Shown here: positions 1 through 64,000 of the stretch, piece after piece
How the letters are laid out: each line of letters starts with the position of its first letter
Numbering within the stretch: position 1 is the first letter of the stretch
From: Ginglymostoma cirratum
Lineage: Eukaryota
Assembly: GCA_024137785.1 (NCBI GenBank)
Contig: JAHRHZ010000084.1
Location: 6,969,573 to 7,033,572 of the forward strand
DNA length: 64,000 nt
Direction: 5' to 3'
The notes under the pieces: model-generated
What the model was told of the DNA's origin: nothing
What the model saw: the letters and a program-made list of their open reading frames with translations, nothing else
Databases searched by the model: none
Program-made: the position numbers and the translations under genes

Positions 1-1460
1 CTTGTAGCCCTGTCAAGCCTGTCCGATCCTGGCTTCCTCAACCTTAAGTAAGCTTCCTTCTTCCTCTCGACTAGGTGTTCAACATGTCTAGTCATCAATG
101 GTTCCTTCACCTTATCATCCCTTCCTTGCCTCAGTGAGACAAACGTACCCAGTAGTCGTAGCAACTGCTCCCTAAACAATCTCCACATTTCCATCGTGCA
201 TTTCGCTGAGAACATCTCTTCCCCATTTATGCTCCGTATTTCTTGCCTAACAGCATTGTAATTCTCCCTCCCTCAATTAAGTATTTTCCCATACCTTCTG
301 CACCTATCCCTCTCCATGACTATAGTGAATGTCAGGGAGCTATGATCACGATAACTGAAATGCTCTCCACCGAGAGATCTGACACCTAGCCTGGTTCGTT
401 GCCAAGCACCTAATTCAATATGGCCTCCCCTCTGGTCGACCTATCTACGTATTGAGTCAGAAGTCCTTCCTGGACACACCTGACAAAATTTGCTCCATCC
501 CAACTATTTGCACTTAGTAGGTTCCAGTCGATATCAGGGAAGTTGAAATCACCCATGACAACAACACTGTTGCTTCTGTAACTTTCCACAATCTGCCTCC
601 CAACCTGTTCCCCAGAGTCTCTGTTGCTATTGAGGGGTCTGTAGAAAACTACCAATAATGTGACTGCTCGTTTCCTGTTTCTGACTTGCACCCATACTCA
701 CTCAGTAGGCAAACCCTCCTCGATGACCTCCCTTCTGCAGCTGTGGTACCACCCCTGATCAGCAATACCACTACCCCACCTCTTTTACCCCCATCCCTAT
801 TTATTTTTACACGTCTAAACACTGGAATATACAACAACCATTTTTGTCCCTGTGTTATCCAAGTCTCAGTAATGGCCACCACATCATAGTTCCAAGTACT
901 ATTCCATGCTTTAAGTTAGTCACCTTATTCCTGACACTTCTGGCATTAAAATAGACACACTTCAACCCGTTGTACTGACTGGAATTTTGGTCTATCAACT
1001 GTTTGTCCTCCCTCACAGTCTCTCTGCATACTCTATCTGCCTGTACACCAGCTATCCCATCCTCTGAACCGTAGCTCCTGTTCCCATCACCCTGCCAAAT
1101 TAGGTTAAACCCTCTCCGAGAGCTCTAGCAAACCTCCCGCCCAGGATATTGGTGCTCCTCCAATTCAGGAACAACCCATCCTTCCTGTACAGGTCCCACC
1201 TCCCCCAGAAGGTATCCCAATGATCCACATATCTGAAGCCTTCCCACCTACACCAGCTCTGTAGTCACGTGTTCATCTGAACTCGCATTCTATTTCTGGC
1301 CTCACTAGCCCGTGGCACCTCAAGGCAATCTATGCTTATGTGTCCGTGGCACCGGTGCCAATCCTGAGATTACTACTCTGCTCTTCCTGACTTTTAGCTT
1401 CCATCCTAACTCCCTATATTCGCTTTTCAGTGCCCCATTCCTTTTCCTGGCTATGTCACT
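1..1460 (-). mobile_element. CR1-type LINE fragment (end of ORF1 plus APE endonuclease of ORF2), frameshifted
   Basis: Minus ORFs 649-882 (AITETW...RGGVVVLLI) and 410-691 (VVFYRP...VVMGDFNFPDIDW...TQYVDRSTRGEAIL) carry the classic CR1 apurinic endonuclease motifs. Confidence 0.88.
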
Positions 1461-3704
1461 CTTCTAACAATCAATCACGTGTCTTTTGTGAGTAATCTTA
1501 CAAAGCTTGGGATTGTTTTGCCTGTTGCATTATTGACTTCTGGAAAAGATTATGCTTTTAATTCGGATGCTACCATCTATGAGCTAGCCCTCAAATCCCC
1601 CGAGCACATCATTGACCTAATTTAGCTCGCAATGTATTTCTTCCTTTTCCTTACGACTATCTATGCTCATTCCAAATGTCCATACAATTAATAGGTTCGA
1701 GCGTCAGAAATGCCTGAAAATAAGTGTTTTGGATTTGTCATCAGAGGAAAGAAAATTTACGGGCTTCTAGCAACAACATGTGGACTATGTATTGTAGCAA
1801 ATTGGAAAAAAAAACCCTACAGAATTGAACACATTTATTTTAGCGATGATGCCCTGTTTTAACATTGGCTGCCTCATTGGCTGAAGGATATCCAAAGATT
1901 ATCATAATAAGTTATGAATTATATAAGATGTATGTAATATGAATTACAAGGTTGGAACTTTATGCAGCTACTTACTGATCGTTAGGCCATCAACCATTCC
2001 AGCTTTAAAAATAAATCTAACTTAAGTGGTTTGAAGGCTTTGGGATTTAACAAGCAGTTAATGAATTTGAGGGTGCATTAATTAGTGGCATGCTCCAACT
2101 GCTGCGCTATGTCTGTCAAATGTGATTTCTCTTTCACAATTTACGTTGGCTTCTTCTAAGTAGATAATTGTAAATTTGTCATATTTAAAATATATGCCTG
2201 CGTTTTTCAAATCAAGAATGAAAGTCTAACATTGAATAGCTCCTGTTTTCTCTCTTCTTATGTACTAGGGTGACATTTCCTTCTTTCTAATCTTTTTAAG
2301 CCATTATAAAACATGTAAAAATTTGAAGTCGATCAACAATGCACTATCTCCTAAGGTATCGCTCACAATGTTAGGATTTACAGAATATGCGGGTTTGGGA
2401 AATTATCAATCTTCCGTGCCAATAGTTTTCGCAAAACAACCTCTTTAAACAAGTAATTGCTTTCTTTTTTTTTACTCCTAGCCTTTGGATATCTAATTCA
2501 TTTATGGCAGCCTTATTTTTGTTAGTTCATACCCATACCCTTTTCTCCCTTTCTTCATTAGTCTATTGGTGCTTTTTCTGTTCCAAAATACTCCAAAATC
2601 TCATGTTCATTAGTATTCCAAAATGCCACTGCCATTTTATTTTAATCTTCTGAAATAATTAACTTTATTTGAAAGCAATAGATGGCGAAATTTCATCGAT
2701 TTTTGTTCCTTGAAACAATGTATTTTTGTGGAGCATATGATCATTCGTTAAATACTATACATTGCCCATGAACCATCACTCATTTTAATGTATTGTGCCA
2801 TCCTCTTCTGTCAAATTGACCCCCAAGCCTTCATGATTTCCTTTGTTCAAGTTTAATATCCTGGCTTCAAATTGAACTGACTAACATTCAAATGTTATGT
2901 AGTATTCCATAATATTATGTTCATTCATTCCCAAACATTCATCCACAACACAATTGTTGATTAGCCATTTTTCCTTTCACAATGCTAAATTTAAAAAACC
3001 AATTCTCCTGACAGTTGCTCAACACCCTTCCCCACATGCCAGTCTTACAAACTTTGGAAATTCGTTCTCTACAGCATCAGTGCTAATTAGGTATACCTGG
3101 CAAATTCACAGGTTGATGACTCCTATGATTTCGCATTTAGGATTAAGGCTACTGCTTATCGCCAGTGAAACTGACTATAACGGATGCAATGTTCTTCATT
3201 AACGACACTTTATAGTTTTTCTTCTCTATTTAAGTTGTCTACTTTCCGTTAATATTCTGCATAACATTGAGAATGTATCCTAAGGATTTGCATACAATCT
3301 ATATTTTTCTTCTTACAACGGCGAATCAGGTGGTCCTCTAAAATGGGATATAAACGTCCACACCTTCAGAACACTTCACACAACTGCACACTCTTTTACA
3401 GATTATTCAGATCTTGTGCCGTCCATTGCAAGAATGAATTTGCTTTCATATTAAGTCTGGAAAGATAAATTTAGATTATTTATAACTGTTGAGAATAAGA
3501 AGCATGATGATCTAAAAAAACTGCATCAACATCTTTTTTTCCATAATAACATGAAATAAATCAGAACTCAGCACTGGGCACATCATCTTGTGGAGGCTGA
3601 TGGTGAGTATCACTACCTTTGAATTTTGGATGTTCTGTGGGTGGATTGGCATTTCTGGCATTCAAGACGATTAATGGAATTAAATTCAGTCTGAGGAATT
3701 TGGA

Positions 3705-4890
3705 AGATGCAAAGAACTGCAAATTCTGGAAGTCAGAGTCAATATAACGTAGAGTGGAGGAACATATGGGTCAGGCTGTATCAATGGAGTAGGAAAGTCG
3801 ACGATTCATGAGAAGTTTGACCACGTCATCAACTTCACCAACACCTTTTGCCCTGAACTCAAATTTACCTGGACATTCTCTGAATTGTCCTTCTCCTTCC
3901 TGGACCTCTCAGTCTCCATATCCGGCAAACGACTCAGCACTGAAATCGATTTCAAACCCACAGAATCCCATAGCTATCTTGATTACACCTCCTCTCACCC
4001 ATCGTCCTGCAAAAATGTGATCCCATACTTCCAAATCGGGTGCCTCTACTGCATCTGCTCATGAGATGAAATGTTCCACTCCCAGACATCCCAGATGTCC
4101 TCCTACATCAAGGACAATAACTTACCCTCTCCTGTGATTCGTTATGCCCTCACAACAGCTCTAGCATTTTCCGCACTTCTTCCCTTATACATCTTCTCCC
4201 CAACAACAAGGATAGAGTCCGCCTGGTCCTCATAAACCACCCCACCAACCTCTGAATCCAACGCATCATCCTTCATCACATTTGCCACCTGCAATCAGAC
4301 CCCATCACCAACGACCCCATCACCAGACTCCATCCCTCCTAACCCATCTGCTTTCTGTAGGGATCACCATCTCCACGAATTCCTTTTCGACTCCACATTC
4401 CCCACCAACCACACCTCATTCGGCACCATTCCCTACTACCATAGCAAGAGCTACACCTGCCCCTACAGCTTCCGTCTCACGTCCGTCCAAGCCCCAAACC
4501 AATCATTCCATATCTGACAGGGATTCACCTGCAAGTGTTCTAACCTGATTTATTGCATCCATTGTTCCTGATGTGGTCTCCCCGACATGAGAGATACCAA
4601 GCACTGAATCGATAACTTATTCATGGAGATTCAGCGCTCTGTGCGCTCCAAACAATTCCACCTTCCCGTTGTCAGCCATTTCAATTCCCCTCCAACTCCC
4701 TTGGCGACTTGTCCATCTTGGGCCTCCTCCAATGTCGCAAACGAGGCCACATGAAAATTAAACCACCTTATAGCACCTTATATTGCGCCATTGGAGATTA
4801 CAATACAATGGCCTCAACATAGAGTTCAGTAGCTACAAAATCTGGCCACCCCTTGACTCAACCCATGTCCAACCCTCCCTAATCACCTTC
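3705..4890 (+). mobile_element. Decayed Penelope-like element (RT thumb/linker plus GIY-YIG region)
   Basis: Collinear with, and similar to, the better preserved copy at 30684-31807 (e.g. ccaccccaccaacctc, aacgcatcatcc, ccatttcaattcccc, gggcctcctcc). Many stops and frameshifts. Confidence 0.8.
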
Positions 4891-5750
4891 CAGTGGTAAT
4901 TAATTCCACAGGCTCAGCACTCTTTGGGTGAAGAAATGTCAGTTCATCTCCATCCTACTTCATTTACCCCAAATCCTCAGAAGTGTCCCCTGGTTCTGGA
5001 CACACCCAACATGGGTAACATCCTCCCTGCATCTACCCTGCCCAGCCCTGTCAGAATTGTATCCATCTCTATGAGTACTCCCCCAACCTCATTCATCTGA
5101 ACTGCAGAGAAAACAATCCCAAACTAGTCAATCCCTCCTCATACATCAGACCTACCATTTTCAGAATCAGCCTTGATAAGGTTTTTATTTTCCTAACATT
5201 CTGCCATTACTTCCTTCGTAATTGCTTCCTCTATCTTCCAACAATAGATGTTAAGGCAATCGACCTGTAGTTACCCAGGTTTTGCACATTTTTTAAAAAT
5301 AGGTACATTGGCAATACCCCAGTTCCTTTGGTACTTCTCCAGAAAAGTCCAAGCACTCTCTTTATACCTACTTCTTTTAGAATACTCAGATGGATGCCTT
5401 AGTGGCGAGAGAACAAAATTACTTTCAGTGCCATTGGTTTGTCTAATACTATTTACTTACTGATGGTGATTCTAATTAATTCATTCCCCGTATTCTTTAG
5501 CATTAATGGGATATTCAAAGTACATTCCACTGCAAAGACCTGTACGAAATATTTATTTAACTGCTCTGTCATTTCCTTGCTGCCTATAACTCTCTCTCCG
5601 ATCTCTTTCCCATGTGGATGATGTTCGCTTTGACCTTTCTCTTCATTTTTATATGTGTAAAGAAGCTTTTATAGTCAGTTTTTATATTCCTCATTACATT
5701 GACCTTGAGTTAATTTTTCTCTATATTATCTCTCTGGTCTACCTTTGCTG
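4890..5750 (-). mobile_element. CR1 LINE fragments (3' RT region), decayed
   Basis: Resembles the antisense CR1 RT sequence seen elsewhere in the window (ttccacaggctcagcactctttgggtgaagaaa; ctccctgcatctaccctg). Confidence 0.6.
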
Positions 5751-7411
5751 GATTCTGACATTATGTGATAGAGGAGAAAGGGGATGTTCCAAAACTTTTT
5801 TTTTTTTTGACAGACAGCCTCTGAAAGTCTTTTACAGCACTTCCCAATTGGCTGAGTCAAAATCCTTGGTCATATTAATGAAAAGTCTGTCGAGTGGCTG
5901 GTGTTGTTCCTAGCATATCTATTTTTGAGTTGGTCAGCAGTGTCAATCATAGAAAACTAATCATTGGGAAGTGATATTTCTCAGCATATCAAGAAAATGT
6001 GTTGATATGAAGTGATTTCTCTTCTCTATGATATTTTAATTGTTTACCCCGCCTTTCTACCTATGGTTTTCTCCAATTTAATTTCAGCCAGTAATATTTT
6101 TCTAGCATATTTAATCAAAACGATTTGCTAAGAATGAGTGCAAAGACCTCCTCATTATTACATGCTTCAGACACAATGTTGATGTAAATTCAGATCATAT
6201 GAATATTTTCCTGATAATAAATTTGTTTAACGAGAAAGGGCGATGGCCAAGTTTGTTGAACATTCAAACTGCCTTTTCAACCCGTTCAAGTTTTTGGCCA
6301 AAAGGCCCCTCGAGATTGCTCCGTCATTCAGTAAGACAACACTAAATTGTGTCACCAGTTTACTTTACATTCTTGCCTACCCCCATAGCCTTTCAGAGAT
6401 AGCTTATCAAGAATTGTCCTCATCTGCCTTAAATATCGTCAAATAATTTGCTTCTATTGCGTTGAGAGGAATAAAGTTCAAAGATTCATTGTGCTCCGAA
6501 AGAAGAACGAATGTTTTCATCTCTGCAATAACAGGGCAACCCCTTAATTTTTGACAGTGACCCCTTGTTCAAAACAGGAAACCTCCCTTCCTATTCATAG
6601 TGTCAAGATCTGTCAGATCTTGTATTTCAATCGTGTTGCCTCCAATGTATAGTAGATAGAAGCCAAAACAAACAAAAAAAACTGTAGACACTGGAAATCA
6701 GAAACAAAATTTAAAGCATGCTGGAAAAACTCAGCAAATGAGGCAGCTTCTGTGGACAGAGAGCAGAGGTAATATTTCCGGTTCAATTAACACTTTTTCA
6801 GAACTTCACTAGACATTGTCATTATTGTTATCAAGTGTTGTTTTATATATCTATTAATAATAATAACTACCTCCTGATTTATCTTATTTCTGTTTTTATC
6901 CCAACGCTGAATATGCCGTTTCTGAATGTAAATCAATTAAAATATAAGATGAATTTGATATGGTTCTTGATGCATTGCTCGCCTCTGTCTGCCAAAACAA
7001 TCTCCTGTAAAATGGATCAAGTTTCCCTGGAAAGATCAGCTGATGTGTAAAATTATTTTATCATGAACGAAGTATCAAGAAACAATTTTCAAACAGGCGG
7101 ACAATCTGAATTTACATTGAGGTAACACTAGGTAGTATGACAAGGGCCTGACCAATATGATGCCTGCGTCTTTATTTTGCTCGTTACACCTGGACATTGG
7201 CAGTACAGTCAAAGGTGTGCAGACCCATGTATAGTTTATGGGTTAAGTACAAATTAGAACCGAAAACAGGCTTTTATGCCATCTTCAAACATCCAGTACT
7301 AATCAGTGAAATTACTATGATGGCTTTATTTTCACAGCATGCAGCTCATATGGATTATCTACTTTGGTAATTGACGTAACTTATTATTTGATTTTATATT
7401 TGCCTTGCGTA

Positions 7412-7436
7412 CTCTCTCTCTCTCTCTCGCTCTCTC
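7412..7436. repeat. (CT)n microsatellite
   Basis: ctctctctctctctctcgctctctc. Confidence 0.9.
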
Positions 7437-7494
7437 GGTCTGTCCCTCTAAATTTCTCTTTATTTAGAAAACATATAACTTTTTTTTGTAATAG

Positions 7495-7797
7495 CAGTCG
7501 ATGCTCTGGTTGAAGTTACCCAGACCCTTGAACATTACATTAAATTACTGGTGCAAGCATTGCATTCAACTGCACAATTTATGTATTTTCAAGACGAGAG
7601 GGATGTGGACAATTGTTAGTGGGAACTTGGGAAAAACGGAATTATGCAGCCAAATCAGATAACAGGATAAGATTTTTCATTGAAAAGTGAACAACCTCCA
7701 TCCAACCTTTGAATGTCAATATCCAGGAGTCTGGGGTCTGTCATTGAGGAGTGACTTGACTGGGAAGAAAGAACAGGGTCGCAGATTTAAGTGAATC
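7495..7797 (+). pseudogene. Decayed Ig V-domain exon, paralog of gene A V exon
   Basis: After acceptor ttttttttgtaatag|CAG, translation across frameshifts gives VDALVEVTQTLEHYIK / ITGASIAFNCTI / FQDERDVDNC*WELGK / SDNRIRFFIEK*TTSIQPLNVNIQESGVCH*GVT / ERTGSQI*VN. This aligns with gene A V (VTEMP..GGNVTWAC..FQDVTCVTVRWWKQGK..DGRKRF..STFQLLNITFQDSGVYHC..GTGSKLIVH). Multiple stops, frameshifts and no GT donor. Confidence 0.8.
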
Positions 7798-8084
7798 AAC
7801 GCTTGTCTTCCGTGGTAGGAGAATTGTAAAGAGCGTAGCCAGTACAGCCTCACACGCATTCCACTGAACACAAGCAGAGCATTTAACCCCTCTCACCACG
7901 ACTTGTACCCGTGTACCAAGGAGCAGAACTGACTTTACTCGCACAAGTCCTTGAGCTGTGAATTTATCTCTCAACTCTAATTTGCACTGTGCCATTGTGC
8001 ACGTAGCTCAGGTGACGTGCTGAGGTCGTGACGTTGTTGTAGATTCTACCTGTCAATTCTGATCCTAAGTTGCACATTCACTAT

Positions 8085-11000
8085 TGTTTTGGACTAGACT
8101 AGAGCCAACCCCATCCGCACCAACCAGTGAGGTATATTCTGAACATAGCCCGGACTCTTAAGTTTTATATATATTTTCTAAAAGCGCATATAAGGAGCCG
8201 TGTTGTACATACGATTCGATTGGGCTATCACTAAGATTTAATCAAAACATATTTCACGCTTACAACACAGTTAAACTATGACACAAAAAAGAAGAATTGG
8301 CATAACTTTAATCTGTTCAAATATTTTACAAGATAATGTATTATTTGAATACAAATCATCAAACGGATCCAATATAGATACCTCCCATAAATGCACCCTT
8401 GGTATTGGGCGAACAATTGAAGAAATTGGTAGGGAAGAAGACACCCCTAGACCACCTCAGGAGTTTAATCTTGCTCTTCGAGTACTGTACCCATGATAAC
8501 GATAAAGGGGGATAATACATTGGAGGGGCGGTACACATACCTAGACGTGGGGACAACAGTACTAACTGCTTATAGAAGATCCACAATTTAGGCAAATACC
8601 ATGCTAGGACACTCCCACAACAAAAAATACAAACACAACTCATGTGATTATTACAAATAAAACCAAGAAGGAAACAGACTCGTCAAAGAGTCTTCACTGA
8701 GAGGATCACTCGGCATGCCCAGAGGATATGAGAAGACAAAAGAATAGGCTTAGACTCTTATGACAATTGCACACTGCCTAGTTTGCCAGTTAATAACCAT
8801 TTTTGGAGGTAGTACGCCGTAGTTGGACCAATTTATTATTTCGCTACAGTGGCCAGTTATTATTAAAGATTAAAGTAGTGTCCTCTACTGAGACATAATA
8901 ATATAAGAAGCAATATGACTGGGGATTTCATTGTTAAGGAGCAAACCTTACCGATGTGAAAAGTAAAAAAAACAACTCCGTGCTTAAGGAAAATCTCGAA
9001 GTCTAGTATATAGACACAGAGACCAAGTGATATTACTGTATGTCGCCTCTAAACTGTCATCTATTCTCCACCTGTCAGTAGATAGGGTTCGCATCATCAA
9101 GGAAACTAAAAAAAAAAGCCACAAGTGGTTTGAACGCTCATAGAAAACTAAGGTCCACGTGGATCATGCAGATGAGAATCTGAGAGATCCTAGTTGGTGG
9201 GATTTAGTGTTGGTGGGGCTTGATCACCCAAATCCATCACAGGATGTGGATTATATCTCATGTCATGGCAGTGGTCCAACTTGTGGTATTATTTGTATGG
9301 ATCTTACTGGTGTGCATTGGTGAAAGGCAGTTCAAGAAGTGGAAGAGCAGATGACAGAGCTTGGAAGAAATAGTAAAAGTACCAGATTCGGTGCTTTAAG
9401 ATGGATGCCAACTTGGTGCATAGGCCAAAGACCTTGGGGCGGGCTGTGGGGTGGTGGGCGATGTTGTTGGAGCAGCCCATTGTCACAGATAGAAAAATAT
9501 GGTTGCCCATTGGCATAATTGTAGTGGGGGGTTTTAACTGCAGTAACAGAACTGGCTTGGCCAATCCAGCGTTAAAGTATGATTATAAATTAGCACAATG
9601 ACAGTTTTGAGAACGAGATAAATCAAAGGTAACATAGGTTATTTTGAGAAAATATTCCTACAAATTCATATACTAGGAGTTCTGTACAAATACCTTCAGG
9701 ATACAGTCTGATGAGCAGTGGCTGAGAATAGACAACATAAAGCTTTTGGTTTAGCAAAAATTAACAGCAAGATTATGACCCCACAATAACAGAGACAAGC
9801 AATAAATTCAAAGCAGATTGAGGTTATGTCTTGTAAAACCCGTGGGCGTCATATATGTTCATTGGTCTGTGAAAATGATTGAGTTTCATTCTTATTAATG
9901 GAATAGATGTTGTCTTATTAGGTGGAACATTGCAAGTAGAAAGTTAGGCCAATAAATTTCAACTTAAAAGGTGGCATGTGATGGAATGAGTTATAGTGCA
10001 ATTGCAAAGTATAAGGGCAGTATTTACCCGCACTTCTAATGTCAGGTGCCACAGAAGCAGTTCACTATTGATGGCTAAATAATTCTTGTATTAGTTTTAA
10101 CAATGTAACATTATTTATAATCAACTGTAAATTAGGTTTAATATGATGAACTTTATAACAATTAGTAGGAATAGCATTGTTTGTATCTCCTTGTGATTAG
10201 GACGGTTGGAAATATAAAGTGAGTAACAGAATTTGATTTAAAAAAAGCAATGAATATAATAAATAAGAGTTCAAACAAACTTTAGAGATACACAAGGCCG
10301 GGAAATATCTGAAAATAAGTATAATCGTTAACTTTGGAATGTAATTTATTGGGGTACATTATAGTTTTGAAAACCTAATAGTAAAAAATATCTGTTAAAC
10401 ATCTGGAGGTCATGGGAAACCTAGGGCTGTCCTTCAGAGCGTCCAGGATTGATCAGCAGTTTCACAGGATTGGACGTATAGATTCGGGGGAGGGGTTGCG
10501 GCAGGAACAATGACACCAATGTTGCAAGTAATTATTGCTATGAGGAATGTATAAAAATGCTATGTTCATTTGGGGAAAGTGGAGTGTCATTGACCACTGC
10601 AAAGCGAGCGTGTTTAAGAGGGCAAGTGGTCTCCAGGTGAAAGCCAGATTCAATGCAGTTTCAGGCTTCTCCCAAACGTGTGGTAAAAGAGGTCTGATTA
10701 AAGGTCTATTTTGTTGCTAAGCATAGAACTCGAGACTTCTTTTAGACATCTTTTCCCAACAGTCCAATTAAAATGAAGATATGTCAGTTTCAGAATCATT
10801 TAGATTTAGTTCTTCATTCTGAGTTGCAACAAGTAACACACTTTCCTTTTGTCTTTATTCCCTATCGAAAAAAAAGACATTTCAGCATATTCACATAACG
10901 CAGTTTATGAGTTTTCCTTCTACATGGCGTTCTTATCAAATAATTCACCTCACTTAGGTTCTTGTGGGTTTCATAAGGGCCATTAAATGTTACCGTTAAA

Positions 11001-14000
11001 CCTTGAGATACCACTTGTAGTAATACTAACATTTATCTCTACCAGTGAAACTATGGACTTTTGATCTCTTGTTTGTTTCCTGTTTCATCACATGCAGAGC
11101 TATTTTTAAATGCTGTCTAGTCAACTCACCCCCTTTATTTAATATCTGCCTAAAATTTGACACGTAGCCCAAATGATTATGAGTTAATTCACAAATCAAT
11201 GTTTGACTTCTGACATCAATTTTAATCTGTGAGGACTAGAAATTTGGTCAAAGGGAAATCCTCAAGTCGTAAAGAAAATGGAGATCTCATTGGAGATTGA
11301 TAAGATGGTTTATGACAGGTTATAAGAAAAGTAACCCACGATGGGGAGGAGCAGTAAAAATAACGCAGAAGTTTTCACTGCTATAAAGTAGGACACGTGA
11401 AGTTGCAGCGTTGGTTGTTTGAAAAATAAAACGCACTGTGCAATTGGATATTGTCAAACGGAATAAGGGTTTAGACACTGTAGATTCTGAATCCCAACTC
11501 ACCATTTTTTCTTAATTAATTTAGATGGTTCTCTCATCTCGTGTTCAAAAACAACATCAAATAGACACAATGTAGTTGAATCATTCCGTGCATGGCTACT
11601 TGCAAATGGTAAAAATGGAATTCCTTTATTCCAATCTTCTGAAGATTCTTGACTATAGGCCCTCAACATGGTCTTTAACGTTTTATGCCACCGTTCTAGA
11701 TCTCCCTGAAATTCTGGGTGGTACACAGTTGATTTAAATCATTGTACTCTTCTTAAGCTATTCATAATTTCCTTGAATAACTTTGACATAAGATTTTAGC
11801 CTGGATTATGTTATTTTCTGTGGGTAGTCCGTATCTTGTAAAAAAAATTGAATAACTCATCAATAACATTTAGTGTGATACTGTATAATGGAGGAACCTC
11901 TTGAAATCTTGCAGATATATACATTATACACAAGAAATACTGATTCCAACTTTTCTGTTTTAGTGAGTGTTCCTAAACAATCGATTAAAATTCTTGCAAG
12001 CGATTCCTCGGTTGTTGGAATACATATCATGAGCACTAGTTTTAACACTGATGGAGGTTTTCCTACAATCTGACATGCGTGAATCATCTGAAATAAGTCA
12101 ACCACATCTTAATACAGTCCAAGGCAATAAAAATGTTTTATTTTGTATCTTAGCTTGAGTTTTTCTTACTTCAAAATGGCATCCTTCTAGCGTCTCATGT
12201 ATTATCAACAACACCTTCTTTCAAGAAGCCGTCAGTAATACAATCTGATGAACTTCTTCCCAATTTTCATCCGCCTGAGTAAGTAATGGTCTCCATTTCC
12301 TCAACAAGATTTCATTTTTAAGATGGTTACATTCTGGAATGCACTTAGATTAATCTTCTGTGTATGTTTTACGATCTCCTGTATCAACCTGTGACTTTGC
12401 GAGTTGTTACCACATAGACAGGAAAAAAGTTGTAGTATATACTTCAGTAATGAGTAGTTTGTCTGAATTTCCATTGTCCTTTCAATCTCAAAAGTCATTA
12501 CTCTTATCTGTGATCCAGTTATATCACTACCAACGATAACCAGTATTTCCAAAACAAGGAATTACTCTGTTACTCCAACTGCCACTTAACTGCTTTTCAC
12601 CAGACTCTCAAACCTCACCTTATATTATGGGGAATACATTTCTCACCATAAATTCCACATATTACTACCTTTTCTAGCAATGCACCCTCTCAATAACATA
12701 TTTCCTCATCTCTCACCATCAAAGTTTGACATACTCCTATATATCTCAATTTTTTTGTTGTTGTTGTTCTTGTTTTACCTGCTTCCCTTGGCACACATGA
12801 GTAAACCTTAATCGAACAAAGAAATTCTTTAAAGATATCTGGCACCTCCTTCCAACCATTCCTTGACCAGACTGTGCATTATTTTCTACATGTTTATTTT
12901 CAACTGTGCTGTCATTTGCTAAACCCTTATTCCGTTTGACAATATCCAATTGCACAATGCGTTTTATTTTTCAAACAACCAACGCTGCAACTTCACGTGT
13001 CCTACTTTATAGCAGTGAAAACTTCTGCGTTATTTTTACTGCTCCTCCCCATCGTGGGTTACTTTTCTTATAACCTGTCATAAACCATCTTATCAATCTC
13101 CAATGAGATCTCCATTTTCTTTACGACTTGAGGATTTCCCTTTGACCAAATTTCTAGTCCTCACAGATTAAAATTGATGTCAGAAGTCAAACATTGATTT
13201 GTGAATTAACTCATAATCATTTTTGTTGTTGGTGCAAATCTTTCAATTGTAATTCTCTGCTCTTCCAACTGAGTTCTCACTACTTCGGATTGTGAATTTT
13301 GAACACTTCCAGAAGAACAGTATCTCTAAGGGTACAATTTGTCTGATCAATTTTCAATGCCCTCGCACACCTATGAAATTAAGTTTTGATTGACACTTTT
13401 AAAATTCTATGTGGGTCTGACCAAGTTCTTTCTTTAGAGTGGAAAAATGCTGTCTGTATACTTCTGGCACGAAATCATAAGTACTTTAAATAGCTTTTAT
13501 TCACCTCAGTGTACTCCCTCTATACTGAGTAAGGGTCACCAATCCTGAAACGTGAACTCCATTTTTTCTTCACAGATGATGCCAGACCTGTTGAGCTTTT
13601 TCAGAAACTTCTGTTATTCTTCCCCAGATACTGCCTCTGATAGTGATGCAAACACGTCATTAACTCTCCTAACCAACTTTGTTTCAATCAACAATTCCCA
13701 CGTGGCCATTGGCGTTTCATTTGCTTAGCCACATTCTCAAATGAAATGAAAAAAAAAAGGCTTCTATGCCCTTCGTGTCGAACGTTGATAATGCTTGAGC
13801 ATATTTAAACAGATCCACACCAGGCCATTGGCTACGATGGGTTTTCTCTTCACCACTGTATTCTTCACTGTTCCAACCTTTTACTTTCTCCTCCACCCTA
13901 CTAAGTCTTTTCTTTTCAGTGCCCACTTCCGAAGTTCAAAATCTTTATTTTTGTGGTCTCTTCTGCTTGGATTATTCTTTCTATCTTATTTTCCCTTACC

Positions 14001-14952
14001 ATTGCCTCCAATCCTATCTACTTCATTTCAATTGAATTTTATTATTTCCAATGATTCTAACTTCATTTTGGCAATTGTAGATGTTTACCTTCCCTTTCCT
14101 CATACAGACCGACCTAAGTTCGATTCGAAATGTTCTGCCTTACCCACCTTCTGTAAACATGCCACGTTGCTGTCTATATACCCATGAAACACTTAGCCTC
14201 TGAACGAACCATTATTGCAGAAGATAATCCCCATGTAAACCAACAAAATGCAACATGCAAATATAGAAGCACCAATACTTACCACTAACTTTTTTTTTCG
14301 TTCAAATAACACGAGACCCAACCTGGAAGCGTGGGATCCCACGCTTTTAGCTCAGTAGCCAGCAGAAACCTTGAACTAACTGAAAGATACACTAAAAAGC
14401 CTTCCTGGGCCTTTCTGAACCCTGACCCGCCCACTGATGTTTTTGAATTTTAAAAAATCCTCCAAAGGAGAAAGCAAAAATTGTTTTCCAAATGCCTGTC
14501 TGATGGAATCATTTCAGTACCACTTTGACCGCACCCCTCTCCAAATCAACAGAGCAGAACCACTATTAAAGACACTCTTAATAAGTCAGAGAGCTTTTAT
14601 ATGCGAACCAGGCACCTTGTGCCTTTGCAAGCTATTTGAATCACTTGGAACAGAAAAATGGGATGCAATTTTGGGTGCAGCACAAGCACCAGCCAAATAG
14701 TTTGTGTTTATCAAAGATTGCTGAAAGCTTTTCGCAGTTCTCCCTCAGTGCATTACATTCATATTTGGTTTATCTATGTTTGTCTTTATGTGTGTGAGGG
14801 AGAGTTTATGAAGACATTTCGCTCTGGCTCCTTCGTGCTTTGGAAACTTCATCCTCACTTGGAAATAAATATCAGCTAGATATCTATATACTGGTGGTGC
14901 ACTTATGAGAGGTTTGCACTCCCTGTCTTGTCGTTCTTAACGGGAGACTGTC
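8085..14952 (-). mobile_element. Decayed Ty3/Gypsy LTR retrotransposon, Gmr1-like (gag/SCAN-like - protease - integrase; no RT recognisable)
   Basis: Minus ORF 11499-11726 YHPEFQGDLERWHKTLKTML..WNKGIPFLPFA (integrase core end); 11860-12105 CQIVGKP..RILIDCLGTL (integrase Zn finger/core start); 13717-13926 gag-like DLFKYAQALSTFD..IEAFF. Integrase directly follows the protease region. The 8085-8370 end resembles the solo-LTR-like stretch at 18190-18400. Boundaries approximate. Confidence 0.7.
11171..11474 (+). repeat. 304-bp inverted duplicate of 12919-13222
   Basis: aaatgattatgag...gaataagggtttag is the reverse complement of ctaaacccttattc...ctcataatcattt; only one mismatch seen (cactgtg vs cattgtg). 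Confidence 0.95.
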
Positions 14953-16257
14953 ATTTATTTATTCCCAGCTTGCATAGTCTAACTTGCAGTTGGCTTCTTC
15001 AAAATGCCTGTTCTGCACCTACCTCTCAGGAAGACACATCAACTGCAGTGACGGCAGCTGCTATTCAAGTGCAGAAACTGCAATGACTGAGCTTCTCTCG
15101 TCAGTGTTCTAGTGCTGTGAAGCATTTAAGGAATGAATTGTGTATGGGGAATTTAATCAAGTTGACTGTCCTGAAACATGTGTACAGATGAATGATAAAA
15201 AGGTAGTACATCAGGATTGTATGAATCATGATTGGATCAATGCATTAAGAAGTCAGACTTATACTTTCCCTTCAAAAGGGTAGTAAGTGGGTAAGGTACA
15301 ATAACGCATGTGAAATGAACTATCTGTTGATGTCAATATTGAGTCATGCTATAATTAGACCGAAACATGTGATACTATTTCTACTGTTGCTATACACCAC
15401 AAAGTCGGCTTGCAGCATTTGACAGGATTATTAGCAGTTACATTTAGGACTACGTGCTGCAGACCCACATCTGTTTCCGACTTAAAATAAAAAAAAACCA
15501 TTTGACAAAGTACTGACCTTGTAATAACGGGAAGCATAGTAACATTCCATATTATACGTTTATATGATTTCCTGGTGTCACAATGGCAGTTTTCTTTTAT
15601 GATGAAAGACAACTAAGGGATAATTTCAGTGAGTCAGTATATGAGTTCATAGAATTGAGGTACATGTGTCTTATCAATTGTGCACCTAGATTGAATGTCG
15701 GAAGGAGGTAAGCAAGACATAAGTCAATACATGGGTTTTACAGTATCAATTACCAAAGAAATTATAAAATGTTGGTTTGTAAGTGAACACTTTTTTTCTT
15801 GGCGTGCTGCGTACCAATCACTTGATAGAGGAGGAAAACATAAATATTATTGCAGTCAAAAAGAAGAGACGTGTGAATGAATAAATAAATAAGGCAGACT
15901 TATCTCTAATATATGCCAAGTAAGCTAATTTTATTTTCTGAAAGATAGCGAACAAAAAACACGAGTCAACTAATTGAGTATTCCACGATATATACAGACT
16001 ATACTCTGGAATCTCTCACTGGAATTATTTATCATTTTGGCAGGATATTTTTTCAAGGCACAAAAATACTTAGAGTGATATTTCAAAGGAATGCAGATTG
16101 CTAACTGAATGATTCTTCTTTGTGAAATATATTTGTAACTTCTCGATTTGTTGCATGTGGGCATATTCTGTTCATTTCAATTTTGTTGTCAGTTTCCCCA
16201 TAGTCCATGTCTTTTCTATGAGCATGCAAATTTAAGCATCGCATAGGTCATCTTGTC

Positions 16258-16278
16258 TCAGCCTGTTGCTTGTTGAAT
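16258..16278 (-). CDS. Gene A exon 7 (terminal): IQQATG*; tyrosine-motif remnants continue after the stop
   Basis: Acceptor attaatcttgcag|ATT; in-frame DKMTYAMLKF follows the TGA; candidate AATAAA (minus strand) at 15930-15935. Confidence 0.6.
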   Translation of the reverse strand: MQQATG

Positions 16279-19200
16279 CTGCAAGATTAATATTTCGAAT
16301 TGATGTTAATGACCCGTTGTCCAAGACTTGGTGACTATGTTCAGTCATTAAAAAAAAGGATCAAGAAGCAAGAGTAAAGTGGACATAGTCCCTGAAGACT
16401 GCTCTCTCATGAGAGGGAGGGGCAACTGATAGTGGTTTAACCTGAGGGTTACCAATTCTCAGGAACGTTCAAGATGGTGAGAATTGCATAGTCACTTCAG
16501 CCATTGCAATGTTGGTATCCTCAGCATTGCAAACAGGCTGCCCAGCCAACTGAGCTAAGGAACCCCTGACTTAGGTGCAACACAAAGCGGAACCCATGCT
16601 TATCGTTTTTGCATGATTGTTAATCACAACTGTGATTTTTTTTTTCTGATCTGTTTATCAAGCTTACCCGACCATACACGGTTCTCTCATCGTCATGACT
16701 ACTAGTTGGACTTTTTCTGGGTTTGTTCACTTCTACTGCAGAATAATGCACGTCCTCAGCCAATTCTCTCTGAATGGACCAGAAAGGCATAAAATGCTTA
16801 GCTTTATGGCAACTTTGTTGGCATCAGCAACTTACGCACTGCTGAACAAACATGGGACAGATTAAGTTCAACTGGAAATGAATTGCACAAGCTTGAATTC
16901 ATTCGACTAACATAAAGTAAAATGTTAACACAATATGGACACTAGAACTAAAATTTAAACTTGCTCCCTTCTATTTAACAGCAATATTATTAAAAACATG
17001 TGTTTCAATGGAAACTTTTGGCACATGGAAAGATACAATTGATGTTTAAAGATTCTTATCTATGCTCTATTCGCAAAGAAAAAGGCAATTTACTTATTAG
17101 TTATACAGCATTGTTTTCTTTTAATTCAACGCACTGTTTCATAAGAGCACGTCTAACCATCGCTTTTAATGACATATTTTGGTTGGATAAGTGTTTTCAG
17201 TAATTAGAGTTAACGGGATTTTGACATGATTATGAAATAAAATTTCATGACATTAAATTTTAGTTACATTTTGAATAAGTCAGAATGAGCATGTTAACAT
17301 ACCGACACTTCACGGCGGTTTGATCCAGTTAAATAATCTTCTTTATCTATAAATTAATAAGGTTTAGTGTTGTTTAAGGGTTTCCTTATCAACTCAGTTT
17401 ATACACCATTGAATGCAAAGCTAATTGTCAGTCAGAAAAAAGCAAAGAGAAAGAGTCTCAAGTTCCACATTGTGCTGGTAGCATTTGAATTGCCAGCCCT
17501 TGGCGAGAAAACAGTGTATGGTGAGGGAATTTTGTTTCCCGCTTAGATGCTGGGCGCTTCAAACAGTATGGGGAATTTCAGCTGTGGAGATGATTCTGAC
17601 CTCCTGTGCCCGGAAATCAGGCTTAAGAGTCTATTCGGCCATCTATACAGTTGTTACACCGTCGGGATTTTTTACTCTTCAATTAATACTTGTTTGTTCT
17701 TCTACACAAAATGTGTGATCATATGTTCGTTTGCCAAGGTACATTTCATTCATCATGCTGAAAATGGGCATTAATAAAAACTGCTTTTTTGTACAGGAAG
17801 TTGCGCACTCTTGCAATATAGATTCATTTTAAAACAATTGAGACCTAATGGAAGCAAAAGTAATGTGATTTTCAATATTAAATACTATTCGAGGTTTCCC
17901 TCCCCGGTGTTCGAAAGAGAGGCTCTCCTAAATCTTATTCTTAAATCTTTGAATAAACTCAAGGTTTTGCAAGACTTACATTCGTTATTCTGCAGTCGAC
18001 CTCTCCTGCTAATGGCGATTATTGGTACCAAAAAAATCATTCCAATCACCACACATCCAGGCAGCCAGAAATAAAGTGAATTAACGACATTGTCTATAGA
18101 AGTAAGATGAACATTAATCATAGTGGACTTTAGCAAAACTTAGTATCCAAGATTTATTGTTTTAACTAAGATGCTAACTTTAATAAATCTAATTTGGACC
18201 AGACCAAAAGCCCTCAAAATTTTGTGAAGATATTCAAGACCATAACTTAGTCTTATTTAAAGATAAATGTAAGGTGTTGTGTTCCAGATGCAACTCGATT
18301 GGTCAAACTATTGGATTTCAAGCAAAATACACTTTATTCATTGACTATAGTTAAAATACAACAAAAGAAGGGAGGAAATTAAATAACTTACCTCCATTGG
18401 GAAACTCAACAGAACAATAGATGCACAAACTATTGTTCTTTTACTGTTACAATGTAGCAACATTCCATAAACACACTCATGGCAAAAGACAAAATCAGAA
18501 AATTGATGAAATTCCCACAGCCGGAATTAACCCATAACTTTTGCCTGCAGCCAAGAGGGAAAAAAAAACAAAGCTTCCACTTCTTCAAGACTTCAACAGT
18601 AGCTGCTGAAAGATAAAACTAAAACTGCTTGTTCTGTGTGAGCTTGACCACGCCCATTCAGGCTGCTTTTATTTTTCCAACTTGCACTGGCCTGAGAAAC
18701 TGTTTAAAATCTCTCTGAATAAAAGGCAGGATAAATCTTTTAAAGCTACAACATCGTCACAACTCAACGTTATGAAAGCCATAACAAGTGTGTCTATAAA
18801 CATTTTTGATATGATATTTGAACAACCTCTTCACTTCTCTTGAATATTTTAGATTAATCTGTGCAGTGGAAATTAAGCATTTTCAAATACTATTGTAGAA
18901 ACCTGAAATGAAAAACCATCCTATGATAATAAGGCATGTCCTTATTCTGAACTTGTTTGCCTGTTAGCATATTTGGCGCCATTTTCACAATAATTTGTGC
19001 ACTGCTTCTATAGCATTCTAGATTTCAGGAGACATATTGCTAGAGAATCTCTGCAAATCTAATCGCATCCGTGAGTAGAAAACACCATGAACGATTTGAC
19101 ACCAGTGGTCCTTGTTCTGAACTATGTTATCCCTTTTTTCCTCCACATATACTGCCAGATCTGCTGAGTTTCTCCAGCAACTACTGATTTTTTTTGTTTT

Positions 19201-22200
19201 CAGACCTCCCGTATCCGCATTTCTTTGTTACGTTTTGCCCTGGATTTCCGGAATTGGTTAAAAATGCCCTTTCAGTTATCTGTGGTTATTATTTGTGCTT
19301 ACCACTGAATAGTAAATAGGACCAATGGGTATTCAGCTCATTTAGGTTGTATCTGTGGCGGTAAAGATTTATCAATAGGATGAGGTACAGTGCAAACTGC
19401 ACTGTAGTCAGCCTGATGGTATATATTTTCATAATATTGTGAAAGACAGCTGACTCAGATACTCTGTAAATGGGTGAAGGGCGAATTTGGCCAGTCGACC
19501 AATTTCAGCACTCTAAATTAGAAGCAGCTGAAAGTAGATTACATGAGCAAAGGCTGTGATGTAGCATAGTATTGTCATCGGAGATAATGGTTTAAGATGG
19601 GGGTAAAAAGGAGAGCAACTGACATGTCAACGTGCCTCATGTCAGTGGCAATGAACAATATTTCATTAACAGAGAAATAGGTTGCCATGGTGAATGAGCA
19701 GTTAGCAATGCTGTTGCACAGCACCAGGGACCCGGCTTCAATTTCAGACTCAGGCAACTGCCTGTATGGAACTTTCGTATTTTTCCCCGTGTCTGCGTGG
19801 GTTTCCTTCAGTGACCTCCTACAGTGCAAAAAGTGTGGGTTAGGTCTATTGTCTGTGCTAAATCACCAATAGTTTCCAGGGATACATAGATTAGGTGGAT
19901 TAGTCACGGGGGCTACAAAGAGAGGGTAGGGGATTAGTCTGGGTGTGTTGCTCTTCAGAGAATTAGCGGGGACTTGTTGGGCTAAATGGCCTGTTTCCAC
20001 ACTGTAGGTATTCTGAGGAAGAAACTAATTTTTTTTCACTAGAAACACAAGAGTACATATGTTGGGATATAAAAATGTAACTACTGATTTAATTGGATGT
20101 ACAGAATGTCAATATTGGAAACAATATGAGTTATCTGGGAGAATTTAATTGACAAGTAATGTAACTTAGATCTAAACATGCCATAATCAGTTTTGTAAAT
20201 ATCAACATATGAATTTAATGTTTTCTCATATATTTCCCATGGCGTGTCATTATACTAATGTCTTGAGCATTAATCTGTACTAAAGTTACAAATAGCATTT
20301 TACTGAAAGAGACAGTGACTGCTTTTTCTATTGGCCTCAGAAACTCATACCTTCGTTGAATTTAGTAACAGTATAGGTGACAACAGCTGGGATCTTGAGA
20401 GACATGTGAGATACCATACAGGTATAGTTGTCTTCCGTTTGTTTCACGTCAGATAAAATGCTGGAAACCTTATATAGTCCATCAGTGCTCTTCTCTATGG
20501 TGTTGTGTGCTTCTAATCCAGTTTCAGCGCCATTTTTATACCAAGTTAGGCTGAAGTTCTGTGGAAAAAATGGTGCTGTTTCACACACAAGATTCAAAGA
20601 CACAGTTGAATTTCCTTCAGATGGCCTGGAGACAATCTTAAGTGGGGTTGGTGGAACTGCAAAATAAATAATAAATGAATCAAGTTGAGTCATTGGACAC
20701 ATTTGGAACAAATTTAATTCGTACTTACTTTACAGTGTTGCTGAAGAAACTGATTACCTTTCCTTTAAATGTTAATGAGGCCATCTGCACCTATCTCACA
20801 GACACCGAAATCTGGACAGTGTACCCGAACTATCAAACCTACTCATTGAGTTACTCAGAAGACAGAAACACAGAATTATTACAAGGTAAAATATAGGCGA
20901 TGCCGACCACTGCACCTATTGGTCAAATGAACATTTCACTCAATGAGAGACACCTGTCTTCGGCTGTAATCATGCACATAGTCCTTTACAGAAAATAGCC
21001 TTTTGAATGATTGTGTTCGTGTCCACATAGATGTCAACGACATGGAAGGAGTAAAGAAAACTTCTGCTGAGGGAAGTTGAGCAGCAAGAATTGCATTAAG
21101 AAGCCCCATTAACAAGAAGTTAAAAAGCATAACGTTCCGTATGCTATCTGTATCACGAATGATTTGTCCTACGTTAAATTTGATGAGAACATGATATAAA
21201 GGTCGCAAAAATTGGTGTATTAGACATAGTTTTGATTCATAAGACACTGTCACTAGAAATGATGGAAGTGGAGGAGTGATACTGGGGGCAGTCTTCTTCT
21301 GAATCATGCCAGTGTCTGTGTTCTGGCGAGTTGCATCTGTAGATCAGTACAGCAAGATTGCAAATAAATGGTGCTGCTGGGAAATCTTAGGGAAAAAATC
21401 TTGACAATAGAACACAATGCAAGAGAACATCGGAGCATGAAAGGGTATAATGATCAGACAGCGGCAGGAAGGCACAGCTTCTGCAAAACTAAATGCGCAT
21501 TTGAGTCTGTCGGTTAGGCCACAGGTTTCAAAAATAGAAAAAGGACAGATCGAAAGGTTCTGTACCTGAATGCTATTAACGTTTGGTCAAAAACAGACAC
21601 GCTGAATATGCAAATATAAATAAATATGCCTGACTTGATAGTCATTTTAGAGACCTGCTTGCAAGATGATGATGTCTTAGATCTGAATATCCAAGAGTGC
21701 AAGTTTTTGTGGAAATGATGGAAGTGTAGTTTTTTTTATTAAAAGATAGCAATAGTACTGTGAGGACGGATCACATTGTTTGGACTCTCAAGATGTAGAA
21801 TTAATTTGAATGTAGATGAGAAGTTGAAAGGAAATGTCTTGTAGGGAGACCCACTGTCAGCGATCATACTGCAGGTCGTGGTGTATGTAAATATGGTAAT
21901 AGAGGCTTGACTTAAAGATACTCCAATAATCTGGATTTATGTGGACTTGCATATAGATTGGGTGAATAAAGTTTGCAGAGATAGCCTATAAATTAGTTAA
22001 TTGAGTACTTATAACGATAGTCCTTCGAACAATATGTTCTGGAGCCAATCAGGTAGCGTGCTACTTGGCATAAGATGATGGTCAATTGAGTAGAATTGAT
22101 CAATTAAATCATAGAGAGGGCATTCCCCAGTAGCAAGAATCATAATATAATTGAATCTAATATTAATTTTGGAGGAAAAAATACAACTTTTAGATTGTGT

Positions 22201-25200
22201 TTCAAACTTCAATAAGTTCAATTATGAGGCATTAATCTTTAAAAAAAAGTTTGAATGAATACTACAAACAATATATCATTCAAGGATATGGGACAAATGG
22301 AGGAACTTGGGATTCACAAACTTCAAGTGTGTCAGTTCGGTTGATAATTAGACTCGATGGGCTGAAGGAAATTTTTTGTTCAATATGAATCTATGTGTCC
22401 ACGATGACAGATATTGCTAATGTGGAGAGAAAAATTGTGTTACAAGACATATCAATGAAGTTACAATGACTGAAGGAGTACATTCCAGTAGGAACTATTG
22501 TCTCCAGTGGAGAGAAGGACAGTCCATAATTAACTAAGGAAACTAATCATGGTATAAACGTGGAAGCAAAAGACCATCATTTCACAAAGACGAGTGACAA
22601 GTCAGGGGGTTGGTCAGAAAAAAATAACAGCTAAGAATAACTAAAATATTCCTGAGGAATATTTGATAGCAAGACTTTTTTACAGGTGTTTAATAAAGGA
22701 TAGGGACAAGGTAAACCTTGGTCCTTAAAGCAGTAAGTCTATGAAATTAATAATGAATCAAACTGAACTGGTCGATGATTCAAGTGCATATTTTGTGTTA
22801 TCTTCCCTGTAGAGGAGACAATTAAAACCTCAGAGCTGATTATGAATGAGGTGGTGATATTCGTGGTGAAACCTAAAGCAGTTACATTCACTCAAGGAAG
22901 TGTATGGAGAAAATTGATAGATCTAAATCCTAATAATTCCACGTGTTCTAAACAAACACATCCTTAAAAAGTGGGTATTGAAATAATAGAGGCGTATGGT
23001 CTTGAATTCTAAAATTTGCTGGAGTCCAGGATAGCCCACCAAATTGTAGAATTGCGAATGAAATTTGTTCATTCAAGAAAATTATGAGAAAGAAAGCAGG
23101 AACCTGTTGTCAGTTAGCTTCAAATCCATCTCTGGGAAAACAGTGGATTTTTTATGGAGTATGTACCAAAACATTTATAAAATTCCTGTGCCATCAGGCA
23201 GAGTCAGTAAGTTTATTTTTAAAGGACATCCTGTTTGACTAATTTAATATAATTTTATGAAGAAATAGCAAGCAAAGTGAATAATGGAGTATCTGTGGAT
23301 GTACTGTACTTAGTTTTCCACAATGCATTCAACCAGGTATCAAGAAAAGGATAGTGTGCAAGGTAAAATTCTGTTGCAGGGAATAATAACAAGTTGAAAA
23401 ATGAATTCTGTAGATAACAGGGACGGGACAGAAAGGCAGAAATGAGCCATTTTCATGCTTTCAACCTGTAATGAATTTAGTATCACAGGAATCAGAATTC
23501 TGGACAAAAAAAATGCATATGCTATATAGATGATTCGTGTGCAGAAAACTAACACCTAATTTTAAAATTTGTTGTTTGATACAAGGATATGTGCAAGATA
23601 AAAAAAAAGGTAAAATATAAATGGTAAAAAAAATTCTAGGAAGTGATAATTTAATTCAATGGGCAAAGCATTGCAAATCGAGAGCAAGGTAGCAAAAATA
23701 TGAGCTTGCACACTTTTGTAGAAAGGATGTCTGAAATGAAATTGGATTTATAAGGAAGATATTGCAGATTTCCCAAGTACACAGTGATATAGCTGGCCTG
23801 ATACATGAATCAGACAGATTTAGTATGACACAGTGATGGCCTGTTTCCGCGCTGCAAATTTCTATGACTCTACAAGAAAAACAAATGGAATATTGTCGTT
23901 TATTGCAAGGGGAAAATAATATAAAAGCAGAAATGCTCTGTTGCATTTGTACAGAACTTTGATAAGATTCCATCTAAAGCACATAATTTTGGTTTTATTA
24001 TCTATGAAGGGACAGAAGGTTTAAAGACAAATTATGAAAGGCATTCTATTGTTACAGGAAATGAGGATTTTTTCTGAGTAAAGTTAGGGCATGCTGGGCC
24101 TGGATCCATTTCAGACATATAAGGTCCTGCGAGGATTTGACAAGATGGATGCAAAAACGATGCTCCATCTTGTGCGAGAGACTAAAACTAGAAGGCAACG
24201 TTTAAATGACTGTGACGTTTGCATTATAATGGAGTGAAAGGGGATTATATTGTCTCAGAGAATCATGAGTTTTTGACACTGCATTCCCCAACGATACACG
24301 AAGATTTCTAAATATTTTAAAGTTAAAGGTAAATATATTCCTGACTAACAAACAAGTAAAATTGATTTGAGTAGGTGGGAATGTGCAATTGACGCCTGCA
24401 TTAGATCTGTTCCGATTATACTGAATATCAGAAGGGGCTCAACGGGCCAAATGACCTTTTGTCCATCCGAATTTGCATGTTCTTTTGAACTTGTCTCCAC
24501 TAAAATGCCAGATAATGCATTCCAGAACTGAAATACGCATTGCACTTACACGTTTCTATCATATAACTTTTAGTTATTTTGTTAATTACAAATCTGATTG
24601 TCTTGAATTCGATGTCTCGACAAATGAGAAACGTTTCTCCCTAGCATTTTGCCTAGAGATCTGCAGATTTTGAAAACCTTTATCAAATCTCATCTGAGTA
24701 TTTTTTTCCATAAAGTCTTCAACCTATCTTTGTACTTGATATCTGCAGTCATGGAACCATTCTCAGGAATCCTTCCTGCACTTTCCCAAAAATGCTCACA
24801 TCCTTCCAAAAGCACGGTACCTAAAACTAGGCACAATACTATTTATTTTCTATCTTCTCTTTATGTTCTATCTTTCAAAATGAATGATTTTATGATTCTT
24901 TGCACTGACCTCCATCTGCCATTGGCCTGTCACTCCCTGTTTTTGATGGAGTAACTAACAATTTTGTCTAAAATTAATGATTTAGAAGTCACCCACCATC
25001 AATTTTAAATTGACTGATTTGCAGTTATCCTATTTTCAGACATTATTTGGGGAAGAATATAATGTTTAAAACTGTCCAGTTCTTAGTCACCAATCGAGTG
25101 TAAGGAAGATGTATAAATTATTGCCAGCGAATACACAACTTTTACTCTCATATCACTAGTAGCCTTGGATGCATGTCAATCTGTCCTTGTGTATTTTAAC

Positions 25201-27002
25201 GCCAAGGGACAGATAGCCTCCCTAACTTCCACATTTCTCGTTAATGGTCGGTATTTTTTTTTCTCTTTCACAATAGCTCAAGTTGTTTATTTCTCTGGTA
25301 AAGAGAAAAGCAAAGTATTTGAAATCATATCGCACTTATTCCATTCACCTCTGAGTGAAAATTCTTTTGCTGATCCTTAATATTGTCTATCTTTTATGCT
25401 ATGGGACCTTTATAATCATTTGCGCACTTTTGGAATGATTTGAGATTCCGCTTTGCGTTAAAACCCAATCTCTTTTCGTGCTTTCTTTTCTTCTCATGTT
25501 AACTTTTTCAGTTTAGCTCTGGAGGTTTTATATTTAATGTCATTCTCGATTGTATTTTCTAACTTGAAGCTGACAGGTTGCAACAATTGAAGTCGAGTGC
25601 TTTTCATAATCTAAAAACATAAATAAAACTTGGAAGCAATCTGTGTGCTTCCATATTTCAGGCACAGATAGATGATAACGAGGAATTTGTTGTTAAAACA
25701 AAAGTCTCTGGTCCGGATGAGATGAATTTGACAATCAGATTACAAATGGTGAAATATCATGTGCATATAAAGAAAAGAGGACTAGGCCACATCGTCTTTC
25801 AAATTGTTTTTACGTTGATTTATGAGGGGACAACGATGTATGCTTTAGAAAATGGGCTAAGAATCTGAATTTACTGGAAATTCACGAAAGACATTTCAGT
25901 TCGTCACTTCCTTGAAGTGCGTCCCAGACATTAGCGATTATACCCAAGATTCATACTTTACATTTAGAGTTCGATTCTAATTGCCTGTATTGAGACGTGT
26001 GACATTGAATGTCTAAGTAGCTCTTTTGTTTCAAAATATCCTCATTTATGATTGATATGCTCCCTACTATTGGGCTGTTCGTTTGTTCTGCACTTACCAT
26101 GAACAATTAGCTTTGACCCAGTTCCATTTCCTTGAATGATTCCATGACACATCACTGTACAGTGATAGACTCCAGAGTCTTGGAAAGTTATATTCAGCAG
26201 CTGGAAAGTACTGTACCATTTTGTTTCCAGACCAAATCGTTTTCTGCCATCGCCACTGTCTTGCACGTATTCAGATTTGCCCTGTTTCCACCAGCGCACG
26301 GTAACGCAGGTTACATCTTGGAAGATCGAAAATCTGCACGCCCAGGTAACGTTTCCTCCTTTGGTTACAGTCACTTCTTTGGGCATTTCGGTCACTCTGG
26401 ACGAAGTGCCGTCTGAAGCTGTCAAGAATAGTGTCAATTACAGGCTAATTATTTTACACATCGCGCGTTGAACTAAGAGAGAAGGGAACGGGCATGGATA
26501 AAGAGGAAATAAACTGTAATAAATTGATTTACATAGATATTTACAGCAGCTGGTACCCCTCGCTGTCTCTGAACCAAATGCTCCGCATTGGTGTCAATTC
26601 TGGACTTGATGACTAAAGAAGGCACATTCAAAAATGGCTGTACTTGTTTATCATCAACCCGCAAAACATTCCAAAGCGTTTATATCAGGCGGTAAGAGCG
26701 GGAGCATTTCCTGCTCAGCCATGATTGACTTGGACTTGCGCCCCTCGGATTAGACAGTATGGCCATCGGCGGGCGTGGTGTTTGAGGATAAAGTCTGTGA
26801 TTCGAAAAAGGACGTAAGACTCGGATTTCTACCCCATGGGTCACTAGGCTTGGAAAGATAAAGATAGAGAAAGCAAAAAACAGATTTACCTCGCCGTTAT
26901 TTCGGAAGTAGTTCGCAAGTTACCTGGGGTAATCAATAAGAACCTACCTGCGGGAATTATCCTGTGGAGAATCAGGCACAACAGAATCAGACACACTGAC
27001 AT
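16258..27002 (-). CDS. Gene A: non-rearranging V(J)-C1-TM IgSF receptor with ITIM and ITSM (SIRP-like / VJ-C1 type inhibitory receptor), 320 aa; join(26948-27002, 26098-26418, 20351-20656, 17980-18093, 17303-17346, 16668-16769, 16258-16278)
   Basis: All introns GT-AG with compatible phases (1,1,1,1,0,0); 55+321+306+114+44+102+21 = 963 nt open frame. Signal peptide, V-set, C1-set, hydrophobic TM and tyrosine motifs occur in the expected order. Confidence 0.85.
16668..16769 (-). CDS. Gene A exon 6: ITIM/ITSM exon RELAEDVHYSAVEVNKPRKSPTSSHDDERTVYGR
   Basis: Acceptor cctttctggtccattcag|AGA, donor CGG|GTAAGC; 102 nt, phase 0-0. VHYSAV fits the ITIM consensus; TVYGR plus I or V fits ITSM TxYxxI/V. 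Confidence 0.82.
17303..17346 (-). CDS. Gene A exon 5: short cytoplasmic exon (Y)KEDYLTGSNRREVS
   Basis: Acceptor ttattaatttatag|AT, donor TCG|GTATGT; 44 nt, phase 1 to 0, which is exactly what is needed to join the TM exon to the ITIM exon in frame. Confidence 0.72.
17980..18093 (-). CDS. Gene A exon 4: transmembrane exon DNVVNSLYFWLPGCVVIGMIFLVPIIAISRRGRLQNNE
   Basis: Acceptor cttacttctatag|AC, donor GAAT|GTAAGT; 114 nt, phase 1-1; uncharged hydrophobic stretch followed by RRGR stop-transfer. Confidence 0.9.
18190..18761 (-). mobile_element. Solo-LTR-like element in gene A intron 3
   Basis: Similar to 8090-8370 (ttggaccagacc.., gtgttgtgttccagatgcaactcgattgg, tagttaaaatacaacaaaagaa); begins TGTGACGATGT on the minus strand. 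Confidence 0.5.
19681..20015 (+). mobile_element. tRNA-derived SINE (shark HE1-like), decayed
   Basis: tRNA-like head (gttagcaatgctgttgcacagcaccagggacccggcttcaatt), ccccgtgtctgcgtgggtttcc core, and CR1-like tail ggcctgtttccacactgtagg. Confidence 0.8.
20351..20656 (-). CDS. Gene A exon 3: Ig C1-set domain
   Basis: Acceptor tattttgcag|TT, donor GAAG|GTATGA. Motifs: LVCETAPFFPQNFSLTWYKNG, DGLYKVSSIL, YTCMVSH. Confidence 0.95.
21400..24450 (+). mobile_element. Old, highly decayed CR1 LINE (endonuclease through RT)
   Basis: Residual RT-like DNA motifs (catcctgtttgactaattta; gtggatgtactgtacttagttttccacaatgcattc); no open frame. Confidence 0.6.
24450..25560 (-). mobile_element. Decayed CR1 fragments in antisense
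   Basis: Antisense CR1-like segments (actgattgcagttatcc..; ttgccagcgaatacacaact..); boundaries approximate. Confidence 0.45.
26098..26418 (-). CDS. Gene A exon 2: Ig V-set domain with germline J-like G strand
   Basis: Acceptor ttcttgacag|CT, donor CATG|GTAAGT. Motifs: VTEMP, GGNVTWAC (B-Cys), VRWWKQ (C-Trp), FQLLNITFQDSGVYHC (F-Cys), GNGTGSKLIV (G strand). Confidence 0.95.
26948..27002 (-). CDS. Gene A exon 1: signal peptide MSVCLILLCLILHRIIPA
   Basis: ATG at 27002; hydrophobic 18 codons plus 1 nt; donor CAG|GTAGGT (phase 1); 529 nt upstream of the V exon. Confidence 0.88.
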
Positions 27003-27260
27003 TCTGAGCAACTGATTCAACTGATCATGCTCTACTTCTACTCCACGCTTGCAATTGTTGTGCACGATATGTGGTCAATTTTTGGCAAGATGCTGCGCGA
27101 TGACGTTTGGCATCCTGTAACTGTGGGTTCAGAAATAAAAGGCTTCATTTACTTAATGAAACTTTGAAACTTTTGCAGTAAGTCAGTTGCGCAAATCCCA
27201 TACGCATTGGACAACAAGCGGTAAGGAAAACAAGCTTGGCGCCGGACTTCCAAGGAATTA
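27003..27260 (-). promoter_or_regulatory. Putative gene A 5'UTR/proximal promoter
   Basis: Locally CpG-rich. RUNX TGTGGT 27070-27075, CRE-like TGACGT 27101-27106, perfect C/EBP palindrome TTGCGCAA 27187-27194, CCAAT (minus) 27206-27210, ETS GGAAGT (minus) 27246-27251. Confidence 0.55.
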
Positions 27261-29288
27261 TGATCTCATGCAAATTTCCAGGCCATCACTTTTGTTTAAG
27301 AAAGAAGAGGGATCCACTTTTTTTTTAAACAGGAGCTTCGTATCAGGGCTCTTTCAGAAAAAGTGGGGCGGTATTTCCATTCAAACAGCTCTTTTATAGC
27401 GCAGAATTGTCTGAAGAAAGTAGGCAACACCCCTGTTTCACTGCAGTTATTTGCCACAGTATGAAATTTAAGGTTTCATAAAACCTTTTTGTTAAGTCTT
27501 GGAAATCAGTATCTAAATACTGTAAGTGGAGTGCTAAATGGCAAGGTGTTAAGGGGCCATGTAAGTAGACTGCCAGCTGTGTAGGGTGCCAGTTGGATAC
27601 AGTGGAGTGTGCCAGCGGTTAGATGTCTGACGACTGGAGGAAGTTGGGTGGGTCGGTTTCCGTCTTTGGAGAAAATGAGTAGACTGGAACCAAAAGGGGA
27701 AGATGGGGTGGGGATAAGGGGGAACTTATCCCCAGGTCTTGGAATCTGAAGGAAAAGGGGGCAGGAGATCAGTTCCTGAGGGCAATGGGGGAAGCTGTTC
27801 CAGAGCAAGAGAAGGGCGGCAGAGTTCAGGGCAGATGACGGAGCTCCAGTTCAGTGACAGGGAAAGGAATGTTGTCTTCTACCTACTTTCGATAGGGCGA
27901 GGGTTTGTGCAGCGCGAAGATGCCCAGCGCGGTGAAGTTAAGCAATTGTCGGGTGAGCGAACCTAACTTGACGGAAAGTGAGTTCCCCCGGCATTTGAGG
28001 CGGCGGTGACAATAGTTAGGGCAAGGCGGCAGTGAGAACAGGCAACCACAGGTTGAGTTCTGTGCGGACTGGAGGTGAGGGCGCGGCCTGGAGGAAAGGC
28101 CCAGCGCGGTCTCTTGAAATACAGTAATGCTGAACTTTTTGCTTCTTTACTTCTCTAATTTGTTCCTAATAGTGTGTACATAAACACCTTCTAAGATGGT
28201 ACAAAGAGCTGCAATGCTGAATTATTTATTTCTTTATCTTTTTTTTTCTGAGATCCTCTAGCTAGGTATCATTGTACCTGTAAGTGGCGACATTGTAAAC
28301 ATTTCACTGAATTCATTTTGAGTATATTTGACATTAAACTTCATTCTAATTCTAATTCAAAAATATCCTGATGAGACGTGGCCCGTGGGTCAAGGGGGAA
28401 TGAAGCTTGGGAACGGAGAAAATGGGACGGAGGGGCATGGATAACGTGTGTAGAGTGAAAAATAGGGAGGGTCCGGAATTGCTGAACATGTTTGGGCCCC
28501 AATGTGGAGCAGGTGAAGAACGCTCAGCTGGTGAAAGGAAGTCGAACCCAACGTTGCGTGAAGGTGGGTTGGGTTCGGAACAGATGGCGCAGCGAGGTAG
28601 GTGGAGGAATTACTGTGATTTTGAGTTCCAGGGTTCTCACGTCAGTGTTTAGGGCGTGCAAAGTGTCTAGTGAATGTGTAGTGGAGGGTATTTGAAGTAA
28701 CTACGCATCTAATAACCTAATTTCTCGTGAATATTTTAGTTTATTTCACAGAACCATCTAACTTCTCCAGTTTAAATGATAACTTGACAGGTTGTCAAGC
28801 AGAAAGGAGTGTTCAGTGAAATCTTCAATTCCCAGGCAATTCCTTTTGAGTATGTTCCGAAGTAAATTCTGCAGAGTCCCGTTGAGCGACTCCCATCAAT
28901 GCTCGAATAATGACTGCGTCGGCACTGGAAAATCTGGGCCATATTGATTGATTATTTAAGCTCCTAGACATGTTTCAGACAGGAACTCAGCTGTATGAAA
29001 TCTGCATGAAATACTGAACCTGGGCACACAACGTGGCGTTGACTGAGGCAATGACTACAATCATAAACCAAGCCTGTCTACGATGCAAAGTCTTACTTAG
29101 TAACATCGAAGGGGTTGTGTCAAAAGTATTGTCCCATAATCTGGTCAAGCAGAAATTTGACGTTGCCATGCTCACGAGGTCTTTAGTGTTGTGTTCAGAC
29201 AATATCCCGGGTATCACAACGACCAACCCAAGAATATAATGCACCACTGGCAGCAATGCCCTGCCAGAGATACATAGTTGGGAAAGAA

Positions 29289-29521
29289 CAAAAACAAAGT
29301 TGCTGGAAAAGCTTAGCAGGTCTGGCAGCATCTGTGGAGGAGAAAATAGAGCTAACGTTTCGGGTCCGGTGACCTTTCCTCAAAGTTCTGAGGAAGGGTC
29401 ATCGGACCCGAAACGTTCACTCTGTCTTTTCCTCCACAGATGCTGCCAGACCGGCCGCGCTTTTCCAGCAACGTTATTTTTGTTCCTGATTTACGGCATT
29501 CGACGTTCTTTTGGTTTTTAT
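29289..29521. mobile_element. Short Penelope-derived fold-back (hairpin) element with 15-bp TSD
   Basis: Arms are reverse complements around about 29385; flanks atagttgggaaagaa (29274-29288) and atagttaggaaagaa (29522-29536). Confidence 0.85.
29388..29417 (+). ncRNA. Minimal type I hammerhead ribozyme core
   Basis: CTGAGGA-A-GGGTC(atcg)GACCC-GAAA-C-GTT: CUGANGA box, stem II, GAAA box, palindromic AACGTT, GUU triplet. Confidence 0.7.
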
Positions 29522-29972
29522 ATAGTTAGGAAAGAATTTCCCTGAGCGTCTACAACATTAATTCTATATGCATAACATATGGCTGCAAATAAAACATGAA
29601 CAAGGAAAAGTGCTGCTAATTTACATCTGCACCTACCTTGCCACATTCAACACCCCTACCCCCTCAAGCATCAGCCATCACAAACCTCACAGGCGACGAA
29701 TCGATACACCAGTATGTCAACACTGAACTGCATGAAATAAAGGGAGCAGCAATAGGACAGATGAGAAATTTTGTTGCTAATTTAATCTGTTTTGCCAATC
29801 AGTCTGTTCAGAGGAACACAACTGTTCTGCAATTAAAGGGCACCCGGGCTAGAGCTGATATAAAAGATATCAGAGATAAAAGGTACTGCAGATGCTGGAG
29901 AATCCGAGATAACAAGGTGTGGAGCTGGATGAACGCAGCAGGCCAAACAGCATCATCGGAGCAGGAAAGCTT

Positions 29973-30000
29973 GACGTTTCGGGCCTAGACCCTTCATCAG
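29973..30000 (-). ncRNA. Minimal type I hammerhead ribozyme core (intact)
   Basis: Minus strand CTGATGA-A-GGGT(ctag)GCCC-GAAA-C-GTC. Confidence 0.75.
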
Positions 30001-30120
30001 AAATGGGGGAGGGGAAGAGGGTTCTGAAATAAATAGGGAGAGAGGGGGAGGCGGATAGAAGATGGATAGAGGAGAGGATAGGTGAAGAGGAGGCAGACAA
30101 GTCAAAGAGGCGGGGATGGA

Positions 30121-30220
30121 NNNNNNNNNNNNNNNNNNNNNNNNNNNNNNNNNNNNNNNNNNNNNNNNNNNNNNNNNNNNNNNNNNNNNNNNNNNNNNNN
30201 NNNNNNNNNNNNNNNNNNNN
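30121..30220. other. Assembly gap (100 N)
   Basis: Run of N inside the purine-rich arm of the Penelope inverted repeat. Confidence 1.
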
Positions 30221-31715
30221 TGTTGAAGGGAGGAGATAGGTCAGTCCAGGGAGGACGGACAGGTCAAGGGGACGGGATGAGGTTCGTGGACAGGAGATGG
30301 GGGTGGGGCTTGAGGTGGGAGGAGGGAATGGGTGAGAGGAAGAACAGGTTAGGGAGGCGGGGACGCGCTGGGCTGGTTTTGGGATGCGGATGGGGGAGGG
30401 GAGATTTTGAAGCTTGTGAAATCCACATTGATGCCATTGGGCTGCAGGGTTCCCAGGCTGAATATGATTTGCTGTTCCCGCAGCCTTCGGGTGGCATCAT
30501 TGTGGCATTGTAGGAGGCCCAGGATGGACATGTCGTCTGAGGAATGGGAGGGGGAGTTGAAATGGTTCGCGACTGGGAGGTGCAGTTGTTTGTTGCGAAC
30601 TGAGCCAAGGTGTTGGGCAAAGCGGTTCCCAAGCCTCCGCTTGGTTTCCCCGATGTAGAGGAGGCCACAACGGGTACAGCGGACCCCGCAATGGTCGAGA
30701 ACGCCCTCGACCGTGTCTCCCGCACTTCCCACAACTCATCCCTCACACTCCGTCCCCGCAATAATAACCAAAAAAGAATCCCCCTCTTCCTGACGTACCA
30801 CCCCACCAACCTCCGGATCCAACGCATCATCCTCCGACTTTTCCACCATCTGCAATCCGACCCCACCACCAAAGACATTTTTCCCTCCCCACCCTTGTCT
30901 GCTTTCCGGAGGGACCATTCCCTCCGTGACTCCCTTGTCCGCTTCACACTCACCTCGAGCCCCACAACACCCGGCACTTTTTCCTGCAACCGCAGGAAGA
31001 GCTACACCTGCCCCCACACCTCCTCCCTCACCCCAATCCCAGGCCCCAAGAAGACTTTCCGCATCAAGCAGATGTTCACCTGCACATCTGCCAATGTGGT
31101 ATACTGCATCCGTTGTTCCCTTTGTGGCCTCCTCTACATCGGGGAAACCAAGCGGAGGCTTGGGGACCACTTTGCAGAACACCTGCGCTCAGTTCGCAAC
31201 AAACGACTGCACCTTCCAATCGCGAACCATTTCAACTCCCCCTCCCATTCCTCAGACGACATGTCCGTCCTGGGCCTCCTGCAATGCCACAATGATGCCA
31301 CCCGAAGGCTGCAGGAGCAGCAAATCATATTCTGCCTAGGAACCCTGCAGCCCAATGGCATCAATGTGGATTTCACAAGCTTCAAAATCTCCCCTCCCCC
31401 AGCCGCATCCCAAAACCAGCCCAGCTCGTCCCCGCCTCCCTAACCTGTTCTTCCTCTCACCTATCCCCTCCTCCCACATCAAGCCCCACCCCCATCTCCT
31501 ATCCACTAACCTCATCCCGCCCCCTTGACCTGTCCGTCCTCCCTGGACTGACGTATCTCCTCCCTACCCCCCCACCTGCACTCACCTTTACAGGTTCCAC
31601 CCCCGCCTCTTTGACTTGTCTGCCTCCTCTCCACCTGTCCTCTCCTCTATCCATCTTTTATCCGCCTCCCCCTCTCTCCCTATTTATTTCAGAACCCTCT
31701 TCCCCTCCCCCATTT

Positions 31716-31743
31716 CTGATGAAGTGTCTAGGCCCGAAACGTC
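31716..31743 (+). ncRNA. Minimal type I hammerhead core (one stem II mismatch)
   Basis: CTGATGA-A-GTGT(ctag)GCCC-GAAA-C-GTC. Confidence 0.65.
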
Positions 31744-31822
31744 AAGCTTTCCTGCTCCTATAATGCTGTTTGGCCTGCTGTGTTCATCCAGCCCCACACC
31801 TTGTTATCCCGGGCTAGAGCTG

Positions 31823-32890
31823 TCTGCCCGTGGGTTTACGTCGGTGGATTTCCGAGCTGCGTGTTGGGCCTATCTCCACCTGTTGGTAAGTGGTTGTATC
31901 TGCAAGCAATGTCTGTGCTTCCTTAACGTGGGTTGGTTTGATTAAAATGACTGTCGCGTCCCCTTTGTCTGCTGGTAGGATTGTGATGTCCTTGTCTTAC
32001 TTGGGTTTATCTAGCGCTATTCTCTTTGCTGTGTTCAGGTTGTCCCCTTTGTTCCTTCTGTGTAGTGTGGGGATCATATTGTTTATCATTTAGAACAAAC
32101 CACACCACGTTAAGAAAGCACAGATATCGCTTGCAGATACAATCACTTACCAACAGGGGCAATAGACCCAAAACCACAGCTCGGTAACAGGATCACCCAG
32201 ACACTGAAGCGACGAATGAATGCAGGGCAGATAACCAAGACAGACTTAGTGAGAATGAAACTAGAAGGCACAAATACCCCTGCTACTATGGACCACCTAA
32301 AGTACATAAACCAGAGATCCTTCTCAGGCCCATTGTTTCCCTATCAGGTACACTATCGCACAAATTGGCCAAGGACCCACAACAGAGATTGAAACACTTA
32401 GTAGATGGATCATCCCATTCTATCTGCTCAACTAAGATTTCCTTGATACCCTCAAGAGCCTAAAAATCAGCCATATTCCCACAACATGCAGAACTAACGT
32501 GGTTTACAAAATGCCATGCAACGACTGCCACAAACAGTACATCGGACAGACAGGAACGAAACTAGCCTTCAGAATGCATGAATATCAGCTAGCGGTAAAA
32601 TGGCATGACGAACTATCCTTAATATCGACACATTTTTGCAAGGAAGGGCATCACTTTAACTGGGACAAAGTAACCGTAGTAGCCCAAGCAAAGCATGGAT
32701 ATGTACGGGAATTCCGTAAGGCATGTTTCTCCACGCAGACGTCAATCAACAGACATCTAGAGTTGGACCCCATATAGAAAACCATACAGATCAAAACCGG
32801 AAATGGCACTTCTCACGAAAACAGACTGCACAGTATGAATTCTAAGCGGAGTAGAATAACATTGCTTCGTCGGAAGCTCCACTAATGATG
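31823..32890 (+). mobile_element. Second Penelope-like family, internally deleted, with inverted 5' segment
   Basis: 32270-32400 reads PLLYGPPKVHKPEILLRPIVS (PLE RT motif); ORF 32499-32777 reads VYKMPCNDCHKQYIGQTG (GIY-YIG). 31850-31940 is the reverse complement of 32096-32185. Confidence 0.85.
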
Positions 32891-32954
32891 CCACCTTATA
32901 ATGATATCAGAACTTTTCACTATCTATCTCACTTCAATTATCATAGTTGTCTTC

Positions 32955-33420
32955 CACAGTGATTGTGATCTGTTTCATAACTGAGTATGCCTCACAATGA
33001 TCTTGACGTGCGTGAACCTAGTGATGATCCGCTTTACATTGATCAGAAATTTGTTGACACTCCTTTCAGCCTGCATGACACTGATATTGATGTCTATGTT
33101 GCTCTTTCTGGAATGCTTCAAAGTGCCTCTCCCTTGCATCACATTCCTCTTTGTTAGCCTAAAATTAATTCTGTTCAGCTTTGAACTTCGCAAGATGTGC
33201 TTGTCAATGATACTGACACACTTCACATTATTCCTGACCTGCTTCATACTACACATAAACTTTTTCATAACGATATTGGTGTTCTACTCTGATCTGCTTC
33301 ACATTCCTTTTTGCATCAGAGATAGTGACTCTGACCTATTTCACACTCCTCTCAGCCAGGCTCACAGTGATCTTGATCTAATTCACTTTGCTCCTGAGCT
33401 TATTGGCAGTCGTCCTGACG
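32955..33420 (+). repeat. Degenerate tandem repeat, unit approximately cagtgat(c)ctgacctgcttcacactcc
   Basis: Recurrent tgacctgcttcata / tgatctgcttcacattcc / tgacctatttcacactcc / tgacacacttcacatt. Confidence 0.55.
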
Positions 33421-34199
33421 CTTTGCATGCTCTTAGACTGTTAGAAAACATTGATGCAGATAACACCATTTTCCTCCTTCACCGCCAAGGCACATATGGA
33501 TGGGACTGCAGTCACCTGATCGAGTCTGCTTTTCCTCAATTCAGAAACATAAAAATCAATAAATGATTTCTGATCTCAAACCGGTTCATTAGCTATATAA
33601 TTCATGTAATATGTCATCGCCACCCCGCCCTTTTCACTCTATTTTACATGCGGTCCTTCTGAGTGCTTATCCAAAGATTATAAAGATTAAATACATCGAC
33701 TGCTGAGGAACAACTAAACCTCAACAACACTGATATCAAAATACTCACTGTCGTGAAATTGTCGCACAATTGTCCAATTTCCTGTTCAGGCAAATTGAAA
33801 ATTTCTTCCAACCAAAGAAAAGTTTCTATGTGTATATCATATTGTCTATCTTCGACAATCATCCATGTCCTTCTCCCTGGCATGTGTTTACCATTAATCA
33901 GGAAATTTAGAACTAGTGCCATATTTGACTTCAAAATCAGGGCATAATACAAAAAGATATTTTAGCATATGTGGTTCTGCTAACCTCTCAGCCACCACGC
34001 TGCCCCAACAGGGAAACCCTCATCCAGCCTGGGCAAGGAAATGATTGACAGGTTGATAGCCCTTTCTCGATACTGTGTGTGGTGGTGAACGACCATTCTT
34101 AGTTGGTGCAGCGATTTGTCTGGTTAATTTCGATAATGAACGAAACTCCCTCACACTAAATAGTTATGCAACCCCCAAGCAGTCTGCATCAAAATTCTT

Positions 34200-34850
34200 A
34201 GAGGAACAGAACCTTAGCAGTTTGCATATAATGTGAGAAAATGTGAGGTCACATGTCATGACCCTTTGAGAGAAGAATTCCCTCATCATCTCTGTTTGAA
34301 GTAGGCGACTCCTTACTCTGAGTTTATGCCTTCTTCTCCGAGATTCCCACACCAGGGGAAACAACTTTTCTGCCTCTAACAGTCAAGTCCCCTAAGAATC
34401 CTATATTGTTAGATAAGGTCTCCTCTCATTCTTCTGAATGTCAATGAATATAGGCCCAACGCACTCAAGCTCTCCTCATAAACAATTGGAGAAGCTACTG
34501 AACCTTCCTTGGGTTGCTTGCAATGTCAGTCTATCTTTGTTTTGATAAGGGGTCTAAAACTGTAGTGCCTTGTATAGTTTTCGTTAAAGTTTAATTATTT
34601 TATGCTCCATTTTCTTTGAAACAAAGACCATCATTCAGTTTTCCTTTCCCCTAATCGCCACTGAACGTAAATGCTCTCTTTTCATGTAAGAGGAGTACCA
34701 AATCCATCAGTTACGTAGCTTTCTGCAGTATTTATTCATTTATCTCCTCTTTTCTTTCTACCAAGTGGGTGAACTCACATTTTCTCACATTATATGCAAA
34801 CTGCTAAGTTTTGTCAATAGCTTAATCTATCTCTATTTCTCTGCAGAACA
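34200..34850 (-). mobile_element. CR1 3' fragment
   Basis: Minus ORF MFPLVWESRRRRHKLRVRSRLLQTEMMREFFSQRV is the typical CR1 ORF2 C-terminus. Confidence 0.75.
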
Positions 34851-36279
34851 TCTACAGACCTCATCTCTTAGCCCCCACCCCTCGGTTGTCTCTCGGTTTT
34901 CACAAACTAATGCAATAAACATTGAAGTAAGAAAAGAGCACGACTAACTGCAAAGGTCTAACCTGGGCGTTGTATTTGGACTTTAGAAGGGCCTATATGA
35001 AAGATATATCTTGGCAAAAGCCTCTGTAGAGTTCTGCGGCATGTTTAACTGCTGTTCCATATACCCGCTAACATTCTGACGTAATCATACCCATCTATGG
35101 CTCATCTGTATAAGGTAACATGTCAGAGAAAAGCATAGCCATTCCCAAGTGCATACTGTCCTACAGGCAGGACTGACACACAATAAATTACAGTACAGTG
35201 GTATACAGTGCTGGGAATGGTCCTTTGATGCTTCAATATTGAAATTGAACAACACGATCTCTTACGAAATCAAGTCAGAAACAGGAAAGAACATATTCTG
35301 CTTAAATAACAACCCTCACCTGATGCTTGTGTTACTCTGCATTTTAAACGTATCTTCAAACAAACGTTGACAGTTGCAAGTGCAGAGAATATATTCTGTG
35401 TGGCATCTTTTAATGTTCAACAGCAACAGCAGCTCCAAGGCATGACTGTTGATTGAGTTCTCTAATAACTTCCGCTGGTTGAAGTGGTCACTGTACAGTA
35501 TTCATGAAGACAAAGCCTAATCTTCATATTATCTTATTTTCTTGTTCCTATTGTCTTATGTGGCGATATAAATGCAATAGGTTCACAATACGAATAACAG
35601 CTCAAAATTATATCTTCAAAGTGGTTGTCTGTTTTCAGCTGAAGCGCAACTGTATACCACCATAAGTGTTCCATCATATCCTTCACTCTTTCGTTGCCAA
35701 ACAGCCGGTGGATTGACTCTAGCTGATTAAGGAAAGAAGGTCAATCGGGCTGTTTCTAAAACAGAGAAGCCAATGTTTGTAAGTTATAAACAAATTACAT
35801 ATACACCAGAAAACTTAACCAACATATTATGGACAGAGATTAGTGACTTCACAGTATGCCAAAATTTCTGTAGTACTACCATATATGTCAATGTTGTTAC
35901 TCCTGAGCAATATTTGGTTGTTTGATATTTGTCGTTTATGGTTTTGAATGTAAATATAGGGATCATGATCAACAAGTTCGCATGACGATGTAAAAATTGG
36001 TTATGTACTTGACAACGAGGAGGAAAGACTGAAACAGCATAAATATATAGATGACTTAGCAGGTTGGGCATAAAATTGAAAAATCGATTTTGTCCGGAGA
36101 AATGTGAGGCAGCGTTTTTTGGAGGTTCAGCAGGAAAGTAAATACGCAATGAATGAGAGGATACTGAGTTAGATTGGGGAACCAAAAGGACTGTGCAGTG
36201 CATGTCAACTGATTGTCAAGGGTAGCAGGCCAGGTCAACTTGGTGATTGCGAAGGCATACTTCATGTTTCAGTAAATTT

Positions 36280-36530
36280 GAAAAAAAAATGAAAGAACTG
36301 CAGAAGCTGTAAATCGGAGGCAAAACAATATAAATTGCTGGAAAAGCTCGGCAATATTGGAGAGAAATCGGAATTAAAGTTTCGGGTCGAGTGACCCTTT
36401 CTCAGAACTCAGTTTTGATGTCTCAAAACTGAGTTCTGAGAAAGGGTCACTCCACCCGAAACTTTAATTCCGATTTCTCTCCATAGGTGCTGACGCACCT
36501 GCTGAGCTTTTCCCGCATTTCCTTTTTTTG
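36280..36530. mobile_element. Short Penelope-derived fold-back element
   Basis: Near-perfect palindrome centred at about 36420 (tctcagaactcagttttga / tcaaaactgagttctgaga); same family as 29289-29521. Confidence 0.8.
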
Positions 36531-37089
36531 CCTCTTCACATTTTAGTCCCTTGTCATGGACGTCGAGATGATGATAATGACAACTGTGAGGGTTCATCGG
36601 GTAAACTAAAGTACTGAATGTTAAGAACACATTACGTGATTGCATCCATGATTCCTGTTTGACTTTTGCTGTATACTCTGTTGCGTATTACGCTCCTTCT
36701 CGTTTGTCCTAAGCTCAAAGTGCACGGACTGTAAATACTTTAACTCGCATATCTCCTCTGTCCATGCTGGGGACTTTGCTCTTTATTTTTTAGCCAACGC
36801 TCCCGAGTTCGAACTTCATCAACAGTGAAATATAAGAATTGCGGGTACGGACTATTTGAAATAAAACCGGAAACGACGGAGAGAGTCAAGAAATCTGTCA
36901 GCATTTCTGGAGACAAACAAAGTTAATATTTCGAGTTTGATGCTCCTCAAGTAGCGTCCACACATAAAGCATTTTCAGTCTATCTCTCGCTGCATCAGCG
37001 GATCCTACTAAATCTGCTGACTTTCTTCAGTAATTTCTGTTTTATTTATCCGACATTCACTATTTTCCATTCAATGGAAGAATTCACCG

Positions 37090-37880
37090 ATGGCTGAAAT
37101 CAGGCAAAATCAGCTTTTCAAGGCCCTGTTTTGCCTGTGGTTGTGTTACTTGCACTGTCCCAAGTGCCATTCCCGTGAAGACGGAAAGACAATAAGTGGC
37201 AATGTCACGAATATAGCAACTGTTCGACCTCAAAGAGCAAGTTATGTCAGCATGAAGGAAACCTTGAAATTGAATTTTATTGCTGCAATTATGTAACTGT
37301 TTGCAAAGCAATTTAAGTATTCCCCAATGCCTTACGTTTACGTCGCCTCTCCATATCCCTTTTAGTGTCTTCAAAGGGTTTATTTACAAGGTAATATCGT
37401 TATAAAAATGCTGGTTACACTTTGGTATATAAACTGACGCATGCATTACCTCTGAGCCTCGAACTTCAGAATTATTGTTTCGCTGTTTCCTGGAGTTCGT
37501 GGCGATGGATACGATTATTTTGCACCCACCATATGGGATGCACTAAACAATTCAAATTTCTAGATTATTTCGGAGTAAAGCGTTCACCTGGGGCAAAATA
37601 TATCGGGGTTACAGGATGTGGTGGACGCTCTTTTTCTCCATTCACTCCTCCTCTTCCCCCACCGCAATTATCGCAAGAAAAATCAAGTGGAATTTAACTC
37701 GTCCATTGGAACACCACCCAACAGCCATAAACGTCTGTGGGAGGATGACGTTGGCTAAATACAGGAGTTCTGCCACTCACACGGGAATATGCTTGTACTT
37801 TGGGTGTTACTGGCAGATCTGTTAGTTGCGTCATCTCTCAGTAATGGGCGGTCCAGGAAGAGACTGATTTCGGCTGCCGC
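37090..37880 (-). pseudogene. Decayed paralog of gene A 5' region (promoter, leader/intron 1, start of V exon)
   Basis: Collinear blocks shared with gene A: TTATTTCGGA (37565 vs 26897), ACCTGGGG (37586 vs 26922), GATGACGTT (37744 vs 27099), AGTTGCG (37824 vs 27185). At the expected V position, the minus strand reads GMALGTVQVTQPQ after a mutated acceptor. Confidence 0.45.
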
Positions 37881-38699
37881 AAAAAAATTGAGTCCCGGGA
37901 TTTTACAGTGGAGAGGGATCCTTACATCCAGCGATGCGAGAGAAGGAGTGGATGTCTGGTTCTCTCAATAGACTGCGCAGAACAAAGGTGAATGGAATTT
38001 TGGAGGACGGATCTGGATATATACTCACATGCCCAATGGCGTAGGAATTCAATCCTGGGATCAAAGTGCTGATGACAGTAACCAGGTATGAATACTGGAG
38101 CAACTATGCACGTGGATAGGAGTGATCGTTGCTCAGGAATATAATGGAATAATCCATACTTGCCTGGGTGAGTGCAATTCCAACAACACTCAAGGAAGTG
38201 GAACATCATCCGGGGTAAAGCTGTTTCGTCGATTGGCATCAAATCCATTAACATTCTTTCCCCTTAGTACTGAAGTTCAGTTGCAGTAGTAAGTACCATT
38301 TGCAAGATGACCTGCAGAAATCCATCAAGGTTCCTTTGACAGCACCAACCAAATCCATGATTGCAACCACCGAGACGGACAAGGAAGCAAATCATTATGA
38401 ATAACTCCACCTGCAATTTCCTCTCCAAGCTGTTCAGCATCCTGACTTGAAAATTTATCATTGTAGCTTCAGTGGCTGTGGGTCAAAATTCTGGAATTTC
38501 TTCACAAATTGCATTGAGATCTATCTATACCAAATGGTATACACCTCAAGAAGGAAGCTAATCATCACATTCCAAAGGGTGACTAGGAAAGGGCAATAAA
38601 TCTTTGGTCTAGCCAGCAGCATCTACATCCAATGAGTGTTTTCATTTAAAAAAAAACACAAATATGATTGTTCTGATGGAACTTGTTCTGCACAATGGA

Positions 38700-41600
38700 T
38701 GTTGTAGTGATAGTTTAAAAAAATCAGATTGGTGGATGCATAGAATATGAAATCCCTGATTAGGATTATTAATCTGGCCCAATCAGGGAGCCCTGGTTGA
38801 CAAATATATGCCAGGAGTGTAAGAAGTTCAGTTCATTCTGAGAGCTGGCTCTGAGGGAGTTGGATAAGAGCCAAGGAATCTCCATACATAAATTAAGGGT
38901 TCCCTGGTGATGGGATACCAGCTTCTGTCGAGTTATTTCAAGGCAATGAGAGAAGCCTGAAGAAATTCACTCACAACTGTTGCTTTTGAGTTCAGGTAAG
39001 CATTTCTGGCATCGTACTCTTACTGGGGAAGCTTGACTCATTCTATCCTGACTTCAAAACCTGCAGCCAGCATGTGGAATGACAGATTATTTTTTTTTCT
39101 GGGCAAATGACACTGGGGAAGGTGAAAAACAATGAATAATTCTCCTGCCAGCGTGTGGACCCACAGTTTTTTTTTATTATGGGAACATAACCCTCCCTGA
39201 GGCATCAGATGTGAAAACCTTTCAAGAGTTACCGGATTTAGTTAATGAATATTATGACCCCAAGCTTCCTCGAATTCTGAGAAGTTATCAGTTTTACTCG
39301 GCAGTTCAAGAATCGGGGAATCCACATCTGGATTTTAGACTAATTTATGACAACTGACAGAGACATGTGACATTGGTTTAACCCTTACCATTATGCTGAG
39401 AGATCATTTAGTATGTAGGATTAATGGTGCAACCATGTGAAAGCAAGTACTAGCAGAAGCCAAACTGGCCTTCAACCAGGCAATACAACTGGCTTCGCAG
39501 CAAGTGGAGAATAAATGTAGCAGAATATGCCAATAGAAGTGGACATCCTCACCAGTTTGACATGATTTTGGGGAACACCACTTGAGTGAAGGCAATGGTC
39601 AGGATATTTGCTGAACAGAGGGTCTGTAGGTCAGCTCACAACAAAACCCCGCAAAAAAAAGCCAAGCTTCGGCTAAATGGTTAGCATTTTCTTCAGGATT
39701 CAGGCCAGCAAAACATTGTATTTGCTGCCAGAATGTGGATTCAAGGCAGCAAAAGAGTCCCACTAGACTTAAATGGAGTAATAGAAATCATAGGCTGACA
39801 TTTAGGAGAGTGCACACCCTGGAAAGTCCACCTACATCTGGTTTGGAACAGTTAAAATGCTTAGCAACATCCAAATTGAAAGAAATCAAAATAAACATTT
39901 AGTTAAATCATCACTGGGTTCTAATGGTGGTCGATACCAGCGCAGCTGTTTCAGTGATCACAGAACCAGTCTTTGACAAAATTCACTCCCAACTCGAACT
40001 TGTAACTTCATGCACGACCTCAGCAAGACTGAGAACCTATACAGGGGAACCTTAAAAGAATAAGGGCAAAACTTTATTTCCAGTCTCTTATGAGAAGAGC
40101 TGGTTCAGTTACCACCTATTGTAGTAAAAGTCTCAGCCAAAAGCTTGATGAGATGAAATTAGGGTTGAGGAAGTTTCACCGAGATTGGCTCAACGTTTTT
40201 TAATTAGAAAATGGCTGCCTGTGTGAATTCCTAATTAAAGAACCAGACGTATTCAGGAAGGTCTTGCGACTATAAGAGCAGCCAAGGCCACCTTATCCAT
40301 TGATCAGGAAGCAGTTCCGCGATTCTGCAAGGCCAGCCCAGCGTCATTTCCTTGCAGGCAAATGAAGAGGCAGAAATCAGATGTCTGGAAAGCACAGGAA
40401 TCAGGAAACCGGTCCAGTTTAAGGAATAGGCAGCACTGGTCATGCCGATTGTGAAGCCTGGCTGGTCTGTTCGCCTTTGTGGGGATGTTAAAAAAACAGT
40501 AAATGGCTTTTCATAGCTGCATAAATACCCAATCTCTTGCAGAGGATTTATATGCAAAGCTGGAAGGGGGTTGAGCGGGGGGATGGGCACTGTCCTTCAT
40601 GAAGCTGGACATGAGCCACGCATACATTCATTTGCGGTTAGATGAGGATTCCCAGATGCATGCTTAACTAATATCGATTAGGGTTTGCACCAATATATGA
40701 GACTGTCATTTGGGGCAACATCAGCCTGTTCAATTTTCCAATGGACAACAGGGAACATTTTACAAAGTCTACCCCAGGTTACCATTTATCTGGCTAACAT
40801 GATAATTACAGGGAAGGAACATGTAGAGAACCTGGACTTTGCCCTTAGACATTTCTCTCTGGCAGGCATATGCCTTGGAAGGTAAAAATGTGCGTTCAAG
40901 GCACCCAAGTGACCTGCTTGGGCTACAGTATCATTTACACTCACTGGAAGATAAAGTGAGGACGATCATAGGTGCCCTGGCTCCCATGTCTGTATCAGAG
41001 CTTAGGTCTTTCCTTCAGCTGGGGAATTATGACGGAAAGTTCATTCCTAACACGGCCTCCATCCTGGTACCTTTGCATCAACCCTTGAAAAATGGTCTGC
41101 CTTAGAAATTACCATATAGCCAAACCATAGCTTTCAGGGAAGTGAAGAAACGGTTATCATTTCTTAGTGTTCTGGCGCACTATGATCCCAAGTGAAATCT
41201 GGTATTGACATGCAAGTCCTCCCCGTACGGCTTTGGGGTAGTATTATGTCATAGGTAGCCCAATGGAGAGGAACGCCCAATCGTGTATACATCTGGTACT
41301 TTGTACAATGCAGAGCTTAAATACACCCGGATAGAGTAGTAAGGTTTGATGTTCATATTTGGAGTCAGGAAGTTCCATTAATACCTTTTTGGATATAAAT
41401 TTGTAATAATAATGAACCACAGACCCCTGATAGATCTACTTGAAAAAGACAAAGGAGTTCTGCTCGCAGCTTTAGTCTGAATTCAGTAGTAGGCTCTAAT
41501 ACTATATCTCTATAACTAAAGGTTAGAACACACTCTGAGAGGCCAAGTAGTAAATGCAGAAGCATTGAGCCACCTCCCACTGGCAGATACACCACCAGTA

Positions 41601-43588
41601 GTATGGCCACTGGAACAGTCCGTAGTGTATTTAAACTTTCTGTACACACTTCCAGTCACAGCTGACAATTTCAGACTTTGGACACAGAAATATCTGGCCA
41701 TGGCAAAACTCAAACAGCTGGTGGTTGTGGGGTAACCAATAGGCATCACAACGAGAATTGAAAAGTCTGACCCGTGGAGACCAGATCACAGTCGAGGACA
41801 GCATATTAGCGTAGAGAGAGAGTGTGATTGTCCGAAGAAAAGTTTGTTGCCAGATACTGGCTGAACACCACCATGGTCATTCAGGGATTTCCAAAATGAA
41901 AATGTTAGCAATAATTTATGTCTGGTGGCAATGACTGGGTGCAGACATAACTGCATTGGTGGGGCAGTGCTCAGAGTGTTAACAAGGAGAAAAATTACCA
42001 CCAGCAGCTCACCCACATTCCTGGGAATGGCCACACAAAGACTGGTCTTGGTTACGTGTCAATTATGCAGGTCCTTTCGTTGGGTCAAAGTTCTTAATCG
42101 TTGTGGAAGCCCACTCAAAGTGGTTGGAAATGCATAGAGTTCATTCATCAAACACGAGGATGATGATAAAAAAACTGCATGCATCTTGTTCAATACTCCT
42201 GAAAGTGTTGGTCACCAATAAAGGTGCATCGTTTACCAGCAGGAAATTTGAATATTTCCTAACGTTGAATAGCATTCATCATATGAGGAAAGCTCCATGC
42301 TATCCATCATCCAATTGTCTGGCAGAAAGTGCAGTCCAAACTTTGAAGGCAGGATTAAAGAAGCAGCTGATAGCTTCACGAGATACGAAACAGTTCCTAG
42401 TGGATTTTTCGGACCGCCCCAGATGCAAATACAGAAATTGCTCCTGCAGAGTGGGTAGTTGCGAGAATACTCTGCACCAGGTTAAATCTGATCTTGCCAG
42501 ATCAGTGTTGGAGGAGGTGGGGTGTGGGGAGGGTGAAATGGCACCAGTAGAGTCAATGCCAGACACAAGACTCTGCTAAGTGAGAGACAGTTTACTTCAG
42601 AGACGATGTTTGGTGTAGGAACCATGGGAATGACCTGTATAGGTAAGAGGCATGGTCAAGTCACAGTCAAGCCTGGTGACACAAAGTTTGGGTTAGTGCA
42701 ATGGCACTGAACAAGCATTTGGACCATATGAAAGCTGCAAACCTGCAAACGGTGTGGAAACAAAATGTGCCCAGCTCCTCGACTGCCTTTCCAACTGCTT
42801 TGGAACCCATTGGCTCTCCCTTTCTGTCAAGCATTGAAGATAACTTGGAATCTGAGATAGACACACTACCTGAAAAGGAGAATGTACTTCTTCCAAGATT
42901 CTCCGGGCACAAGAGGTAAGCTGGTATGTATTACATGCCATCCCTATCAGAGGCAGAGTTGGTAGAACCTGACCCAATGCTAAAACGCCTCAGGAGGAGC
43001 TACAAAGGAAAGACCAGGCCTATATTCTTGGACTAGGGATGGTCGGGGCAGGGGGTGGGGAGGAGTGATGTGGATGTAGTGAATGGCTCCCTGACCTTAT
43101 TGCAAACAGGAAGTCATGGCTGTCAGATATAAACAGGAGTTTCAGAACCATAGAACCCCTACAGTGTGGAAACAGGCCCTTTGGCCAAACAAGTCCACAC
43201 CAACACTCAGAGCATCCCACCCAGGTACATCCCACATAACCTACCTAATAAACACCTTCCTGAACACTGCAGGCAATTTAGAATGGCCAATCCACCTAGC
43301 CTGCACGTCTTTGGACAGTGGTAGGAAACCAGAGCACCCGGAGGAAACCCACGCAGACACAGGGAGAACGTGCAAACTCCCCACAGGCAGTCACCCGAGG
43401 CTGTCATCGAACCGGGTCCCCAGCAGTGAGGCAGAAGTGCTAACCACTGAGCCACCGTGCCGCCCCAGAATTTCTGTTCACTCTGACAGCTGGTTCTGAG
43501 GATGATGCACCAGGTCAAAGACGCTCCACGTGTCCAAAAGAGGATGATGTGGGGGTGATGGGATACAGGCCTGTGTGGAATTATTTCA
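38700..43588 (+). mobile_element. Decayed full-length Ty3/Gypsy LTR retrotransposon (gag-PR-RT-RH-IN)
   Basis: RT HQYMRLSFGATSACSIFQ..VTIYLAN (decayed YLDD) at 40685-40885; APMSVSELRSFL at 40839-41105; integrase HSKWLEMH..VTNKGASFTS..PCYPSSNCLAESAVQTLK at 42103-42579. Both LTRs end ggtgatgggatac...ttatttca (38940, 43588); polypurine tract at about 43050-43067. Confidence 0.88.
43146..43466 (-). mobile_element. HE1-like tRNA SINE inserted in the Gypsy 3' LTR
   Basis: Minus strand begins ggggcggcacggtggctcagtggttagcact; cagaa is repeated at both ends. Confidence 0.9.
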
Positions 43589-45759
43589 GATGCCAGCTAA
43601 CCAAATACTTGCATCCTAGAGCCATAACATCAGACATGATTTGGGCAGATTCTTCTGCACTGTGCTCAGATCTGTACTGTTCTTTGGCACCTCTGTCAGA
43701 CATTCCTCCAATGGCTTGGGATCTCCATCAGTTCCTTTATAGTTGTGTCCAGAGGCCCATCAGTGCAGTGCACTCAGCCAGGACCTATTCACCATCAGTC
43801 TTCCAAGTGTCATTTTTCCTTGAATGCAAGTCGGCTTCAGTACTGTACTCAACACAATGTGATCGTGAGCATACTGTAAATAGACTAATCATTCAGATGA
43901 AAGATTCTGCCCTAGTAGAGGTAGTTGGTTCTGGTTTGGGAGGAGGGTATGGAGATAGTTGTGGTTTGCGAAAGGCATGAATGGATCTAACTTTCCTTGT
44001 CAAAGGTGCTGGTAAAAATAGGCCTGGCGGCTGGGACTTATTTTATTGTGGTTCTTACTTAGGAATTGGTCTGGAGACTGCATAGAAAATTATAAATAGT
44101 TGTTAGCATCAGGACCTATGACCTTTCTCCAGGTTTTCCTTGAGATTTTGGTGCATGATGTGCAGCTGGGAGCAGCTGTTTTGAGGTTTTCTACTACATG
44201 GTTGTAGATGTCTAATCTTGTCTTCACCTTGTTCTCCTGCTAGCTCCGTGGTCTGCTCTTCAAAGAGGATGAGCCCCCCTTATGTGAGGCATTCAGACCA
44301 CCCTCCCAACAATCTATACATTTTTGCTACTGCTTGTTCATGGTCTTCTTCTGCAGAAAATCATTAGTATTTGTACATGATCATCATACGTAGGCACCAT
44401 GGAGGAGCAACTTATAAAACTTTTCCCTGTATTTTTCAAGAAAAAGTACATAATTTCTATTCTATTCTATTATATACCAGCACCAATAGATAGATAGAAA
44501 TGTCAATCCCCAGAGCTGTATGTGTTATTCATAAGATGCATTGAGTGAGTGGAAGTTTAGAAGTTAAATACTTCTAATTGAAAATGATTAAAAATCATCA
44601 AATAGCTACTGGTGATGCAAACCAATAAAAAAAAATGATGTGTGCCTGGGATACCTCTGAAGTATTCATTCTGAAGCCATGTTTTATGATGCTGTCCTTA
44701 TCCATGAAAACCTGTGGTGAAAAGTTATATGAAGTACATATTCTCTTAGTTGTGATGAAAAGTCAGTGAACTAGTGCATGAGTGTGAGCTATTGAGTGTT
44801 GTACATACCTTCACTTATGCATGAATTGTCTTCAATATCATAAGTGTGAGGGAACAGCACTGTGGTGTGACTAGTGTGACATTGGCAGCTGTAATGAAGA
44901 AACAGACGTTAATTACACAGGAGCTATCTGATTGAATTACCTGGTATTAATTCTTGTGAATGACAGCAATGTACGTTCACTCATAAGGGTATGAAGCATT
45001 GAGTAGACAATGGTACATCCTTTGTTAGAGAGCAGCAGATCATTCATCCTCTTGCGGCACTGGATCAAGTCCTGAAGAATCTTATGTTTCAATAAGTTGC
45101 CTCTCATTCTATTAAATTTCAAAGATTACAGCCCAACTTACTGAACCTCTCCTCATAAGATAGTATCTTTATACCCAGGATTCCAAGCTAGAGAACATCC
45201 ACTGGATTGACTCTAATGCCAGTCTGTGCTTTTCAGATGGGTTTATTAAGACAAAACTGTTCACAGTATTCCAGGTATGGCTTAACTTGTGCTTTGTATA
45301 GTCTTAGCAGAATGTCCCTATATTATGCTCCATTCCCTTTGGAATGAAGTCCAAACAACCATTTGCCTTCCCTATCACCTCCTGAACTTGTATGCTAGCT
45401 TGTTGCAATTTATGACTTTGAAATCCCATTATGCTGTACTTTCGTCCAATATTTTTCCATTTAAATAATATCCAATCCTTTCATTGTTCCTTCCAAAATG
45501 CATGAATTCACATTTCCCCACGTTATATTCTAGCAGGTCAAAAGCTAGGAATCTTGCAGTGAGTAACTCACCTCCTCACTGCACCTCCTCAGTGGTGCCA
45601 CAGAGTTAGCCTTGGTGGTCAATATTGAAGTCTCCCATTCTGAGTAAATTCTGAATTACTGTCACCGTCAAGTGCTGTTCGACATGAAGATGCACAGATA
45701 CATCAGCTAAAGGAGTGGGGAGCATGAACGGAGAGTATGAGCAGGAGTTTTCTTTGCCC

Positions 45760-46580
45760 TGATTTGATTTTATTTGATTTATTACTGTCACATACACTGA
45801 CGTGCAGTCAAAAGTGTAATCTTATGTTTTTTACAGGCAGATTGTACTGTACAAGTGCATCATGGTAACAGAGCAAACTGCAGTATACAATGGTACAGCT
45901 GCCAAGAAGGTGCAGAAAGAGATCAACAATAACATTAAAGAGGTCTATTCAAAAGTCTGATAACAGCAGTGAAGAAGCTGGTCTTGAATCTGTTTTTACG
46001 TGTGTACAAAATTTGTATAAACTTATATAGCTTCTGCTCAATGTAAGAGGGTGGAAGAGAGTACAAGCAGAGTAGGAGGGCCCTTTGTTTTTATTGGTTG
46101 CTTTCACAATGCAGTGGGTAGTATCGGTGAAGTTAATGGATGACAGGCTGGTTTGCATGGTGAACTGGAATGTATTCACAACTTTCTCTAGTTTCTTTCA
46201 GTCTTTGAAGGGCAGTTATGTACCATGCTGTGAAGCATCCAGATAGGATGCTTTCTATGGTGCATGTATAAAAATTTGTACTAGTCTTAATGAACATGCC
46301 AAATTTCCTTCGCCTCCTGAAGAAGTAGAAGTATTATTGTGCTCTCTTGATTGTAGTGTCAACATGGGCGGACCAGGACAGATTATTGATCATCACTACC
46401 AGGAACTTGATGCTCTCGACCATCTCCACTTCAGCACCATTGATACAGTCAGGGGTAAGCCCTCCAGTCCACTTCCTGAAGCCAATGACCAGCTCTTTCA
46501 TTTTGCTGACATTGGTGGAGAGATTGTAGTCTTTACATCTTGCCATTAAGAGCTCTAGCTCCTTCCTGTGCTTTGTCTTT
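45760..46580 (-). mobile_element. Rex1/Babar-type LINE RT C-terminal fragment
   Basis: ORF 46334-46624: CKDYNLSTNVSKMKELVIGFRK..INGAEVEMVESIKFL..NLSWSAHVD..IKRAQ. Confidence 0.75.
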
Positions 46581-47093
46581 GTAGGGTAGAACAATGGCTG
46601 CCCATTGGTATAAAATGGCTGCAATAACAGAATTAGCTTGCCTGATCCAGCATTAGAGTGAGGTTATAAGTTAAGCACAATGGTTGCTTTGAGAAGGAGG
46701 GAACCCAATGTAACAGGATCTTTTTGAATAAAGAATCATACAAATTAATCTCGAGGGAGTTCCGTACAAACAACAGCTGGGGAAACTCTGTAAGAATCAG
46801 TCTGGTAAGAGGTGTCTGGAAATAGCCCAGAGTTGTAAATCAGCACGAATTCGAAAAAAGCATCACTCAAAAATGATAGAGTCGAATGATAAATTAAAAG
46901 AATAACAAAATTATGCCTTCTAAAAACCTGGAGTTTGCATAAGTTCACTGTACTGTGAAAAGTTATTGAGTTTAATTCTTATTAAACAAATAGAAGTTAT
47001 CTATTAGGTAAAAAGTGTTAGGGTAGAATATTCAGAGTCAGCAAATTTCATCTTAAAAGACAGCATATGATTAGAAGGCATGTATTTTGTTTC

Positions 47094-48235
47094 TGAGATC
47101 GTAAAAACTGCCGATGCTGGTGTCAGAGATGACACAGTGTGGAGCTGGAGGAAAATAGCAGGCCAGGAAGCATCAGAGGAGCAGGAAAGCTGACGTTTCG
47201 GGTCGAGACCCTTCTTCAGAAATGGGCGAGGGGGAAGGGAGCTCTGGAATAAATAGAGAGAGGAGGGGTGGGTCTGGGGAAGGTAGGTAGGATGGTGATA
47301 AGTGAATGCAGGTCGGCAGTGGTGGGGATTGGTCAGTGTGGTGGGAGGAGCGGATAGGTAGGAGAGAAGACGGATAGGTTAAGGAGGTGGGGATGAGAGG
47401 GAGCTAGGTAGGAGATCAGACATCAGATAGATGTTAACCTGCACATCCAGTAATGTGGTCTATTGCATCCGCTACTCCTGATGTGGCTTCATCTACATCA
47501 GTGAGACCAAGCGTAGGCTCAGACATCACTTTGTAGAGCATCTGTGCTCAGTTCGCGGCAAACAACAACACCTTCCAGTCGCGAATCACTTCAACTCCCC
47601 CTACCACTCCCTGGACAACATGTCCATCCTGGGCCTCCTCCAGCGTCACAATGACGCCACCCGAAAACGAGATGAGCAGCGCCTCCTATTCCACCTTAGC
47701 AGCTTATAAACCAGTGATCTCAATGTGGACTTTACCAGCTTCAAAATCTCCCCACCCCCGGCCTCATCCCATGACCAACCCTCCCTCTCATCCCCGCCTC
47801 CTTGACCCGTCCGCCTTCTCTCCCACCTATAAACTCCTCCCACCTCACTGACTGATCAACCCCGCTGCCTACCTGCCCTCACCTATAGCCATCCCACCTA
47901 CCTTCACCAGCCCCTCTCATCCCTGCCTCCTTGACCTGTTTGTCTTCTCACCTACCTATCATCCTCTCATCCCCACCTTCTTGAACTGTCCGTCTTCTCT
48001 CCCACCTGTCCGCTCCTCCCACTTCACTGACCAATCCCCACCACTGCCTACCTACACTCACCTATCACCACCCCACCTACCTTCCCCAGCCCCACACCCC
48101 CTCCCGCTGTTTATTTCAGAGCTCCCTTGCCCCTCCCCCATTTCTGAAGAAGGGTTCCGACCCAAAACATCAGTTTTCCTGTTCCTGTGATGCTGCCTGG
48201 CCTGCTGTGTTCTTCCAGCTCCACACTGTGTTATC
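47094..48235 (+). mobile_element. Penelope-like fold-back element (about 1.1 kb) with 13-bp TSD
   Basis: Inverted terminal arms; GIY-YIG remnant at about 47420-47750; flanks tgtattttgtttc (47081-47093) and tgcattttgtttc (48236-48248). Confidence 0.88.
47192..47219 (-). ncRNA. Minimal type I hammerhead core (intact)
   Basis: Minus strand CTGAAGA-A-GGGT(ctcg)ACCC-GAAA-C-GTC. The partner at 48144-48171 has GAAA changed to AAAA. Confidence 0.72.
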
Positions 48236-50149
48236 TGCATTTTGTTTCCACTGTGTTGCAAAAAAGTGACCTCAATATTTGACCATTTGATTAAAGCTGA
48301 GGAGCATAAAATTACTTCCCTTCTTACCCTGAAATAAATTTCTCCAATCAATAGGTATGAACAAATCAGAAGGCCTTTGAAGTAAAGCACATATCAGACA
48401 AGTTGAAACTACAGTTGCTTCATTTTTTGGCAAATGACAGCATTTTAAAACAGTAAAGTGATGTATGTTATGACATTTAACTGATTTGTCCCTAGAAGAC
48501 AAGTAAAAAAGGAAAATTGATTCTAGTGACCTCTACTTGAAACTTATGTTTTATCATAAACCTTTTAGTCTTAGAGTACATTGCCAATTTTCTCTCCTTT
48601 AAGAATCAATACACAAATTAGATTTTTTTCAGCATTGATCATTTTCAACTAGCTTTACTGAATGGTCAATTTGAGACAATACAAACTGTGAATATCAACA
48701 CGCTATTGAATTGCAAAGGGAATAGAGCTGTTCACTTCATCGTTAATCTTCATATAAAAGTAAGACCAGTGTTTATAGTAAATTTGTAGTGCATAAAAAT
48801 TGGCCAACTGACATCTTGGAGAATGTAGTCCAGTTTGCCATAGAGACAAGAAGACATAAACGCCAACTTTAATGACGATCAATTGCAAATGTTAATAATA
48901 CATCTGACAAAGCTATACTTTGCTTTGTCAGGGACAGGATTATTCTTCAATTTGTCTGTAATTCAAAGGAAATGAAATCCACATGTAGATATCAGGGTCT
49001 AATATTTATTCAATTCACCCGCAATTCAGTATTTTGACAGTAAAATTCAATTCTGTGAAAGTGAAGTCACATTCCACATAGTATAACTAAAGTTTAGTTT
49101 GCAGACTCTAGAATTCTGTTTTTTAATATATATTTTAACTGTGGAAAATTGCCTTGAGAATGGCTGAAAGTTTAATACAATATTTTGATTTAAATTGTCA
49201 CTGTATAAATTTGGATCTAAAAATGAACATAACTCTTAACATACTACAAAATATCTGGTACCTTTGTTCTTGTTTCTCACTTGTGTCTTTGAGCTCATCG
49301 ACAAGATTGGGAGTATACGTTGGGTACCCTGTACTACATCTAATGTGTACTCTGATGATTCAAATTAGATTGGTAATCTTGAAGCAGAAGATCCTATTCA
49401 TATTTCACTCAAGTTAAACCAGGACGTAACAAATATCTCCATTCAAATAATAAACAAAGTATTATTGCATAATCTTTCAGGTATTCTAGTGAGTTCATAT
49501 CGCTCAATCTTTGGACCAGAATGGCAGGAAACAGTAGCTTCATATCTGACCTACAATTGTTCAATTCCAGCACTTCTCATATAACTGATTATGATTGCAG
49601 AACCTCTCATTCTACCAAATTCAGACAATAACAGTGAAAGAATCCAAGTGGTTTTATTTATTTACAGAACAAGCATATTTGAAGCTATCTAACATAACAA
49701 AATATTTGCCATTCAGTCATGTTCGTACTTATCACCTTCCACTGTCAAGAATAGAAACATTTAATGATTTTGATGCTCCTTGTAGTAAGGTAAGATAATA
49801 TGTTTCCTGTAAGAATTAAGCTATTGCAAATGGTTTTATGATGCAAGTTGAGAAAGGAATTAATTCACTAGCTTTATAAAATGAAGCAAATTCTAGCTTA
49901 GGATGTGCTTTGTAAAATGTATCAAGCTGCATATAAGATTATGGTGCCTTGTTCTCCTGAAGTATAATTGTTGAGCTATACATGGCTATAAATCTTCCCC
50001 ACCAAAACTTGGGTAAAGAGCTTATGATTTGTGATTTGTCCACACTCATTCCATTGAAGTTCTTTATTACTATGCTTATAGCATGGAACTGAATGATCTT
50101 CCCAATTCAGCACGGAGCTGAACAAGGTTGTGCTGAATTCAGGTGATGC

Positions 50150-53100
50150 AGACAGCAGTATGCTCTAAATGAGTGGCTTCATCAAATATAATTACAGGAA
50201 ATAAAATAATAGAAAATGAATCATAACAGGTAGGATTACAAGTTGATGAATGTGTTGCTGGAGGCATTCGTGATGGAGGTAGGCTGGAGGAGAGCATCAT
50301 TTTGCCATAAGCTATCAGACCCTCAAGAGTCATCCTCATAATGGACAGAGAGCAAGGGACCAGAAAGAGCAATTTATGATGTCTGAAGCAAGAACCACAC
50401 TGCAATGTCATATGCAACTGGTAAAGGTCAATGAATGCATCTTTACATGAAGTCTATCTACATACTCACTCCGCCAACTGCCATTCATTGTGCTCAATTC
50501 ACCAGCTGTACTTCTTGAAACTCACAAATTTGTGCCTAACATTCAGATACTCCACTAACATCATATAACTATTAATGTTGCCAGCCTCACACCATGGTCA
50601 CATGCCATCAGTTATTTTTTTCACAGCGTCCACATCACACCGTTTTGTGTATTCACTGTTATTCTGACTTCTTTCAGAAAAGACATAGCACACAATGTAA
50701 AAAACTAGAGCTGTAAGGAATGAGATCACTTGCATCTCAGACCCTAAGAAGTATGTAGCATTCCATATCATGGTTCTGTCTCTTACGGGGGCCCATCATT
50801 AAGAATCCTGAGAATATTAAGGATGTTTGTATGTTTCGGCCTTACTCCTGTTATCAATGCCCAGAACATCCATATCCTGCTAATTGATATGATGAGCACA
50901 TTGTCAATTGAGTGACTATCGTTTCTCATTCCAGTTCCCTTCCTTCACAACGACCTTCCTTTTCTGAATTATTGCTTTCACGTACCCAAGCACTGCTAGC
51001 TACACACAGAAAAATAAAGAGTAAAACAGTACAGTACTGATGAGAAGACCAATCCTTTGATATGACAATCGAGGCTGTCAGCACAGTTATTAACACTGCA
51101 CATAACTTGAAATAAGTATGCGTTAAATTTCAGCTTGTAATGAATCATCTGACCATTAATGGGTTTGGATTGCAGCCAGGTTTGACGCAGGATGATTTAT
51201 TTGCCAGCTCACCAGAGAAAATTTCTGTTACAGAGGTCTCACATACAAACCTTAAGGACTGGACAACCCATCAGCGTGCTAATGGAGAAAGCTGCTTGAT
51301 GCACTGGTTGGCTTTGCAATGAGCATGGCAGAGTCTGCACTAAACATGACAGAAAGCATCATGCACAATTGACCTCCACACAGCTTTGGATCTATTGCCT
51401 TGTCATGAAGCAGACAAAGATGAACCTCCATAACTGTTGATCTAACTCATGTAGAATGGTCAGCTACTCTTCCTCCTTCATCCAACAGGGATGAAGCATC
51501 ACACTCTGGAAGTCTAAGAACTCACAATATATTTAAATTAATTCTGGATTACTCCACACACATTGCAATAGCAGAAAGTCTTCACAAATTCCTTAAATTT
51601 GGCTCTCTAGTTACTTAAGAAATACCAGTAAGGGCACATTCGTACAGGTTAATGTCTGGTAGCTTGCAAAGTCGTGCAAAAATTCACTGCCTCAATCTTT
51701 GGGATTCAAATGAGCATTAGGCTTTCTAATGCCAACCATTCAGTGTCACCTGAAATCACCAGAGTGGGCATCCTTCTCAAGAGGGTGCATAATGTCTAAA
51801 GTAGGATAAAGGGCAGATCCCTTCAGCAAACTGGCATTAGGTGGTTTAGTCTATTGATTCCAACTTCAGCCAAATGTTGAATGCACAATTAGGATCCAAC
51901 TTATGTCTTCAAGTGTACATTCCATTAATTTAATGATTTATGCTGTTCAAAAACTTGAGAGTATCCCAGGGAACCTGAGATTGATATTGATTAAAGTTTA
52001 CCCAATTTATGACGGGTGGGGTTGGGAATAATCTATGAAGAGTTTTTTTTATTTTTTTATTTCAACATCAGCAGGCTGTTGAAGTGTACCTGGGAGAGAA
52101 GAAACCACCAGATGTATAATAGGGACCATTATCAACTTCCACTCAAAAGAGTGGCAAAGATCTTTAGGCCTAGACCTCATTTGTATGCCAGTAGAGGGAT
52201 ACAAATCGTATGGCTCGTCAATTACACAAGGATCGGAAATCCATTGGCTCCTATGTTGAGCAGTTGCAGCACAGGAAGAGCTGGAAAAAGTGTTGGGCAG
52301 GATGTTGCAGTCAATGGTTATCACATAGCCTACCAAGTCCAGAAATGTTTGGGCATGGAAAGTGCAAAACCACTCTTCCTGGGCTCACAAAAACTTAAAG
52401 TTTGTTTCATCACACATTCAGTGACATCCAATAGATAATTAAAGGCTGCTCAATAGATAGCATTAACATTGTTGGAATGGGACCAACAATACCCACTTAA
52501 TGGCATCTCAAAATTATAATTGGGATTCTCAGATCAGCAAAAGAACTTATTTTGCGACTTTAAGAAACCTCAAATTAAAATAGACAGGATGCTCACCCAT
52601 TTACAAACGCATCTGTAAGTCATACCAGGTGACTCATACATTCACTCAAAGACAAAGCACTTTTATAATAACACAGGCAGCATTAATGTTAGAATTTGAA
52701 AATTATGCAAGTAACAACTCAGGGCTTTCAAGAAGGCAGTTGAATGAGAAACTATGGGGTAAAGGTTACAGCTCTCCCTCATGGAGTTTGCAGGATGAGG
52801 TGTACATAGAATTCCGACGATAGTTGGTCACACCTTGCTATCCAAGCAACTCTGTCAGTAATCTCAGATACGGGTAAAGCTTATGTTTGCCCCACTTCCC
52901 TTTCCACAACTGAGGCCCTTAAGTTATCAACTGATGACCATTTAGGGCCATTTTTCCTAAGTTCAATTTTTAGGCTGGCAGGTGGTGATAAAGGGAGTGG
53001 GGATGTACACATTCTGTTCAGTTCATGGGTGGGATATGCCTTGCACCTCTCCCAATGGCTTCCTTTCCACAACTGGTATTGACCTCACAAACAACTTATG

Positions 53101-53900
53101 TCCAGCACGTCTGTTTCCTCCAAATCTCCGGGTTTCTCATTCAAGACCTGCATCCATCTCTCCGCACCCCCATGTGTATCAGGGTGATCAACTATCCTAT
53201 ATTTTGAAGGAAGTGTCCTTGATCCTACACCCCTCAAGAATGTCTTCTTCTCTTTTATTTCAATGGCAGTCTGTGGGACTCTGTGATTCTCCTCTTACCT
53301 TTGTTTCTTCGAAATATAGTCACCATAAAAACATCACCCTCTGTGCCCTTACATTTACCAGAAAACCCTTGCCCCCTGCCTATGGTCAAAGAGGGTTTGG
53401 CTTTATTTCAGAATAGTTAGTTGTCAATGACACCACATTTATCTGCTCCTGACACTATTGCTAATGGAGTTGCAAGGACTACAGAGTTGCCAGTCATGGA
53501 GTTCGTCTCAAGTGAAGTGTGGACTTCCCTCACCAACGAATTAATGCTATTTGGAACATTAAATATCTGTAGGGCGACCCATTTCAGCAAAGTGCATGCC
53601 CTGCAGATTCTTCAGGAGACAGGTCAAGAAAGTTCCTACCATCAGAATAATCTTGCCCTATGGTCTTTGCACGTGACAATATATCTAACTAAATCATAAA
53701 TCAGGTAATGAGGTGGAATTTAGGTAGAAAAGGAAACTTCCACATGCAAATCAGTGGTTTGATCTCCATAAGCTATTGTCACGTCAAATCTATTGTGGCA
53801 TTTCCAAGCTCCAGAATAAAAAAAAAATCGGATTCTGCTGCCAATCACAATAGACTGACCCAACTTGAGAAGGTGCACAGCCATTTACATCTGCTTTGAT
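50150..53900. mobile_element. Possible very old PIF/Harbinger-type DNA transposon remnant
   Basis: Only faint motif remnants: EKxAHN-like at about 50675 on plus; LTDAF (about 52600), MCDETN (about 52410) and LRFPG (about 51975) on minus. Not verifiable by eye. Confidence 0.25.
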
Positions 53901-55533
53901 GCCACTCTTGAAACCATAGGCTCAGGGAAGAAAATTCCATCACTCAGGTAAAGGAGTAATCACGATAATCGAATGCCTACTTTCCTTTTCTGTGGAATGC
54001 GATGGAACAAAGAGTAATGGGTTATAAATTTGCACTGAAAGTAGGCTTTTGTGAAGTATGTTTCATAGGTGAAAGTGGCTTGCCTTTTTTGCATAAATTA
54101 TAGGTCAATTAATTGCTCATTAATTTTGGTTCAAAATCCCAAAATAAGAAAGCCTCTGAGGGACAAATTAATGCAACCAAAATGCTGGTTATGAATTCTT
54201 GTAAATAAAAGCAAATTATTGTGGATACTGGAAATCTGAAATAAAAACAAGGTGCTGGAGAAACTCAGCAGGTCCATCTGCATCTGTGTGGAGAGATACA
54301 GAGTTGATGTTGAGCCGGAATGACTGCTCTTTTGGAGAAGAATTATGGGGAGGTTGAAATCTTAACTCCATTTCCCACACAGATCACTGTCAAACCTGCT
54401 GAGTTTCTCCAGTACCTTGTTTTTATTTGCAAATTCCTGGACCATATTTCAACATTTACACATTTTTGAAACAAAGTTTATTATATTTTTATTATATTTT
54501 AACACAATTACCATAACAGTATCAAGAAAAGTTATGTATTTGGAATACAATTGATTAAAGCAAATTATATTATGTCGATGGCAAGAGTATAATTAACTTA
54601 TTAATGACATATTTACCAGAATATAAAAATAACATACATAGCAGAGAAAATTTATGATACCAAAGGAGAACATTTAATCCATCTTGACTGTGCCAATCAA
54701 CAAGAAGCTACTCAGCCCATCCCACCTTCCTGTATATGATTGCTAGCCTTGTAGGTCACAGTTCTTCAAACATGTATCCAAATACTTGTCAAATGTGTAA
54801 TTTGCTGTCTCAAACACGAAGTTAAATTCATGCAGTCTGCACGTTGACCCCTTTGCTGAGGTGAACAGATTGTAAAACATTATTTTTCCTGCGCTTTTTA
54901 TAATTATATACATTACTTAGTATGTTATCCGCAACAATGATTGCAATTTTTAAATTAGTATAATGGTATATTATGATTTAACATAACAATGTAAGCACTT
55001 GCACCATGAAGATTTGGAATACAATAAAATATGTATACTTGGTGACAGAAATCAATGGTCGAATTTGGTAAAAATTGATCACTGGAACTGGACCCTGCTC
55101 ACTAAGAATAAAGAGTAGAGAATTCTGGACAGGGATGTGAATAAACTGAAATTCAACAAAGTGTATTGACTGGGGCACTGAAATGTTGTGCAATGTATGT
55201 CTGAAAATGTGACAGAAAAATGTGAACACTCAATGAAGACATTAGCCAAATTACCAAAACTGATCAGAGATAAGGGTATTATCAATTTGGAGATAATTCA
55301 TGGAAGAAAAGTAACGTTTAGTGAATTAACAAATACGGTTAAAAACAGTAATTGTACGACATTGCAACTCCCTGAATTATCTCAAAAATCGCTGATGAAC
55401 ATATTCTGTCCAAAACAGTATAGATGTTCTCCAACGAGAACCCACGGTTGTTATAAAAACAAACTTCAGATTGCTTCATCAATCATTAAGGACACTCAGA
55501 GTCCCTCTCCTTCTTATGTTGTTTCTTGCACTT

Positions 55534-55688
55534 TTATGCAGTTTCATTAACATTTGGTCCAGTGCTTGGGTTCACAGCTGGCGTTGGATTATTATCATTT
55601 CTTAATCCTTGTTCTTTCCATTTTGGATTCATTGGTATTGGCTCAGAGCATCGAACACATAGCCTTGTTTGAATACTGTCTTTAGGAG
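55534..55688 (-). CDS. Gene B probable terminal cytoplasmic exon APKDSIQTRLCVRCSEPIPMNPKWKEQGLRNDNNPTPAVNPSTGPNVNETA*
   Basis: Strong acceptor gttgtttttcttatag|CT in phase 1; hydrophilic open frame in non-repetitive sequence. Confidence 0.6.
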
Positions 55689-58600
55689 CTATAAGAAAAA
55701 CAACATTAAATATAACAGAGCAGTATATCTGGAACACATTTGATGTGCTGACAACTTTATTACCTGGAATGGTATTGGAAAGTGTTGGTCAAGATGTGGT
55801 ATTTGTTTTGTCAAATTAATGAATGGGACCATTTTCTAAATTAAGTCATCATAACTTTCACCATATCCCAAAATACTCCACATCCTGTGAAATACTTTTG
55901 CAAGAGCAGTCACCATTGTAAGATTACATATAACTTGCCAACAGAATTGCCTTTTGAACCAACAATAAGATGATGATCAACTAATCTCCTGGAACATTAT
56001 TTCAATCTGATATTCTACATCAATTCATGGTGAACGTTAATTCCGATAATTATGACTTCGTGACTTTTATTCACATGCTGTATCACAGTTAACTAGGAAG
56101 ATTCTGGATGCATAATCTAGACAAATGTCATTGTGAGCAAGTGCTGCAATGTCTGGTGTAACATCATTGGTTCGTATGTTAAAGAAGTCCATCTGCTCTA
56201 TAAGATCCATATAAAAGATCCCAAACCACAATTTCGAAAACAGCAAAATGTTCTTACATAACATATTACAAAACAGTAAATCTAGCCTATGCATAGTTTC
56301 AAACAAAAGCAAAACACCATGGATGCTGGCAACTCTGAAATGTAAACAAAAAGTGCCAAAGAAACTCCAAAGTTCTGGCAGCATCTGTGGAGAGAGAAAC
56401 ATAGCCAAGGTTTTAACTGTAATACGACTCTCCTTCAGAACTCCAAAAGAGTTATACTGGAATTAAAACATTTAACTCTATTTCTCTCTCCACAGAAGAT
56501 GTCAGACCTGATGAGTTTCTGCAGCACTTTGTTTTTATGCATATATTATGAATGCATACATTAACCTACCCAAACCAGATATCAATACATTTAATCCACA
56601 AAAGGAAGGGTCACTTGCCTTTTAACAGATGTAACATTCATGGACCAGTTAGTGGCAAGTAACAGTCATATTACACAAATCCAAGCAATGACCAACTCCA
56701 ATAATGTGGATGTGCTGGTGTTGGACTGGGGTGGACAAGGTCAATAATCACACTCCATCAGATTATAGTTCAACAGATTTATTTGAAATCACAAGCTTTT
56801 GGAGCGCTGTTCCTTCATCAGGTGAAGGCATTAGCATTAGTTAATGTTCCACTGTTAACAACCTAGAAGTTAATATTGACCAGAAGTTGAACTTCACCAG
56901 CCATGTAAGTAATATAGCTAGAAAAGGAGGTCAGAGGCTTAGAAGTCTGCAGCAAGGAACTCATCTCCTGACTCCCCGAAACATGTCTACTGTCTGCACA
57001 TCACAATTCAGGAGTGTGACAGAATACCCTCAGCTTGTCTGAATATGTATCAGAGATAAAAGGTACTGCAGGTGCTGGAGAATCCGAGATAACAAGCATG
57101 GGGCTGGATGAACACAGCAGGTCAAGCAGCATCATAGGAGCAGGAAAACTTGACGTTTCGGGCCTAAACCCTTCATCAGAAAATCAGATTTTCTGATGNN
57201 NNNNNNNNNNNNNNNNNNNNNNNNNNNNNNNNNNNNNNNNNNNNNNNNNNNNNNNNNNNNNNNNNNNNNNNNNNNNNNNNNNNNNNNNNNNNNNNNNNNN
57301 NNNNNNNNNNNNNNNNNNNNNNNNNNNNNNNNNNNNNNNNNNNNNNNNNNNNNNNNNNNNNNNNNNNNNNNNNNNNNNNNNNNNNNNNNNNNNNNNNNNN
57401 NNNNNNNNNNNNNNNNNNNNNNNNNNNNNNNNNNNNNNNNNNNNNNNNNNNNNNNNNNNNNNNNNNNNNNNNNNNNNNNNNNNNNNNNNNNNNNNNNNNN
57501 NNNNNNNNNNNNNNNNNNNNNNNNNNNNNNNNNNNNNNNNNNNNNNNNNNNNNNNNNNNNNNNNNNNNNNNNNNNNNNNNNNNNNNNNNNNNNNNNNNAA
57601 CCCTTCATCAGAAAATCAGATTTTCTGATGAAGGGTTTAGGCCCGAAACGTCAAGTTTTCCTGCTCCTATGATGCTGCTTGACCTGCTGTGTTCATCCAG
57701 CCCCATGCTTGTTGTCTGAATATGTGTTGCTGCATTTTCACTCATGAAACTTTATACACTCCAGGACAAATAATCCGATTTCAGTGACCCATTCAGCAAA
57801 TTGAAACTTCACTCCCCACAACATCGATAATCTGTGCACCATAAAGTGGAAGCAGCAGTGACAGAATATGAAAGATACAGTCAGTAGCTCAACAACACCA
57901 TCCAAACCTGCAACTTCTATGCTCTATTAGGACAAGGTAACAGAACTTTGAGAACACCACCTGGAAGTCCCCTCCACGCCATCCTGTCTTGGAAGTATAT
58001 AATCGTACCTTCACTGTCACTAAGTCGACATCCTGGAACTCCTTTTCGAAAAGGAGTAATGCGCCGATATCAACTAGATTGCAGCAATTCAAAATTGTGG
58101 CATACTACCAGTTTATCATGAGCAAAAAGGGACAGACTGCAAATGCTGGCCTTATTAGTGATGTCACATGGAAGAATAAAAATGCTGACGTCAATTTAAA
58201 AAGAACCAATTATTTTAAAAAAAGCCTCCTTTTTGCTGCTCACGTATATTTAAAGCATTAAGATTTCTACGAACATGAATCAAGGATATGCTAGCTGATA
58301 TTCTTTAAGTTCTCCATACAACTACTACTATCATATCATGGGGCAAATTTGTATTGTGATGTCTAGCTTGGTTATAAATTCAATGGTCTCCAGAAATCCC
58401 AGATAGTGAAAAGACCTTAGTGAGCAGGTTGATATAATATGCTCCATTGCACAGAATGCATGGAAAGAACTACACTTCAGGTCACTCATGGCAGGCTGAT
58501 ACAGAAGGTAAAGTCGCACAGAGTCAGATGTGAGCTTGGAAGATGGATATAAACAAACTGGCCAGGTCACACAAGACAGAGGGTAGCTGTGGAAGGGCGC

Positions 58601-61600
58601 ATTTCTGAATGGAGGGCTGCGACTGGTGGCAAGCCTCAGGGATCAGTTTTGGGACCTTTGCTATTTGTAATATATATATATAGATGATTTGGAGGAAAAT
58701 GTAACTGGTTTGATAAGTAATTTTGCGGATGACATAACAGTTGGTGGATTTGTGGATAGTGAAGAGGACCACCAGAGGATACAGCAGGATATAGATCGGT
58801 TGGTGACTGGAGCAGAGATATGGTAAATGGAGTTTAATCTGGAAAAATGTGAGGTAATGCGTTTTGGAAGGCCAGTCCAGGTGGAAAATATACAGTAAAT
58901 GGCAGAACCCTTAACAGTACTGATAGGCAGAGCGATCTGTGTATACAGGTACACAGGTGGCAAGGCATGTGGAGAAGGTAGTCTTCATCAGCCAGGGCAT
59001 TGAGTTTAAAAATTGGCAGGTAATATTGCAGCTTGATAGAAGCTTAGTTAGGCAGCAATTATGCCACCAATTTTGATGTTGTTCTGCAACCATGCCTTCT
59101 ATTATTTCATCCAAATCATTTGCATAAATAACAAACAAAAGAAGACCCAGAACAGATCCTTGATCACTGCTGGTGACAGGCCGCCAGTCCAAAAAAAAAC
59201 CCTCCACCACCACTATCTACCTCCTGTTGTTAAGCAAATTATGAATCCAATTGGCAATCTCACTGTGACTGTCACGTGACCGAACTTTCCTGATTAGTCT
59301 ACCATTTAGAAGCTTGTTGAAGGCTTTACTCAAGTTGAAATTGACAACATCTACTGCTCTACCTTCATCAATCTTTTTAGTAACTTCCTCAAAAAACTCA
59401 ATCAAGTTTGTAAGACATGATTTTCCTTGCACAAAACCATGCTGACTATCGCTAATCAACTTTTGCCTCTCTAAATGTCCATCAATCCCATCTTTTAAAA
59501 TCACCCCTCACAATTTACCCACAACCAAAATCAGATTCACAGGTCTATAGTTCGCTGGTTTCTCCTTACAACCTTAGTTAAACAGAGGTATAACATTAGC
59601 CAGCCTCCAATCATCTGGACCTCACCTATAGTTACAGGCGATGCAAATATTTCTGCAAGGGGTTTCACAATTTCCTCCCTTATGCCCCACAATATTCTGG
59701 GATACATTAGATTAGGTCTTAGAGATTTATCCATCTTTAATATTCTCTAAAACCTCCAGAACATCCTCTTCTGTAATGTGAACTTCTAAATTTATCTCCC
59801 TGCCTTCTTTAGCTTCAGTTTCTTTCTCCACAGTAACACCTTTCAACATGTTGCCATTGTGTATTTGCATTACCCATTGATGTTAAATCGAGAACTTCAA
59901 CATTAATGGAACTAGATGGCTACCATACCTTGACGTTTACAACATTTACAACACATGACCAGTGCCATAATAATCAGAAGTAGTGAAGATACTGCTACAC
60001 AGATGTAGATCCAACAAGAAAAAGATTCGCTGAAACCAGAATCTGCGAGAAACACACAAATATCAAAAAGGTATTTAAATTTGTTTTCCTTCTAATGATA
60101 TATTAGAATAACAGACGGTTACTTAACTCTAAGATCCTAGGTTATTCTGATGGCACGTTACAGATGATACTGTGAAGTTAAGTTGGCTGTACAATAACAG
60201 CATGGTGGGCTTCACATCCAACATTCCAAAGTGGGCCATAACAGTACTTCAAACGTATAAAATTACTCAATACGTACCTTAGGTGGGGGTTGGAACATTT
60301 GAACGCAGTTCCTAATTGGTGTAGGCCAAAACTATCTACAGTTTGGTTCAGAATAGCAATAGGTTTCTAATATCAATTGAACAATCTATAAGAATAGAAG
60401 TAAAAAATTGGTGAATAGAATACTTTAATGATGGTGTTCCTCGACAGATGGAGGTAAGAATATTAAACACTGCATCTTATCCATGTCATATTTGACTTGG
60501 ATATATTTTATGCTCAAAAAGAAAAAAAGTTCTTCTCCAGAGCAATCATCTTTGTTCAGCGAGAATAAAATACCTTCAAAAATGGAACGTGCAAAAATAT
60601 TTGTATGATTAAAAAATAATACTGCTGGAAAATTGCATTTGCTATAAGCTAGCAAAAAAAAAATTATAATTTGTTTGTGAATACTTTTGCTCTCACTTCC
60701 AACGAAATTGCAAATATGTCAGCAGAGAACACAAGTACAGCTTCACTAGACGTTCTGAACAGAACAAATCTTGGAAATCTGATTTGTCACTTGAAATGTT
60801 ACTACAATGTGTTTCAGTCCAGCAGTAAATTTTCTTAACACATACTAGAGGAGTCAAATGTTACATTATTAATTATTTAAATAGAAAGCACATGATTAAT
60901 TTGGATCCATCATAATCTTTTTGCCCCATTTATCCTGCTGAATGAATTGACATATGTTATCTGTTACAACCTTGGGATTTTGAAAGTGCTTTACAGCTAG
61001 TTAAAACATTGAAACGTGCAGCCAATTTTTACACAGTAAAGGGCATAGTGGACAACTGAGCTCGGGCTAATTACACTGAAATATGAATTTTCATTCCACC
61101 ACAGCTAGAGAATTTTCATTCAATTAACTAATTAAACATAAAAATGACAACGTGGAGTAACTTCTGGATTGTCATAAAACCCCTGCTGGTTCACCGAAAC
61201 ATTTCAGAAAAGGAAATTCACCAATGTTTCCCAGTCTGCCAATATGTACACCTAGATTAATGTAGCTCATTCTTATCCTTCCAGTGTACCACGGGTAATT
61301 TGAAATAAGTATGGTCAGTGATATTCACATACTGTGAATGAAAAGCATGGTGACGCTTTGGCTCATTGTGTTCACCCCTCCAACTGTTGACTTTTGATCA
61401 CCACACACTGTCAGATCTGCCTAGAACTGCAGACCTTTCAGCCTTACATCTGTAGTTCGGGAAATGCTAGAATCAGAAAGTACATGATAAATGGACATTA
61501 AATAAAAATTCTCCGCTTGGTCGCAGTCACCATGGACAAATTTGTTGATTTTCTTTTTCTGAGAATGCTGGTAGCAAAATTGATAAAGGGGGAGTCAATG

Positions 61601-63471
61601 TGTGAACTACATTAGGATTTTCAGAAGGCTGCTCGTAAGGGAGCCCACAAACATTTAGTTCGAAAAATTCAAGCAAATGGCTCAGAACGTAATGCACTGG
61701 CATGGATTTAACATTAGTTTCAGTGTTCGCCTGTATAGGAAGAAGTGGGCTATTCTCTCATTAACAGACGTGACTAGTGGGGAACTACGGTCCAGCTGTT
61801 CACAATGCAAATCAATGATTTGGCTGTCTGTAGCCAAAGTAATTTTATTTTTCAAATTTGCAGGAGTGTGTGTTGAGAGAAAGATGTGAAATATTTCAGC
61901 AGGATTTGGTCAGGCTCTGATTGGGAAAGAATGTGCCGTGTGGAATAAAATGTGGAAAAACATCAGATTATCCACTTTAGCAGGAAGAACAGGTGTGCAC
62001 AGGTTTCCATAAAAACTGAGAGCTTGGAAAATATCGGTGTTCAAGGGTACCTAGCTGTCCTTGTCAATAAATCACTGAACATTAACATGCAGCTACAATA
62101 CGTTTGTAGGAAGGCAGAAAGAAAAATAAACATTAATGCAAGAGAATGTGCGCACAGTGGTAGTGAATCTTTGCTTAAATTATGAAAGAAATTAGTTCAA
62201 CTTATGGGTGAGTGATAAATGCTGGCCCAGCCAGCGACACAGTCATCTCATGAATGAATGAAGGAAAGTAAACAACACATGGAGTACCACGTGCAGTTTT
62301 GGTCTCATTCTGTCGGGAAGTTAATATTTCCATCATGGGAGAACAACAAAGAATCACCAGACTTGTTCCAGAATGGCTGGATTGTCTTATGAAAACAGAT
62401 TGGACAAACTGGGCCCATATTCCTTAGTGTTTCATACAAGAAGAGGTGATCTCATTGAAAACGACAAAATACTTAAAGGGATGGACAGTTGAGATGCAGA
62501 TGTTTCCCCTGACAGGGGAGTCTAGAATAAGGAGGCACAATTTAAAAACAAGAGGGATGCCACTTAGGTCTGAGATGAAGAGAAAACCACTTTTTTAAAC
62601 AGCAGTTGATTATCCATGGAAATCACCAGAACAGAGGACTGTGGAAGCTCAGTTTTTGAGTACGTAGACAGGGCGGCACGGTGTCTCAGTGGTTAGCACT
62701 GCTGACTCACACCCTTGGGTGACTGTCTGTGTGGAGTTTGCAGATGATCCCGCGTCTGCGTGGGTTTCCTCCGGGTTCTCCAGTTTATCCCACAGTCCAG
62801 ACATGTGCAGGTTCGGTGATTGGCCATATTAAATTGCCCATAGTGTTCAGGGATGTGTAGATTTGGTGGGTTTTCGGGGGATGGGTCTGGGTGGGATACT
62901 CCGAGGGTCGGTGTGAACTTGTTGGGCTGAAGGGCTTGTTTCGACACTGTATGGATTCTATGGTAATAAATTTCTTACTACATACAGAGTGGTGCGGGGA
63001 TGGGGTAGGGAGCTGATTTGGAAAGAAAATATGCATCTTGTTCTCTGGTTCAGGTTGGAACTAGGAACTTGTTGATCTTTCTGATATATTAGATTCTTTT
63101 TGAAAACAATTCCTACCAAATGCAGTAAACCCACAACATGCTCGATTTCACAACGAAATAAGTATTGTTCTTACCTGGAATGAGAACAGTGTAATTTACC
63201 CAGGTTGGATCCGTGAGAGTAGAGTGTGATACCTCACAGACATAAACAGTTCCAGTATGAGCTGGCTCTTCATCTGTCAGAAAACTGGTAACTTCATATA
63301 GTCCTTCAGCATTCTTAGTTCTGAATGTTTCTACTCCAGTTCCAACATTTTGACCATCTTTTCGCCAAGCAATAGTATAATTATCAGGATAGAACGCGGA
63401 CGTTTTACATATACATGTTAGAGAGCCATTTGCAGAAAATTCCGAAATAATCTTCAGAGGATGTGGAGAAG
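55534..63471 (-). CDS. Gene B (partial; leader and V lie beyond the window end): C1-TM-cytoplasmic IgSF receptor paralogous to gene A; join(63175-63471, 59929-60042, 55534-55688)
   Basis: Phase-1 GT-AG exons in the same order and orientation as gene A; the TM exon has the identical 114-nt length. Confidence 0.8.
57152..57179 (-). ncRNA. Minimal type I hammerhead core (intact)
   Basis: Minus strand CTGATGA-A-GGGT(ttag)GCCC-GAAA-C-GTC. Confidence 0.75.
57199..57598. other. Assembly gap (400 N)
   Basis: Run of N. Confidence 1.
57625..57652 (+). ncRNA. Minimal type I hammerhead core (intact)
   Basis: CTGATGA-A-GGGT(ttag)GCCC-GAAA-C-GTC. Confidence 0.75.
58350..59060 (+). mobile_element. CR1 RT fragment
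   Basis: cctcagggatcagttttgggacc (PQGSVLGP), ttttgcggatgac (FADD). Confidence 0.85.
59061..59840 (-). mobile_element. CR1 RT fragment, opposite orientation
   Basis: ORF 59217-59504 SQHGFVQGKSCLTNLIEFFEEVTKKIDEGRAVDVV..SKAFNK; ORF 58911-59213 QGSVLG. Confidence 0.9.
59929..60042 (-). CDS. Gene B transmembrane exon DSGFSESFSCWIYICVAVSSLLLIIMALVMCCKCCKRQ
   Basis: Acceptor tgtgtttctcgcag|AT, donor CAAG|GTATGG; 114 nt. Confidence 0.9.
61400..62668 (+). mobile_element. Decayed CR1 RT/3' region
   Basis: actgcagacctttcagccttacatctgtagttcgggaaatgctagaatc (NYRPVSLTSVVGKMLES-like); the 3' region resembles a CR1 ORF2 end. Confidence 0.75.
62669..62960 (+). mobile_element. HE1-like tRNA SINE
   Basis: gggcggcacggtgtctcagtggttagcactgctgactcac head, gtctgcgtgggtttcctccggg core. 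Confidence 0.88.
63175..63471 (-). CDS. Gene B C1-set exon
   Basis: Acceptor caattttcatag|CT, donor CCAG|GTAAGA; ASPHPLKII..LTCICKTSAFYPDNYTIAWRKDG..EGLYEVTSFL..YVCEVSH. Confidence 0.95.
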
Positions 63472-63608
63472 CTATGAAAATTGAAAAAAAAAAGGTTTTG
63501 TAATTTCCAAGAGTGCATTTACAATACATATCTTTGGGCTTTATCAATCATCAGTGTAGTTGTTCTTTATCTATTAACTGGTTTGAAGAATTTTTTGATA
63601 GGGTTGTG

Positions 63609-63654
63609 AATTACTGTATTAATTCTAATTACTGTATTAATTACTGTATTAATT
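63609..63654. repeat. Three copies of AATTACTGTATT
   Basis: 63609-63620, 63627-63638, 63639-63650. Confidence 0.85.
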
Positions 63655-64000
63655 TTAGAGCATGGCTGCTGAGAAAAATCACACTAATATTAAATACAAA
63701 CTCGAGGTATTTGCAACACATTGTACTGTCAAAAGGCAGCATACAAAAATGTAGATTCTGCAACAACTTACTGAGTGAATACATTATTTATTGGTAAAGT
63801 CTCTGGTCTACATTGAATTAATTATTGCTGTTTTGAATGATTCTAATAGGCCCAACCTCAAGTCCTAATGGCTCCAGAGGTGTGTCAATAACATCCCCGA
63901 ACAGGTTGATTACAAATATCTCTGAGACTAAGTCGGGAAAGATAAATGAGCCATTCTTCAAATTGCTATCCAATGATGCCTTGGAAAATGAGATAACAAG

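Follow-up and report, generated by a model that had tools for sequence, protein, structure and literature searches.

Two members of a cartilaginous-fish family of SIRP-like V-C1 receptors in Ginglymostoma cirratum

Two V-C1 genes and their surroundings

The window considered in this study is a stretch of 64,000 nucleotides from Ginglymostoma cirratum (contig JAHRHZ010000084.1, positions 6,969,573 to 7,033,572), whose features are collected in Table 1. It contains one complete gene with a V and a C1-type domain (gene A), most of a second (gene B, whose V exon and leader lie outside the window), a decayed V exon and two assembly gaps, neither of which touches an exon. Within the window there is no flanking gene from outside the family. 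Database searches, fold comparisons and trees were run exon by exon.

Table 1. Features of the window, with the evidence for each. Positions are those of the window.
Feature	Coordinates	Strand	Evidence
Gene A exon 1, leader (MSVCLILLCLILHRIIPA + 1 nt; phase 1 out)	26948-27002	-	ATG, GT donor, phase
Gene A exon 2, V domain, 321 nt	26098-26418	-	AG/GT sites; Pfam V-set; family profile; AF2 model
Gene A exon 3, C1-set, 306 nt, phase 1-1	20351-20656	-	Pfam C1-set; PDB sequence match; AF2 model; RNA contig
Gene A exon 4, connecting peptide + uncharged TM + RRGRLQNNE, 114 nt, phase 1-1	17980-18093	-	Both splice joints in X9 contig 10
Gene A exon 5, cyt, 44 nt, (Y)KEDYLTGSNRREVS, phase 1 in / 0 out	17303-17346	-	Sequence; X9 contig 10 stops exactly at 17303
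Gene A exon 6, cyt, RELAEDVHYSAVEVNKPRKSPTSSHDDERTVYGR: ITIM VHYSAV + ITSM start	16668-16769	-	Sequence; joint 16668>16278 in X9 contig 9
Gene A exon 7, coding part, IQQATG + TGA, completes TVYGRI	16258-16278	-	Sequence; X9 contig 9
Gene A post-stop relic DKMTYAMLKF..., ancestral tail, now 3'UTR	16154-16257	-	Aligns with P0165 RDKLTYATLAL
Gene B C1-set exon, 297 nt, phase 1-1	63175-63471	-	Pfam C1-set 9e-11; family profile 119.3 bits; 71% identity to P0055
Gene B TM exon, 114 nt, phase 1-1, uncharged TM then CCKCCKRQ	59929-60042	-	68% identity to P0055
Gene B last coding exon, (A)PKDSIQTRLCVRCSEPIPMNPKWKEQGLRNDNNPTPAVNPSTGPNVNETA + TAA, no tyrosine	55534-55688	-	tblastn with P0055, E 1.2e-27; acceptor and stop read
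Gene B post-stop continuation KCKKQHKKERDSECP*, still like last 16 residues of P0055	55486-55533	-	Alignment
Assembly gap 1, inside palindromic GIY-YIG (Penelope-like) element 29904-31812, between genes A and B	30121-30220	.	Arm pairing
Assembly gap 2, gene B TM-to-tail intron, centre of inverted repeat 57087-57198 / 57606-57717	57199-57598	.	112-nt repeat, 98%
Decayed V exon of SIRP-like V-C1 family, opposite orientation to A and B	7464-7815	+	tblastn E 0.004; family profile

Gene A runs on the minus strand from 27002 to 16258 in seven exons separated by GT-AG introns, and so answers to the complete leader-V-C1-TM-tail gene of the original prediction. The exon junctions and phases, read from the DNA, give a frame of 960 nt, encoding 320 aa. 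The N-terminus of the leader is similar to MSASMVFLCLTLRGII of P0165, and the spacer in exon 5 has the same length in both. The V domain and its J-like strand are contiguous in a single exon, which ends NGTGSKLIVH and is followed by a GT donor; with no split V and J segments bearing recombination signals, gene A is not a rearranging Ig or TCR gene. One C1 exon only lies between V and TM, and the family profile found no C1 domains in the window beyond those of A and B. The structural residues of gene A are intact, including both Cys pairs, the Trp, and the motifs DSGVYHC and YTC.VSH.

That gene A is a real, complete and transcribed gene is seen from public RNA. Spliced contigs of run X9 contain three of the six junctions, all of them GT-AG: 20351>18093 (C1 to TM) and 17980>17346 (TM to cyt1), both carried by contig 10, and 16668>16278 (cyt2 to cyt3). 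A fourth exon boundary is marked by an X9 contig that departs from the genome exactly at the C1 acceptor. The predicted junctions have thus been confirmed in part, the leader-to-V joint, the donor side of V-to-C1 and the joint from cyt1 to cyt2 not being among those in the contigs. Contig 9 spans 16181-16278 with zero mismatches, and the stop codon of gene A is therefore present in the RNA. The 3' UTR probably ends at about 15929, given an AATAAA at 15935-15930 and a contig of run X5 that spans 15929-16084. Neither run X3 (polyA, a quarter of it read) nor run X4 gave reads on gene A exons: the reads of X3 lie entirely within repeats, at 19137-19196 and 19970-20014, and there are none from X4. 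This is a hint that the expression of gene A may be low or restricted to certain tissues.

A second paralog with the same exon phases and a 114-nt TM exon had been expected, and both its C1 and its TM exon were found. The exon model of gene B comes from sequence and homology rather than from reads. When the region downstream of gene B was scanned for ITIM and ITSM, no credible motif exon appeared, and the tail exon was then located by homology with P0055, a 323-aa ortholog from epaulette and bamboo sharks whose tail it matches. The stop of gene B comes 17 codons earlier than that of the Hemiscyllium ortholog. The tail is rich in Pro and Lys and free of tyrosine, in agreement with the claim that B is not inhibitory, and the juxtamembrane stretch is rich in Cys and Lys. 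Since its TM has no charged residue, gene B is not the activating partner of a pair; with this TM and a tyrosine-free tail it fits neither the classical inhibitory type of receptor nor the activating, DAP12-type one.

Of the two flanks of gap 1, 29904-30120 pairs in the other arm of the element with 31596-31812, and 30227-30683 with 31109-31565. As a mere 30 nt separates these partner segments, the two sides of the gap run colinearly, and its true length is probably below the 100 N written. In gap 2 no coding exon is expected, because the TM and tail exons of gene B abut on P0055 with no residue missing. The Ns of both gaps were left unfilled.

The decayed V exon on the opposite strand is recognizable, if weakly, as had been claimed: the family profile matches it at 7526-7768 (iE 2.7e-5) and in a second frame at 7464-7658, with several stops and a frameshift. 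Its presence points to local gene loss. A decayed paralogous promoter had also been proposed. No copy of the promoter, leader and intron 1 of gene A was found when 26419-27800 was compared with the window by blastn (word size 7), which returned the self-match and one weak 39-nt self-inverted match (E 0.074). Blastn of the gene A region against the gene B region found shared repeats only.

Domains and tail of gene A

The V exon of gene A matches Pfam V-set at 7e-7, and its G strand is J-like (NGTGSKLIV). An AF2 model of the domain (pLDDT 90) has as its nearest folds VNAR, CD79b, TCR and Ig V, and NKp30. The C1 exon matches Pfam C1-set at 1.1e-11, and its best PDB sequence match is SIRPalpha d3 (3.7e-14). 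The AF2 model of this domain (pLDDT 89) has seven strands, and nearest to it are MHC II beta2 and beta2-microglobulin (TM-score about 0.8). Measured against the family profile, the three intact Ig exons of the window score 138.8 bits (the V exon of gene A), 130.4 and 119.3 bits. The constant domains of genes A and B are C1-set, not C2 or I; secondary Pfam matches are to C2-set_3 and CD80-like C2, the former at 24 bits as compared to 45 bits for C1-set.

The tail of gene A carries the ITIM (VHYSAV) and ITSM (TVYGRI, split by an exon boundary before its final I) that had been ascribed to it, and both motifs are present in spliced RNA. The two tyrosines are 23 residues apart, and the TM is uncharged. 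The tails of relatives have four or five tyrosine motifs, and as compared to these the tail of gene A is shortened by its stop. From the alignment of the region beyond, the distal motifs that relatives keep have been removed from gene A by a premature stop, with the loss of half of the ancestral tail. Gene A is on this evidence an intact, transcribed receptor of inhibitory type; phosphatase recruitment, cell type and ligand are inferred, as is any role of gene B. Its V domain would bind a ligand, with the single C1 domain as a stalk, and its ITIM and ITSM, once phosphorylated, would recruit the tandem-SH2 phosphatases SHP-1/SHP-2 and so damp the cell.

The family in cartilaginous fishes

Genes A and B belong to a large family of SIRP-like genes found in sharks, rays and chimaeras. 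It numbers no fewer than 106 V-C1 proteins, known by pipeline names only, and a search with the V domain of gene A found 77 clusters at E<=1e-10. The family is not unseen: NCBI pipelines have already predicted at least 62 relatives, spread over 15 species or more, under such names as SIRP-alpha-like, tapasin-related-like, Ig lambda-like, NCR3LG1-like, CD276 homolog, Ig lambda-1 light chain-like and MHC-like. These names are mutually contradictory and misleading and should not be propagated. A full-text search of the papers within reach found none that describes a shark SIRP-like V-C1 family; it is known from database predictions. What had been foreseen correctly is the kind of gene, since both A and B fit a multigene family of non-rearranging receptors with VJ, C1 and TM, and the large expansion is at odds with a plain one-to-one orthology to SIRPA or NCR3LG1.

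Nearly all relatives have the V-C architecture. Their tails are of inhibitory type (with tyrosines), of arginine-TM type with a short tail (about 14 forms across the family), and of B-type. The four-tyrosine form of the first type follows the plan xTYAxL(D/N)...xxYAx. There are matched pairs of Tyr-tail and Arg-TM members whose ectodomains are 86-97% identical, for example P0171 and P0196 (V 89%, C1 90%). At the level of the family there is a candidate activating counterpart, with basic TM and short tail; within the window both TMs are uncharged.

The V tree (98*) agrees with the C1 tree (91) in placing gene A in one and the same clade of 12 elasmobranch members, which includes shark and ray genes. 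Its branches, at 0.52 and 0.37 where the medians are about 0.15, are the longest terminal ones in the clade. In V and C1, gene A shares 51-61% identity with its group, and no relative above 61% was found in the databases searched. The A-like pipeline proteins (Heptranchias perlo XP_067853517.1 and XP_067853518.1, Heterodontus XP_067906051.1 and Mustelus XP_078066559.1) share its architecture and are colinear with it in their exons; gene A differs in its shorter tail. Gene B lies in a separate, conserved B-type clade (99*) and has what appear to be one-to-one orthologs, alike in architecture and tail, in Hemiscyllium ocellatum (XP_060694223.1) and Chiloscyllium (XP_072403784.1 and XP_043563242.1).

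Relation to SIRPs and to antigen receptors

No receptors outside antigen recognition other than the SIRPs have true C1-set domains, and a kinship of SIRPs with the antigen-receptor precursor is a proposal of long standing (PMC2785349). SIRPs share with the shark family a V domain at the N-terminus whose G strand is J-like, a C1-set domain, a single TM and an arrangement in multigene clusters (PMC12975943, PMC2785349). Both groups have inhibitory members with paired tyrosines, members with a basic TM and short tail, and others for which no signal is known. A Tyr-tail form accompanied by an Arg-TM/short-tail form of near-identical ectodomain, as seen in the shark family at 89-97% identity, is the SIRPalpha/beta pattern (PMC12975943). 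There are differences as well. The shark genes have one C1 domain, as compared to two in SIRPs, and it matches best the membrane-proximal domain, SIRPalpha d3; the expansion is far larger in chondrichthyans; gene A keeps two of at least four tyrosine motifs; and the B-type tail has no SIRP counterpart.

The relation of the family to SIRPs and to antigen receptors was judged by profile scores and by comparison of tails. Against the family profile, SIRPalpha d1-d2 scores 68.4 bits and SIRPalpha d3 46.8 bits, while Ig lambda, Ig kappa and UrIg2 V-C1 score 70.4, 67.8 and 56.2 bits. Since the V-C1 unit scores as high with the light chains as with SIRPalpha, its ectodomain by itself gives SIRP no preference. 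The indication of SIRP comes from the tail. P0138 of Polyodon spathula (named signal-regulatory protein beta-1-like isoform X3) carries four tyrosine motifs in its tail (LTYASL, CAYAEI, ITYASL, TEYASV), as shark relatives do, and its C1b-TM-tail portion matches the family profile colinearly at 47 bits. The alignment of its tail with theirs is weak (E 4e-5 to 0.05 in a set of 236 sequences), and motifs this short can converge. Its layout is V-V-C1-C1, unlike the V-C1 of sharks, and acipenseriform and coelacanth proteins have low identities to gene A. The putative SIRP-like character of the family thus rests on the SIRPalpha profile scores, the top PDB match to SIRPalpha d3, tails like those of paddlefish, and the Tyr/Arg-TM pairs.

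NITRs, KIR, LILR and CHIR are likewise germline receptors in tandem clusters, with ITIM and charged-TM forms and frequent pseudogenes, and follow the same logic as the shark family. To my knowledge none of them has a C1-set domain, and no sequence relationship of the shark family to them was found beyond the Ig fold.

The genes might instead be relics of the antigen-receptor precursor that have Ig light chains, TCR or UrIg, rather than SIRPs, as their nearer relatives and acquired a SIRP-like tail by convergence. Their architecture, a one-exon VJ with exactly one C1 and a TM, is indeed that of a single Ig or TCR chain; the light-chain scores stand level with that of SIRPalpha d1-d2; several members have been given the name Ig lambda-1 light chain-like by pipelines; and the fold of the gene A V domain is nearest to VNAR, TCR and Ig V. 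I consider this reading unlikely, in view of the paired xTYAxL / xxYAx plan of the tails and the colinearity from C1 through TM to tail with SIRP-like proteins of paddlefish. Moreover, the family behaves as an expanding one of paired receptors, unlike UrIg, a conserved single relic (PMC12227049), and SIRPs themselves have already been seen as antigen-receptor-like (PMC2785349). UrIg, a secreted protein with VJ and three C1 domains, and UrIg2, with VJ and about nine, are each present as a single gene, in linkage with the MHC or the Ig/TCR complex (PMC12227049). Like the present family they are non-rearranging shark genes with a one-exon VJ and C1-type domains, and unlike it they have neither an ITIM tail nor a paired-receptor expansion. 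Against A and B belonging with UrIg or UrIg2 stand their single C1 domain, their TM, the ITIM tail and their multigene family. PRARP (Fu et al. 2019, J Immunol 202:1992) is listed among VJ genes in the MHC in PMC10751288. Of the proposed link to the antigen-receptor precursor there remains the general argument, already made for SIRPs (PMC2785349), and nothing specific to this locus.

Closer to the locus, A and B had been read as a functional paired-receptor couple with a common ligand and opposite or absent signalling. They are tandem neighbours on one strand, with exon phases and a 114-nt TM exon in common and tails that differ. Their C1 domains are only 39-42% identical, though, and the V domain of gene A is 34% identical to that of the gene B ortholog, far from the near-identity of the true pairs in the family; they fall in different clades, older than the spread of modern sharks; and the TM of gene B has no basic residue. 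I therefore regard the couple as very unlikely, and A and B, to go by these comparisons, are two old and separate lineages rather than a recent matched pair. A different doubt concerns gene A, which might be transcribed and yet have lost its function on the way to becoming a pseudogene. The stop that takes away its distal tyrosine motifs, its long terminal branches, the absence of reads in the polyA run X3 and the dead V exon nearby would fit such a course. This too seems improbable, given seven open exons with canonical splice sites, preserved structural residues, a correctly spliced transcript, and a retained motif pair with the spacing that tandem SH2 phosphatases use; short tails recur in the family, as a similar two-tyrosine tail in Heptranchias P0167 indicates. 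Least probable of all, to the point that I give it hardly any credence, is that the genes encode ligands of the B7/butyrophilin type, such as a B7H6 homolog, rather than receptors. The best PDB sequence matches of the gene A V domain, weak ones, are to Skint1 and PD-L1, the secondary Pfam matches are of C2 type, and some relatives are named NCR3LG1-like or CD276 homolog. C1-set is nevertheless much the strongest Pfam match, B7-H6 is absent among the best 60 PDB matches for every query, and ITIM/ITSM tails and Arg-TM partners are features of receptors.

What is probable is that the window holds two members of a cartilaginous-fish family of non-rearranging V-C1-TM receptors, closest to SIRPs among described families, with A of inhibitory type and B of a separate B-type lineage. 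What the window itself contributes is modest: two more members with exact exon models, RNA for one of them, a corrected tail for each, and the recognition that neighbouring genes of the family belong here to old separate lineages and not to a recent pair. The family is of wider interest. Each species of cartilaginous fish has dozens of genes with V, one C1 and TM, bearing inhibitory, arginine-TM and other tails; they offer shark immunology a candidate innate paired-receptor system, and the study of antigen-receptor origins a comparison set beside UrIg and UrIg2.

More speculatively, and with only a small chance of being right in all its parts, the single-C1 V-C1-TM family and its coelacanth relative would be the ancestral form of the V-C1-C1 SIRPs and the closest living membrane-bound, non-rearranging relative of a chain of the light-chain/TCR type, and the B-type lineage, with its palmitoylation-like CCKCCK and basic tyrosine-free tail, would signal in a mode undescribed for Ig-like receptors. 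The coelacanth protein in question, P0145, is a V-C1-TM protein that scores 139 bits against the family profile, a single match with a doubtful N-terminus. This reading would fit profile scores that come out level for Ig light chains and SIRPalpha.

Gene A: exons, transcripts and domains

Gene A has seven exons on the minus strand, with AG/GT borders and consistent phases, and these total 960 nt, the 320 codons given by the original prediction. The junctions were compared with Logan contigs of X9, a public RNA run from the same species, which provides two spliced contigs on the gene. The first joins 20351 to 18093 and 17980 to 17346, and it departs from the genome precisely at the C1 acceptor, as its first 29 letters match nothing in the examined stretch. 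The second joins 16668 to 16278, so the donor immediately after TVYGR is in use. All segments skipped in the two contigs read CT..AC on the plus strand, that is, GT..AG on the strand of the gene. RNA thus bears out three joints and the C1 acceptor boundary, but does not show the junction of leader to V, the donor side of V to C1 or the junction of the first to the second cytoplasmic exon, which are drawn from sequence and homology. The leader and a 20-residue spacer match P0165, an A-like protein of Heptranchias.

The last exon supplies the isoleucine that completes TVYGRI, followed by QQATG and, at 16260-16258, TGA, and the absence of any mismatch between the second contig and 16181-16278 places this stop in the RNA. 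Two differences between the X9 RNA and the assembly lie in the C1 exon, one of them (20487) synonymous and the other (20405) replacing Met by the Val of the family consensus (VSHMSL to VSHVSL), so either the gene is polymorphic or the RNA came from another individual. No reads on gene A exons were found in run X4 or in the quarter of the polyA run X3 that was read, so the gene is not widely or not strongly expressed. Within the intron between the last two exons, one X9 contig skips 82 nt at 16454-16537, with ends AT..AG and a shorter side of 21 nt, and read depth at 16379-16575 exceeds that of the exons; a repeat or another transcript is the probable source.

Features of the two receptor genes and their surroundings in the window
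Feature	Position	Strand	Remarks
Gene A leader exon	27002-26948	-	sequence reading
Gene A V exon	26418-26098	-	sequence reading
Gene A C1 exon	20656-20351	-	sequence reading
Gene A TM exon	18093-17980	-	sequence reading
Gene A three cytoplasmic exons	17346-17303, 16769-16668, 16278-16258	-	sequence reading
Gene B C1 exon	63471-63175	-	297 nt; phases as in gene A
Gene B TM exon	60042-59929	-	114 nt; phases as in gene A
Gene B last exon	55688-55534	-	tblastn with P0055, E 1.2e-27
V relic	7526-7768 (iE 2.7e-5); second frame 7464-7658	+	family profile; many stops
Gap 1	30121-30220		between genes A and B, within palindromic element
Palindromic element	29904-31812		GIY-YIG (Penelope-like) endonuclease remnants encoded by both arms; gap 1 in left arm
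Gap 2	57199-57598		centre of inverted repeat; gene B intron, TM exon to last exon
Inverted repeat directly around gap 2	57087-57198 / 57606-57717		112 nt, 98% complementary
Non-LTR retrotransposon fragments	410-882, 46334-46624, 58911-59504		endonuclease-RT and RT domains; one within gene B TM-to-tail intron

Searches, fold models and trees used single exons. The V exon is V-set according to Pfam and ends, immediately 5' of the donor, in NGTGSKLIV, a J-like strand of the form GxGxxLxV, so that V and J are joined in the germline. AlphaFold models it (pLDDT 90) as a compact V domain in which the C'-C'' region is nearly absent, and the closest folds are shark VNARs (the top matches), CD79b, TCR and antibody V domains, and NKp30. 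The exon also encodes two additional cysteines absent from the family consensus, in DVTCVTV (CDR1 region) and VMCHG (CDR3 region). The C exon is C1-set (45 bits in Pfam versus 24 for the butyrophilin C model), the PDB sequence it matches best is that of SIRPalpha domain 3 (3.7e-14), and its seven-stranded model (pLDDT 89) is nearest to MHC class II beta2 and beta2-microglobulin (TM-score about 0.8).

The transmembrane segment carries no charged residues, and the tail holds VHYSAV as its ITIM and TVYGRI as its ITSM, with 23 residues from tyrosine to tyrosine. The stop is secondary, since DKMTYAML, encoded after it, aligns with the third tail motif of P0165. Another Heptranchias protein, P0167, has a tail about as short.

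Gene B and its relation to gene A

A motif scan of the region downstream of gene B gave no tail motif exon, and the tail exon, missed in the reading of the sequence, was located by tblastn with P0055, the epaulette-shark ortholog (323 aa; C1 71% and transmembrane segment 68% identical to gene B). The closest orthologs of gene B are orectolobiform, and bamboo sharks have members of the P0055 cluster at 90% identity or more. In the alignment to P0055 the transmembrane and last exons adjoin with no residues missing, so a coding exon in gap 2 is not expected. The tail reads (A)PKDSIQTRLCVRCSEPIPMNPKWKEQGLRNDNNPTPAVNPSTGPNVNETA and contains no tyrosine; its TAA, at 55536-55534, comes 17 codons before the stop of the ortholog, and the codons beyond it are still ortholog-like. 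The B-type lineage (gene B with P0055, P0215, P0216, P0038 and P0111) has a juxtamembrane stretch rich in Cys and Lys (CCKCCKRK), the motif CxRCSEPI and basic, tyrosine-free tails that end in KKHxKKxR, in which no known signalling motif was recognised. P0111 has such a tail without a transmembrane segment.

The original observation is right for the most part. The kind of gene foreseen for both loci was right, the exon model of gene A was accurate, and the tails differ as claimed. What fails is the notion of a matched pair. The transmembrane segment of gene B has no basic residue, the two C1 domains are 39-42% identical, and the V of gene A is 34% identical to that of the gene B ortholog. The V and C1 trees agree in placing gene A in a clade of 12 members (SH-aLRT 98 and 91, respectively) with genes of Heptranchias, Heterodontus, Mustelus and Scyliorhinus and stingray genes having an Arg in the transmembrane segment; gene B falls in the B-type clade (support 99). 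Judged by these placements and the low identities, A and B are neighbours from two old, separate lineages.

A SIRP-like family in cartilaginous fishes

Searched against 1.84 billion representatives, the V exon of gene A finds 77 clusters at E<=1e-10, and identity to the best of them is only 54%. The named members of the family, all NCBI or UniProt predictions, come from sharks (Mustelus, Scyliorhinus, Heterodontus, Heptranchias, Cetorhinus, Carcharodon, Chiloscyllium, Hemiscyllium), rays (Hypanus, Hemitrygon, Mobula, Pristis, Amblyraja, Narcine) and the chimaera Callorhinchus, many of them on one chromosome per species. Their database names conflict: SIRP-alpha-like, SIRP-beta-1-like, tapasin-related-like, CD276 homolog, NCR3LG1-like, Ig lambda-1-like, MHC class I- or II-like. 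The novelty first claimed was overstated. A full-text search, with most subscription literature outside its reach, found no paper on a SIRP-like V-C1 family in these fishes.

Almost every one of the 106 members with a single V is V-C1, and in a sample of 40 members 37 reach Pfam C1-set. By a partly heuristic classification, about 51 of the 106 have tails with tyrosine motifs, about 14 an Arg near the start of the transmembrane segment and a short tail, and 4 B-type tails, the remainder being short-tailed, partial or secreted. In relatives of gene A the tail carries four or five tyrosines, arranged as xxYAxL(D/N)L ... RTVYAQ ... LTYAxL ... TEYAx. Within the C1 tree, Arg forms adjoin tyrosine-tail forms at no fewer than five positions with good support, and ectodomains can be nearly identical, as in Heptranchias P0196 and P0171 (V 89%, C1 90%) or in P0024 and P0022 (V 97%, C1 94%), which could be isoforms of one gene. 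On these grounds the family behaves as one of paired receptors.

Kinship was assessed with a profile of 40 proteins of the family, against which a V-C1-TM protein of the coelacanth reaches 139 bits. Among PDB sequences, SIRPalpha d1-d2 scores 68.4 and d3 46.8, Ig lambda FR3-J-C 70.4, Ig kappa V-J-C 67.8, UrIg2 V-C1 56.2 and VH-CH1 44-51. With SIRPalpha and light chains nearly equal, the ectodomain cannot tell the two apart. The tail, together with the inhibitory and activating organisation of the family, points to kinship with SIRP. The tail of P0138, a paddlefish V-V-C1-C1 protein, has the motifs LTYASL, CAYAEI, ITYASL and TEYASV, close to the four tail motifs of mammalian SIRPalpha. Its membrane-proximal C1-TM-tail gives a colinear match to the shark profile (47 bits). 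Taken alone and searched against a small sequence set, the tail matches those of sharks with E values between 4e-5 and 0.05. SIRPs as defined (PMC12975943) have a second C1 domain, however, which the shark genes lack, and I therefore call them SIRP-like rather than strict SIRPs. UrIg (VJ plus three C1, secreted) and UrIg2 (VJ plus nine C1) have architectures unlike that of this family, and each is a single conserved gene (PMC12227049).

A V-V protein of Polypterus senegalus (P0102 / P0214) matches the V of gene A weakly and is fused with 'PRC2A protein' in one GenBank model. PRRC2A belongs to MHC class III, so the bichir may have here a VJ gene linked to the MHC and similar to NKp30 or PRARP.

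Relics, repeats and gaps

The same profile, run on the six-frame translation of the window, found the V (138.8 bits) and C1 (130.4) of gene A, the C1 of gene B (119.3) and one further significant match, the plus-strand relic, which gives weak support to the decayed V exon of opposite orientation that had been proposed. No C1 or transmembrane relic to accompany it was found in the window, nor was the decayed paralogous promoter. Birth and death of genes is borne out only to the extent of one dead V exon and two stop-shortened tails; the lineages themselves are long-lived.

Mostly transposon debris fills the space between A and B, and no further host gene was found there. Two runs of N interrupt the window. 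The flanks of gap 1 (29904-30120 and 30227-30683) pair at 94-95% with two segments in the opposite arm, 31596-31812 and 31109-31565, and since these partners lie 30 nt apart, the two sides of the gap share order and orientation; its true length is probably less than the 100 N written. A hairpin-like structure centred on gap 2 may explain the failed assembly there.

In the C1-to-TM intron of gene A, short repeats (19137-19196 and 19970-20014), with copies near 43152-43224, 54371-54429 and 62877-62959, show in every run a depth of thousands-fold along with partial reads. A SINE-like family with high expression and no relation to the gene is the probable explanation.
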